The notes beneath the pieces are model-generated. The model saw only the letters and a list, made by a program, of their open reading frames with translations. It was not told where the DNA came from and did no database searches. Positions 1 through 64,000 of a DNA stretch of 64,000 bases are shown piece by piece. The stretch lies in assembly GCA_965285935.1 (NCBI GenBank), contig OZ260661.1, positions 38,378,001-38,442,000 of the forward strand, in the 5' to 3' direction. Source of the DNA: Ophelia neglecta (lineage: Eukaryota). Both the position numbers and the translations under genes were made by a program. The first letter of the stretch is position 1. Every line of letters begins with the position of its first letter.

Positions 1-854
1 GGAAAAGCTATTCTTAAAAAACTGTTTGGAGGGTATTGAGCAACACTGCTTACAGGCAGAAAATTTACCCAGTCAAGATAGAGTAGTGGTAGTGGTAAGA
101 AAACCACAGTAGTATTTACCAGTTTTTCTTGAAAATGCAAATTTAATTCATTGCCAACCTTTTAACCATTACAGTAATGGGTAACAAGCAGGTCAGCACT
201 GTAAGTATTTTTTTTTAACATTTTGCTGAGTTGCTCATTGAGCAGATTGATGAACATTAATACCTTTTCTGATATTAAGTAAATTGAATCGTTTTCTAAA
301 CTTTTAATGATTTATGTCATGATAAACTTATATATTTATATTATCAAAGATATAAGAAAGCTGCCACAACAGCTATCTATTTCCTCATTTAACACCTCAG
401 GAAGAACTATTATCTTTTACTGATCTTGGCAATCTGACAAATGGGGATTCCTTGACTTGTGTTTCAGTTGTTGAAAAGGTGCATTTGCAATATCTCGCAC
501 GTGAAATTGGTGTTAAATCTTTAAACAAGCACATTTGACAGTTAATGGGTAATGTAGGGAGTACCCTATCATTAAACACAAGCATGCACAAGGTTTCAGA
601 TATATTTTTGGACTTGAAACTTTTCCAAGTCAGAAAAGTGTTACACATTTCTGAATCCCTTTAGAAGCAGGCAATATGGAGGAAATAATTTGTATAAGGA
701 AGGTATACATGTAGGCATGATCCACACCTACTGTTTATATAATTATACATGTATTTATACATGTACATGCAGCCATGTCCTCAACCCTTGGTTCCAAGCT
801 ATTTCTACTGACACCAGTTTGGATAATATATTTTAAGTCTCATTGTAAAAAAAA

Positions 855-1000
855 TCTAAACAGATGGGTTGTAAACTTCCTTTTGAAATCAATAATAAAT
901 GGCGACTTTTTTATTTGCAATGGTAAAGAATTCCACACTGTTGGCACTAACTGCTCTGACGCCATAGCTTGACAGCTCTGTGCAAGGAATAAACAGAATA
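855..1000 (-). mobile_element. Degenerate 3' end of a CR1/L2-clade LINE ORF2
   Basis: Minus strand reads ILFIPCTELSSYGVRAVS, then after a frameshift VPTVWNSLPLQIKKSPFIIDFKRKFTTHLFR. This matches the typical L2/CR1 ORF2 C-terminal pattern (YG.RAFS..P.LWNSLP..I....FK..LKTHLF). Confidence 0.75.
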
Positions 1001-1784
1001 ACAGTGTCCTGGAATCAGTAATGCCTTATTCAGATTAAAGCTGAAAGTTTTATAGCTAGGATATAATCATCTCTAAATAAATAAAAAAAACTCCAATAAA
1101 AATAATTAAACTTGTTGGCTTATATGTACCAAAATCTGAAAGAAATGCCTTTTGTTCAAGCACAAACTTTATTAGAGCATGTATGAAGGAATACAATTAA
1201 TAAGTGTTAGTGATGGTGAAATATAGATGTGTAATAAGTTAATGCAGAAATTTTCCAGTAATAATATTTTCAAAATATACAGATATATTTCTAATTGTTC
1301 AAAAATGGGAACTAATTGGTATTACATCTATATAGCGAGCACAATGTCACAATCTTATTTAATAATAAAACCCAGATAGAATTAAAAAAATAATAGACCG
1401 TATATAAGTAAAGCATTTACATGTACATGTTTATATTGTTGTAGCTTTAATAAGTGCTTCTATATACAAATGTTTGCAATATTCTATACATCATCTACTG
1501 TACATCATTTATATTGTAGCTTGTGTATTTAATATTCTTTTGAAATACATGTGAGTAATATTATACATTAAACAGAGGGTACTGTACATTTGATATAAAT
1601 GTACTTTTACACCCAAATACACACCTTCTGAAGACAAGTTCCCCAGATATTTTTTTTATATTAATATTATAAGAACTAATTAGAGAAATGTTCAACTCTC
1701 CAATGTCTGAACACATTCGTGTTGGTGCTAAATGGTCCTGAGTTCACCTGATTTGATTGCGACCAAAGGCAATTGTTTGTAGCA

Positions 1785-2365
1785 GGGTGGGTGTGGGTAA
1801 GAATACAGATATTTCTTATGTTGAGGGGTTGGGTGGGTCTGGGAGGGATACAGATAGATCTTATAGTGAAACCTGTGTTTGTGGCCAACTGTGTAATGAG
1901 GTCACCTGTCCACTAAGGTCACTAAATGAAAGCCTCCTCCCCATCCATGCATGTATTAAGGGACCTCACTATTAAAGACACCTGTATAATATGGGCACTA
2001 TATTCCATCCAGTGCCTTGATTGACCTGATTAAACAGGTTTCACTGTATGTTAAGGAGTGGGTTGGGTGTGGGCAGGGTTACAAGTAGATCTTATGTTAA
2101 GGGGCAAGGTGGGTGTGGGCAGGGATACAGATAGTTCCTATGTTTAGGAATGGGGTGGGTATGGGAAGTTATACAGATACATTTAATATTGAGGGGTCGG
2201 TAGGGAGTGGACAGGGGTGCAGATAGATCTACTGTTGAGAAGCAGGGTGGTGTGGACTAGGATATGGTAGATATTGTGTTAAGGGGTGGGGTAGATATTG
2301 ACAGGGGTACAGGTAGATCTTGGGTACAAGGGTCGGGTAGATATAGGCATGGGTAGAGATAGTTA
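1785..2365. repeat. Degenerate G-rich ~46-bp tandem repeat interrupted by a MITE
   Basis: Unit ~gggtgggtgtgggcagggatacagatagatcttatgttaagg recurs with 46-bp spacing (1785/1831, 2064/2110) and decays towards 2365. Confidence 0.8.
1864..2046. mobile_element. Tc1/mariner-type MITE (CAGTGAAACC TIR family)
   Basis: Ends are tagtgaaacctgt ... acaggtttcactg, flanked by TA on both sides. Same TIR as the copies at 41826 and 60324. Confidence 0.8.
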
Positions 2366-3361
2366 TAATAAATTGGTAAATATACTATTCATTTTAGTAT
2401 TCACTTACCCAACTTGCTCTTTTCAACACATGTACATAGGGAATAATCTTATACATTTAGGTATTTTGGAACCATTCAATATTACTGATAGATATCCATG
2501 AATTGGGGGAGGGGGGGGGGGTAGGTAAGCACAGTTCATGTATAATACCGGTAAGAGCCCTTATCATGGTTCAGATGAAACAAAAAAATTGTATTTTGTG
2601 AGCATTTGGATGAAGGATCTGATTTCATTGGAAATCACATCTTCCTTTCACAATTCACTAGAAATGGGTTAGTCACTTTCCAGCTCACTAAAAAATCATT
2701 GTTGCATTTCACAATTCACCGGCAGTCATTGTCTTATGATTCATATAGAAGAAAATCTCAATTTCATAGGTCACAAAAATGGCCATGCATCCCCCAACCC
2801 AATGTATCTGTCCTAAAGATATGTACATACTGTTATGTAATATAAGGGTTGGGTTTCATGTGTGATGTGACCCCATCTTGTAACTCTGGAAGAGGCACGG
2901 TGAATTGGAGTTTGCTGCATTGATGGTGAATAATACCTCAATACTTCATTTACATATTTATGAGTACATTCTAGTGGCTTCCCAAGCTTGGCACATACAT
3001 ACTTGTGCATAGACGTTTCTTGGCTCTATGAATCTTTGATATGATAATATAGGACTCCTTCAAGTTTGCTGACAACTTGACAAGCCATTTATTAAGTCAC
3101 ATTAATGATAAGTCATAAAAAAATCAGAGGAAACAACCAAGCACATTTTTTTGTCTTACAATGTACATAGTACATGTTCATACATTGTACAGGTACATAT
3201 AATACATATGTATATATATATATACATAGATACAGTGTATTATATATGTGTATCTTTTTGTAGCTTGCACTTGTCAGAATCTGAAAAAGTGATAGCATCG
3301 CCAATTGAAATGTCCTTTTATTCTAAGCCACATCCATATGTTGCACATATTCTACACTGGG

Positions 3362-3367
3362 TTTATT
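3362..3367 (-). promoter_or_regulatory. Candidate polyadenylation signal of the discoidin-domain gene
   Basis: AATAAA on the minus strand ~140 nt after the stop codon; a second copy lies at 3317-3322. Confidence 0.45.
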
Positions 3368-3507
3368 GACATCAATATTGTGTTAAAAGAGCATGGTTTA
3401 CAAATTACACACTATGCTAAAAAAACAAGTTTAACATTAGAAACATATACAGATTCCTCCTATGTTATCATTTTGTTATCAAAGGTACGTTTATCATATT
3501 TATTTCA

Positions 3508-3663
3508 TTAGGAGATGTCTACACAGCCAATTAAGTCAGCACGCATGCATTTGTTACTATCTTTGAATGCAGATAGAGGAATGAGTCGAATCATCTGAGC
3601 CGTGATTGGCTGCCATAACATGTTAGTCTGCAAACTGTTCTGGTCGCTATTACCAGGGAAGAC
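3508..3663 (-). CDS. Discoidin (F5/8 type C) gene, last shared (constant) exon
   Basis: Acceptor cctcccacag|GTC. Encodes VFPGNSDQNSLQTNMLWQPITAQMIRLIPLSAFKDSNKCMRADLIGCVDIS*, the C-terminal F5/8C motifs (F.GN.D, PI.A..IRL.P, CMR.EL.GC). Confidence 0.93.
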   Translation of the reverse strand, partial: VFPGNSDQNSLQTNMLWQPITAQMIRLIPLSAFKDSNKCMRADLIGCVDIS

Positions 3664-3924
3664 CTGTGGGAGGAATGATAACGTTATTAGACGACATAAA
3701 GTCAAGCATTTCAACTTTTACTTCATTGGCAATGGTTTGTACATTGTCATGTAATTGGTTTCATTTGAATATTTTTTAAAAGGTTTGATTGGCTGAATGG
3801 CAGTAAGCTGAAAACCTCCCCTGCAAAATTAGCACCCTCTGGTAAGCATGTATCTTAGTGATATTTTAGGAGGGATTCTCTTTTAAATCTTTGGCACAAG
3901 GTTCCAATGCTAATGTGCTCCTAC

Positions 3925-4115
3925 CTGATCTTGGCCCAGGATGTCTGCGTAGGTAGTCCACTGGACCTCCTCTCCACTGGCAGTGGCGTCTCCGTACTGG
4001 AGCTGGTAGGAAGTCACCCACTGGGTGTAGTCTGCTCGACCTCGGGTCACCATGCCGTATATCACCCTGGGCGAACCAAGATCAAACTGGATCCATTCAT
4101 CACCATTTGGCTCTT
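3925..4115 (-). CDS. Discoidin (F5/8 type C) gene, shared (constant) middle exon; not in the ORF track
   Basis: ttgcag|AA GAG ... GAT CAG|gtagga, 191 bp, phase 1 to 0. Encodes (K)EPNGDEWIQFDLGSPRVIYGMVTRGRADYTQWVTSYQLQYGDATASGEEVQWTTYADILGQDQ, with the hallmark WIQ.DLG, T.GR and WVTSY motifs. Confidence 0.93.
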
Positions 4116-4371
4116 CTGCAAGGTGTCAATAAAATAATGAGATTTTATAGTACAAGTACTGGGGGTGCATGTACATTACCATGGATCAAGGTAAATAGTA
4201 GTATGTGGACATCAGCGGATAGGATTGGTCACACCCTTAGTGTGATTTTGATAACTCTCATTAAGGGTTCACTGTTGCTATAGGGTTTAGCAACTGAATG
4301 GAGCAATAGAACATAAGAGTCACGAAAGAGATGTTATAAAATACAAGGCACAGTTATTTAATTGAAGATAG

Positions 4372-5354
4372 TTAAACTGAGGGTAAGATGCCATTGATCT
4401 ATTTAACTGAGGGCAAGATGCCATTGATCTATTTAACTGAGGGCCAGCTGCCATTGATCTATTTAACTGAGGGCAAGATGCCATTGATCTATTTAACTGA
4501 GGGCCAGCTGCCATTGATCTATTTAACTGAGGGCAAGATGCCATTGGTCTATTTAACTGAGGTCAAGATGCTATTGATCTATTTAACTGTGGGCCAGCTG
4601 CCATTGATCTATTTAACTGAGGGCAAGATGCCATTGATCTATTTAACTGAGGACAAGATGCCATTGATCTATTTAACTGAGGGCCAGCTGCCATTGCTCT
4701 ATTTAACTGAGGGCAAGATGCCATTGATCTATTTAACTGAGGGCAAGATGCCATTGGTCTATTTAACTGAGGTCAAGATGCTATTGATCTATTTAACTGT
4801 GGGCCAGCTGCCATTGATCTATTTAACTGAGGACAAGATGCCATTGATCTATTTAACTGAGGGCAAGATGCCATTGATCTATTTAACTGAGGGCAAGATG
4901 CCATTGATCTATTTAACTGAGGGCAAGATGCCATTGATCTATTTAACTGAGGACAAGATGCCTTTGATCTTTTTAACTGAGGACAAGATGCCATTGATCT
5001 ATTTAACTGAGGGAAAGATGCCATTGATCTATTTAACTGAGGACAAGATGCCATTGATCTATTTAACTGAGGGCAAGATGCCATTGATCTGAGGGCAAGA
5101 TGCCATTGATATTTAACTGAGGGCAATATGCCATTGATATCTATTTAACTGAGGGCAAGATGCCATTGATCTATTTAACTGAGGGCAAGATGCCATTGAT
5201 CTATTTAACTGAGGGCAAGATGCCATTGATCTATTTAACTGAGGGCAAGATGCCATTGGTCTATTTAACTGAGGGCATGATGCCATTGATCTATTTAACT
5301 GTGGGCCAGCTGCCATTGATCTATTTAACTGAGGGCAAGATGCCATTGATCTAT
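4372..5354. repeat. 30-bp minisatellite, ~32 copies
   Basis: Unit tttaactgagggcaagatgccattgatcta with the variant gggccagctg. A block of variants repeats at a 210-bp (7-unit) offset (4561 vs 4771). Confidence 0.97.
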
Positions 5355-7399
5355 TGCCAGCCTTCAGGCTTGGTTAATGTCTGTGTTTATATGAACCATG
5401 ATATGTAACACAGAAAATAATCATATATTAACAGACTGTCTTTGTTTATTCAATAAACATTAGAACAAGACAGCTGGAATGGGTGATCACAGGAAGAAGT
5501 CAATTTTATAGGGGATTAAGGTAATTAAGCAAAAATTGTGAATCTACTTATAGTTTGCTGCAAAAAAGTGCAGTGGGTACTGGCCAATGCTCCAGCTGGT
5601 ACAGGCACACTTCATTCATACTCATGTTTCCTTATTACCATCCAAACCAGAAGATATTTATCAACGCATACATGTATGTAGACTTCTGAAATTTTGGACA
5701 AATGGTACCATGAACATAGGGTGTCCTGCTCCTGCCTGACTTATTTTAATCTTATATTTAGATCTAATTGTAACTTGATAAAGAACTCAACATACATATA
5801 TGATAATCTCCAGCTCGACATATTCTAGACGTATGCCATAATAGGTAACTGAATTTTTTGTAGCCAAAATCTTGTCTGGCTGTGGCACATACCTAATTTA
5901 AGTTGAAGCATTTTTATTAGAGAATTCTGTCCCACAGCAAAATTACCCAAGTCTCATTAAGTCTCCTGTGGCCATTGGATATCTACATATGTATATTTCA
6001 TTTTGTTTAGAACATTTGAGCTGCGAGCAGATTTTGAGTTTTAGATCAAACCTTGTGATTTCTCTTTGAGCTATATTTAAGTAGTTAAAAAAGCATAATA
6101 GCCACTTCAGGATTCTCCCAAAAATGTCCCATTGGAGGTCCTTGTGCATTTTGATCAAATATGTCATATTTTATAAATTGACCAGGTATGTGATTCTGTT
6201 AACCACTGTTAGGGTGATACCTTTGCAGTGGTCTAGTCAGGCTGGGTGATCTAAGGTGCAATAGTGCCCATAACAAACATCATGCAGTGATTGATAGTGT
6301 TTCTAGTTGAAATCCTAAAAGCAATGGGAATTGTATAACTTAAACACAATCTGGGCCAAGTACATATATTTTAAATATGGTGTCAATGTAATCAGAACTT
6401 GACATGAAACATCGTTTTACCTAAATGTGTCCCATTGAGAAATTTGTCAAGGCCTGCCATTCCCTAACTTTTATCATTCATTGACATTTTTAAACATATC
6501 TCATATCTTTTGAGTGTGTTCACATAAATTGAACAAAAGATATTCCAAGCATGTCCCACCATTATTATTCAGCCTGAAAGGACAATATTTTAAATGGACA
6601 GGGTGAATCAATTCATTTTAAATGATTTGTAAAATGGGATGGACATGATTGTATTGGTCAACAGGGAGTCTGGGGTAGGGGTAGAGACCCCTTAAAGTGT
6701 AGATGGAATAATATGATGGACAGAGGAACAGCCGGACCTTAATTCACTCTGTATACACTCATAAGAAGGAGGCTGGCATGAGTTAACAGGGACCAGTCCT
6801 GCTGTACCTGGGCCTTTAGGGTAAATAGGGTGAAAGTAACAGATACCTTGTAGATTCACAGTGCATCCAGTCCATAATGTAAACCAGTTAGCTACCACTT
6901 CTGTTTTGTAGACCATCAGCATGCAATATTGACATGCAAGCTTTAAATAATGTAGACAAACTGCAGGCTAGACTAGCTGACAAAAAGCCCAGAACAATGG
7001 CCAGGTGTGGTGTACTGATAAACCAACAAACTCATCCTCTGTTAAATATTCCCGGTATTGAATATCATTCTTGTATAAATATAGTTTTACTCATTAGATG
7101 ATGCCAGAACCATAGTTCATCCCTTAGTACATGTACATGTACATGTACATGTAGATACAAAATCCTACTAGAAGGGTTAGACTTTTAAATTACAGGTGAT
7201 ATTACAGGTGATATTTATATAAGTAGTACTCGGTACATGTACATGATGGGAGTGAAAGGAGCTTCAACTACATGGTTGATTTCTATTACTGTAAGTGCTC
7301 CTTCATGGTAGGTTCAAACACATTTAAGGTACCTTTAAGACAAAAGGGAAATGGAGATAATTACATGTTAAATGAAGTGGGAGAGAGTACCTATGTACC

Positions 7400-7630
7400 T
7401 ACATGTATGTGTAAACTGAAAGTTCTTCTACCTGTGTAAAATGGAAAGGGAAAGAGAAAGAACCTAGCTATGAAAAGAGGGAAAGCACCTACATGTCACC
7501 TAAAGTATGGGTAAACTGAAAAGGGAACGGGAAACAACCTATGTGCAAACTGAAAAAAGGAAAGAGAAAATACTTATGTGTAAACTGAAAAAGGGGAAAA
7601 AATACATATATGTAAACTGAAAAAAAGGGA
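7400..7630. repeat. Degenerate ~35-bp purine-rich tandem repeat
   Basis: Recurrent tatgtgtaaactgaaaaagggaa-like core, about 6 copies. Confidence 0.6.
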
Positions 7631-10600
7631 AATTAGACTGATGCTGCTTAAACTCGGTTGTCTGATTAGTGCACACCTCATTTGACCTGAGGAAGGTGCA
7701 CATGTATTGCACAGTAATGGATACCACCGTGATAGTCACAGGAGCCGGCACACTCTGCCCTCTAATCATTTTCCAAACATTACATTATCAACTACAAATC
7801 TGCCCATCTAACTTTTTAATTTTTTTATTTGAAACTAAAAGATTTTTTTATAAATCCCCCATACCTGTCTTGAGATGTTAATGGATGGTGAATCACCCTC
7901 CCATGCATGCATTCAGCTTGTCTACTCAGCATAAAGATATGTTTAGGTTATCACCTCTCCACATTGGTCATTCCAACCCTTTGTGTTCATATTGTATGTA
8001 CATGTACTTTAGAAATGTTAGTTTAAGACATATTTGTGTCAAAAAAGGTAGGAGTTTGAGTTACAATGTGACATAAATGGACTTGTATAAAGATGGTTTA
8101 GGAGAGTCTAAAGTAAAGTCTTTGTTAATTTTTTTTTTTTTTTTTTCTTAATTGGCTTTCAAAGGCATCTTAACAAATATGGATTCCTTGTTTGCTTATC
8201 AAGAGTTAGAGCATAGTTGGTGAACAAATATAATGCTTTGAGAAGAAGGAACCCAAAGAAATTCACACATAATTATAACCCTACTGCAATTTAGCCTCAA
8301 TAGAAAAATAACCAGTTTTATTTTGAAAGAAAGTTTGCTGGGTAGCAACCAGTGATATTCAGACTGAATCTTTGGTTCCCATTTAAAAAAAAAACTTAGC
8401 GGGTGGTGAACCATCATACGGATAGTATCAGGCACGAACAAAATACTCTTAAGTTAACTGCAGGCAAACTGCAAAACAAAATGTAAAAATATTTTTTAAA
8501 TTTGTTCTTGCTTACAAGTCAAAATTCTACTAGTGTGTGCCCTTAACCCCATCTAGTGTACTATATACATGTACTTATAAATTTACAGTAAAGCCTGGAC
8601 ATTTTATTCTTCATTTCATGCAAATTTTGAGCTATTTCACTTATATTTTCCCATACCTTGACCCAGCCGTGCAGTATGTCAGACCTGCATTACACATCCC
8701 AGGTCGTAGTTCAGTCAAACAATAGAACCCTCTTAATATAGGTTACAATGGAACAAGCAAAGAAAGCTGTTGCATGTTCATATTGGCTCCCATAACCTGC
8801 CAAACCGACTCAACTGTGCAAGTATGTGCCTAAAGAACCTTTGCACCTGTAGCTGGGTTTTCCATTTTACTATAAGTTTTGATGGGTGACTACTCATCAG
8901 TGGATGGAGTTATAAAAGATGGCTGTCATTAGACAGTGTGTGACGGCATTGCATGAGAGATGGCATGCCAGCCAGAAGTGGAAGACTAGATCAACCGAAA
9001 ATAAACTTACACACCCCCATATTACTGAATTTTTAATAGAACCACACAATCTATAACAATTTAAAATGTCGACAAAAGGTGCATGGTTCTAAGCTTTGCC
9101 TCTGACTTCAACAAATTTAAAAGCTAGTAAAGGCGTGTTTCTTTGGCTTGCTATCTGCACTACCTGAAAGAACATTTTTGTGAAAGTCATGACTAAAGAT
9201 GCTTAACCTCGCGAGAGTTATCAATCACACTGCTGTGCATTATTGTCTATTTAGTTGTCAGACAGCTTATACACATTAAAGGATACAGCAGCAGTCGAAC
9301 AAGTTAAAAATGAAATGCTGTTGTGAACATTTTCACCAACTGAATGTTAAGACATTCGAACACGATACTCTTTGGAATTAGTGCATGAAAATACTGTGAA
9401 TTGCTATCATTTCTGCTGTTTTATCCCTCTGGGAAAATCTCCTCTGCTGCTATTATTGTAAGCAATCTACACAACAACTTTAAGAGAAATGTTCATGCTC
9501 TCTTTTATACAGTTAACATGTAAAGTGCCTTGATGCACTGATGGATGGTTTCTTGAAACCTAAAAAAGGCAAAATTTATGTGTATCAGTTTAATTAGATG
9601 TGCATTTTCCACCAGGAATTGTTCATGAGGTAAATACATGTACACAAATAGCATACATGCATGTACATGTACTTGGGCATGTGCATGTGGATGGTGGGTG
9701 CAACAACAAAAAATGTTGCCAAGGACTTGTATATGCATGTATGCTATACACGGTATAATGTTCATGTAAAGTTAGATGTAGATGTATTTACATGGAGGTA
9801 TGACCCATCAATTATACCATCCCTTTACTAAGTGCAACGTTTAAAGAATGTAACGGTGCGTTCCCTCAAGCAAGCTTCGACTGTCACATCATTCATAAAC
9901 ATGCAGTCACCACAGTTATGTGCTGTTTTATAGTTATTGAATTACATGAACTAAGTGCAGATGCATGCAGACTTCTTTAGAATTGTTTGGGAAGATGAAT
10001 AGTTTGATAAAATGGAATACCCAACTCAAGTATGTTCCTTGATTTGGAGCAAGTCTGTTCAGTGAACTGATTAACCACACTTAAATGATAAATATCCTAT
10101 TTCAGGTATTGCTTCTCTTTTGAAGTCATTAATAAGTCATCTTATAGTTGCTCTGTCATTGCACTTACATTCTTAGCTTGATGACTGTTATTTTAAATAT
10201 TCATGCCACAGGAATAACCACAGTATGGCAACAATGTCATACTTCCAGTAGTGGAGATTATTAAAATACCTTACTTTTGTGTTCTTTTACGTGTATTCAT
10301 ATTAGTCATTTATAGTTTACTACTTGTGTGTAGTATACATATGGAAGGATTACACATACATGTATATTTATTCAGCTAGGATTTCAATGTTTTTTAAAAT
10401 GTTTTTTCCTGTGTTGCTGCATATCATTCAAATATACAGACTGTATGAGATAAAAATGTACAGTATACATGTACATCTTTTATATCAAAAATGTATGGTA
10501 TACAGAGTTCATTGATAGGTTAATTATCATCAGAAACACACAAAATAAATCGTTGATATTTACTTTTAACTTTTTAGACCAATTTTAATAATATCTGCCT

Positions 10601-10635
10601 CTCCATGCCCTTGTACATATAAGTAGTATTTGAGG

Positions 10636-11932
10636 GCCTCCGCCAGTTGGCGCTGGAAGCATTATATCATCAAATGGTGTCTGGCCTCATGTTTTTGTCT
10701 TGGCCACTTTGTGAATATGATATCTTAAAAACGAAAGAAGGGAATTATTGAAATTGTGCACAAAACCAGCATATTAGTTTGATGAACTGATGAGATTTTG
10801 GACATGATTAGATACCAAGGTGGTCGTGGCCGGTACAGCCATGGTCTTGATTATCCTGCCTCACATTACTATCTGAATGGCTTAAGCTGCAGGTCCCTGA
10901 AGTAGTCAGCGCACAGAACGGGGAAAGTCTTATGGCTTTGGTTTTGATGACATTCTGAATGAAAACAATACAGCCTCTAGAGTCATGCAACATTCCTGTG
11001 CATCATGGTAAACATTCTTAGTAGGGCATGATATGCATATGAAATGTGTTAAACACTAATAGGACATCCTATGTTTGAAATCTAATGAGAATTTTGTATC
11101 TGACCTTTACCTCTTCTTCAAGTTCAAAAGGAAACTGATTTGTCAACTGTGCATAAATGCTTAGCGCTAGATAGGCATATCAATTTGACCTTGACCTCTT
11201 TTTCTAGCTATTACCTATAATCTGACCTAAACTACTTTTTTTTTAAATATTGCTAGAATAGGAAGTGATAAGTGTGGATTCTAAAGATGACCTGCACAGT
11301 GAATACATATCTGCTCAAGGTTGCTAGGTACATATGTAGAATGTACTAAACGCTAATAGGAAGTCATGTACAAAGAACTGATAACCTTCAACTTGGCCTT
11401 TACTACATATTTGCTTAATGGTGCGAGATAAGCGTTTCAAATGTATGGACGATATGGATCACCAGTACGGAGTAACATGCAAGGAACATAATTATTGCCA
11501 TGAATTTGATCTTGGCCTTTTTCTTCAAGGTCAAATTGAAAATTCTGGTTTTCAAGTTTCAACACAAAATACATGTATTTGCTTAATAGTGCTGGATATG
11601 TATATACTGGGTAAATTGTGTTGACCATTAATAGGAAGTCATATGGAAGTCATATGTTAAGATTTTGTAGATGCCCTTCAGTTGGACCTTGACTACTTAT
11701 TTGTTAAATGGTGCTAGATACACATCTGGGCATATAGAGAATGTATGAAAGAATTACATGTATTAACCCAATCTTGCCATTGATGTCCACCTTGAACTTT
11801 GCCCTAGGTCATATTGATAAATAAACATTTTGAATAATCAATAAAGGCATATAAGCAGTACAGTGAACTGTTTCATTATCATCTGTTTCTTTTTACTTCT
11901 AATGACAGCATGGTGTTAACAGCATTCTAGTT
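10636..11932 (+). mobile_element. Old, degenerate Helentron-associated (HINE/DINE-1-like) element
   Basis: Starts gcctccgcc...gcattat and ends cattctagtt. Carries internal repeats (taataggaagtcatat, tttgaccttgacct) related to the repeat unit of the element at 48543-50147, in the opposite orientation. Confidence 0.6.
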
Positions 11933-14900
11933 GTGTGTTCTGATAAAACCAGGGGGAAGGCATGCATAAATGTATGAATCAGTGATGCATGCCTCAAAAT
12001 AAACCATTATCACCTAGAGCACAATGGTCATGGTCCAGTCAACACATTATCACAGTCAGAGACTTCATCAGGAGATGCATTGTGATGGGATCTTCAAATG
12101 GTTGTCTTGGTGGACAGGCCTTGGGCGGTGCTTTGTCCATGCTCATCCACAGGCACAAGTTAGAAATGCCAGTGATTTGCAATAAAATGCCCTTGTGAAT
12201 ATAGCTTTAATAATGAAACATGTAGGCTTTGCAGGTTGTGGATCATTGCCAGTTTTGGGCCTGATATCCATTGATATCCCCTGCATTTGCCACAGGATCC
12301 CTGCAGTTTGACTACGCACATTGCAGCTGTATTGGGCAAAAGCGAGATACTATTGCAAAGGGTCACTGCCCATATATCTATGGGCCCTCTGTTAATATAG
12401 CATCAGATCAGCACTAGTTATAGACCCCATAGTGAGCTGCACTTTGGTGCTAGCACATGCGGTGCTCCCAAATAAGGCAAAGCTTACAATTTGACCATCT
12501 GACACCTCTAAAAACACGGCAAATCCCCTGCTGGGGAATTCCTTGATTACTATAACAAGGGTAACCTTAATATTTTTAATAATATCAATTATCCAATTAA
12601 AGACATGCAATTTATTAAGTTAGTGCATGTGGGTCACATCTTCTATATTGTGTATTAATTTCTAATGCTACATTTTTTCTGTAAGAATAATTCTCTGTGT
12701 CTTGTAATAGATGTACATGTATAGATTTTTAACTTGTCAGGTTGTCATGTAAATTTCTCATATTTACACCCAGACTTCTATATTTTTCTGCATACCTTAA
12801 CACAAGTAAGGTATTGCTTGTTTCTGCAGATTCTCAGGTTTCAAATTTAAAACAAATGTTGTTACTCAAGTGCTTATGAAAAGGGTTGTTAAATCCAGCA
12901 AAAGACTGATATTTGTCAATTAACTATGTTAAATGCTTGGCGTTCACCAAGGCCACACAGCGTGTAGTGGTGAAGACAAATCCAAGAAATTGCAAGATAA
13001 CAAGAAATACCAATACACAAAGAGGGTCACCGGTTTGTATAATACACACACAGCAGACTTCTTAAGAGTCAGTGTGTCTACCATCTTGTGTACATGGACC
13101 CATTGGAATTCTGTCAGACAGGGGATGGGGGAGGGGGAGGTACTCCCATATATGGCAGGTTTGGGAAGGTTGCACAGTTAGGCACCTCTTTTTCCATGTA
13201 ATACATTTTAACCTTGCCTCATTCACTCAGGATCACGGCTGGGAATAAACCTGCTGGATATGGTGAAGTTCAAGTCTAAGTTCGTTCCTATCAGACTTTA
13301 GTTCCAAGTCAAACCCCTCCCTCTTATCAGACTTTTTTGCACTGTCTAAAATTTACCTCTAAAAAATTAAGGTGCTTACATTGGGCTTTCATTTCATGAA
13401 AATATCAGCCACTGTGACACTGGAATTTTTACAGAAAAAATCTGCCTCTTGGCACACCAGTGGAGGCTCTGTGCGACCTCCCCTCTTATTTCATAGGGTA
13501 GTGTCCCCCTCCCCCCCCCCCCCCCCCCCGCTTCATTTCAGAATCCACCGTGCAAAAAGAACCTGCTTCAGATCAGTTTCAGGTCTTCATTGAAATTGCT
13601 GAAATGCCACAAGTGTTGCTTTAACCACTGACACTTGCTTGAATAGTGACACGGACATGTATCCTGCAAGATTTATTTAATCAAATGGTGACACTTTCAG
13701 TTGCTTCATTAAAGAAGCATTGTATTATGAATCTAATCTGGCTATGAAGTACATGTACATTTGTCAGTGGAAAGACTGTAAGGCAGAACCCTGACGCTAA
13801 GAAACAGGGGTGCCACAGTCAAAGAATCCATTCCAAGCCCTGCATGTAGTAAGGGATTGAACACTTCCGAATCACACAGGGTTAAACCTTTAACAATTGC
13901 AGTTAAGCTATGCAGGTTCACAAACTTGGTACCGTGCTTGCCAAACACTGAGGGACTGAACAATCACTGGATTAGTATAGTCACAAAGCTTACAAAAGCT
14001 CACAGAAGTGAGAATTTGTCTGTAAGTTGTCCAAATCCCTTACCCTAACTCGTACATCTAAAAGCGTGACGGGAACAAATAGACACGGAAAAGCTTTGTG
14101 AAAACAAACACAGTGAATTTTTCCACAACACGTTCCAATTTCCAACAATGAACAATGTCTCAAACAATGTCTAGGGAAGGTCAGAGGTACAGAGTTCAGC
14201 AGACGTACATGTACATCTAAGTACCTGGTATAGCAACTGTTTATTTTTAATTTGTATAGAAAGTCCTATTAAAAGCATTTCATTGCCTCAAGCAAAATAT
14301 GATATAAAATAATATTGTCTTCCAAACCTTCATTAAAGATAATTAGGTAAATAATCTCCAAAAAAATTATGCAATTTCAGTGATATTTGAATGCAATATA
14401 TTAATCAGACTTATTTTATCGACTGTTTTCTTATTGATAAGTTGTGCATATTGAAAATCAATACCTCTGCCAAGGTGCTTACATATTGAGTATTGTGCAG
14501 TTTTGGCAATACTTATGAAAATAATTGTAGGAGGCTAATAGTTAGGCCATTCAAAGTAGTAAATTGTTTCTGAGGCTCTGTAAGTAGACAGAAGGTTTCT
14601 TGTTTTCTTTAACAAGTTTCCAGTGATGTTCTGGCTTATTTGGGAGATTGAGGGCAGTTTTAATTTTCAAATATCCATTTCCTTATAAACGTCCATACCA
14701 TCTGAAACATTCTGTTTTTAATAGGCAGGAAGGAGGGTAGTTCATATGTAGTGTCCACTCACAGGTGGTGCCAAAGAAACACCTTTATAATGTTTTCTGG
14801 CCTCACTATTCGGGTGCTTGTGTAATATAACAGAGGCCATCATATTATTAGTTCATGGTTTACATTAACTTTTCAATGGTATTTAAGTCTGGTGAGAGAA

Positions 14901-17026
14901 ACAATACTACATATGAGTCATGTTTTACATGAATTATCAGACATGTATATACCGGTGTATACATCTCTGGCACTATGTATTTACAGTGTTTTTGTGCTAC
15001 TGTAATGTATCGTGCCACTGCAGTGGATTTAACAGGAATACTCAAAAACTGAATTGAATATGTTCTGCTCTCTGAGCGTTTAAACTTCTTAATTTATTGA
15101 CAGTAAAATAGATGCATTTTTTTTCTTGAGATAATTATATAAAATCCAAAATTTTATAATTTTAGTTCTGTTCTCTTTACAAAATATTTGGCTTCCTTTC
15201 TTGTAAACCAGACAAAAAAGATGATGACCTTTTCTAAAAATAAATTCTACAAAAGTAGTCCATAATTATAATTCAATTTAATGAAATTAATGGCATTCTC
15301 AAGCTGGCAACCCTTGATGTACATGTGCATGTGAACAGTAACCCAAATACTATCAGGACACAATCCAGCTAGTAGCATTCTTATATTCCTCAATGTTTTT
15401 CATAAAATATCACAAACCATTAACATGAGAAAACAGTGGACATGAAGTAAAGAGTGACCAAGCTTCCCACAATCAATGGTTTGTTACCTGATGTAGACTC
15501 AGTAGAGATGCCTGTGAGGAAACAAATATACAAATATAAAGGGGAAAAAACAATTCTTGTCCATTCCTAGACTAAAAAAAATTATTTCTCAAAATCTTAA
15601 ACCAATATACATGTATTAATGTAAATGGTAGTAAGGTGAATAGGGACATCTGGGATGACTTTGTACTTAAATTGGTGGCATAACTGTTGGCATTTGTGTT
15701 TGTCACCACCCGGAATTGTCTTGTGTAGGATGTTCAGGGATACAGTCGACTTGCCACTTGGTATGTACACATACAGGCTGTACATTAGTACCGGTACATA
15801 CACGTACATGTAGAAATGTAAAGCGAAACAACACCTACTCTAGCTAAAAGCATAATTTAAGTTAGTGCAAACTGACTTATTTACTCCCTTCTGTTCATCT
15901 GAAGAGTGCAAGAACACTTAAAGGATATATGTTGCCATAAATTTCACAGACATGTTTCAAGTACAAACCAAGTGGTGAAAGTAGCCAGTAAAATTGGTTT
16001 CAGCAATGTTCTAGCATGCATTCCATGACTTCTGATGTGTGAAGGGAAATTATTAGGTACTTAACAAATTGTGAGGAGACACTGTTATCTTGGGTGTTTT
16101 TGGATCGTGCATTTTATACATGCATACTTGGTGGAAGAGCAATTTGCTATAATGTTTGCTTCCAAATATTGAAGAAAATTATAAAGTTTCAACCCATCTT
16201 TGCAATTCAACAATGAAGTTTGATCAAATGTCATGTAGTTTAAGTGATTATACTTAGGCCCTATAGCCGTTTCTCTCATCCAGTATCTAGATTTATTCAT
16301 TTCCTTGAATCACACATACTCTTATCTTTCATCAAATCACATTAGATCTTAATGTGATCATAGTTTTTATCACAAGGATTTTCCAGAGTGTTAATTATAA
16401 GCAATATGGGATAATTTCTGTGTTCCGTAGTTTTCTTGAATAAAATTGTAAACATGATAAAGAAATAGATAAATTTTCTATGGCCAAACAGAGTAATCAT
16501 ACCAGATGTGTATAATTTGCAAAGAAAGTTTTTCAGCTGTTTCAAAATTGTATGCATCATAGTTGGAACAGACTGTGGAGCTTTTTGTCCTTGTTTCAAA
16601 GAGGAAAATGTTGAGAGATTCTTTGCCAATGTCTGCGGTATATATTTTTAGCATTCATAGTCTGGGTCTAATTTTAATTATCAGTGTGAGGGTTATTTCT
16701 ATAAAGAATGACTAAGAGATGACTTTAAATAAGTGCAGCAATTTAACTATTTTTACGTGAATATACCTTGATGTCTGACTTCAAGGCTGGCACTGTTTGC
16801 CACTTAAGGTCTACACGTGGCCTCCGAATGCTGTTATACCGTCTTGTAGGTTTACGTTACAAGACCTGGCCTTCACTCGACAGAATGTACAATAAGGTTC
16901 AACCTTCAATTGCCATCCACTTTTAAAGCAGCATGAGTGAATTATGACTGCATTAAAACCACCCCTGGTTCTTCACCTTGATTTGAAGCATATTAATTCT
17001 TGGAGCGTGAGAAGTATATGACTTAC

Positions 17027-17804
17027 TAGGACACCAGGCGCCTGAGGCGGTATCGTCTGGACTGGTGTTAATCCTGCCTCTCACCGGGATGTGAGTCGCA
17101 TCGAATATACTGGAGCTGGTAATACTGGTGTCAGGAATGGACTCCTCCTCCCCAGACACTATTAGACCCTTTCTCGAGCAAAGGGAATAACCTGTTTTGA
17201 AATCATTCAGCTGCTCCTCTAACGTTGTGGTCAGTCGAACTAGCTCAGATATCCTAGTGTTGGCTTCTAGAAGCTGTTCCTGGCTAGTGAGAACCGAGTC
17301 TAAACTCTCCTGTGCCGTTTTTGCCACAGAGTCAATGCTTTCTTCTTGCTGTTTTAGGGTAGTCACAAGAGTCTGAATTTCCTGTTGCTGGCTATCCAGC
17401 CGCTCACCAATGGAGTCACATTGGTCGCATGAAGAATTGTCTGTTTTGTTTGTGTTGGCAGCTAATCCTGCAAGCAGTGTGCCCTGCTCATTGAGTGAGT
17501 TTTGGAGAGAGATGAGAGTTTTGGCCTGTTCTCCAGTCCAAACCTGGAGGGCAGAAATGTTTTGACTTAGGTCCTGTAGTGTGTCTTCCAGGCCCTCATT
17601 GCTGCCTTCTCCAGATGTTTGAGGGCACACCCCATTTTCACTCTCTTTATAGATGGGCATTAATAAAGTATAGGCACATTGTCCATTCACAGTTTTCTCA
17701 CATTGGCATGCTCGTGAATAGGTCTTTTGGCCATGGATACAGGTAAAAAATCCAAGTAGTACAATAGTAAGCCAAAGCAGGGATATATCAAGTCGTAAAG
17801 CCAT
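17027..17804 (-). CDS. Discoidin gene, variable first coding exon A: signal peptide, Cys cap, coiled coil and start of F5/8C; 374 aa when spliced to the constant exons
   Basis: ATG at 17804, hydrophobic signal peptide, RACQCEKTVNGQCAYTLLMP, heptad-rich region, then CSRKGL...ITSSS...GRIN...GAWCP. Donor CCT A|gtaagt (phase 1) is in frame with exon 3925-4115. Confidence 0.9.
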
Positions 17805-20310
17805 ATTGTTGGTGTAGAATAAAAGTGCCTGTAGATCTTATAGAACTAATATGACAGCACCATACATCTGTCCTTGTATCGCATTGAAGCAAGGTAAAAT
17901 AAACATGAAAAGTCAATGGCTAGCATAATACTACCTGTTCATTTTGTAATAAACTATTTCCCTATCCAGTGTTGTGAAGAAAGTCCAACTTATTATCATC
18001 CCGAGCTGTTAAGCCCTTATTACCAGCCAGCTAAGCCTCGCTTTTACCCAACAGGATAGGCCGGCAGCTTTGAGGCAAGCAGTGCAGTACGTGTATGAAG
18101 CCCTCAATGGCAATGACTGATCAAACCTGTAAGAAATTCACGCTTCCTGGCTACAAATAATGTCCTGCCAGTAACAGACCTATGAACATAGCTGGTATGC
18201 AGGCCGCTGCAGTTTCTTTGGAGTACTTTCAGAAGTGGCAGTCTTGGTTGGACGCTCCCTGAACATGCATTAGGATGGCCCAACCAATTTTTTTGATTGC
18301 CAGTTTCTCTATTTAAGAATCATGGAAGGCTGACTATTTCATACCAGGGCTGACATGCTTATCCCTTAAGTTCATTACTATTGTGAAGGTACAGCAAAAT
18401 ACCCAGTATTTATGAAACTCTATGCCTAAATATTTATGATGAAATGTGCATTCAATAAACAGCCGTTATAATTTGCATAAATAATTCAGTGATTATATTG
18501 CTATTTGACAGTTAGTAATGAATACAAGCCAGACAGAATTACATTTGAATCAATTATTGAGTGGGTTTTCATTTGGTACATTTGAACAGTACTTTGGGAA
18601 CTTATTAATATGGATATTTATGACTCTGGTCTGGCTTTTGTTGTTCATTGAGTAAGACACAGAATGCTGTGTTCAATGATCCAGGAATTCCTTCTTTATT
18701 ATTAATTTTACATATAACAATATCCATGTGAAAATTGGGGGAATCATGCAGGAAACAAAAAGCGTACATTTTCATTCAACACAAATAGAGATTTAGATTA
18801 TTGAAATAGTATTTTATGATTGGTAGGTGTTTTTCTACTGGTTTATAATCTACACAAAATATCCATTTGAAAAGCAACTCCTGTTTAATTTCTTAAATTT
18901 CAAGCCTACATAACATGGCGACATGTATCAATTTTTAATTTTGTCATCCAACTGCGATTTAAAAAGGCATGCATGCCCCCAATAGAATAATACATTGATA
19001 TAATTATTAATCTGTATCCTTGTATCAAAACCGTTTTTCCCAGTCTTCTTCACAATGTGTTACACATTGTTTTTTTCTTATGATGGGGTTCTCTATTATT
19101 CATGCCATGTCATGATTTACAAATTTTCTTTATCAATTTAAAACTGGCCAGTTGATGATCTACACAAATAACTGTTTACTGATTCATTATTTGATAGATT
19201 TTACAGTTCTTAATGGTCCCACCATCATGGTGCCACATATTCAGCATTGATTCTTGTTTTATAAAACTGTCTTCTAAGATCAAGACAATTCTTTCCCAAA
19301 GCATTTGAAGGTTCCACAGACATATGCTGCTAAAATGAATCTCTTAATACCAATAAGTACTGGACATGCCAGATACCTGTATCTGTTCTTCTCTACACAA
19401 ACAAACCTGCTCTCAAAAAGAGCTTTTCTACTCTGACCGCACCAGTGTCATCACCGCTAGTTCCTGACATCTGTCACAATCATTGCAATTCAATGTAAAT
19501 ATTGGTTAAATCTTTCATGTTCTTGGATATAGAATTGGTTATGATGTGTTTCCTAATACACCGCCGGCCATGTTACAGTAGGCAACTCACGCTGCACATA
19601 CCTGGTTTCCTTTGGTTTATTTGGTCTGGCCTAATGACGATGGGTTTTGTCCCAAGCTGTGACTTTCAAAAGCAACGTTTTTACCATTTGAATAGGAGAG
19701 CTAAAGACAACATGATTGTATAGGCATATACCAGGATCTGGAAATATGTACTACTATATTACTAGCATATTCTTTTTTCTCATCTGGTTAAAGAACCTAC
19801 ACAATTTTCCTTTAGGGCCTTATATACAAAATATGCCTATTACATGTAGGTTCCAATCCAATTAAGTCTCGGCGTGTTACTGTGTTAAGGATATTTGTGT
19901 TTCAATGATCTCTTTCCTTTGCACATTACTAACCCTTTATACCCAAGGAGTGGGTGGATCTAGCCTATTACAGAGCCTCTGACCGGCCCAGGGGGTCAGT
20001 GTTTGACCATCACACTGTATAGCACCATCATTAAACGTGAGCCCCGTCCCAGTCAAGTGTGTGATACCCTAGGAAGTCTGATACAGGCATTGTGCATAAT
20101 GTGGATGTATAGTGCAATACCTTTGATGAACATTGGAATATTTCAAGCATATCGCTGGTACACTTAAAAAGGATCCACTTTTTTATATTGAATCCAAAAA
20201 AATAGAAAAAAAACAATTTACATGTTAGTTGCATGCTTCAGTACTGCTTAAATGAGTTTGTTTTATAAATAAATATAAAATGTTCTTCAATTTCTCCACC
20301 TTTCATTTAA

Positions 20311-20365
20311 CCCTTTCATATTGCCCCAGAGCCAGTGTTTTTCAGGCGATACCGTAGTGAAAGGG
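20311..20365. mobile_element. 55-bp piggyBac-like mini-element
   Basis: TTAA|ccctttca ... tgaaaggg|TTAA: TTAA duplication with CCC/GGG termini and an 8-bp perfect TIR. Confidence 0.55.
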
Positions 20366-23300
20366 TTAAGCTTTAAATGGGTTTAATTACATAATTATTT
20401 ATCACACCGGAGAAAGCTTGGAGAAAGCTTTTCCAAAGTACCCCAGGTCAGTACATCATGAATTAGGCTTAAAGATCGTCAGTCTTATGTTCTGCCTTCG
20501 CTAAAAATACATTTACATGAACATCGTATATAAAATGTAATTCTAAATACATTATATACATAGATATGTGCATATAATCAAGAAGATACAGCGATGTATA
20601 TTTGAAGTCACATTATAGCAAGTACAATCAGGCATGTACTAAACTCTCATCTAATAAATACACACCAATGTACATGTACATCCTTCATTCAAATTTAACC
20701 TGTTAAACCAATGACCTGAACAGCTGAATGTAGCACTATAGTTTATAAGCTGCAGTGACCACGCTTGCTGGTTTAGAGACAATACATGCACACTTGTCAG
20801 AACAGCTTTTGAATAGAAGGTGTTTAAATGTAAGAAATAATTCTAGCCAATGGTTATCATGGATGTCTTTGAAACAGGATATGCAATATTTCCAAATATC
20901 ACACTGTCACGTCTGCTGCCTATGAACATAGCGAATCATCATGTTATCACCTCAGGAATTTACTGTCTCGCCAGTTTTTTGTCAACTTTTTCTATAAGTT
21001 ATACTACTTAGGAGGATCAAATTTGAAATCACCTTTTGAACCAATTAGGAGATGGATAACATAATGCTAAAAGCATAGGAGCAAGTTTGTTAACAGCGGA
21101 AAAGTATTACATTTCTGTTCGTGTACTAGTTTTGTACAATACTATTGGTGTCTGGGAATGAATATACATGTACATGTACAACTGACTATGTGCATTTGAA
21201 AGTTAAATTTATATTCACTGATATTTCATTTTGTGTGACTAATTATGACAAGAGCCCCATCAAATAATATAGATACTTTTTATAGACGTTTTGGGACACA
21301 TCTAGGCCTGTCAGGTAGTTGTCTGGTAGTGTTTACACTACTACCCTGTTGGATAAGTCACATAGATGTACATGTAGGATGTATTAATCAAAAGATAAAA
21401 TACACAGTTACTAGATGGCACTACTGACTGACATTTTAATTACCAGTTGTCACCTCATTTATATCATTTTAGCAAAATATACTGTTAGGTGGTATATTAC
21501 ACCGACAGGGATGATTAAAATCATATACTGTGTACCGGTAATTAAAAGCTATCAGGTCTGTTACCAACACAGGTATATATATTAATTCATGCATTTAAAA
21601 GATAGCAAATAAAATGTTCATGCACCAACATTTAGTGTGAATAGTATATGTACATGCAGACATTGTAATAAAGTAATGCAACCCCCCCCCCCCTTCCCGC
21701 CCTACCTCCCATGACTGACAAACACACAGCCCCATCCCCACTCCCCTACTACCACTTGGTAATTGCTAGCAGTAAACAACATTATGGCCCTATACACCAG
21801 TACCTAACTCGTCTTACTGCCAAGGTATGTAATTGATGTCACTTGACACCACAAACTACAAAAAATATGGCTCCTAAATACAGTTGCCATAATGGCCTGA
21901 CTGTGTAAGCTGGGAGGCTAACATATAATTTCTATCAGTTTAAGTTCCATAAATCTGCAGGGGTTCTTGTCACCTGAATCTCTGGCAGGAAAATATGTGT
22001 TGGGAAACCTTTTCAAGTCCTGCTGAGCACATGTATTAAATATAATTCTGTTATCAAATATAGACTTACCAACATTACCCAAGTACTTATATAATTATCA
22101 TGCCAGCCTGAGTAAAGGAGGAAATGTCTTAATTATTAGTATTTGCCGTTTCAACTTGTCTGTAATAAAGAGGCAAATTTTGCATTTTACATTTCCCTCA
22201 AACTACTTCCAATATTCAAAATGGTAAAGGTCACCCACGATTTTTTTTAATCACTATAAGCCTTTTGTAGGTATCCATAGCATAGAGTACCATAATTGAA
22301 ATTCTTCAGACTGAAGTGCATCGTTTGTTATTTTAATTTATAATCTTATTATTGATATAGGTAGGTTATGACTGCCAAATTCTTGCTATGCCAGGAAGTG
22401 GAATGCAATTGATACATATTAGGGTCTTTGATGGTAAAAATAAACTTTGCCATATGAGCAAAATGCTAGTGGAGTTTGCTTATAATGTTATGTCACATAC
22501 CAGAACACTGCATGCATGTCGATGTAATACCATTTTGAAAATACCTCTCTTTGATTGGTTTCATGGTCTCATCAGAGATTTTACTGTACTTATTGAGATG
22601 TTGTAATTATGATATACTGCCTGTAATAATACACAGTGCACATTAACATTCTACATTATCAGATTCCTAAGGGAGAAAGAATACCTGTTTTCAGGCACTA
22701 AATACATGGATTTTTTTAACATTCAAAGTAGTCTACATGTACAACATACTGCCAATCTGTCAATAGGTAAATGTCTAATAATACTACTGCAAAGTAGTCT
22801 TCTAAAACTACTACTACAGCCATACAATACTTTAAGTAAGAAGTTAAAAGGTTGCATACGGTTTGGCCATAGTGGTCAATCCATATAGCTCCCAATACAT
22901 GAACTAGCCTAGTACATGTACAATGGAAATTCATGCAGATGTATCAACGTGATACTGATAAGCAATCTCAGTGATTTTGTACCAGAAAAACACTTATTGT
23001 TGAAAAAGATATGGCCACATGCAAATATGATGTTTAAAACCTGGGAAAGTCAGTCTGAAAGCTTGCGATTGATAGCCACCACTTTAAGTTTGGTTTCCAT
23101 ATCTTTAAGTGTGAAGGTACATTTCTAATAAATCCTAATTTAGACATGATCTTTCTATGCTGCCTCAGTGACTAGGCCTATTTTGTTGAGAAACATGTCA
23201 ATATAATTAATGAGATCACCAATTTTTTGAAATTCTGCCTTTTTCTTGACCCCCCTTATGTTGTAGTGTGTACATGCCAGCAGAGTCTACAAGCTCTGAG

Positions 23301-24689
23301 TTATGTTTTGCATAACAGAAAGTTTCTCGTGATTCAACCATGGGGAAGATTCTCCATACTTTGTAACATCCAAATTGGGTTACCATCATTTAATAGACAG
23401 TGCATCATTTTGATGGTCAACCATTTCTTAATTGAATTTGGATATCTAGTCTTAAATGACAAATTCATGTTTTAATACAATGTCAATGGCTGTACAGGAT
23501 CATAAGGCTGTTTTTGCTGACATGATCCTATATTAATAACAGTTATAATGATTAATATATCTTCTTTTCTTCTGGGAATTTGAAGCACTAGTTTTATTTC
23601 TGTTATTATTTTGTGACAAAATCCCATTCCACCTGCCCTCCCCCCTACACAAGTTCACAATTTTTGCTGAACACACCGAGTTCCGGACCAAATTGAATAT
23701 AATAATAAATTGTCACCCGAGTAAATTTTTACCCCATGGCAAAAGCCAAGAAATTACTCATTTTGCATACACATTACTTTATATTTATATTTGGATTTAA
23801 ACACCCTCTCTGGCAGATTGCCAGACAGAAAAAAATCTTGAATCGATGAAGGCCAGACATAAAAATAACTACCATGGCTCTGTGACCTTATTAAACCTTT
23901 ATTATATTGTGTCTGTGCTAGCTAGATGATGTACACCTCCCCCTCCTGCAAAACTAATTTAGACTTAAACTGGCAGGTGGACCCATGGAAGAACAAACAC
24001 TGGGGATGTGGCAGACAGACATTCATGTAGAGCTGTATATCCAATAGGCAAATAATAAAACACACTAGAGTATATGTATATACATACATACATACATACA
24101 TACATGGGTATGTACAGCTATGGGGGATGATCATTCCTTGAAATGATATCAACCTGTATCATTTGAAACATCAAGGGATCTCTCATCCCCCAGATACTAG
24201 ACGACTTCTTTTCATCCTTACAGCTACTCCAATAACAGAGGGATGGGTGTACAAGGTTTCCGTTGCAGATTTTTGCACTTACATTTGTTCTTGCCTTGAT
24301 CTTAAAGCCTCATAAGTCTAGAAGAGGCAGGCTTTCATCTTCACCCCTATTGCATACATGTACTTGTTTAGAAGGAGAAACAGATTTTTTTAATATCTCA
24401 AAATTTTATATATTTTTTTTAAACCCTGACGTTCGTTCATGTTAAATCGGAGTGACTGGTTATTATTTTTGTATACATTATACATGTTTACATTTATTTC
24501 CTTGACTTTGGACTGCCACAATATCTCCATTTATTTTCTTCAATTTTGTTCTAAAGTTTATTATAATTCTGCAAGTCAGTTTTAATTATCATATGATGAA
24601 CCCATGCTAGTGTTGTGCACTAGCAGATGCTGTTGGTAATATTGTAACCAAGGAAGGGTAATAGCTAACAGGTCAGACCAAAATTGTCA

Positions 24690-25010
24690 GGACCAAGTCA
24701 TATGGTTTATAAGAACAAGGTTCTAAAGACGAGGATCATAGAACAGATTTGAGGTTCTCAGAGGTTATCATTACTGAACCTGTTGTTAAGACAAGGTTTT
24801 CAGGACAAGGTTTTCAGTACAAGGTTTTCAGGACAACATGTATGTTAGGGCAAGGTTCCAATGTTTTTTATTACATTATTTTAGGAGGTAATAGTTTCAA
24901 TTGGCAAAATCTCTCAGAACAAGGTTCAGAAGAACATCATTCTCAGGCCAAGGGACTGTGATCTCTCCTAAGGGCAAGAGTCTCAGGACTAGCTTCGTAA
25001 GAACATTATG
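24690..25010. repeat. Degenerate ~19-20-bp tandem repeat
   Basis: Recurrent acaaggtt(c/t)tcaggac-like core. Confidence 0.55.
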
Positions 25011-26840
25011 GGATAACTCAAGATTGTATTAACCTTGGAATATTGTTTAAGATGTCTAAACTATATAGAAGAACAACCAGCTTCAAATGGGAGATGGCAA
25101 GTAATATAAAAGATTCAAGTCCTTAAAAACAAACAAGGTACATGTAGGTCACTAGAGTCCATTTCTAACAGGAAGCTGCCCCACCCCCAGTATCCACACA
25201 TTTAAATAATTATATCATCTATCTTATTTTTCAGTCATCAATTCACAATAATCTAGGAACATATATGTAATAGTGAGTAGTAAAATATGTCCAAATGATA
25301 ATCATCATAACCAATCTTTGGTTCCTAACTTACAACCTCTATCAGAACTAAAGTAGTTTATCTTCTTGTTTGGTAGCTCAAGGACACATGATTATGCAGG
25401 ATAACTACTTTTTATGCAATTGGTTTCACCTGCCAACAGTCACTATCTATTCTGCCTTCCACACAGATGATAAAGACTGTATAGCAAGAAGTTGAACATT
25501 CAGATTTCTTCAGCATTGCCAATGCCTGATGCTGCTGTGTCATACTGATAGGGAGCACGATATTAATAAAACTTATTTAAATGGATATAAAAACAAAACT
25601 CATGTCAACATTTCACACTAAGAAAAAGTTGAATCATACTTTATGAATTCAGATTTCAAATTCCTCATAAAATGTTGAAATGACATAATTATTGTGACCA
25701 CGTCACCCATATACAATACAATAATTAATTTAAATTATATATATGGCATTGGTTTCAAACTATCCACATTCTGCCTCCCCCCTCCCCCCCCCTCCCCCAC
25801 TCCACTGATGTGACATATGTTTCCACCAGGTTTAAATATTTTACTAAAGGCAATATCAGTACTGGGTAAATCAGGTTTATCATGATGAATTTTAACATTA
25901 TAGGCCTACATGTACATCATGTGTCTTTAATGAGAACCAATATTCTTACAATACATTAATGTACAAGCAAGACTAAGGCGACTGTATTTATACCGCTGAA
26001 GCTGTTTGCTGATAACATGATGGCAATCTTGAATTAAGTTTTGATAACCAAGATTAATCTAAACCTTTATATGAGATGAAATCTCTACATAGTTCATACA
26101 TTTTCAAGCCCAAATGTTAATTATCTCCTCCATACATAGTAGTGTGGATTACTCAATAGCCCATACAACTCTTGGTTGTAGATGGGGTCCTTAAACAGTG
26201 TTCCCTCTCTAGTATCTGGCTTATTGGTGTTTCTAAGGTTTCTAAATGTGTACATGTACATGAAGGTAGCAACTATGAAATCCTTAGGTGACTATTTAAT
26301 GGTAACCTTTAATTTTGACCTTGTAATCATAGTTAAGGGTCATGGGGTACTTACAGTAGTGGGTAGGTCATATACATGTATGAATGTGTCATTAGGAAGG
26401 GTCATTTTTCTAGGCAAATGACCCTATCCAAGGGGTTTTTTTACCATATTTTCCAAACAAAAGTTGTCTCAGAGAGAAGCACTGTGTGTTCTCTTTTGTA
26501 CATCAATAGTGTTGTTTTAGTCAAGGCAGTCAGTCATCAAAAGGGGTTGTTCTTCAAAAAACTATCCTACCAAGTTTTGCTTTTTCGTCATAATCCCCTA
26601 ACCAAGGGTACCTTTTGTTGTCAGATCTCCTTAACCAGGAGTATGTTTTTTCCCTAGCCAAAAGTATGGTTTCAGAACCTGCAGCTGCACACCTGTATGC
26701 TCATATTTTGGACACCACCCCCCACCCCCCCTCCCAGGGATTGACTAATATGGAAAGTGATGTGAAGAAGGAATGTCAGAAATAACCCAATCAAAGCCAA
26801 AACTAACATTTTTTGTCAACTATAAAGTGGTTGAACTTAC

Positions 26841-27642
26841 TTGGGCACCAGGCTCCAGGAATTCCAGTTGCGTGGACAGACACCTTGTCTATGCCATGCT
26901 GGTCATTGTACTGACTGGAGAGCTGGACTCCCACGTCTGTCTTGAATGTCCCGTTTTTGTACGAGGCCATCAGACCTTTCTGAAGGCATCTCTCACTTCC
27001 CTGGGTTACCGTTACCAGCGTTTTCTGTAGAGATGTAATCTTGTTCTCTAACACAGGTATCTTATCATTATAAAGCTGTTGTACTTGCTTCGCTAACGTG
27101 TCTGTATCATTCTTTATTGAAATAAGGACCATGGTGGTGCTATCGGTGACTGTCCGCATGCTATCTAACCGTGCCTGGAAGTTGTCTATTTTATTTTTGA
27201 GTGCTAGCACATCAGCAGATCCAGTCGTGGGAGGTGAGGACGATGTGTTTGAGTTTTGTACTAGAACCGTTGTGACGGTCTGCTGCACAGCTATCATGCT
27301 GGCCTGCAGACTGGAGAGCAGCTGAGCTTGTTCCAAGCTGTACCTCTGGAGCTGGCTAACGTTTTGTACCAGATTCTTAAATTCCTCTGAAGATGGACTA
27401 GAAGATGGAAACCCTGAATTTGAGGGACAAGAATCGCCGTCTGGTGGTAGTGCATTCTTGTCCAGAGGAAGTAGGAGTGTATAGGCACACTTTCCATCGA
27501 CCACATACTCACAGTCACATGTCCTCATGTAGGTCCGCTGTGCACTTCCTGTCAGCACCAGGCTGAGCAGTATACTCAATGTAGCCCAAAACAATTTCAG
27601 ACATTTTTTCCTATTCCAAGTGTCAGCTGCCATCTTGTACAT
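26841..27642 (-). CDS. Discoidin gene, variable first coding exon B, paralog of exon A; 379-382 aa when spliced to the constant exons
   Basis: ATG at 27642 or 27633 (the ORF-track start is TTG). Signal peptide, RTCDCEYVVDGKCAYTLLLP, coiled coil, CLQKGL...LSS...GAWCP. Donor CCA A|gtaagt has the same position and phase as in exon A. Confidence 0.85.
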
Positions 27643-30164
27643 CGGACACAAAAATTATAGCACCGTTTTTTGTATGACTAATACAATGTCAGTGAAACAT
27701 CAACTGCAATGTATGACCTCACCGTACCTGTACAGTTCATCTACCTGCAAATCCTCCATCTACATATTAATATTTAAAGGCAATTAACTCAAGCCAATAA
27801 TCAGTCTTTTCAGATTTCTTAATCTAGCACCACAAACTCCGCTGGTTCTTGTGTCCTATTTCATTGAAAATCACAGTGGTTGAGGTATTTTGCTCTAGCT
27901 AAAGGCATTGAATCATAGGGAGTCAGTCTTGATCATTCAACAATTTTGCTGCAAGCTGAACAGCCCATAAATCTATAATGAAAGTTCCATAACTTATTGA
28001 TTAATCATTGCTATAGTACAATAATCTAGGTGCGATCACAGTGGATTAAAACCGCTCATCAACAATCCATGGCCACGATATTTCCGCTCAGAAATGCATT
28101 GGCATGCTGCATGTGGCCGCAGAATTTGACAGCTGCTCCACGTATCAATATTTTATTTTCAGTCTGGTATTACTTTATTTCTTGCTCAGGTCACTGGTGC
28201 TGCAGCCTTTTATGTCTTGATCTCTGAAAGTCAATATAAATAACATAAAGTTTAGTTTACAGAAAGTGATAATTGATTAGTATTTAATAATTAACATGAA
28301 AATGTCATTTGTGTTTTAATATTTATGACTTGAAATAAAGAAATTTGGCTACGACATGTACAATGTACATGTAATCATCCCAGTGGGTTTGATGTACAAT
28401 CGGGGGTGTATTGATCTTAGTCAACCTAATTTATTCTTTTGAATACAAATAATAAATCATTCACATGTCATGAAACCTCTAGGTTATCTGATGTATGTGT
28501 TTATTGTCTTGTTAGGGATAGAGACATGTGGTTTTATATGCCTCTTCACTAACAATACAGATCAATAGAAGCCTCAATCTGAGCATTGCAGACATATTGT
28601 TAAGCCTCCCTCGGAGGTATGGATACATGCTGCCTCTCTCCTAGGGATGGAGATACATGTACATTGTTTAGTATATGATCATGTTCACCAGCGTCTTAAC
28701 AATCAACATTGTAATCAAATTTGATCAGAGAAGTTTCCATGGGCATCATTATTAAATCATTATAGCTCGGGGTGTAGCGATTCAACAATTGGTAGTTTTT
28801 AATCAAATTGCATGGTTTGCAGATATATGTATCAATATTTAAGCTTACATATTGTGATACATAGCCAAATGCACTTTAGTGCCCTGTAATTTCATAAACT
28901 TTTTTTTAAAATTTTGGGCCAGGAAAGCCTGTAAATTTCAGCCAGTGAATATGACCAAAGTTTTGCTATTCAAACATTTTTTTCTGCATGTGACGCAATT
29001 CTGATGTCCCTTAATTTCACAATCCTTCTAATTAAGGACCAAACTGCTGCCACATACATGAGGGCATTAGGTGGACATAATTTGCTGTAAAATTGCTGTC
29101 CATTCCAGGCACTGCCCTGACATGCTGCCTGACACATTGCTATACAGTATGTAGTGTCATATACATGATACTGTACAATATGAAAATATATGATATACAG
29201 AAGAGCAATAGAGAACAGACTCAGACAGAGTATATTCTCATTACATTTACAATGTACGTATGTAGCTTCTTTAAACAAATATGGCACAATTCCTTTGCAA
29301 TGATATAAAAATCAGAAGAGTTGATGGAAGTAAATTACTTAGCCCATTGACACCACACACACTGTGCACAGTATCCTTATGCTTAACTGTATTGAGATTT
29401 TTAATTAAACAGGGGGAAACTACTCATGCAAAGAAAGAATGTAACTCTTGTTAAAATAAACAATGTCAAGGTTTTGGTTCCAGTGAAAAAAACCTGCCCA
29501 TTCCATGTATGTGCATGCTGTGCCGGCCATAATATTATTGTGGTAGCAGCGGCTTGCCGCAGGACACTTTGGCTCAACCCCAGCTTTCTCCAGCCAGACA
29601 TAGGTAAACCCCGGTAACCTTGTATTTAAACATTATACATGTAGTTGGCTGTGGCTCCCTGTTAAAGCAGGGCTGTCATACTGCAGACGCTGCAGCATAA
29701 CATGGTATTTCTCATGGCTGTGATGTGCAAGGTCCAATGTTATACATTTAAAAAATTGTACATGTAAACATAAATGTAAGCTCTTTTTAAAGCCTTTTGC
29801 AAGTAAGGGGGGGGGGGGGTATTTCTATATTTTAGGGTGGGAATAACAAAATTACAAAAAGTTTTCAACAAAAGCTACCCAATTAAACAAATTTTTCAAG
29901 AAAATTACCCTTTTGATAAAAATTATTGTCAGAAAAGCCACCTGTTTGTGATGCCAATGTACTTTTTCATGTAAAGTGCAGCCTCATATTTACTGGCAGA
30001 TAGTTTTTCCAGTCTCGTAGTATGGTCTATATTATACATGTACTCAAGGGGAAAAGAAGACCCTTTTGTTTGGCCTAAAATCTAATGGCCTTTTGATAGC
30101 ATCATTATGAGAAAGATACTCCATTTGATAGGTGAAAAGCTGTAAAAAACATTTTTCAGGTAAC

Positions 30165-30214
30165 CCATGTACACCCACTGGTATTGACCAGCCAATCCCA
30201 GTGGGTGTACATGG
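30165..30214. other. Near-perfect 50-nt hairpin
   Basis: ccatgtacacccactgg / ccagtgggtgtacatgg form 17-bp perfect arms, followed by one mismatch, an attg/caat inner stem and a 6-nt loop. Confidence 0.8.
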
Positions 30215-33200
30215 TGTTCAAACCTGCTATGAATGGAAATAATCAAGCTGTTATCAGTTGATTTACCTATAAGTATGTATCCTTTGTTTTAACTGTTAGA
30301 ATTTATATAATCTCTCAGACTCCATGACATGTCCTGAACTTTTGTCTGTCAGTGTATTATTGTCAGACATGTTTTCTTGTGGGTAGTGGATGTCAAGTGA
30401 ATTTTAAATATGAGTCCAAGGACTGATTGGACATCCCATATTGTCTCCACTCCTCCGGTTTGTATCCACTATTCACTGAGTCTCCTAGCAGTCCAGGATC
30501 ATTGAGTGCATGATTGTTGATTATATGATTATGGTTAAGGCCCTATACAATTACCAATCAGACATTGACAACCAGCGCACCTGCAGGTTTAGGTAATCCC
30601 AGATCCAAACTACAGGGAGCCAGTTGATCAGTTGATCATCCTCAATAATCAATTGATGATGTGTAGACCTCCTCCACTCTGACTGTATAGCCTCCCAGTT
30701 GGTCACGCCTTAAAGCCCAACTCAGTCAAAGTTCACCTTGTTGTTGTGAGTTGAGCGGGTTTAAAGCTGTTCACAATGACCGAGGTGAGCCAGATCGGCT
30801 TTGTGATCTCGCCTGATGGTGCATCCCCGCAGGTATTGATCTCACAGGATCATCCTGCCAAGCCCAAAACAGATGTGGCCATTTTAAACTCGTTAATTTG
30901 AATATACATTTCACTTCAAACGCATGGTGTCCTGAGGGATACTTCACACTTTGGGTTCATATTCACATTATTTGAGCATATTTTATGATTATTAATATGG
31001 TTTTTAAAAATCATTTAGTGCTGAACAGATTAATCAACCTACAAAATTTCTAATTGACATAATTATGTCATTCTTGTTCAACATGTATACCAGTTGGGCT
31101 TGTCAGTACATTTGAATAAAAATCCATACTGAATATGATATACATTTTATATCAATACACAGATATGTTTCATAATTATACTAAAAACATGACGTATTTA
31201 AGACACAAAAGAAATTCAATTTCATAACCAATCATATACTATTAGCAGTCCCCTGTTAAGGAGCCTAAAATTGAAAATTATTATACTGATGAGCATATTA
31301 AACCAAATAGCTACAAGATTTTTAAGGTCTTTATTACAACTGCAGGAGCAAAACATTTAACTACATGAGAGAGAAGTCAATAATGGACACAATTCTACAC
31401 CTGATGATACATGCCTTCCTACAAATAAACTATACTCATTTCAAATACAAGACGTATAATGCTTGTAAAAAATTACAAAATGCTGTTTTTTGATTGTGTT
31501 TAAAGCTTATAATCACTACTCCTTTACCTACCTGGGGTGTGGCCCTACAGCTGGGAGTGACCTCTTTCTGTTTGTCCAACCAGATGTTAAATGATTTTTT
31601 CCTAGGATCCAACTTTTATTAATGACTTCCACAGTCTCCCCCACACACCTGGCCACAGAAAAATGTGATAGGTTAGTTATCAAATATTAAGTGTCATCAG
31701 TGTCGTTTTACATGACTTGTCTCCACGCCTGACTGACCACCACTCAACACTGTGTTAATTAGAAATTACACCAGAACATTCCATTCAGCCATATCAGAAA
31801 TTCCACGTGAGGCCAGCCCAGCTTCCTGTGTTTTGTGTGCTTTTACTGGGATTGCCGTGAGAAATACAGCGAGCTTTGTATTAGTACACACCAGCCTTAA
31901 CTAGCTTCTAATTACCATCTCCATGCCACCTGGATGATTGATTTCACATTTCCAAGTTGTTTTTCTCAAGATGAGTCAATGCCATTTTTGTGCTGTCGTC
32001 AGTGTATCAAACTGCCCGAGAGCGTCTGCCTCTCTGTTATGGAAAACACATTATAATTACCGAGAACAAGGATTCTCTAGTGCTCCTGTTCAGTCAAGCA
32101 GAACCATGCCTCTAACTCTGGCATAGATTTAGGAATAAATAACAAGCAGCTTGCTTGGTACTGTGTAGCACGTGTTTCTGGAGGCATTCTGTCCTTAAAT
32201 TTATGCCATATCGGATAGTTAAAGTCCTCAAAACTGATAAATTATGTGTTGGAAATCACAATTTGACAAATTATAAATGTATAGGGCCTTTGGCAATGAA
32301 TGTTTGAATTCTTGCATGTCTGGATCGATGTATTTCGGCAATGTGTCCTGTCTTCATCTTTAACATGAGTCAAAGAACTGGCAACTTAACCTATTAACTG
32401 ATCCAAGTTCTTAAGGTTTGAATATCACAAATCAGTTAATTAGCCAGTCTGTACTGACTATATATAATATACATGGTTTTATAAGCCACTGAACCAGGCC
32501 AATAGGTCAATTTGGTCATGGTTAAACCTCTCAGTTGTTTTTATGGGTTCAACTTGAATGCCCAAATTAAATTGGTGCCCTCTTTTTGACCCCCAGCAGA
32601 GGCCTGGCTTAGCAGGGACAATTATACTTGGGTAAATTCATGTGGTCAGTACATATCAAAATCAACAAACAATTAAATAAGACTTTCATGAATTATTCTT
32701 CCATGTAGATGTGTATATCCTCTTGTCAAAGTTCTTGTTAAACTTGTATCCATGTTCATGTGGATGTTGACTGTGGTAGTTATTGATGTATATGGTACAT
32801 TCCTATATACCTGTATACCTGTCTTGTTTCTTGTAAATGGAGATAGTCACTGTAAGGCATTTATATGATAGGCCCCTTATTGAACACCCACAGCTGACAA
32901 TGCCAAGAACGATGTGTCCTCTGTGTGAATATAATTCCACAGCAGGATAATGAGGTCTTTCTGTCCCCTATTTCATCTTTAACTGCTGACAATGACCATA
33001 TTATTATTGAAAACATGCAAATACTGGGCAATTGTTCTATGATTTTTTCTCCTTTAATCAAATTTCATATAAAACTATTTCCTAAATGCATTAAAAGAAC
33101 TAATTAATAAGACTCCTAATGATGGACAGGACAAACAGTTATCTCTGCCATGCAATGCTTTGTTACAATTCTTTGTTAAAACTTTGTTTATACCTCTCCC

Positions 33201-33297
33201 ATGCTTAAATTTTTTAAGAGGTTTTGGCATAAACAATAGTTGACATGTGCATATATATAGAGAGGGATACAGGTATAAGTTTTACTATTTAACATAG

Positions 33298-33522
33298 CCA
33301 GGCCTGTCCAGAAACACCAGGCCTGTCCAAAAACACCAGCAGGCCTGTCCAAAAACACCAGCAGGCCTGTCCAAAAACACCAGGCCTGTCCAGAAACACC
33401 AGGCCTGTCCAAAAACACCAGCAGGTCTGTCCAAAAACCCCAGCAGGCCTGTCCAAAAAACACCAGGCCTGTCCAAAAACCCCAGCAGGCCTGTCCAAAA
33501 AACACCAGGCCTGTCCAAAAAC
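33298..33522. repeat. 20-24-bp minisatellite, ~10 copies
   Basis: Unit caggcctgtccaaaaacac(cag). Confidence 0.95.
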
Positions 33523-35079
33523 ACAAGTGGGCATTAAACAACTGGTGTATCTGAAAGTACATTGACATGTACAGTCTACCCTGTGTGTGTTTCCTCAGTG
33601 TTTTTGTTTACCTCCCAATAAATTCAGGCACGTGTCATATCAACTATGAATCTTTGTATAATCAATAATTTATCGAAATTCCTAATTATAATATTTTTCT
33701 AAATTATTCCATAAACAACAAAAACAGGTTAAAATTAGCCAGAGTCACATGATAAACTTTCACAACATGGCTTTGTATAAGTAACCATAAATGGTTTGTA
33801 TGTTGTGGCTGCAGGCTATAAATACCATCTTTTCTATAACTTAAGTTGCGATACACCGTCAAGAGGAAGAGTGAAGACTTACCTGGAGTTAATGACGTTT
33901 GCTATTGAGAGATACTACAAGGCAGTCTCATATCGAGGGAAACTGTTTCACTTGGTCAGTTTATCTAAATAGCAGGATGATACATATGTGGGCCCTATTC
34001 TTATAACCTCATAACACATTGTATTAAATGTAGAAGATTTATAGTCATTTCAATAACTTGAGGTTGGTGAAGACCAGTACATGTTACCTATAAAAGAGGC
34101 TTTTGTTTTACTTAGGAAACTATAAAAGAAATGATTCACATTAGTTTTTAACCTTCTGATTTATACGTGTATATAGCCTGTGGTGAAAAATGCTATTTCC
34201 TGCCAAAATTACCTTAGAACTCTCCAGTCTTCATGCTTACAGCTGTGCTGGCCCTCAAACCCTCCAGGTCAGCTACAAAATAGTGATCACATGCCTACCG
34301 GTAGTACATAGACATGTGGTCTTAGGACCATGACAGTCTTGACAATGGACAACAGTATAATGACTTGTGGTCCATTTTGATTTGCCAAACAGCCAAAAGT
34401 CTAATAAATTATAAATGCACCTTTTTGTTGGCAAGGCAAGGGTCAGATCTAACCTAATGGGCCATGTGTGGTCCAACTCAAAGTTATTTTGTCATATACA
34501 TGCGTATGTCAATGTTGCTAAAGAATTTAGCTTATGGTTTTCAATATACTTTGCTACACTGAGTCCAACATGCTACATTCTGCATATCTTACATACAGAG
34601 GAATTTAGGAGAAGTGTGCCGAGTAATTAAAATGCCCCCCACCCCCACCCCACCTCTTTTGTATTTTATATAAATTGTGAATTGTTTTTATATTGTACAA
34701 TACCACAAAATCAGTGTTTACAGATAACAAGTGTCGGTTTATATACTTTTCCTTTATTAGTAGCCCTTTAAAAAAAAATAATAGTGGAGGAGCTGAGATT
34801 GGCGAAGGTGACTCCTGAGATTAAGAAACAGCACTAGACTTGAATACCCCCATCCCTAACTCTAAAATAAACCCCAGCCCTAGCTAGCCCTAGCCCTGCT
34901 GAATAGGTAAACCTCGCCCTAACCCTTCTCTTAAATTAATCCCAGCGCAAACCCTGCTTAATTAAGGTTCATTCTATTCTAAGCTGTGCGTGATCTCATC
35001 CTCCACACTGCCTCTGCACCTCTGTCTCTAAACTATGGCCCATCTTTAGCTTTGCTGGTAATGATAAACTGGTGTCATG

Positions 35080-35380
35080 GAGAAACTCCTGCACCAAACA
35101 TTGTCCACTGTTTTAAGTTTAAACAAAGCCGCTGGCAGTGGTGATGGTATATATCTAAATACTCAGAGCTTGCCTACTGTCTGGCAGAGTCTAGATCAAT
35201 GGCATCCCCTTTTTAGTCGCTGTACTGTAAATGATACATTTCTGTTATGAAAACTCCTGAACAATACATTGTCCATTGTTTGTTGTTTAAATGTTAAACA
35301 AAGGCGTTGCCAGTAATGATGCTATACGTTTATCTAAAACTCAGAACCTGTCTACTGTCTGGAAGTCTCCAAATCTCAGA
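35080..35380. repeat. Diverged tandem duplication (~170-180-bp period)
   Basis: gaaactcctg..acattgtcca.tgtt..ttaaacaaag.cg.tg.cagt..tgatg.tata..tatctaaa.actcaga...ctactgtctgg occurs twice. Confidence 0.7.
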
Positions 35381-35689
35381 CAGCCCTTTTTTGTTGCATA
35401 TATAATTATGTTTTTTCATAACAATAATTTTTTATATATTATATCCATTAAAAAAGTACCTTCTTGGCTCAACTGGTAAAACATAGGTGAGTTGATCAAA
35501 ACCATGTTGGTTACCATTGGATGTAGCTCCATTAATACATGTACATCGTGGCACTGTATGTTCCCCTTGCTATCTGTCCACAATCGGTACTCCCGACTTC
35601 TTCTCAATAAAGTGTATATTATCCCATACAAATTGATCTGTACAAATGGACCGGCCTGGACTATTCATCTGTAACTGTCAGTTAATCAT

Positions 35690-35695
35690 TCTCTG

Positions 35696-35744
<49 letters not shown>
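35690..35744. repeat. (CT)n microsatellite
   Basis: Direct reading. Confidence 0.95.
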
Positions 35745-35745
<1 letters not shown>

Positions 35746-38700
35746 ACATTACCACCAAGAGGTAAAAAAATCTTGTTTCAATTTCTTTCCAAAAGGCCAA
35801 GTTCAATGTGTGGCGGTGGCAGGTTGGTTTTTGAGCTATGGGCCTCTTGTTTATGGCCTATATGTGTACCTGTTTCAAATTGAAAACACCTGTTTCTGTA
35901 AATATAGTCCTACATGTACTTGATATGCTACTATAAAAAAAATGAATTAACAAAATTTAAGCTGCCAATTTCTCTTGTACGGCTCTAAATTGCCAGACCA
36001 AGCTGCATGTTCTTTTTCTTGTTCATTTAGTTGTTTACTGTGTAGTAATTTGTCCATACTGGCTGTTCTGCATTGATATGCCGTGGTTTAGTAGATAACT
36101 CTATGAATAGACCAGGACAAAATGCGTCATTGTAAACAAAGGTTTATGCCTTTTTTATTCAGTTATCACAATATTTAAGTGATTTTGCCATAATTATCAA
36201 AATTAAGTGGCGCTTAATGCCGAGTAACACAAACTCATTGTTGTCCAGTTTGAAAGCATGCATTTTACAAGTGCCTTGTTCATTAGTATAATTAAAGATT
36301 ATGTCATCAGGACTAGCCCTGAATGAAACATTACTGAATGAACAATCAATATTAGTCCATGAAGGTTCAAATTCAACATAAGGTAAATGTTTTATAATCT
36401 TTTCCTTTGTATCACATCAAATACTCATGACTGAGCAGGTGTGTCAATATTTAGTTAGTGACTTTTATTTGGGTTAGTTGATTTAATTGTTAACAAGTTA
36501 CCATATTGGATGGTGCAGATGTACATTAGATCAAAGACTTCAAAAATCATTATGGATATAATATTAACTGGCAGCATTTGAAAGAAGGGTTTATTAGTAA
36601 ATGTGTGAATGTAAAGTGTTTTATGTAATGTGTGTGCTGCATCCAGCTTGGATCAAATTATGTATAGTGAACATTGAACATACATGTACATGATATTGGA
36701 GGGCATCCATGTGGGGGGGGGGGGGGGGGAGAAAGGGTAAGCTCAACTATATTGGTATATGGGAACATGCCACTTACATGGGGTGGGGGGGGGGAGGGGT
36801 TCAGAGCTTGGATTTACATGCATGGGGTCCTTTTTCTGCAACCCTTGAGTGCATTGGTTCTTTTTTGGCAAAACCTTACATGGGTGGGTCTCTTTCAGCC
36901 AACCCGTAAGTGGGTGGGTTTACCAGAACCAAGATTGACATGTGTGGGTACATATTTGTTTAAGTATGATTTACACAGAGGGGTATCTTATTCAGAACGT
37001 AATGGGCACCTCTCACCTAAACAATATGGACTTACCCCCCAAGGCAAAGGTAGTGTGTCATAATTTCCACATACATGTATCTACTGACTTTGAATGCAAA
37101 TGATATAAGTAATATATGTATATTCCAATTGCACTTCAGAGATCTCTGCAAAGATAAATTTCAACGAACATTGGGCCTATAAAGAGGATAATTGTTTCTC
37201 ATCAAGAGGTTCTGCCAAAAATACAGCTGGTTGTTTAAAAATACTTTTTATGTTGTCAAATTAGTCTAATAAGTGCTTGTCTTTACAAATAATGAAACCA
37301 TATGTTTATGATTAAATAATATAATTAATACTAGATCTAAATATCATATTATTCTGCAGACACTGTATTTTACTTCTTTTTACTATGTGGTGAAACATTA
37401 TTAAGAATAATATTTTGGCAATTGATTACTGTGTCATGTAGCAACACAGAAGCCAAATTATTTTCTCCTGCATGTGGGAAACCTTGCTTTTTGGCAAAGT
37501 GTGAAATGCTCTCCACAACCATTATATGAAATGTGTGGTACCTTGCATTTCTCTGTTTATGTGATTTAGGCCTGTCTTGTATGCATGTAGGCCCTATGTA
37601 CCTATCAGGTGTTGAAGTATCAAATATGTTAACTTGTTCAAGGATGGACGCATTCCAGGTTAGCTTTATTTTGCGTCACCCTTCGCCTTATAATGCACTT
37701 TTAAGTAGTATGATGGTATGACAGGCAAGTAGTTTAAAATTGATGCACACACTAATGAAAAACAAATACCCTTCTTTTAGGCCTGTTCAGTTTGGGGAGG
37801 TGGGTAACGGTTTCTTTTCTCTTCACTCCTGATTGTCAGTGTATACCCCGCACATGACATTTGAACTCTTCTACGCTTGCACATTCTCCAGAATTCTTCT
37901 TTTGGCTAAAAGTACAATTATCAATTTAGCCTCACAGAAAGGGCCAAAATGAACTTAATCAAGTGGATGTGAAGTTGGTGATGTCATGCTTGGTAATTAA
38001 CATATATTAGTAAAGGAGTGATTTTTTTTAATAAAAAATGTATCTTATAAAGCACCTGTTTGTAAAAAAAATAATTATTAGAACTTTAATTATACTCTAT
38101 TTCAAGGAACAGGGATTTTACATTGCACCATTTTTTTGCATAAGTATATATTGTTGTTGTGAGAATTAATCAATACACTTTACAGTGTGTGATTTCATTG
38201 TACTGAAATTTAGTGCATGTACAGTCATGTACTTGTTATATATTGTTGAAGCAGTCATTTAATTTTGCCATTAAACATTATGGTACCAGTACAGTTACTC
38301 GAGTGACAACTACCTTCATAATTAATGAAACTGAGCAGTAAGATATGGAATTACATCAGATTACTCTGTTGTTACTTCAGTTCTCCTGAAAGCCAGACTA
38401 ATATTCGCTTAATTACATGTGCACTTGTAGCATTGAAAATTTGTATTTTTTATCATTAAAACTCAACACTGCTGTCAAAAAACTCTCTAGAGATTATTTT
38501 CCTGGTGTGATAATCACATTAGATTGAATGGAAAGAATAACAAAGACAATCACAAAATAGCATGATTTGATATTAAGAGATATTTATTGGCTCTCATTAT
38601 TTATCTGTACAAAAATAATTTTGCAATATACATATTGTAACAAATTTTCATATACAATGAACGTCAGTTATGATTCATCATGGACATTCCTGTTAATATC

Positions 38701-39794
38701 AAAACAACATTGTACGATAATCAAAATACTCATCCCTAGACCACTGATAATATTCTTATTGACAAGGAGATGATGAGTAACCAGGATTTTTATCAAATGT
38801 TGAAATATAGACTTCACCGGTTGGCTGGAATACACCATTTTGTGTTTCAAACAAATCGTCCAGTAGTAATATGATGTAAATCACAGACCCACAGTGTTAT
38901 TGCCAGAATACTACTACAGCAGTGAAAACACTATGAAAGCAGTGCTAACACTGTGTTAATCTTTCAGTGTCTAACACCATTATACAGCATTACTGGCCTT
39001 ACAGACTGAACTGGAATGAGTAGCCCATTATAACGTGCAAAGCAATTTAGATCAGATAAGGATTTTGGGGTTTAATGACACATTAAAACTATGTTGGCCA
39101 TTTAGTGTCTTGATTCAGATGAATCATGGGGAATGCCATTTTTACTGCCTCCTCTGAACATTGCTAGCTGATAAGTGCTTGTTATATTAAACTTGTAACA
39201 TTTGTACTATAAATCCAATCTTGCACAGCTAGATCACTCATTTGGGAGGCTTTCCCAGCAGGAGACATTTCATCTGTTAATTTGTCAACAATACACACTT
39301 TGAGGTAGCTAACTCCTCATTCAATGGAATATTGCTAAATGAAATACTTCCTGGATATGCCTTTTTTTTCATCAGAAAATTGCAAAAAAGCACAATAAAT
39401 CACTTTTGTTAACACTTAACTCAACTGACATATAATTGCCTACAGCTGACAGGCTAAAATATAATGTCCTGAAAAAAAGTGCATATATAAGGCAAGTAAA
39501 ATGAAAGAAGCTAAGGGGCCCAAAAGAAAAGGACATAATTAATTTCCAATATAGTGTGACGAAAAGAGCTTTTGATATTTCACTTATGATCTTACCAAAG
39601 AAGCGAACAGGAGATTTCAATGAAACTTATTAACTTGTCTGTGGGCCAATAAACATGTATGTCTAATACTCAGAAAAAGTCTATTTTTAGTGACTGGCAG
39701 ACAGTGTATCAACAAATATGGCTTATATTCAGAAAAATCTATTTGTAGTTAATGTCAGCCGCAGTTCAAATACTAGAAACAGGTGAGTAAGGTA

Positions 39795-40014
39795 CCGTAT
39801 TTGTTCTAAAAGAAGACTCACTGTTTTCATATTTCAGGTCTAGAAAGTAAAGAACCTTTTTGGTAAACTTTCACTGGTTCTTGTATTGGAATAACAAAGT
39901 TCTTTTTAAGACTTTTTAAGTATAAAAACCAAATAGAATCTGCGGCCAAAACTTGTTCTTCAACTAAGGGTGCACCTTTTATTAGAGATGTGTCTTATAT
40001 TAGATCATTAAGGG
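39795..40014. mobile_element. Degenerate TA-flanked Tc1/pogo-type MITE
   Basis: TA|ccgtatttgttctaaaagaagac ... gtcttatattagatcattaaggg|TA, with imperfect inverted ends. Confidence 0.5.
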
Positions 40015-41825
40015 TAGACATTCACCTTTCTTCTCATATTTCTTACCAATGCTATCATTTACTTGACAGAGGTGTATCAATAGGCTTATTATTTGACCTT
40101 GTGTTTAACAAAGCACTAGCTTACACCAGAGACAATGAGTCAATGAGAAAATACAAGAATTGTGGTTAATGAAAGGATACATGAGCAATGGTATAGTTGA
40201 TTTTTCTCTGACCTGCAGTGCTATTCTGATCGTGCAATGCAGGATTTCCAATTTACATCTACTACCTAATGATGTGGGTTAGTCCCAATAGTTAGTAGTA
40301 CAATGTACAAATTATGTTCAGTTTGACAGTGAATAATATACCAAAAGTAGATATGTTGGAAGGGAAAATCACATATAGGCACATTCATCATGATAAATAT
40401 AGCAACTGGATGCTACAGACATCCTCAGAGTTAATACTTAATGCAAGTAAATTTAAATGAAAGAAAGCCTTTTGGTAGCCATAACCACCTTCAATGGTAT
40501 GTACACTCCTAGCAACCATATAAAAACACTTATACATGTAATGTCATTGATTGCTACCTCACAGAAAAATTGCAATCAAAGGATGTTAATAATTTATAGT
40601 ATCAAGGTATTGAGGGTACAGTTTTAGACTATCACAATGAAAGAACATCTAAAGTTGAAAAAAGTTTTTGAATCTGAAATATTGCAAATCAAACAAATAA
40701 TCCATTTGAGCTTACAAATGTACATCTAAATCTAAAGTAATGGTACACTTAACCCACTTGTCAAATGGTCAGATACGTACAAGTAGAAAAGGTATTCAAA
40801 TTACCAGTTCTGAAACAAAGTTATATGTTTACATAATAAATACAGTCAATTAACATTTAACTACATGTACATTAAATATCTCCTAGAGGATCATCCCTCC
40901 CAAGTCATAGCTAACCTTCTCAATGATTTGATAAATGAATAATAGTTGATAATATCACATTCTATCATCATTCTTTTATACTGAAAATGTGAAATTTCAT
41001 GCACACTTCATTATCAAGTGTCAGCAGGACAAAGGATCACCAAAGTTAGATACTTGTAAACTTTCATTCACCATTGATAGTTTTGGTATTTAAGACCATA
41101 TGATTTTATTGTTTTGGTTTCCAGAGGTGCCATTTTGTTTTTTGAAAAATAATATTAATATGCAAAATTTGTGAATTTTCCATTGTTGCTTGCATGCCAG
41201 CATTATTTAATTGATTCCTTTCAACATGTTCAACAATTACTGATAAAATGGTTGTTTTGAATTGACCATTGTTATAATCAGCCAAGCTTGTACAATGTAA
41301 CAGGAAACTTTTGAATGCTACATATGGTCAAGAATTTGTGCAAAAGTACCATATAATTGTCATACAATTTCGGCATCCTATGGTGGCTTTTAGTCACAGA
41401 GAATATTACAGTGAGCAAAATTAATTGTGATCTGTTTTGTGAAAATATCATGTTTGACAGCAGTTTCAGCTCTTATTTGACTGTCTCATTGTTGTGTTGC
41501 CTAAAACCTCTAGTAAACCAACCTTTTAAACTCACCTGGCCTAATTAATCCGCCACAAATTGTGGATACATTTAAGTGACCAAAAGAATCTTATATTATG
41601 AAAATGTAATGTTTAACAAAATATATTATAATCTCAACCCCGATAAATATATACAAAAAATGTACATCAAATTAATGCACCTATGGTTCAATTCCAAGAA
41701 CGCATGACAAAATCAAACAATGATTGCTATTTCTTGGCAATTTTATACGATTCAAAGGCCAACATGTAGTAAAGTGTTGCAGTTGTTTAATATCTCAACG
41801 ACAGGACACAAACTGAATATATATA

Positions 41826-42003
41826 CAGTGAAACCTTTGAATTAAAACCACCAAAGGGACTCGAAAATACTGGTCTGATTTGGGAGGCGGTCTGTTAGGA
41901 CATGTTATATAACATTGTAAGTATATACTCTGGTCCTCATATTAGTGGTCTGAATTGACAGGTGGTCTGACTATAGAGGGGGTCTTTAAGGCAGGTTTCA
42001 CTG
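41826..42003. mobile_element. Tc1/mariner-type MITE (CAGTGAAACC TIR family), followed by a (TA)n run
   Basis: TA|cagtgaaacct ... aggtttcactg|TA. The whole element is the reverse complement of the copy at 60324-60501. Confidence 0.9.
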
Positions 42004-42009
42004 TATATA

Positions 42010-42046
<37 letters not shown>

Positions 42047-42864
42047 ACCATTTTATGCCAATCGATTAGGGCACATGATTCAAGTGCTGCAGCCTACATA
42101 GTACATTCTGTCTGGATTAGAACAAGTAAATTAATGTGACCTTAAAGATGATATGGCTTTCATTCTGGTGGCATTTTTTTGTCAGTTTGGTTCATTTCTA
42201 GGTGTGGTTTGCATCCTTAAGGAGACATTTTTGCTGATCATAGGTTAGGCATATGAAGACTTAATATTCTTGTTTCTTGGTCATTAAATGGTAAAATATC
42301 AGAATCTGTGAAGAATCAACTTGAAATATGGCAGTCATTTAAGTCATGTACAGCTCAATGCCCTATGTGTACTAAGCTGACAAAATGCAAGAAGCGCACT
42401 GCACACAGCTTACCAGCTATGTAATATTAAAGAAGCACACAAACTATCAATGTGGCTGGGCACAGCTAAAAACTAACCCAGACATGGTAAACAGGCACAA
42501 ATTCAAAACCAGGAATTTTGGGGGGGATTTCAAATTCTAAATATCTTGGATGGAAAAAATGCCCTCCCCAAAGAACTGTAACATACAGATCCAGCAATCA
42601 TAAACTGATCTACATTGATAACATTTGTCTTCACACAGCAGTAATGTCATGCAAGCAAAGTAACAACCTGCTTTACAGCAAGCAGTTTTTCTTGCACAAT
42701 TTGAAATTGGATTGATATGCCTACACATGCTTTAACTTGTGCCTGATCATTAAGTAATTCTCTTCAAAATGCCCTTTTTATACAAAATTGGAAACATACA
42801 TGTTAACATTTTATTGCTATACTCAATTAGGTACTATGTTTTATTATTATACAAAGTAATAAAG

Positions 42865-43660
42865 CTTGGCTTGATGACCGGTCAGTAGGAACTTGGCTTG
42901 ATGACCGGTCAGTGGGAACTGGGCTTGAAGACCGGTCAGTAGGAACTGGGCTTGATGAGTGGCTGGTAGGAACTGGGCTTGATGACCGGTCAGTAGGAAC
43001 TGGGCTTGATGAGTGGCTGGTAGGAACTGGGCTTGATGACCGGTCAGTAGGAACTGGGCTTAATGACCAGTCAGTAGGAACTGGGCTTGATGACCGGTCA
43101 GTAGGAACTGGGCTTGATGAGTGGCTGGTAGGAACTGGGCTTGATGACCGGTCAGTAGGAACTGGGCTTAATGACCGGTCAGTAGGAACTGGGCTTGATG
43201 ACCGGTCAGTAGGAACTGGGCTTGATGAGTGGCTGGTAGGAACTGGGCTTAATGACCGGTCAGTAGGAACTGGGCTTAATGCCCGGTCAGTAGGAACTTG
43301 GCTTGATGACCGGTCAGTGGGAACTGGGCTTGATGACCAGTCAGTAGGAATTGGGCTTGATGACCAGTCAGTAGGAACTGGGATTGATGACCAGTCAGTA
43401 GGGACTGGGATTGATGACCAGTCAGTAGGGACTGGGCTTGATGAGTGGCTGGTAGGAACTGGGATTGATGACCAGTCAGTAGGAACTGGGATTGATGAGT
43501 GGCTGGTAGGAACTAGGATTGATGACCAGTCAGTAGGGACTGGGATTGATGACCAGTCAGTAGGGACTGGGCTTGATGAGTGGCTGGTAGGAACTGGGAT
43601 TGATGACCAGTCAGTAGGAACTGGGATTGATGAGTGGCTGGTAGGAACTAGGAGGCCAGA
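42865..43660. repeat. 27-bp minisatellite, ~29 copies
   Basis: Unit ggaactgggcttgatgaccggtcagta with an alternative tail gagtggctggta. Confidence 0.97.
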
Positions 43661-44164
43661 TCAGTGGATGGTAGGACCTTGGCAGCATGCATTGTGATAT
43701 CACTACATGATAATGTTGCAAAATTAAAGGATGCTGCTTATGTAGCCCTCAAATGCACTAAAATTGTTATTTGTTGATGTCCCCACAATGCTCACAGACC
43801 CATTCCTCTGACGGACCCTCTCACCAAGGTCTCTGATCTGTTTGTTTGACCCGCCACTGTTCCCAAGCCTTATTTGCACTGTGTATAGCTAACAGTGTTA
43901 TTGGCTCCGCCAGTGAGACCTATACTATATCTACCATACAAGAATATAGCTAACAGATATATAATAAAAAGAAATACATGTCATGTGTACACTGTTAGAC
44001 GTCTACATATAAGTATGTCCAGTGCTTCAACACACACAGAATGTATGTGCTGTGGTATGGTAAAACAAATAAAGAAAAAAAAAAAATTGAAAGAAAAATG
44101 CTTTATATTGATTTAAAGTAAATCCAGCAGTCAGGTTATCTGATAAGTGGGCCTTATTAACTTC

Positions 44165-44288
44165 TCAGGGTTCAAATATGTCCATTTTACTTCCCTTTCT
44201 CACTATTTTGACGGTTCCATGAAGCACATCTGGCATGCCATTTTTAAAACTCAAATCAACGTTGCGGCCGTTCATCATAGCTGTGAAC
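44165..44288 (-). CDS. MYO1B: Myosin I terminal coding exon (not in the ORF track)
   Basis: tttgcag|G TTC... encodes (Q)[40 protein letters not shown]. Phase matches the preceding exon. Confidence 0.85.
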
Positions 44289-47200
44289 CTGCAAACATCA
44301 ACCAAACACTTAGAATATTGGCACATGACATGGTTACATTATTTCAAGTTATGTCAACACATAAATTTTATATGTACACTATGTTTAACCATACAGGTAA
44401 ATCTAAAATATGGGTACATGCATGTGGCATGTCCAGTTAATGTACATGTGATCCACCACGCGGTGACCCGGGGTGCCGTGATTTGCGAGGCATGCCGTGA
44501 ATTAATCACGGCATGCCCCGGGGTGTGATGTGATAATCATGATATGCCCCGGGTGGCACCGAGGTTTGTTATACTAATTTCAAACAACTGCGGTCAAACT
44601 GAGGCGGCCTAAGCCAAACCTACTATTAAAACACACAGGTTCAGTGCCGACGAAGCTGATCGCTGCCTTAGTGGTCAGGTTATATGCCTAATCAATTTTT
44701 AACTACCTAACCTGATAATACTGATCAGTCTATGTCGTAGACTCATTTTCATGTCATTTTCCTCCGCAAGAGATCACACAAGGGGTATTCGAAAATAGCA
44801 TAGGGGCCTAGACGACGGTAACGTCAGCGCTTGCGTTATACCCACACACGTGTCCGCAGTGCACTATATCTGTTTGTTAGCCTGACACAGGCTTACCATT
44901 AAACTACCAAGACAATCTACAATACTGACGGCGTGTTTCTAGTCACTACTTGTATTGAAAAACCGGTAGGAAAAGGCAATTTTTTATCACTTATCATGCC
45001 CAAACACTAAATAAATCATTGTCATTTCACAGGTAACCCGGCATTTAAAATAAATACTTAATTCAGATTTCACGACATACCCCGTCTGAGACCTGGGTGG
45101 ATCATGTACAGATAATATAACATAAAACTGGAGACAATGCCAAAATGTAGAAGTTCTTGTTTCTTCATATCGGCTTAACTGTATGTGTACATATATGTGC
45201 AATATAGAAATTAATTACACATGTATGTTAAAAACAACCGGACCAAATGCATTATTGCTCAAAATATTTCTATAACTGCATGTAACCTTAAAATCATTCT
45301 CAAATAACCACAATATCAAAGGTAAATAACATGTTGTAAAATTACACTACATGTATATGTTTTTTACAAGTTTTATAAAGTATTTGTGACATTTTCAGCA
45401 ATGGCTGACATTTTCATCTACATGTACATGTTGTTCTGATGCAAGCAATAATTTGGGAGACAAATGGTTTATTAGGCTCTATTTAGAGACCATTTTCCCA
45501 TGTTTTATCTTGAGAGTAATAGAAAAGAATTAATAAACTGCATCATTTATATGGCAATGACACACTGGCCAAAAGATAAATGTATGGTATAAACTCTATT
45601 AGGTGGAGAAATTACTATTTTTGATTTAACCAAGGAGGTGCCAGCTTTATGTGGCTGCTCTCTATGTTAATGTTCATGTACATGTAGACCTTGACACAGC
45701 CTTATTTAGACCTGGCACTTACTGATTGCTAATCTTCACAGGTGGAGACTGTGTGGTAGCATTCTGAATCAGCAGATACAACTTGGCTACAATTTCTATC
45801 ACATGATCACTGGACAGCAGAAAGTCACCTTTCTTGGTCAATATGTCTCCATTTTCCTGTTGCTGCATAAAAATATCAAGATATTCAACAACCAAGTACG
45901 GAGAAGACAAAGGATTGGAAATGTGGGCATAATCTTCCTGCAACAAATATCCAACTGGCGTTTTTTACATGAAACAAAATATAAGTGGTAATATCAATTA
46001 GAAATGTACAAAGAAATAAGTGAAGCATATACAGTGGAATCCCTCAATTAAGGGCACCCGGCGGACTGAACATTTTTGGCCTTAATTTGGGGATGCCCTT
46101 AATTCCGGGATGGCCAATAAAATAGAGATGGGCGGGTTGGGGATGAATGGGGGGGGGGCATGGGACTGAAGTAAATTGACGCAACTCATTTTATTCTTTA
46201 GGCATCGAGAATGTCCGGTTTTCGTTTGAGGATGTTGGCAGCATGCTCTTTCCTAAGCCAAACTCTTGTTCTGCCAACTTTCTCTGACTGATTTTCGTCT
46301 TATCGGTTCTATTTATCAGCTCGACTTTCTTCACTAGCGGAAGTTCTGTGCGAGTAAACTTTGATGCCATCTGGCGGTCTCCGTGACTGAGTGAATGCTG
46401 AGTAATGCATTAACAGTAGCGAGTTGAATCTATCAGTGAATGGCGTGAACTACCCGTATACAGCAATATCTAAACGCCTGGTCTGTTTGTGCCTGAAATT
46501 AAAGCCACCCAGAATGAAACTCCATCTTATCTATGCCTGCTCAAAGAAAACAACAAAGCAATGAACCGAAGAGGTGTAACTCCTCCCATGTTCAACTCGG
46601 TTAATCTGATTGTATTTTGCGTAGGTTACCTCAGCAAAGGGACTCGGAATATCGCAATCGAGAACCAAACTTGGGGACGCTGGGTATTTGGTGATATAAA
46701 CAAACAGATCTCGGCCTTTAATCGCTAATATGCCGGCAAAATATCAAGCAAGGTGTGAAAATGAACAAAAGGATGTTATTGTATGTTGTGTACCAGCTAG
46801 TTAACGTTGTGTAATGCGTCCCGCCGCCAGGTCTGCCCGCGCGATAAACAAACAAACAGGCACATGGGCGTCCACACTCTGGGCAATGACCGTAATATGG
46901 AGTTAAAATTGGCCCATGGGACCAAAATCAGTGCCCGGAATTCGGAATTCGGGGATGCCCGCATTTCCGAGATGCCCGCCCCTATATTTCACATGTTAAA
47001 ATTGACGGGACTAAGATTTTTTGCCCGCAATTTGGAAATGCCCGTATTTCCGAGATGCCCGCAAGGAGGGATTCCACTGTACATGTATTTTTTTTTATCA
47101 TCATTATAGCTATCAGCTACAATATTAAGCCTTGTCCTTCTGATGTGTGAAATCTCCAGGAGCGAAAGTTGGTTGAGCTTCAAACAGTCCTATTTATATT

Positions 47201-50200
47201 ATAGTGCTCACTGTGGTATTGGTGACTAAGATAGTCAATTATGGCTCTGCATCATATGAACTGGCTGAGCCACCCACTCATCAAGGGACAGTGAGATGCT
47301 TATGAGGACGAAGGGGGGTGTAAAGAAAATGTACAGTTACCTCTGATATGTGTTTACTCCACAGTTTTCAATACAAAAAATATATAATACCGGTAATCTA
47401 ATTTTCATATATAGTTATAGGAGTAACAGTGTTATCTATTTTATGCCACCATTTCATTTTATAAACCTTGAATGATGAATAAGAATTAATTACCACTTGC
47501 CTACCGGCATACATAATATGGTCTGTGACTATATATAGCCTCACAGTGGCATGCATTTATGTAGAAATCACTCAGGGTAGGTATGGATCATCTGAAGGAA
47601 ACTTGGAAATTAATATCGTATAAAATTAAAGTCACTGGACACCTTTAGGCTTAAACTGTTTAATGGAGCACAGCTTCTATTTATTGCTCATGTACATGTA
47701 TATGCCACTTTATTTTTATGTTTACCAGCTTTAACAATTCAACAATAATTGAGGGAAAAAACTGTCCAGTATTATCCTCAAAGTGTGAAAGGCAGCTTCA
47801 GACAAATGTCTGAAACTTTGCTTTAAAAAAATTAGGCGATAAGCAATAAAACTCAACAATGGCCAAAGGCTGACCCTATTCAGAATCACTTGATAAAAAT
47901 AATTCATTTCTTTAATACCACCAACAAAAATATAAAAATTGTCTTGTCTTCATTGGTAGGACGGGCCTGTTAGTGTCATAAGCCAATATCTGTTGATTGG
48001 CTGAAGACAATGTGATGCTCAATAGAGACAGTTAGTGATGTCACCCAAGCTTCGTATACATAGACCTATGTTGCTTTGTGTGACTTGCAGTAACTCACCG
48101 GCTGTGACGAGCATCACGTTCGTGTTAACAAATCAGCAGGCATCAGGATCTGACGCTATCTTGCCAGGTCTACCAATGAAGGCCCGCCACGTCACTTACA
48201 ATGGATGTAAGGTTATGTGAAAACGGCAATTAAACTAGGATTCTTCTATAATTTTAGGCTGGTTGTAAGTTTGTGCTAAGTTGTAAACAGGTGTCACTGT
48301 AATAGGTTCATATTTGAACTAAAAAATTGATTTTTCCACCCATTATGCTCTGATTTGCCGTTTAAAACTATGAAATCAAGACGTGTTGTGGTGCTGCATG
48401 CACATTCATGAATGTACACGCCTTGCACTGGTACCAGCCCCACTCAGTATCTGATATCCCAAACTACTACACTTGTTAAACTCCATGTTGGCTTCATTTT
48501 TTTCAATGGATGAGAACTGGTTGGTTTTTGCTTTTAAAATAGAACTAGATAGTAGTCGATGTGGATCGAAGTCGACTTGAACAGTCAAGCGACGCCTAGC
48601 GGCGTCGCTTGGATGCCTCCGCCAAGATGTGTATTAGCGGATGAAAGATTAGGAGAAAATTGGTCAGAAGCAGATGTAGTGCTGAAAAGACTTTAGAGAC
48701 TTCGCGCGACATACAAACCTCACCTGATGAATCATGGTGGCCATCTTGTTTTTCCGATCGGTCTGAAGACAACATGAACAAAAATAAACCGAAGGTGAAA
48801 TCTCACCCTGTAAAGCTTCCACAAGACCCCCCATTAATGCACTTTTTAATAATGGCCCTGGCAGCCATTTTTTTTTCCGATCTTGCCCAAAACCTTTTCA
48901 GCACACTGCCAATGATGACTTCTGTGAAGTTTCATAATAATCCCTGCATCCGTTCGAGAGATTTCGCCCGACATACGAACCTTACCTGATGAGTCGTGGC
49001 GGCCATCTTGTTTTTTTGATCGGTCCGAAAACTATATGAAATGATCCTCTGCTTGCCATAACAAGCTTCCATGAAGACACAAGCGAATTCCTCAGAGCCC
49101 TAAATAGTTATAGCAATTCAATATGCCTATCTCTCACTGTTAAGATTTGACCTTGAAAAATAAAACCAAGGTGAAATTCAAGGTCACCACTGGATTCCTA
49201 GTATATGATTTCCTATTAGTGTTCAATACATAATATGTGCCTATCTCTACCCATTAAGCTTCCACAAGACCCCCCGTTAATGCATTTTTTAGTTATTGCC
49301 CTGGCGGCCATCTTGTTTTTCCGATCTTGCCCAAAACCTTTTCAGAACACCGCAATCTCCCAATGATGACTTCTGTGAAGTTTCATAATAATCCCTGCAT
49401 CCGTTCGAGAGATTTCACCCGACATACGAACCTTACCCGATGAGTCGTGGCGGCCATCTTGTTTTTCTGATCTGTCCGAAAACAATATGAAATGATCCTC
49501 TGCTAGACATAACAAACTTCTATGAAGCCACAAGTGTATTTCTCAAAGCCCTGAAGAGTTTTAGCGATTCAATATGCCTATCTCTCATTGTTAAGATTTG
49601 ACCTTGAAAAATAAAACCAAGGTGAAATTCAAGGTCACCACTGGATTCCTTGTATATGATTTCCTATTAGTGTTCAATACATAATATGTGCCTATCTCAC
49701 CCCGTTAAGCTTCCACAAGACCCCCCGTTAATGCATTTTTTAATTATTGCCCTGGCGGCCATCTTTTTTTTACGATCTTGCCCAAAACCTTTTCAGCACA
49801 CCGCAATCTCCCATTTATGACTTCTGTGAAGTTTCGAAATAATCCTTGCATCCGTTCGAGAGATTTCGCCCGACATACGAACCTTACCTGATGAGACGTG
49901 GCGGCCATCTTATTTTTCTGATCGGTCCGAAAACAATATGAAATGATCCCCTGCTAGCCATAACAAACTTCCATGAAGCCAGAAGTGTATTTCTCCAATC
50001 CCTGAGGAGTTATAGCGGTTCAAATAGCACAGGACGGTCGGACGGTCGGTCGGTCGGTCGGTCGGTCGGACGGACGGACGGACGGACGGACGGACGGACA
50101 ACCCGACTACATAATACCTCCGGACCCTTCGGGGCGGAGGCATAAAAATAGATATGAAAGAAAATTTAATATGTAGCCTTCCAATAGTCAGCCAGTGAAA

Positions 50201-53200
50201 ACAAGGTCACAAGACTTACACAAGCTAAGTTTCACTGAATGTAACCACACATTACATGGCAATTATATCTCTTTTTTCGTATCCTCCCCTCCCGCCCCCC
50301 CCCCCCCCCCCCCAGCATGGCGAACATATACACTTATAGAAAATAAGCTTATAAATTCTATATATATATAAAAGACCCAGGGAGAAAATAGCCTGCTCAT
50401 CTGGCCAAACGTCTGCCGCATGCATGACCTAGTATTTAATAGTGGGTGTTACATTATGGTACAGGTGTTAACACCTGGTCTCTGATACTGCATGGCTATC
50501 ACTGTCAACATGCAGATTGACAAAAACAGACCTGAGAAGAAGAGGGACACCATTCATTAGATTGACTTTGGAACCGAGTTCACAGGTATCCTTAACTTAA
50601 TTTGGCTTACTGGACTAACGTAACACATACTGGTAGGGGCAAAGCACGTGCGAAATCCTGTACTGAAACTCATGGGCATAGCTTTAAACAAAATTGCTGT
50701 TTAACTATAGTACCAGAGGGGATGTTTGGGACACACAGCAATAGGTCAGAGCAAGTGCACTGCAAAGTGTACAAAGTGACTGCAATGTGTCACTTTCAAA
50801 ACAGCAGAAGCACCCTGATGATTATAGTTTTATATAAGTGACATGGATATGATTAAAGTTACTGGTATCACCTGGCCTTTACCACACATAGGTACCCCAT
50901 TTATTTATTCACACAGTGCTCTTCCTTGAGATCCCTGAACATATCAAACTGTTAGTAAACAACCAAATGGTGGCCTTCCAGCTCGTCACCCCATTTCCAA
51001 GTTTCCCCCATTCTGCCTATTTACCACAAACTGAACTGAAGAAGGAGGGATCATTCATTATTTATTGCAACAGCTACTTTCACGATATTAACTACTTGAT
51101 TAAAAGTTTTCAATTTCATGAGACCACACTTGGTCGTAACATTTGTTCAGAATAAGATTTTCCTTTAGATAGTCCTAATATTAACCCCAGAATGCCGGGC
51201 GCCTGGCAAGGGGGCTCTCAGTACCTATTTTTACAATGGGTTTTGGAAGCTATTGAGATTTGAACCCTAATCTACCACTTGTGAGGTGGACACCAAAACC
51301 ACTAGGCCACACTTTGGTGATCCTACAATAATGAACTGACACTAACAGGGAGAGGTTTGTATGTATAATTTAGATACATATATGTATGCCCACTGTGCAC
51401 ATTAGAGTAAGCAAAGATTTATGAACATTTTTGTAAATCTGGACGTCAGCATTTAACACCATATATGCTGTGATTTTTAAACCAATCGTAAATCTTTGCA
51501 TTGCTCGATAAAATGGTAAACTATATATTGCACACAGTTTTATGTGTCTGTACATTGATGCTCCTGTTAATTTAACACATATATAGAAGCATGTATTAAG
51601 TTTAAATGTTCAAGAAAACTACATATATAAGTGGAAGGTCACCTTTTTCAGCTGTAGGAGAACCAGTTTGTCTTGGTAGGGACTGAGGGCCATGGCGTCG
51701 ATGGCCATGATTGGAATGCGATACTTGATCACCAGAGTCCTCTGGTCTAACACTAACATGGCGTTGGTACTCAACACTAACAACTGGTGTATCATCTGGA
51801 AGCAAATCAAATAAAACAACTTAACACAATTCTCTAGGGGGAAAAACGAATTCGAAAACAATAATTGCATTGATTAGTATAATAATGGGTATCTCAAAAG
51901 TTTATTATAAACACAACGCTTGTATTGGCCTGTTTTTATAGAAGAAACACCCCAAAAACAAAGGGCACTGGTAAAAAGCTAATCTGAAAAGAGGCTATAT
52001 GGTGCACTGCACAATATAAAATATGATTACAATGCATTCCCTACCATCCTATGTAATATACATTATGATTAAGCCATACTCATTAACGCTTACCTTGCCA
52101 TTACTTCGATTCACCTTCATTACAAGGTCAGCAAACACCAGATGCTGGTCGTTTGTCTCACAGGAGATCCTCTTCCACTTGGTGTTCTGTTTTAAGCTGA
52201 CATAGTCTCCCTTGAAGGGGTGGTTGACACTAGAGGAAATAAAATTTAAATATTCAAAAAATAACTGCTATCCCAACAGTTTAATAAATGTGCAAGTCAT
52301 TTAATAAGATTGAAAATTCATAATCCACAACAATCAATTTACTGATTTGTGTTTAGGTTAAATAATGGTTTCAACAAAATTAAGAGTAATTTAAGAATTA
52401 ACAACTTTGCATTCTGGCCTTGTGCGAGCATGAATCAGCTAAAACTGTCTTTATTTAATATTGATTCGAGTTAATAACTTGGACACCAAAATGAAGTTTG
52501 ATAAGCTGGTTGATTAATGCAGGCATGAACTTAAAAATCATTAATTTTCCATATAGAGGGACAATTGTAATGTGCTTGTTAACTGTTAGGAAAATTAGTC
52601 ACAGTAAAATTTGTTGGCCATAGTTTGGTGAGGGCAAGAACTTGAAATCTCTAAATCAAATGGTTTTAAATTAAATGGAATCCAAAATAATTGTTCAGCA
52701 TCCGTGACTGTGCCATTGAGTGGTTTAAACAGTTCATTTACAAGTAAGCATTTATAAACAATTCATGAAACACTAATTTAGCCTAAACTAATTGCCTCAT
52801 TCCTCAATCCTCCTGACATAAAAATAACATGTCCACTACCTGACTTAATTGTCCTCTTTGTTATGATATACAAGTGATGCATCATATACAATATGCATTG
52901 ATAGTTACCAATGTCACACACATGGAAGGCACTCTTTAAATAATCAATATACTCATAAACAACATATTACTGCAAGCACTAAATTATTATAATTATTGTG
53001 CATTGAAAGATACATGTCACAAAAAGTAGCCCACACATCAAGAGAAGACCATGTTATCCATATGGGGCTGGTAAAGATGGAAATATTAAAATTCAATTAG
53101 GGCTCTTCCATTTGAAAAGGTGAGGGGGTGGGGAAGGGATAGAAGTGTTGTTTTTCTACAGCTACCTGCATCCTTCAACCACAAAAGAATATCTGTACGG

Positions 53201-56200
53201 TGGGGGTTGAACTGTTAAATGATATCTGCTAGGAGTGGGAGTGACATTTTCCGTGGGGTCATGCGTTCCTTTAATATTTTCTATTGGTGAGGGTTTTGTC
53301 AAACACTGTCAAAACAGCTTGCCAACTACAGCCGCAATGTTTTTCATTGAAGCCTACGCTGGTCCCCCACTCATGTTACCAGGCTGCTTGGAGATGGACT
53401 GGTGGTGTGAAACAGATTACTTGTTTAGATCTTTTTTTGTGTGTGTTTGGGGGGGGGGGAGGGTGGTTATTTAAATTGTAGTACTATACATTGGAGGGGG
53501 GGGGGGGGGTCATCAATATTCTATTTACCATGGTGGGGTGGGTGGTGGTGCCAGTAAATGCTAGTTCCACCCACCCTACCCAACACCATTTTAAACTGAA
53601 CAGCCGTTACCTGTTTGGATAGCTTTCCTTTCTATTGTGGAATAGATCGCTAGCTGCCACTTTCTCTCTCATCCAGTTCCTTTGATGTTTATCACAATTG
53701 GCACGGAATTTTTCACACTGAAAATGTAAAAGTCATATTGGCAGAATCAATACCAAGATCAATCTAGAAATAAATGAACAGAATTCTGAAAAAACAAGAT
53801 AAATGGCCCTGTATAAGTCTGGAGATATATAAATGACTAGTATAGACAAAAGCTTTGAGCATCTTTAATGTCTTACTTGAAAAAAGAAAATTGCCATGAC
53901 TGTGCAAAAAATAGCCCTCAAACACAAAATGTCAGTGTTTTTTCTCATTGAGTCACTTAATGTCTGTAAAATATATATACAGTATATATATGTACATATT
54001 CCACCAGTAAAGCATCACATGGCATTTTATTTGTTTCAAATTGACTCCTAAAACTCAATCCCTGTAAGGTTATTATTACTGAGCTCAGGTGACAAAATGC
54101 TGCAGTTTTTGTCTTTGATATGTACAGGTGATACTATACTTTACATGCATGTGGCGGAGGATCTGATATAAAAGAGGCAACTACACATTTTATTCACCAG
54201 AGTGGATTTGGATGGCAACAAGCAACATCCCTGACTAGGAAAGTAAGTGGTTTTGTTCAGTTGCCGTCAGAATGCAATATCCTGTCAGATTTGTGGTGAT
54301 GTGTCTGTTAACTCCAGGTCTGTTAGCTCGCATTGACTATGATAGACTCCACAGGCAGAGGCGGGCTATAGTTCTCAAACAGCTGTCCGATACTGACTGG
54401 CTACCAAGAGAAAGTACGCAATCGAGAAAACCTGCCAAAACGCCACTTCTGAAACATCCTTTTGATAAGATTGTCTGGCTATCTGTCAATTGCACTGGGA
54501 CTCTGGTGACTCCACAACATGTCTTGACTGCAGCACACTGTGTCCATGATGGGAACCAGTTCATTTATTATGCCAGTAAGCTGACGATTACACTGGGAAA
54601 TGAAAAATTGATGGTGAGTGAAATAAGGGTGCCTAAAAATTACATTGCCAAGTATGATGATTGGGCAGTGGACAAGTATCAATTTGACTTTGCTGTTGCT
54701 AAACTAGCCAAGCCAGTGGATGGCTTCAGGAAGCCTCTACATTTCCATCACAAACGAATTGCGTCTGAAGAGACTTTTAAAGCTTTGAGCTTTCTCAATG
54801 GTCACAACGTTTCTCAAGCAAACACATGTACAGCAGATTGGCAAGAAGTGAACATACTGCTGTCTGTATGCCAGTCATTTAGCGTGAAGCAAGAGGGAGC
54901 CCCAGCAATGGTACACCACTCGGGAGAGAAGTGGAAAATTCTAGGCATCATGTCCAAGGCTATTGAAGACATCAGCAATCACACCGTCTTTGCTGCAACT
55001 GTCCTGATGACCAAAAAAAATGTGTTTCTCCTGTGCAAGTTGACTGATGATCAGATGTTGGAATGTCCAAAATAATGCTTATTCTGCTTGAAGGCCGGTC
55101 AATGTTCTCTTGCCAGATTATTTATGATGTAAACATGTTTTTAAGCACTCTGCCAGTTATATTTACAATACAGAGCATGTTTATTACTACACCAGTTCTA
55201 TCACCATATGGTATGTATTGTAATGACTTCACATTTTCTACCTCATATTGTTCAGACATTATTGTTTATGCTTTGGTAATATGTTTGGTGTGGTAATCTT
55301 TTTAACACTAACTTACCCTCCATTTGTGGTGGATAACTCGTAGCTCTTCGGAGGCAAAGTAAAACATTGGTGAACAGGAAGGCCAAGACTTGTCAATCGG
55401 TGACATGGAAGGCAACTTCTTGGAAAGCTCAGTGAGGAAACGATACCTCTGTAAACAATTAAATATTAAAAATATTTACTCCTTGACCTGCTGATGTCTC
55501 TTCAATGAAGGCATTAGGGTAATTTAACAAATATGATGATGAATTCAATGAGGTACTGATACTGTAGTTATCTATGATATAATCAGAGAATAAATCATGC
55601 ATGAAAACTCCTGACTCTGGGTTTTTTGAAAGAAAATTATGTGTAAATAATGTGAATTGGTTATATATTTAAGTAAAACTTTATTTTTTAGCGCACTAAC
55701 CAAGGGATGCATAAACAAAATTCAAATACTAATTTTCTATCGTCAAGGTATGTAGATGTAGGTAAAAAAGAAGCTTACAAGAGCTTTGTGCAGAAATTTG
55801 ACTATTTTTGGTCCAGCGATAGCCCGGAACTTGCGGCGGTATTCCCGCCTCACTTTCCAGCCGAGGTAATACTTGTGGATGACACCCACTGCCCACTGGC
55901 ATCGCTTACGGTACTTGAGCTCTTTCAATAGATTCCTTGCCTGTTTAAAATGAAACATAGCCTTTTTTTAACAGGTACAGTATGAAGAGACAGATTACTA
56001 TATTGCAGTTATCTTTAATACATGATGCAAGTAAAATTTGAGAAACTGGTAAAGATAACACATAGTTGAGCCTTCAAAACTTTCTTATTTATTTGTCTGT
56101 AGGCTATAGTACTAGATAATTGAGCATTTAGAGGTTTATGCAGTTTATACCTTTCAATTGCTTCCTTCTTTTATCAAATGAATAAAAATTACAAACACAC

Positions 56201-59200
56201 CCAACCAAATTTCAAATCTCTGTAGGCCAGATAAATATTTATTTGTGGAGGTTGCTTTTAAAAACCCTTGATAACACATGGACATCCAAGACATGAGTAT
56301 TGTTCTAGTACTACCATGTAAAACAAAACATATGAAAGCCTATGCCACCTTCTGCTCATTACATACATTAGCTATAACATGTGTATGTACCTCAAATAGC
56401 AGTTAAAAAGTATGAACTGCCCAAAGTGACCTACAAGCTAAATTGCTGTCGAAAATTCAACGATACAGAATATTAACATTAGAACCATGTTTTAGTTTTG
56501 TTGAAATAAGGCCTTTTACCATCTTATTTGTTGGGCAGATCTGGACATTTCTAGCCAGGAGAAGAAAGTAGCATAGTCAAAACAAGCAGTGTAAAATCTT
56601 AACAGTATAGTTTACCTTCCAACCTCGAACAAATGAACATATGGTAATAGTGGCAAGTCTCATCCTGCGGTATTTGGTTCTACCCTAATAAATGATAACT
56701 CAAATTGGTGAAGTTACACAGAAAATAAATAAAATGTTAAAAAAAGACATAAATGGTAAATATCAGAACATGCACGTTATTTTCATCAATTATAATGTGT
56801 GCATTTTATGCCAGGGAAGAGTACAATAATGAGCACATTAATATGAAGGTCTGTATAACTAATAAATATACACAACAAGAGTGTCAGTACCAAGTTATGT
56901 ATGTAAAAAAGTAATGTCACATCATACACTAATTACTGTTTGATATAACCACATTGAAATATCAATTCATAATTAAAAGTATTCAAATTCTTCAGAAAGA
57001 TGAACTACACGTTACTTGAACTAATTGAAAAACAATTTCGGATTTACTGTGGAAAACTAAACAAACATGCAAAAAAATTACCATTCACTATAATATGCAA
57101 CTTGCTCCAATTTTATTGATTTATATGTGCCTTGTAGATTAATTTGCATACAATAAGCTAATATTTCCAGCTACACCATGCAACCAAACAAGACACTTGG
57201 TCTGGGCGACAAGTAACAAATGAAATCACCTTATGGCTACCTTTCCCCAAACACGTTAATTAAAACACATTTATTCTTGTCAAATCTGTTGTACAGAATG
57301 CTTGCTAAAAGATGTCTAGCCAGACAAGATGTCCTACCTTGTACCCCCTGTATTGCGAGGAGATGAGAGCCTGTGCTCGTTTCATGCGTAGAAAGGCCAT
57401 TCTCTGGTGCCACCCTCTCCAGACTGATTGTAACAGAGTAGCGAGGTCATGTAGGCGAACCCTCCTTCGGTCCTCCATCATGAACAGCTGGAAGTGGGGT
57501 GCAAACAAATTACAAAATTATTCTCTATCTTCATATAACTTTAAATGGACAATGGAAAAATTCAATAGGTCAACAATCCCCAGGCGGGTTTTCATAACGG
57601 AATGTTTTTAGGTCAGGTTGTTTTGAATCCCAGGTAGATGTTGAGGAGTATCAATGAGACCTTCTGGAATGGACGTCAGCGAGACGGGCCTGATGCTTTT
57701 CTGACTCTGGTGAAACTATTATTCTTGTGTGAAATAACTTGAGGTGTAGCTCTTACTGATACATTGAAACATTATACATTATCCTCTATTGATAAAACAT
57801 AACTGATAGGGCCTGTGTTTAATGGCTGAGATTTTTAGAGTAATTTATCATACAACAATCAATAAGAGATTGATAAACAAAATGAAATCTAGACTCTGGA
57901 TAAATGTACAAATTTTGCAATATTAAAACAAAATGAACCTAGGCTATAGCCATCAGACCTACACCCAGGTAACAACACAGGCAATGTATTATGTTTCAGT
58001 AAAAAAGGTATAACTACACACCATTTATCATGATATAATAAGGATGAGATTTAATGCAAAAAAAAGTCATTTGAATTTATGGAAAAAAAAAAATTGTGTT
58101 TTTACTATCATATTGCCATATCACACAACCTGGACTGCCTTGACTTAACTTTCACTGTTCAGTTCACACTATTTTCTAAGAAGCCCAGGGGTAACCATCA
58201 AGCCGTTTTCAAATGTGAACAGTGGTTAGCAGCATACATGGGTTCAAATGGGAAGTTTAATATCAAAGCAGCTTATGATTGTATAGAAGTATAATAAAAG
58301 TAGTTTGAAAATGATGGGCCCATTATGGCTGAACTACTCACAGTACTGGGGTTCCTGATGAATATTTTGGTTTTTCCGTAGGCATACTCCTCCTTGTCCA
58401 CCTGCAAAGCCTCAAGGATTTGTTTTACCCCGGCTCTGGGAGCACCATGCCACAGAGGCCAGGTGTTGTCTGCTAACATCTTGTAGCGGTAGAGGAACTG
58501 GTCGTAGGACTGCCGATACGCATATCCGGCGCGGCGCACACGCACATTCTCCAACAACCTGCAATCAGGACAGGTGATCATAACTAATGAGTTATAATCA
58601 GACATCTGGGGATAAGGCTAGAATGTTTGATTGGTGAGCTCAAAGCTTATTAGAAAAGGAAATTATGGTTTTTTTTTCATAGATTCTGCGGTCTTTCAAG
58701 CCAGTTGGAAAAAGATTCCAAACTAAATACAAATACTGAAAGAATATGTATTTTTATTCAAGACAGTGTAAAAACAAAAATATGCATCTGACAGATTATC
58801 CTTTGACTATCCTTAAAACAAAGTTTTGTGTGCACAGATCAACTTTTTTCCTCATGTTTTAGCCTTGAAAACTTTCACAACCATTACAGGTGTGAAAAGT
58901 AAGATCGCTAAGCTTTGAAACCTATGACAATTCCTCCAGTACATGTAGATACAGCTCTCGAGCCGAGTTATTCCTGGCACACTTGGTACATTACCTCTAG
59001 GTGTGCTAACGAGAAATACATTGTAAGGTGCCATTTTCTTTTTTTAATGCCATTTCTGCCTGTGATTTTTTACAAATCTATATTCTTCATCATTCAATGA
59101 ATTTTTAATATATATACCCATGTGCACTGGGAAACAATATTGTTATACGACATTAGTACCCTGATTGGGTAGCGTCATGGAGCTCAGACTGAATCAGACT

Positions 59201-62200
59201 ATCAGAGCATTCTGGAAAGCTTGCTGGCTCAGCAAGGGACTGCTCAATATGATCTCATAGCCGGGATCAGCCACAATAGCACACTAAAGTAGTGCAGATG
59301 CATAGAAAAACTGCAATATTAATGAAAACAATTTGCAAAAAATTCCTGCAGTGTTTTAGGTTTTTCTATACCTGTACCCTTTGAAAAATGTGGGAAGGGG
59401 CGAGGGGAAGTACAAAATGTCTTCTCTTTCTCAACAAAACACTTTCTTAAATGGAAAATTACAGTTTCTGTTAATTTGACAGCCTCACAAATTGGCCTAC
59501 CTGTACTCTGTATTTTCATAGTTCACAAAATATCAGTAGTAATCATACAACTTACCCGAGGTATCTGACCTGGTGTCTGACGATCTGCTGGTCAAACGTT
59601 TCGGCTCTCTTGAAATCATTGGGCTTGACACACCGGATGTAGTTGGGACACTTACAGAGTAGATTCTTCATCAACTCCCCAACTGAAACCTAGTAGGGCC
59701 AAGGTTAAACATAGGTAAGTGTAATCATGTACAATGATAAAACAAACCCATATACAAAATACTGTACACGTACATGTATAAAAGCCTCTCAGTACAGATG
59801 TACTGATTATTTACTTGGACAGATAGAAAACATCAGGTTATTATCAATGAGGATGAAATACAGCAATTAACTCAATGTATTAAAACACATTCAGCAATTT
59901 CCCTTAGTATTAATTGTTGTGCCCACTTCCATTATTATTGTACTCACTCCTCTCTGAAGTGCATGAAATCAACTGTCTGGGTTGGTTAGATGTGTAAATA
60001 GAGTGGGAGGTGAGCTTTGAGTACAGACCTTGAACTGTGAGCCTGCCGTGGTTGGCCGTCTGAAGGAGGACCTTGCAGGGTTGCCCTCTGGGAAGAGGAG
60101 TTTGAGCAGGGGGTGGGCACACACAAACATGGTCTGAGACAAGTCACGGTATAACAAATCATTATTCTTGTCAAGGAATCCCTCAACTTTGTAGGTCACC
60201 TGGAACAAACAACATGGTTTGTATTATGTATAAACTGAACAGTTAGAAATTTGTACTACGTAGTTGCTTTGATTCAAGTGCCGTATACAGATATCTTAAT
60301 AGGGTAACAGAAAATTTATCATACAGTGAAACCTGCCTTAAAGACCACCTCTGTAATCAGACCACCTGTCAATTCAGACCACTAAGATGAGGACTAGGTT
60401 GTATACTTTCAATGTTAAATAAACTGCCAAAATATACCACCTCCAAAATCAGACCAGCATTTTCCAGTCCCTTGGGTGGTCTTAATTCACAGGTTTCACT
60501 GGTACTTTTAAAAAATAGGACACTGCATGTTTTCAATATGTGGCTAGAGATATAGAGGCCGCTACATATAAAAGTGAATACCATATTCCAGAGTTTTAAA
60601 TTCATGACTGATCTTTTTTGGCAAAATTCTCCAATCTAATCCCATGGGAACATTTATTACCATTACAGCACTGACTCTGGGAAGCAGAATGCCACAAGAA
60701 CCATTTCTAAGCATATTACCTGCTTGAGTCTCAGGTCCATAGTAAAGTGGATAACCCACTTTAAATCTCTCCCATCCCTTCTAACTAACTAAATAAAAAT
60801 GGGTTTCTGGCCTCTGTAGAGACTGGTTGTACAGCAGGAGATAACAGAACTCACAGCTCCTGCATAGTGAATGAGTCTAAAGGCATCATGTGGCAGCGTT
60901 CTGTCTGACTGGTTCTTCCGACAGCCTCGGCTTTCAAAGTGAGGATGGCTGAAGCAGGTCTGGTTCAACTTCTCAAGGAAAGTCAGATCCGACACTTTAC
61001 CCGGCCGAAGACATTCCTCGTCTAACATTGCTAACATTCCTACATTATTCTGAAAGGGGTACAAAAAGTTAAACTAAAATTAAACAACTTTGAAAAATAT
61101 CTGTAAGTGATGCATTATAATTCTATTTTCAATGCACAAGAATGCCACTCTACAGAAGGTGCCACATGTGTAAACAATTATATTGTAGAGAGCTCACTGA
61201 GGAGAAGACTGGAGAGGGACACCTTGTTTACCAACAGTGACAATTTCGATTTGTCATTCATTAAATGGAAAAATTACTCTTATTATTTGGTTTGCACATC
61301 AAGACTTGATGATGGATCTGATAACAGCAATATGTACATGTAGTACAGAGCTACATATACAATCATTATTTTGAGGAGATATTAATATTCATTGCAATTT
61401 GAATTTTTTCCAAATAACACTGCATTCCAATTTCATGGAACAGATGAAATCATTCGCACAAGAACAAGAATCTGACCGATACACTTGTATTTCATTGGTT
61501 ATTATTTTAGTTGGTAGCTCATGATTTGCCAGAATTGGGTCAGACCGGTTGGGACTAACAACACCAGCTGTATGAGTAAGATGCCTGTTACTACACATAA
61601 TACCCATCATTGCAGGTCATAACCAACCTGTAATAAAGTGACATGTACCTGGGATAATAGCTCTAGCAGCATCAAGCACTGAATTATTAGTAAGTCACAT
61701 GCCCCTAGGCTTAAAATGTATCAATGAAACCATAAGATATATTATATTTTTATCATTTTCCCAACTTTGGGTATAATAAAACTAATGAAGGCATAGGAAA
61801 CATTAGGGAAAGTTTTCAAAAGAAACATACCTTTTCTATAAGGTCGCAGATCACAGCATTATTGAAGTACTCAACATTTATCCATTGTATTCCCTAGGAT
61901 TTAAAAAGAGCTAATATAAATTCTGGAAATTATATTTTAACTTTTCAACAGGATATTTTTCTCGCTTTTTTAATTGGAAATTTAAAGGACTTTTTGACTT
62001 GGCTGTGATTCGAACACACAACCTTGGGAGTACCAGCAGGCTACATCCACATCCCCCAAAAATGTTGGTTCAATAGCACTTGTATAATAACCACTGATAC
62101 CCTTTGATGCTGGGTTCTAGGCTCTTTATTCTGATACATTTGTTATCACCTATCCCGCAACTGATTTTTATGCATAGCCATTGGTACATGTCGGTGCTGG

Positions 62201-63942
62201 CCCAGTCTTTGAGAAGAGACAATCAATGTATTCATCTGATATATTTCAAATGGGTCAATTGGACACAATCCACCCACCTCCCGAACATACTCCTCCTGTT
62301 CTTCTTTGAGGGTCAGCTCAATGAATATCTGCTGAAGTTTTTCATTACAATAGTTGATGATGAACTGTTCAAAGCCATTATCCTGAAATACACAAGTCAA
62401 ATCCTAGTCTTTAATGAAATGTTGCATGAAATTATCTTTTTCTTTCATGTGTACCTAATAAATACCTCTCTCCTTGTACATGTATCTTGTTTCTTGCTGT
62501 CTCTTCTCTTTGTTACTTCTTCAGAGATAGATACGATTCTCAATTAGGTCAGGTGTATTTAAAGTTTCAACAGAAATGTCCTGTTAACATACCAGCGATG
62601 TTACACAGCAAATACAATAATGATTCAACTAAAAACTTTGATGTAAATCAGTTTTTATGAAGAATAAATTTAGCCTTTTTCTCACCGGAAAAATTTCAAA
62701 CCCGTAGATGTCGAGGACTCCTATAGATTTTCTTTTTCCTCGAGTCTTGACCCGAATGCTATCATTTATCCTGTTGACCAGCCATGTAAACATTCTACTG
62801 TAGATAGCCTTGCATAGCGCGTCCCTTGCATATGTTGCCTAGAAAATGTTCATCAAATAATTGAGATTAAGGTAGATATTCAGCTCAATGACGATGCCGT
62901 CTCGCTTGAACTTCATACATTGTATAATGATGAATCAAAGGCTACAATCAGATGAATGGCTTGAGGAACTACTCTCTGGGAAACAAGGCAGGTATGGGCA
63001 TTTTGAGAAAACTTGTTAAAAAATAAAGTTTACTGGACACCTCTAGGTTTACACTGCTTAACGAAAGTTACATTTCTTGTTTGAAGCTTTATGAAATCAA
63101 GATATTGCGGTTAAATGGGTTAGGCTCAAAATAAAAAATGAGTTGCGTAGCTACTACAATATTATAGGGCAGCTATTCCTACTAAAGCATATTGCAAGTT
63201 GTGCGGGTGATTTGATTTATTTTGGTCAATGTTCCTGTTCCCTAAGGTTGCAGACTATAAGGAAACCCATTCCTGAGATCAAATTTTCTACGATGAGTGC
63301 ACCTATAAACCCAGATATGCCATACCAGCTATAAAAAAGTTAATTTTTTGTAGTTAAATGTGGCATGTACTAAAACAAATGCGATATTCATTTCTAAACC
63401 CAGTCTATAAACACCCCTGAGGACTTGCCACATTGATTTTTTTACATCTGCACCTGGATGGCTACCTTGATTTAAAAAGGGGTTAGGCAAGTTAACAGTC
63501 CCACATGCCCTTATCTCCTCCATGTATAAGATGTCATACACATTTTACTGTGACATGTTTCTGGGGAATTCATTTATTGAGTTAACAAAAAATAACAAGT
63601 AGTTGTGATCTTGTTAAGCATAAGTTTGAAAGTATAACTGAATCTATAGGTAAAGGGGCTAGGCATAGGAAGAATTTCAAATTGCCTGTAATATTATTTT
63701 CTTTCCTAAACTGTGGTGAAAACAAATATTTTGAGATAAATACCATACAAATTGTGTACCAATTACAGTTATTGGGTGCACCAAAATGATTTGTAAATTT
63801 ATGTTTTATTTCCTAGGTGTTACCTCTGTGGAGCTGAGATCAGTCTTGACATTTTCTGATTGTGTTTTGACTGTCCTCTGGGTGAGAGCCCTCAACAAAG
63901 GGTCAATATCACAGTGTAGTAAATCACAAACTTCAAACAGCT
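44165..63942 (-). CDS. MYO1B: Unconventional myosin class I, MYO1A/MYO1B subfamily (5'-truncated by the window edge; 17 coding exons, ~775 aa visible)
   Basis: The exons join in frame through GT-AG sites. Motifs: [69 protein letters not shown] motifs and a TH1 tail. [12 protein letters not shown] and [13 protein letters not shown] resemble vertebrate MYO1B. TEDS-site residue is Glu. Confidence 0.93.
44449..45104. mobile_element. CpG-rich putative non-autonomous element in the last myosin intron
   Basis: Short inverted ends tgatccacc/ggtggatca, an internal 12-bp-arm palindrome ggcatgccgtga-attaa-tcacggcatgcc (44489-44517), and composition unlike the flanks. Confidence 0.4.
45723..45862 (-). 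CDS. MYO1B: Myosin I TH1 exon
   Basis: [46 protein letters not shown]; donor CA|gtaagt. Confidence 0.9.
46032..47079 (-). mobile_element. Internally deleted pogo/Tigger-like DNA transposon
   Basis: TA|cagtggaatccctc ... gagggattccactg|TA (14-bp perfect TIR) with subterminal ttccgagatgccc-type repeats at both ends. A remnant ORF from 46370 ([42 protein letters not shown], frameshift, [13 protein letters not shown]) matches a CENP-B/psq-type N-terminal HTH. Confidence 0.88.
48543..50147 (-). mobile_element. Helentron-associated non-autonomous element (HINE/DINE-1-like) carrying a 451-bp tandem array
   Basis: 11-bp subterminal inverted repeats atgcctccgcc (48613) / ggcggaggcat (50133); hairpin caagcgacgcc-tagc-ggcgtcgcttg (48586-48611); (GGTC)n(GGAC)n microsatellite at 50031-50100; ctagtt terminus; internal repeat period 451 bp (48988, 49439, 49890). 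Confidence 0.85.
51185..51313 (-). mobile_element. tRNA-derived SINE fragment
   Basis: Minus strand has Pol III A box TGGCCTAGTGG and B box GGTTCAAATC at tRNA-like spacing, followed by a SINE body (aaaaataggtac...ccttgccaggcgcccggca) rather than a tRNA acceptor stem. Confidence 0.7.
51643..51795 (-). CDS. MYO1B: Myosin I TH1 (PH) exon
   Basis: ttccag|[51 protein letters not shown]|gtgacc. Confidence 0.9.
52094..52229 (-). CDS. MYO1B: Myosin I TH1 exon
   Basis: cctctag|(S)[45 protein letters not shown]|gtaagc. Confidence 0.92.
53100..53606. mobile_element. PIF/Harbinger-type MITE with a TTA/TAA target-site duplication
   Basis: TTA (53097-53099) | gggctcttccatttgaaaaggtg ... caccattttaaactgaacagccg | TTA (53607-53609). 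TIRs match at 17 of 23 positions, with G/C-rich subtermini. Confidence 0.7.
53611..53717 (-). CDS. MYO1B: Myosin I tail exon
   Basis: ttttcag|[37 protein letters not shown]|gtaacg. Confidence 0.92.
54167..54174 (+). promoter_or_regulatory. TATA box of the nested protease-like gene
   Basis: TATAAAAG about 105 nt upstream of the ATG at 54272, with an Inr-like ttcacca ~25-30 nt downstream. Confidence 0.55.
54272..55075 (+). CDS. Secreted PRSS23/PRSS35-like trypsin-fold protein, probably catalytically inactive; single coding exon nested in a myosin intron
   Basis: 267-aa ORF with a signal peptide and furin site RQRR. PF..IV.LS..CTGTLV...[12 protein letters not shown] resembles the PRSS23/35 family. 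The catalytic Asp region is present (FDFAVAKL), but the GxSG position reads KQEGAP. Confidence 0.85.
   Translation: MQYPVRFVVMCLLTPGLLARIDYDRLHRQRRAIVLKQLSDTDWLPRESTQSRKPAKTPLLKHPFDKIVWLSVNCTGTLVTPQHVLTAAHCVHDGNQFIYYASKLTITLGNEKLMVSEIRVPKNYIAKYDDWAVDKYQFDFAVAKLAKPVDGFRKPLHFHHKRIASEETFKALSFLNGHNVSQANTCTADWQEVNILLSVCQSFSVKQEGAPAMVHHSGEKWKILGIMSKAIEDISNHTVFAATVLMTKKNVFLLCKLTDDQMLECPK
55317..55448 (-). CDS. MYO1B: Myosin I post-IQ exon
   Basis: tttacag|[44 protein letters not shown]|gtaagt. Confidence 0.93.
55779..55940 (-). CDS. MYO1B: Myosin I IQ exon
   Basis: [54 protein letters not shown]|gtaagc. Confidence 0.92.
56616..56684 (-). CDS. MYO1B: Myosin I single-IQ exon (69 bp)
   Basis: ttattag|[23 protein letters not shown]|gtaaac. 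Confidence 0.9.
57338..57487 (-). CDS. MYO1B: Myosin I IQ1/IQ2 exon
   Basis: ttccag|[50 protein letters not shown]|gtagga. Confidence 0.93.
58342..58558 (-). CDS. MYO1B: Myosin I motor/converter exon
   Basis: [18 protein letters not shown]...[13 protein letters not shown]|gtgagt. Confidence 0.95.
59556..59689 (-). CDS. MYO1B: Myosin I motor exon
   Basis: [46 protein letters not shown]|gtaagt. Confidence 0.95.
60029..60199 (-). CDS. MYO1B: Myosin I motor exon
   Basis: [20 protein letters not shown]...[10 protein letters not shown]|gtctgt (weak donor). Confidence 0.93.
60324..60501. mobile_element. Tc1/mariner-type MITE (CAGTGAAACC TIR family)
   Basis: TA|cagtgaaacctg ... caggtttcactg with internal agaccacc repeats; inverted homolog of 41826-42003. 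Confidence 0.88.
60855..61049 (-). CDS. MYO1B: Myosin I motor exon
   Basis: [17 protein letters not shown]...FRLIHYAGA|gtgagt. Confidence 0.95.
61831..61893 (-). CDS. MYO1B: Myosin I motor exon
   Basis: cctag|[21 protein letters not shown]|gtatgt. Confidence 0.93.
62278..62382 (-). CDS. MYO1B: Myosin I motor exon (relay helix)
   Basis: [35 protein letters not shown]|gtgggt. Confidence 0.95.
62686..62838 (-). CDS. MYO1B: Myosin I motor exon (switch II)
   Basis: [51 protein letters not shown]|gtgaga. Confidence 0.95.
63824..63942 (-). CDS. MYO1B: Myosin I motor exon (contains the TEDS-site Glu)
   Basis: tttacag|..[39 protein letters not shown]|gtaaca. Confidence 0.9.
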
Positions 63943-64000
63943 CTGTAAATAAAACAAGATTAGTATTCAGAATACTGCTGATTTATCATGCCACAAATGA

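Follow-up and report, generated by a model that had tools for sequence, protein, structure and literature searches.

Two Paralogous First Exons Ahead of One Shared Discoidin Exon Pair in the Genome of Ophelia neglecta

Introduction

In the mammalian GCNT2 (IGNT, I-branching enzyme) gene, a few large paralogous alternative first exons arranged in tandem encode the N-terminus and part of a globular domain. Each of them is joined to the same two constant exons, and the border between the variable and constant parts cuts through the domain. GCNT2 has been placed among the clusters that contain several variable first exons (PMC1885805). The UGT1A locus and the protocadherin (Pcdh) alpha and gamma clusters also consist of tandem paralogous first exons, each of which is thought to have its own promoter and carries a splice donor only, followed by common downstream exons (PMC1885805, PMC3325998).

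A locus of this kind was analyzed in a 64,000-nt stretch of the Ophelia neglecta genome (contig OZ260661.1, positions 38,378,001 to 38,442,000), hereafter the window; coordinates of the locus are given as positions in the window. Two paralogous first exons, A and B, precede one shared pair of discoidin exons on the minus strand. The first exons lie in tandem on the same strand and each has a start codon. Their donors are in the same phase and face one common acceptor, as is also the case in a related locus (L015) and in the family, and the constant exons are shared, with no private copies.

The first-pass annotation likened this arrangement to clustered protocadherins and UGT1A. The likeness in kind holds, whereas the scale differs. 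UGT1A and Pcdh are arrays of 9–20 or more variable exons that arise and are lost in a lineage-specific manner, whereas there is no array here, but exactly two variable exons that have long been fixed. The closest formal parallel is GCNT2, where the border likewise lies inside a domain and two constant exons follow. However, GCNT2 encodes a type II membrane glycosyltransferase of the Golgi and has three variable exons, whereas the two exons described here would specify a secreted, stalked discoidin protein; moreover, promoter use is documented for GCNT2, whereas the separate promoters of A and B are putative. The variable-first-exon design itself is thus already known, but a stalked discoidin family with this design is undescribed: the literature searches found no description of the family or of the layout, in line with what the first-pass annotation had supposed. 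Paralogous alternative first exons with common constant exons are known as a means of protein diversification, but well-documented cases are few and mostly from vertebrates, whereas the present one comes from an invertebrate and a predicted secreted protein family.

Gene Layout and Copy Number

The following features of the locus were identified:

26841–27642, minus strand: exon B, distal variable first exon (ORF; BLASTP against A; orthologous exon P0003 in locus L007)
17805–26840, minus strand: spacer between B and A, with the candidate A promoter inside and without a discoidin exon
17027–17804, minus strand: exon A, proximal variable first exon (ORF; orthologues P0001, genomic, in L007, and P0002, a full-length mRNA contig, in L008)
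4116–17026, minus strand: predicted intron of A-type transcripts, 12,911 nt, with no discoidin-like exon within
3925–4115, minus strand: constant exon 2, middle part of the discoidin domain (Pfam F5_F8_type_C; single genomic copy)
3508–3663, minus strand: coding part of constant exon 3, end of the discoidin domain including the C-terminal Cys and the stop codon (reading of the sequence; HMM)
3499–3504, minus strand: AATAAA hexamer, possible poly(A) signal (read directly)

Exon A comprises 259 open codons and one base, and exon B comprises 267 open codons and one base, with a second ATG located 9 nt into the exon. Both exons end with GAWCP followed by the phase-1 donor A/gtaagt (the slash marks the exon border). 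Exon 2 has the acceptor ttgcag/AAGAGCC at 4115 and the donor CAG/gtagga at 3925; exon 3 begins at 3663 after the acceptor ccacag/GTCTTC and ends with the stop codon TAA (3508–3510), and the AATAAA hexamer begins 4 nt past this stop. Database searches were run exon by exon, and the reading frames were checked in local scripts. According to this check, both A and B join position 4115 in frame and then continue to 3663. The predicted product of the A form is 374 aa long, and that of the B form is 382 aa long, or 379 aa if translation begins at the second ATG, which agrees with the 374 and ~380 aa proposed in the first-pass annotation. The introns of 12.9 and 22.7 kb proposed there correspond to 12,911 nt and, for the predicted B-type intron composed of the spacer, exon A, and the region 4116–17026, to 22,725 nt. 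The region 4116–17026 is therefore also the lower part of the predicted B-type intron. The window contains only 10 ORFs of at least 110 aa, the two longest being A and B; a chance origin of these open frames is thereby excluded.

A second copy of the two discoidin exons was not found in the window by tBLASTn (E ≤ 10), which returned only noise. In addition, an HMM of the constant part, built from the exon 2 and exon 3 peptides of six species, detected the two known constant exons in the window with E-values of 6e-28 and 3e-24, the next best match having an E-value of 1.2. In the whole 762-Mb genome, there are exactly two first exons, A and B, and exon 2 occurs once; the second-best match to it, 43% identical, is located on another contig. 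The initial observation of no second discoidin exon pair between B and A or between A and 4115 is borne out by these results, and a private set of exons 2 and 3 for B was found neither between B and A nor elsewhere in the window or genome. The Rfam search showed nothing in positions 1–30000 of the window.

Encoded Protein and Its Domains

Both first exons encode the same order of modules, namely, a signal-peptide-like start and a Cys cap, followed by a helical stalk of ~140 residues and the initial third (~48–50 residues) of a discoidin domain. The cap has the conserved pattern Q-[KR]-T-Y-x-R-x-C-x-C-E ... C-A-Y-T-L-L, that is, CxC...C. The remaining ~115 discoidin residues, including the C-terminal Cys, are encoded by the shared exons 2 and 3.

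According to the Pfam analysis, exon 2 matches the profile PF00754 at positions 34–82 with an E-value of 7.8e-10, above the cut-off, and exon 3 taken on its own falls below it (E 6e-4). Full-length relatives match PF00754 over profile positions 1–127 with E-values of 1e-19 to 1e-27. Judging by these profile matches, the predicted product belongs to the F5/8 type C (discoidin) domain proteins. In the full-length relatives, the match begins ~30 residues ahead of the junction between first exon and exon 2. Since the match spans this junction and exon 2 begins at profile position 34, the shared exons are necessary for the domain. The N-terminal Cys of the discoidin part does not vary within either exon type; in F5/8 type C domains generally, this residue forms a disulfide bond with the Cys that is encoded here in exon 3.

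As for the cap and stalk of both first exons, the Pfam search gave nothing above the threshold, only sub-threshold coiled-coil noise. In myocilin/olfactomedin and angiopoietin-type proteins, a signal peptide is followed by N-terminal cysteines in close spacing (CxC) and by a long helical stalk that leads to a binding head at the C-terminus. The resemblance to them extends to module order only, the head here being discoidin and not olfactomedin or fibrinogen. An N-terminal region of the olfactomedin/myocilin or angiopoietin type was considered and rejected, the cap and stalk having no Pfam match above the threshold.

In the ESM Atlas, the nearest neighbours in feature space are small F5/8 type C proteins, with retinoschisin (RS1) in third place. 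Retinoschisin likewise has one F5/8 type C domain preceded by a signal peptide and an oligomerising segment at the N-terminus; however, it has a short RS1 domain where the present proteins have the Cys cap and the long helical stalk. We know of no paralogous alternative first exons in retinoschisin. The AlphaFold2 model of P0002, built from a 4-row alignment, has a mean pLDDT of 52 and is too poor for a fold search; at this quality, it displays two long helices and a beta-rich domain across the junction.

Related Loci and Transcripts in Other Species

The order of a distal B-type exon followed by a proximal A-type exon was found in the assemblies of three other species, in the kind of comparison that the first-pass annotation had suggested. 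In L007, the B-type exon occupies positions 2607–3380 and the A-type exon positions 10001–10789, with nothing discoidin-like between them; this contig extends 760 nt beyond the A-type exon. In L015, the B-type exon (1105–1843, donor C/GTGAGT) and the A-type exon (6270–7005, donor A/GTAAGT) are followed by a single discoidin pair (exon 2 at ~14357–14563 and exon 3 at 14833–14979). In L017 and L018, the B-type exon is located at 10001–10885, and the A-type exon lies ~5.9 kb downstream and ends at 17532; L017 extends 3.3 kb beyond it. The contig of P0007 (ERZ26222911) carries three ORFs of ~300 aa in tandem.

The same layout in three independent assemblies, with the single discoidin pair of L015, argues against an assembly artefact in which an upstream gene copy would have lost its 3′ exons through a collapse or deletion. 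Beyond the general possibility of such errors, nothing points to this explanation, which is extremely improbable: the window contains no N, no discoidin exon lies between the two first exons in the three other species, and exon 2 occurs once in the whole genome.

Mature mRNAs of each type exist in other species. An A-type sequence joined to the discoidin part was found in an intronless mRNA contig (P0002 in L008), and B-type sequences joined to the discoidin part were found in the intronless mRNAs P0018 (L013) and P0058. A search of the same sample for a second isoform having the 3′ part of P0002 and another N-terminus gave P0002 only. The search with the 3′ part of P0002 also returned one discoidin protein of Capitella.

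In L014 (P0013), one first exon is present with no discoidin exon within 10 kb, and this locus is uninformative for the layout. The relative from Helobdella is compact: the gene has a single first region, and a second first exon is lacking within 10 kb, in a locus that includes 2.6 kb of N; the layout is consequently not universal in the family.

In the phylogenetic trees, exon A of the window grouped with the A-type exons of species 2 and 3 (support 99/100), and exon B grouped with the B exon of species 2 (100/99) and with P0003 (98–100). These trees place the split between A and B before the divergence from the nearest species (support 99–100). Across all four species, a split into proximal and distal exons was the best tree, with weak support of 61/79 to 79/84 (8 rows), and independent duplications were not rejected (p-AU 0.24–0.27).

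Divergence and Constraint

Exons A and B proved to be homologous and highly diverged, as had been noted initially: BLASTP gives an E-value of 6e-24 and 30% identity over 270 columns. The identity between A and B is 25% in the stalk and 29% in the discoidin part, which would form the first part of the binding face; within each type, the discoidin part is 55–56% identical between species. Between species, dN was 0.35 for A and 0.50 for B; dS was saturated (>3 or undefined), and only the relation dN << dS is usable, as a qualitative one. Despite saturated synonymous sites, both types keep an open frame and a phase-1 donor, along with the signal-peptide-like start and the Cys pattern, and the donor is at the same position in ~50 ORFs of the family, of both types. 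At the sequence level, this demonstrates purifying constraint on both exons, and the initial remark on conservation of frame and donor despite the divergence applies to both types.

The faster evolution of B, together with the fact that its unspliced ORF reaches position 26803, could be expected if exon B were an orphan of a tandem duplicate that had lost its discoidin exons and was now silent or gave a truncated product, which would stop 12 codons into the intron. This explanation is very unlikely, since in all four species with the layout (4/4) the B-type exon is open and has the signal-peptide-like start, the Cys pattern, and a canonical donor. Compared with the species 2 orthologue, exon B is 96% identical in the cap and 55% in the discoidin part. 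Moreover, the discoidin portion of B cannot fold alone, the usual partner of its invariant Cys is encoded only in exon 3, and the B-type mRNAs of other species contain the discoidin exons.

Putative Promoters

One conserved non-coding element was found upstream of exon A:

18114–18173, minus strand: conserved non-coding block, candidate proximal promoter element of A, 310–369 nt upstream of the ATG of A

The block has a 19-nt core (18137–18155) that is unchanged in species 2; this core contains CAGGAAGC, with an ETS-like GGAA core. In species 2 coordinates, the block lies ~40–100 nt upstream of the start of the A-type mRNA contig of species 3, whose 283-nt 5′ UTR is colinear with the genomic sequence that lies immediately upstream of exon A in species 2. 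A comparable conserved block was not found upstream of B. TATA-like motifs near both ATGs are weak, and the one preceding B is unconvincing because it lies too near the first ATG. In protocadherins, promoter choice is stochastic and proceeds via a conserved sequence element, whereas no promoter motif common to A and B was found here. Each first exon presumably has its own promoter.

Alternatively, one upstream promoter with a non-coding leader would drive both forms, and splicing would choose between A and B as mutually exclusive internal exons. An AG after pyrimidine-rich stretches occurs shortly upstream of both ATGs, and the end of the conserved block upstream of A could be read as a splice site; both points speak for such a leader. 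However, the colinear 5′ UTR of species 3 bears no sign of a spliced leader, the block is positioned just upstream of the mRNA 5′ end as a promoter would be, and A and B each open with their own ATG and signal-peptide-like stretch; a shared leader is therefore unlikely.

Proposed Mechanism and Significance

The locus very probably represents one minus-strand gene with two mutually exclusive first coding exons and one shared 3′ exon pair. The first exons have a donor only and would need no acceptor. Therefore, a transcript started from B would be spliced from 26841 to 4115 in Ophelia neglecta, removing A as part of the intron, and a transcript started from A would be spliced from 17027 to 4115. 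Two lectin-like proteins of 374 and ~380 aa would result, both secreted and probably oligomeric, with the discoidin core in common and with different stalks and first parts of the binding face. With the choice of exon, the signal peptide and the assembly stalk would be swapped, along with a portion of the binding face within one globular domain. Several species have retained this arrangement during the divergence of the variable exons to ~30% identity.

More tentatively, the two-cassette layout could be ancient, of single origin, and kept across distant invertebrates, with the gene making two oligomeric lectins that do not mix; we consider this doubtful. If true, each first exon would bring its own stalk, enforcing like-with-like assembly, and its own first binding loops, grafted on the shared discoidin core, and the exon choice that splits the domain would be a fixed two-state recognition switch.

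The locus offers a test system that is simple in having two states instead of dozens, and it gives access to a family of stalked discoidin proteins that is widespread and uncharacterised. It also provides a correct gene model for annotation, since pipelines based on ORFs or on a single isoform would miss B or call it a separate fragment. In the databases searched, members of the family carry only "hypothetical protein" labels, and the named relatives belong to Helobdella and Capitella only.

Organization of the locus

The first-pass annotation described a gene in which two variable first exons, proximal exon A and distal exon B, share one pair of 3' discoidin exons. Re-derivation of the frames, donors, acceptors and introns showed that its coordinates and numbers were correct for all four exons.

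Exons of the gene in the window
17027–17804, minus strand: exon A, open reading frame of 259 codons and one further base
26841–27642, minus strand: exon B, open reading frame of 267 codons and one further base
3925–4115, minus strand: exon 2, acceptor ttgcag|AAGAGCC at 4115, donor at 3925
3508–3663, minus strand: exon 3, acceptor at 3663, stop codon TAA at 3508–3510

An AATAAA hexamer is located 4 nt past the stop codon. Exons A and B both begin with an ATG and a hydrophobic stretch resembling a signal peptide, after which come a Cys cap, an extended helical region of low complexity and a segment with GAWCP at its end, directly followed by A|gtaagt; BLASTP analysis showed 30% identity between them (E 6e-24). 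According to a local frame check, either exon joins exon 2 in frame via a Lys codon, with predicted products of 374 aa (A form) and 382 aa, or 379 aa from the second ATG (B form). The corresponding introns are 12,911 nt and 22,725 nt.

The shared exons were found in a single copy, as had been proposed initially: tBLASTn, a constant-part HMM from six species and a genome-wide search for exon 2 agreed that there is no hidden second copy. In the window, which contains no N bases, the exon 2 and exon 3 peptides matched the known exons alone (tBLASTn, E ≤ 10, word size 2). The HMM detected 3925–4115 (E 6e-28) and 3511–3663 (E 3e-24), and no other piece of the six-frame translation of the 64 kb scored better than E 1.2. 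Exon 2 is single-copy across the 762-Mb assembly, the next match being 43% identical and on another contig, and single-sequence and profile searches of this assembly found exactly two members of the first-exon family, A and B. Window exons were joined solely for the frame checks and the HMM, and database searches were run exon by exon.

Related proteins

Word-indexed searches with the first exons gave few matches, and a first-exon profile compared with 1.8 billion representatives gave 88 proteins at E ≤ 1e-10. The majority are exon-sized ORFs (230–310 aa) whose frame stays open for a few codons of the intron. In nearly all of these, the residues after WC[PAS] spell N|GT[AG], which shows that the phase-1 intron position is common to the family. 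Four matches are full-length, namely, P0002, P0018, P0058 and the Helobdella robusta hypothetical protein XP_009009893; a contig check of P0002 (L008) and P0018 (L013) showed that both contigs are intronless, i.e., mRNA.

In the FastTree phylogeny of 54 first exons, two broad groups were observed. The A type, in which the loop before GAWC is three residues longer, includes exon A, P0001 of species 2 and P0002 of species 3 (support 100). The B type, with the short loop ...PGAWCP, includes exon B and P0003 of species 2 (support 98), as well as P0018 and P0058. A literature search found no description of the protein family or of the layout, and the family is uncharacterised.

In addition, P0042, P0063 and P0066 have a mucin-like insert rich in Ser/Thr downstream of the coiled coil, several hundred residues long and in the same ORF; the ORF continues into the discoidin start in P0063 and P0066 and stops within the insert in P0042. 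In P0057 (Logan contig, 6750 nt), the intron between the first exon and exon 2 is short enough for in-frame read-through, compared with 13–23 kb in the window.

The same layout in other species

Loci with both types of first exon
L007 (species 2, ENA ERZ25069296): distal B-type exon 2607–3380; proximal A-type exon 10001–10789
L015 (ERZ25070786): B-type exon 1105–1843, donor C|GTGAGT; A-type exon 6270–7005, donor A|GTAAGT; exon 2 at ~14357–14563; exon 3 at 14833–14979
L017 and its near-copy L018 (ERZ22147071): B-type exon 10001–10885; A-type exon ~5.9 kb downstream, ending at 17532

No discoidin exon was found between B and A in L007, whose contig ends 760 nt past A, or in L015. In L017/L018, discoidin exons were not found in the locus, and L017 ends 3.3 kb past A; in its A-type exon, a signal-peptide-like start lies in frame upstream of the ORF as called. 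Exon order, strand and loop-length signature are identical in all four species with the layout. The reading of the locus as a shared-exon gene with two variable first exons is supported, the recurrence in other species being the principal new evidence, and this layout is real.

The relative in Helobdella robusta (L019, KB095811.1, gene at 10001–11849) is compact (1.8 kb), its introns are short, and it has one first region, which contains an extra intron; therefore, the two-first-exon layout is not universal. No second first exon was found there within 10 kb, in a locus containing 2.6 kb of N.

L017 and L018, two long contigs of one assembly, do not differ in their B-type protein and barely differ in their A-type exon; they probably represent haplotigs, or else a segmental duplication of recent date. 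On the contig of P0007 (ENA ERZ26222911, 237,601 nt), three ORFs (312, 303 and 299 aa) share a strand and lie 2.4–4.6 kb apart, the first being an A-type first exon; they may all be variable first exons, of which this species would then have more than two, or may belong to tandem genes.

Age of the two exon types

Exon A clusters with its A-type counterparts from species 2 and species 3 (support 99/100) and exon B with the B-type exon of species 2 (100/99), which shows that the A/B duplication predates the split from species 2. Between the window and species 2, dS is above 3 (saturated), and dN amounts to 0.35 (A) and 0.50 (B). When the two more distant species are included, proximal and distal exons still form separate groups in the best tree, but with weak support (79/84 with 14 rows, 61/79 with 8 rows); species-wise groupings of first exons were not rejected (p-AU 0.24–0.27). 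The tree, together with the indel and the exon order that the loci have in common, favours a single ancient duplication without proving it.

Sequence identity within the first-exon segments (cap; stalk; discoidin N-part)
Exon A against exon B in the window: 64%; 25%; 29%
Exon A against its species 2 counterpart: 84%; 54%; 56%
Exon B against its species 2 counterpart: 96%; 35%; 55%

The identities between species show that each exon type is conserved separately, including the part that is meaningful only when joined to the shared exons. The constant part shows 57–59% identity with species 3 and species 5.

Encoded protein and proposed expression

Exons 2 and 3 match positions 34–82 and 86–125 of the Pfam F5_F8_type_C profile, respectively. 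Since the match in full-length relatives starts ~30 residues ahead of the exon 1/2 junction (251–388 in P0002, with the junction at 280), the variable exon carries the first third of the discoidin domain, the border cutting through the fold. In factor V/VIII C2 domains, the pairing partner of the C-terminal Cys lies in this N-terminal part, as does the first binding "spike". The N-terminal discoidin Cys is invariant in A-type and B-type exons. As for the cap and stalk, neither matched a Pfam family above threshold. For the natural orthologue P0002, AlphaFold2 gave a poor model (pLDDT 52) with helices at 79–131 and 142–216 and a beta-rich domain at 233–392 across the exon junction.

A 60-nt block located 310–369 nt upstream of the ATG of exon A is 80% identical in species 2. 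Its 19-nt core, which contains CAGGAAGC, is identical in species 2, is unique in the window and was found elsewhere only at the corresponding place in L007. The A-type mRNA of species 3 has a 283-nt 5' UTR colinear with the genomic DNA upstream of exon A of species 2 and starting ~40–100 nt downstream of the conserved block. Both features are consistent with a candidate A promoter between B and A. Nothing comparable to this block was found for exon B, and TATA-like hexamers near the ATGs of A and B are only weak hints.

The first exon would be selected by the choice between separate promoters. Because each first exon has a donor only, use of B in O. neglecta would remove exon A within the 22.7-kb intron. 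Both forms would be secreted, would oligomerise via the cap and stalk and would present the discoidin head to a ligand, differing in the stalk and the first binding loops. Of this scheme, the analysis demonstrated the layout, its uniqueness in the genome, its conservation in other species and the existence there of mRNAs of either type.

The closest formal parallel to the locus is GCNT2, which combines a small number of large first exons with two constant exons and has its border within a domain. The variable-first-exon/constant-exon design that the locus shares is known from UGT1A, clustered Pcdh and GCNT2 (PMC1885805, PMC3325998).

Two other ORFs were observed in the window. The first (4388–5092, plus strand, 234 aa) lies in the first intron, and its residues 59–85 match Pfam UCR_6-4kD just above the cut-off (E 1.3e-5); it may be a small nested gene, a retrocopy or a chance ORF. 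The second (54272–55075, plus strand, 267 aa) encodes a partial trypsin-like serine protease domain (Pfam Trypsin, E 8e-10) and is a neighbouring gene on the opposite strand, upstream of exon B.

What the first reader, a model, noticed from the sequence alone, without database searches (positions are those of the whole stretch)
17600..17804. Angiopoietin/myocilin-style oligomerisation cap and coiled coil fused to a discoidin head
Seen: right after the signal peptide both exons carry Q.TY.R.C.CE..V.G.CAYTLL.P....CP, followed by ~150 aa of heptad-rich sequence and then F5/8C. Known: angiopoietin-1 has GQCAYTFILP..C and myocilin has GRCQYTF..C at the same position, where the motif clusters coiled-coil oligomers that end in a fibrinogen or olfactomedin head. 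Inference: this is the same scaffold with the head swapped for a discoidin domain, giving a multivalent secreted ligand, lectin or matrix protein. An extra CxC upstream of the motif could form interchain bonds, and A/B hetero-oligomers would add combinatorial diversity.
Basis: partly seen in the sequence, partly recalled or inferred. Interest (0 to 1): 0.7.

Follow-up and report, generated by a model that had tools for sequence, protein, structure and literature searches.

The report
Swappable front exons, shared discoidin head
An animal gene, likely from a segmented worm, has two alternative front exons that likely splice onto one shared discoidin end, giving predicted secreted, multi-headed binding proteins of a large unnamed family whose cysteine cap resembles, but is not shown to be related to, those of angiopoietin and myocilin.

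Summary
The motif is real. Two minus-strand exons, A (17804-17027) and B (27633-26841), each encode a signal-like stretch, a CxC-x7-C-x16/19-CP cap, a two-part coiled coil and the first third of an F5/8C domain. Both end in the same phase-1 donor. The 762-Mb genome search shows only one close set of exons completing the domain (4115-3925, 3663-3508): a UGT1/protocadherin-like variable-constant layout. All 5 coding variants in B are silent. A cap profile finds an unnamed family: 83 real hits of 90 among 1.84 billion representatives. Where a head is seen it is discoidin; none showed fibrinogen or olfactomedin. Homology to angiopoietin/myocilin/noelin caps is unproven: there is no Pfam hit, and the Noelin-1 top hits in the ESM Atlas (0.80, 0.79) are only leads. 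The splice falls just after the equivalent of DDR2 Cys73, so exon choice would swap two loops of the binding face. Best reading: a secreted, disulfide-clustered, multivalent discoidin protein with isoform-specific binding faces. Oligomer state, the B splice and ligands are untested.

The parts
17027..17804 (-). Variable first coding exon A (259 codons + 1 base): signal, cap, coiled coil, first third of F5/8C; phase-1 GT donor after WCP
   Evidence: orthologue-like P0001/P0002 at 55%/48%, tree support 96
17730..17804 (-). Predicted signal peptide of A (residues 1-25)
   Evidence: hydropathy; the mature chain is inferred to start at Gln, conserved in 101 of 110 caps
17622..17729 (-). Cys cap of A (residues 26-61; Cys33, 35, 43, 60), predicted beta hairpin, likely oligomerisation knot
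17178..17597 (-). Two-part coiled coil of A (helices 70-118 and 128-209, with a CxxC at 126-129 near the break)
17027..17180 (-). Start of the discoidin domain in A (Cys209 to Cys258-Pro259), holding the equivalents of DDR2 loops L1 and L2
   Evidence: profile alignment to DDR2, loop definitions in PMC2807035
26841..27633 (-). Variable first coding exon B (264 codons + 1 base), same layout and same phase-1 donor, about 30% identical to A
   Evidence: 5 of 5 coding variants synonymous; groups with P0003, support 99
27424..27540 (-). Cys cap of B (residues 32-70; Cys39, 41, 49, 69)
3925..4115 (-). Shared constant exon C1 (phase 1 to phase 0): middle of F5/8C
   Evidence: only close copy found in the genome; 81 bits with a profile built from relatives only
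3508..3663 (-). Shared constant exon C2: end of F5/8C and stop codon, AATAAA signals within 200 bases after it

Best explanation
Two paralogous first coding exons with matching splice donors lie upstream of a single pair of discoidin-completing exons, and likely splice onto it as alternatives to give two predicted secreted proteins (374 and 379 aa) whose cysteine cap and coiled coil would cluster several discoidin heads into one multivalent binder. Shown: the exon anatomy, open reading through both joins, single copy of the constant part, the family, and the discoidin fold. Inferred: secretion; cap Cys (CxC plus two more) forming inter-chain bonds that knot coiled-coil dimers into a dimer of dimers, as described for Olfm1 and myocilin; and avid binding of a surface or matrix ligand through the top trench of the discoidin barrel. 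Because the junction lies right after the Cys equivalent to DDR2 Cys73, the first exon supplies loops L1/L2 and the shared exons supply L4/L6. Exon choice would therefore change stalk geometry and half of the binding face at once. Most likely role: a clustering ligand or matrix protein (receptor, collagen-type or glycan/lipid ligand). Common descent of the cap with noelin/myocilin/angiopoietin caps: about even odds.
For: A+C1+C2 and B+C1+C2 are both open to the same stop, with canonical GT-AG ends. The genome search finds only two such first exons and one close constant exon (the next hit is 43% identical at E 1.6e-5 on another contig). A constant-part profile hits only C1 and C2 among 2905 window ORFs, and nothing among 2785 ORFs in 60 kb of flanks. 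Five database proteins are already spliced (P0002, P0025, P0080, P0089, P0106). They come from different first-exon branches, including the A branch (P0002) and the broad branch holding B (P0080, P0089), and all continue into the same kind of tail, 41-60% identical to C1+C2. A-like P0001 and B-like P0003 sit on contigs of the same 15,836-bp length; three more pairs share a contig length. B shows 5 of 5 synonymous coding variants where 23% of possible changes are synonymous. Cap Cys are kept in 106, 106, 110 and 104 of 110 caps. AF2: hairpin, two helices, complete discoidin barrel across the junction. Olfm1 needs two N-terminal Cys for oligomerisation and forms a V-shaped dimer of dimers (PMC4463452, passages); myocilin has Cys47/Cys61 followed by a tetramer and a dimer coiled-coil segment (10.1101/154112, passages).
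Against: The B-to-C1 join is read from genome anatomy only, and the spliced relatives come from species I cannot pair, so no two isoforms with an identical tail have been seen. Shared contig length is not proof of a shared contig, and I could not see whether constant exons lie between those pairs. The genome search scores only the best candidates, so single copy is a lower bound. The cap has low AF2 confidence as a monomer (about 45-63), and its four Cys could pair within one chain. The Cys spacing differs from Olfm1 (CXCX9C there; CxC-x7-C-x16-C here). Profile searches give no link to angiopoietin or olfactomedin proteins. DDR2 Trp52 is Phe/Tyr here, Thr56 is His, and Asp69 is not kept, so the ligand cannot be read off.
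Confidence: 0.62

Rival explanations
1. The cap is a true homologue of the noelin/myocilin/angiopoietin N-terminal clustering domain, and the family arose by head swapping. This is compatible with the best explanation but adds common descent.
For: Same position and order of parts. Both caps independently return the same two Noelin-1 clusters as best hits among 7.7 million clusters. Cys-to-Cys spacing of 12-22 (mode 16) includes the 14 of myocilin Cys47/Cys61 and the 12 of Olfm1 Cys73/Cys85. The coiled coil is in two parts, as in myocilin.
Against: Atlas scores of 0.80/0.79 are leads only, and just 2-3 of the ten best named hits share the family, which the tool reads as probably wrong. 0 of 12 caps hit PF12308. 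No OLF or fibrinogen protein among 90 hits at E<=1e-3. No cap-like exon better than E 0.2 among 6950 ORFs in 200 kb beside two of the genome's own OLF loci (weak, gene ends unknown).
Confidence: 0.45
2. B is a relic or stand-alone exon: a partial tandem duplicate that is not spliced to the constant exons, or that makes a head-less cap + coiled-coil chain acting as decoy or scaffold subunit; only A makes the full protein.
For: B lies 23 kb from C1 with A in between, and read-through of its donor meets a stop 11 codons later.
Against: The donor is intact and in phase, the frame is open, 5 of 5 variants are silent, the discoidin start is conserved with P0003, and spliced proteins exist in the broad branch holding B. 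No AATAAA within 1.9 kb of the B donor.
Confidence: 0.12
3. The protein is a monomer or simple coiled-coil dimer/trimer whose cap is an intrachain disulfide-bonded binding module rather than a clustering knot.
For: The even number of cap Cys (four) allows two intrachain bonds. The cap surface is more conserved than pure clustering might need (column conservation 0.82), which could mark a site for a fixed partner.
Against: In the best-studied proteins of this plan the N-terminal Cys are inter-chain and required for higher oligomers (PMC4463452; 10.1101/154112). A lone hairpin is unlikely to be stable without partners (inference).
Confidence: 0.2

Closest known systems
Olfactomedin-1/noelin and myocilin
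   Same: Secreted; N-terminal Cys region, then coiled coil (two segments in myocilin), then one globular head; weak ESM feature likeness of the cap to Noelin-1.
   Different: The head is F5/8C, not an olfactomedin propeller; Cys pattern CxC-x7-C-x16-C against CXCX9C; no profile match; the head follows the coiled coil directly.
Angiopoietin-1/2
   Same: Signal, short N-terminal clustering segment, coiled coil, one C-terminal binding head (PMC8261516, passages).
   Different: No fibrinogen domain; no sequence link detected; direct comparison of the N-termini could not be run.
Retinoschisin (RS1)
   Same: Best single-domain PDB sequence hit for the head (E 5e-18); secreted single-discoidin protein that oligomerises through N-terminal Cys (recalled).
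DDR1/DDR2 discoidin domain
   Same: Both disulfide positions are present (Cys209/370 and Cys258/362 in A, matching DDR2 Cys30-185 and Cys73-177); aromatic residue at the Trp52 position in 46 of 50 members examined.
   Different: Secreted, no kinase or transmembrane part; Thr56 is His, Asp69 is absent; collagen binding untested.
Multiple-variable-first-exon clusters (UGT1, GCNT2, clustered protocadherins)
   Same: Tandem paralogous first exons with a common splice phase upstream of one constant set; the variable exon carries part of the recognition surface (UGT1: PMC1885805, abstract).
   Different: Only two variable exons in this genome; the split runs through a single small domain; the host is an invertebrate; separate promoters not shown.

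Membership tests
Angiopoietin / ANGPTL | C-terminal fibrinogen-like domain | tested here: not met
   The head is PF00754; no fibrinogen C-domain in any family member scanned
Angiopoietin / ANGPTL | N-terminal superclustering segment homologous to the cap | tested here: inconclusive
   No angiopoietin among 90 profile hits at E<=1e-3; a profile-profile test was not possible because no such sequences were held
Angiopoietin / ANGPTL | Central coiled coil | tested here: met
   (predicted)
Olfactomedin family (noelin, myocilin) | Olfactomedin beta-propeller | tested here: not met
Olfactomedin family (noelin, myocilin) | Noelin-1-type N-terminal domain (PF12308; CXCX9C in Olfm1) | tested here: inconclusive
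   0 of 12 caps hit PF12308; ESM Atlas top hits are PF12308 clusters at 0.80/0.79; Cys spacing differs
Olfactomedin family (noelin, myocilin) | Disulfide-linked dimer-of-dimers | not testable with these tools
   needs protein chemistry
F5/8 type C (discoidin) domain superfamily | PF00754 above cut-off and discoidin barrel fold | tested here: met
   68.7 bits (cut-off 28.2) on the spliced relative P0002; Foldseek E 1e-13, TM to target 0.81; tested on the relative, the window tail is 57% identical to it
DDR-type collagen-binding discoidin | Trp52, Thr56, Asp69 and the Cys73-Cys177 bond | tested here: not met
   Cys pair present, Trp to Phe/Tyr, Thr to His, Asp absent
Variable-first-exon / constant-exon cluster | Tandem paralogous first exons with same-phase donors and one constant set | tested here: met
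Variable-first-exon / constant-exon cluster | Each variable exon is transcribed from its own promoter and spliced to the constant exons | not testable with these tools
   needs transcripts; no acceptor-like site by a crude rule within 250 bases of either ATG

The most novel reading that the evidence does not exclude
An ancient annelid recognition system built like a protocadherin or UGT1 cluster: a bank of variable first exons, each bringing a noelin/angiopoietin-type clustering cap, its own stalk (short coiled coil to mucin-like stalks of several hundred residues with furin-like sites) and half of a discoidin binding face, all spliced to one constant half. The shared cap lets isoforms co-assemble into mixed oligomers, giving a combinatorial code for self/non-self, symbiont or cell-surface recognition.
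Probability: 0.2. Interest if true: 0.82.

Novelty: new variant of a known kind. Interest (0 to 1): 0.57.

Why it matters
It defines an unnamed family of more than 100 secreted proteins with a strongly conserved cap that has no Pfam model. Most database entries are gene calls cut at the first intron, which hides the head domain. If the cap proves homologous to the noelin/myocilin/angiopoietin N-terminus, this is a third head on that scaffold and a deep alignment for a clustering module whose structure was still unsolved in the 2015 Olfm1 paper. The variable/constant layout, with a splice through the discoidin binding trench, is a simple and testable way to diversify a binding face. I found no report of it in the searches run.

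Tried and rejected
Complex prediction of four copies of cap + first helix (residues 24-108): no verdict (0.29 against a mark of 0.32; alignment not used); not used for or against binding. Sequencing runs: no RNA holder listed. The three holders X1-X3 cover introns evenly and are one sample of one study, so they were used only for variants; no joint between exons could be tested. Foldseek of the exon-A model against PDB: nothing at E<=0.001. PDB profile search with the cap: 21 coiled-coil-type hits at E 0.15-4.4, none angiopoietin or olfactomedin; I could not check whether full-length chains of these are in that set. PF12308 search of the own genome: 0 matches. Cap profiles on 200 kb beside two OLF loci: best E 0.23 of 6950 ORFs. 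Seven of the 90 representative hits (P0077, P0098, P0103, P0107, P0114, P0115, P0119) are summed weak repeats and were dropped. Eight metagenome loci (L005-L012, 1.8-10.8 kb) each held one first exon and no constant exon; too short to test the layout. The careful tree did not finish; the quick tree has 39 of 84 forks open, and 26 of 113 members were left out for lack of a recognisable discoidin start. Two separate tandem genes: rejected, there are no constant exons between A and B. Literature: three searches for discoidin or F5/8 with coiled coil and annelid or polychaete returned 0 papers; a retinoschisin/invertebrate search listed 10 of 19 papers, none about this family by title or abstract start; a search for short motif words gave nothing relevant. 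Earlier scan findings: none.

Full report
Observation. The finding's range (17600-17804) is the start of a minus-strand ORF of 294 codons. A second ORF of 283 codons lies 9 kb upstream on the same strand. Both begin with a hydrophobic stretch, then Gln and the cap motif, then heptad-rich sequence, and both run into the first third of an F5/8C domain ending in WCP.

Gene structure. After WCP both exons have one more base and a GTAAGT donor (A at 17027, B at 26841). The only exons in the window that complete the domain are 4115-3925 and 3663-3508. Joined by coordinates in a script, A and B each read open to the same stop, 374 and 379 aa. A profile of the constant part built from five relatives, without window sequence, hits only these two exons among 2905 window ORFs (81 and 72 bits) and nothing among 2785 ORFs in 40 kb downstream and 20 kb beyond the other end of the window. 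In the 762-Mb genome, protein searches find two first exons and one close constant exon; these counts are lower bounds. So B has no discoidin end of its own and must skip A to reach one. B is not decaying: three DNA runs of one sample show five coding differences, all synonymous, where 552 of 2376 possible changes are synonymous (0.23 to the fifth power is about 0.001, ignoring transition bias). For A, run X1 holds all 79 sampled words although its contig has 56 differences over 16300-19118; none of the 40 listed rows (of 177) falls in the exon. The genome has erythrocruorin-linker matches above cut-off, so the host is likely an annelid; this is an inference from one marker.

Family. Searches with A, B and a cap profile returned 2, 12 and 64 proteins. 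The full HMMER scan of 1.84 billion representatives returned 90 at E<=1e-3, of which 83 are real and 7 are repeat artefacts. Of the 83, 64 show the discoidin start by profile and one more (P0106) has a full Pfam F5/8C; the other 18 show none, and most of them are short or cut early. Counting all proteins held, 113 of 121 carry the cap. Most stop a few to about 50 residues after the WC motif, as expected for gene calls running into the same intron; three fetched loci show the GT donor at the same place. Five are spliced and complete. None of the members scanned against Pfam has a fibrinogen or olfactomedin domain (23, 59, 33). None of the 20 clusters looked up carries a name. The cap core is the most conserved part (0.82, against 0.44 for the discoidin start and 0.26-0.38 for the coiled coil), with its four Cys kept in 104-110 of 110 sequences. 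The stalk is the variable part: some members have Ser/Thr-rich stalks in chains of 765-1945 aa, four of five examined with an RxK/RR site.

Is the layout old? In a quick tree of 87 rows, A groups with P0001 and P0002 (support 96) and B with P0003 (99). Tail identity does not follow first-exon identity: A against P0002 is 88% in the cap, 63% in the discoidin start and 57% in the tail, while A against P0025 is 62%, 49% and 60%. That fits one orthologous constant part, but it rests on five relatives of unknown species and is weak.

Structure. AF2 on exon A with 59 sequences gives a low-confidence hairpin for the cap and two confident helices. The spliced relative P0002 folds a complete barrel across the junction and matches the CASPR2, DDR2, lactadherin and factor VIII discoidin domains (E 1e-13 to 1e-11); by sequence the best single-domain hit is retinoschisin. 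In DDR2, loops L1-L3, L4 and L6 form the ligand trench with the Cys73-Cys177 bond at its floor (PMC2807035, passages). The family profile aligns WCP to that Cys73, so the variable exon supplies L1 and L2 and the constant exons supply L4 and L6. The Trp52 position is Phe or Tyr in 46 of 50 members matched by pattern, Thr56 is His in 46 of 50, and L2 length varies, mostly 8 or 11 residues; A has 11 and B has 8. A and B heads would therefore differ on one side of the trench.

The angiopoietin/myocilin claim. As a plan, the resemblance holds. Olfm1 has an N-terminal region with CXCX9C whose first two Cys are needed for oligomerisation, and forms a V-shaped dimer of dimers (PMC4463452, passages). 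Myocilin has Cys47 and Cys61 and two coiled-coil segments, tetrameric then dimeric (10.1101/154112, passages). Ang1 has a superclustering segment, a coiled coil and a head (PMC8261516, passages). As homology it is unproven: no such protein is in the profile hits, there is no Pfam Noelin-1 match in 12 caps, and nothing in PDB sequences. The only positive signal is that both caps rank Noelin-1 clusters first in the ESM Atlas, at lead-level scores. The thresholds used (about 37 bits) could miss a 25-residue remote match, so this is not a refutation. I put homology near even odds. It is not a member of either family, since the defining head is absent.

Mechanism. Most likely each isoform is secreted, pairs through its coiled coil, and is knotted at the N-terminus by the hairpin and its Cys into a tetramer or larger, displaying several discoidin heads at the far end for avid binding or receptor clustering. 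Exon choice sets stalk and half of the binding face; the shared cap would allow mixed oligomers if both are made in one cell. Exon anatomy, family and fold are shown; secretion, splicing of B, oligomer state, mixing and ligand are inferred.

Novelty. The variable-first-exon plan is known from vertebrate UGT1, GCNT2 and protocadherin clusters (PMC1885805, abstract), and a listing shows chelicerate sDscam using alternative promoters (search listing only). The scaffold plan is known too. The combination with a discoidin head, the split through the head, and the family itself were not found in the paper searches, which cover only open-access text; no supplements were read. PMC12422955 (passages) was read for a noelin N-terminal structure and gave none in the passages shown. 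Verdict: real, a new variant of a known kind, interest 0.57.

Noticed in passing
window 54239-55075 (+) and 58273-58617 (-): A single-exon trypsin-like ORF (Pfam Trypsin E 9e-10) lies opposite and near a myosin-head exon; it may be nested in a myosin intron, and its C-terminal half is divergent.
   Followed up: no
P0042, P0045, P0048, P0026 (collection proteins): Family members with Ser/Thr- and N-glycan-rich stalks of several hundred residues; three have an RRKR or RRRR site shortly before the last coiled-coil piece and discoidin start, so the head could be released by furin-type cleavage.
   Followed up: partly
P0104 (1945 aa): Carries the cap and a long stalk and ends in a hydrophobic, transmembrane-like stretch with no discoidin start detected; a membrane-anchored member or a read-through gene call.
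   Followed up: no
P0013, P0099, P0101, P0105: B-like caps that break off right after the cap core, which suggests an extra intron inside the first exon in some lineages.
   Followed up: no
P0025: Has a 9-residue insertion at the variable/constant junction that looks like an extra short phase-1 exon.
   Followed up: no
window 4372-5355, 42827-43697, 48800-50023, 33298-33527: Tandem repeats; the first (30-bp unit) sits about 250 bases upstream of the acceptor of the first constant exon.
   Followed up: no
G000:C7:107691558-107692262 and 107698328-107698663 (L025): An olfactomedin exon with a partial second copy 6.8 kb away; coiled-coil ORFs in the 10 kb upstream (L026) have no recognisable cap.
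   Followed up: partly
G000:C2:98811028-98817721 (L003, L004): Two tandem weak matches to the discoidin start of exon A (45% over 44 aa), another F5/8C-bearing gene.
   Followed up: no
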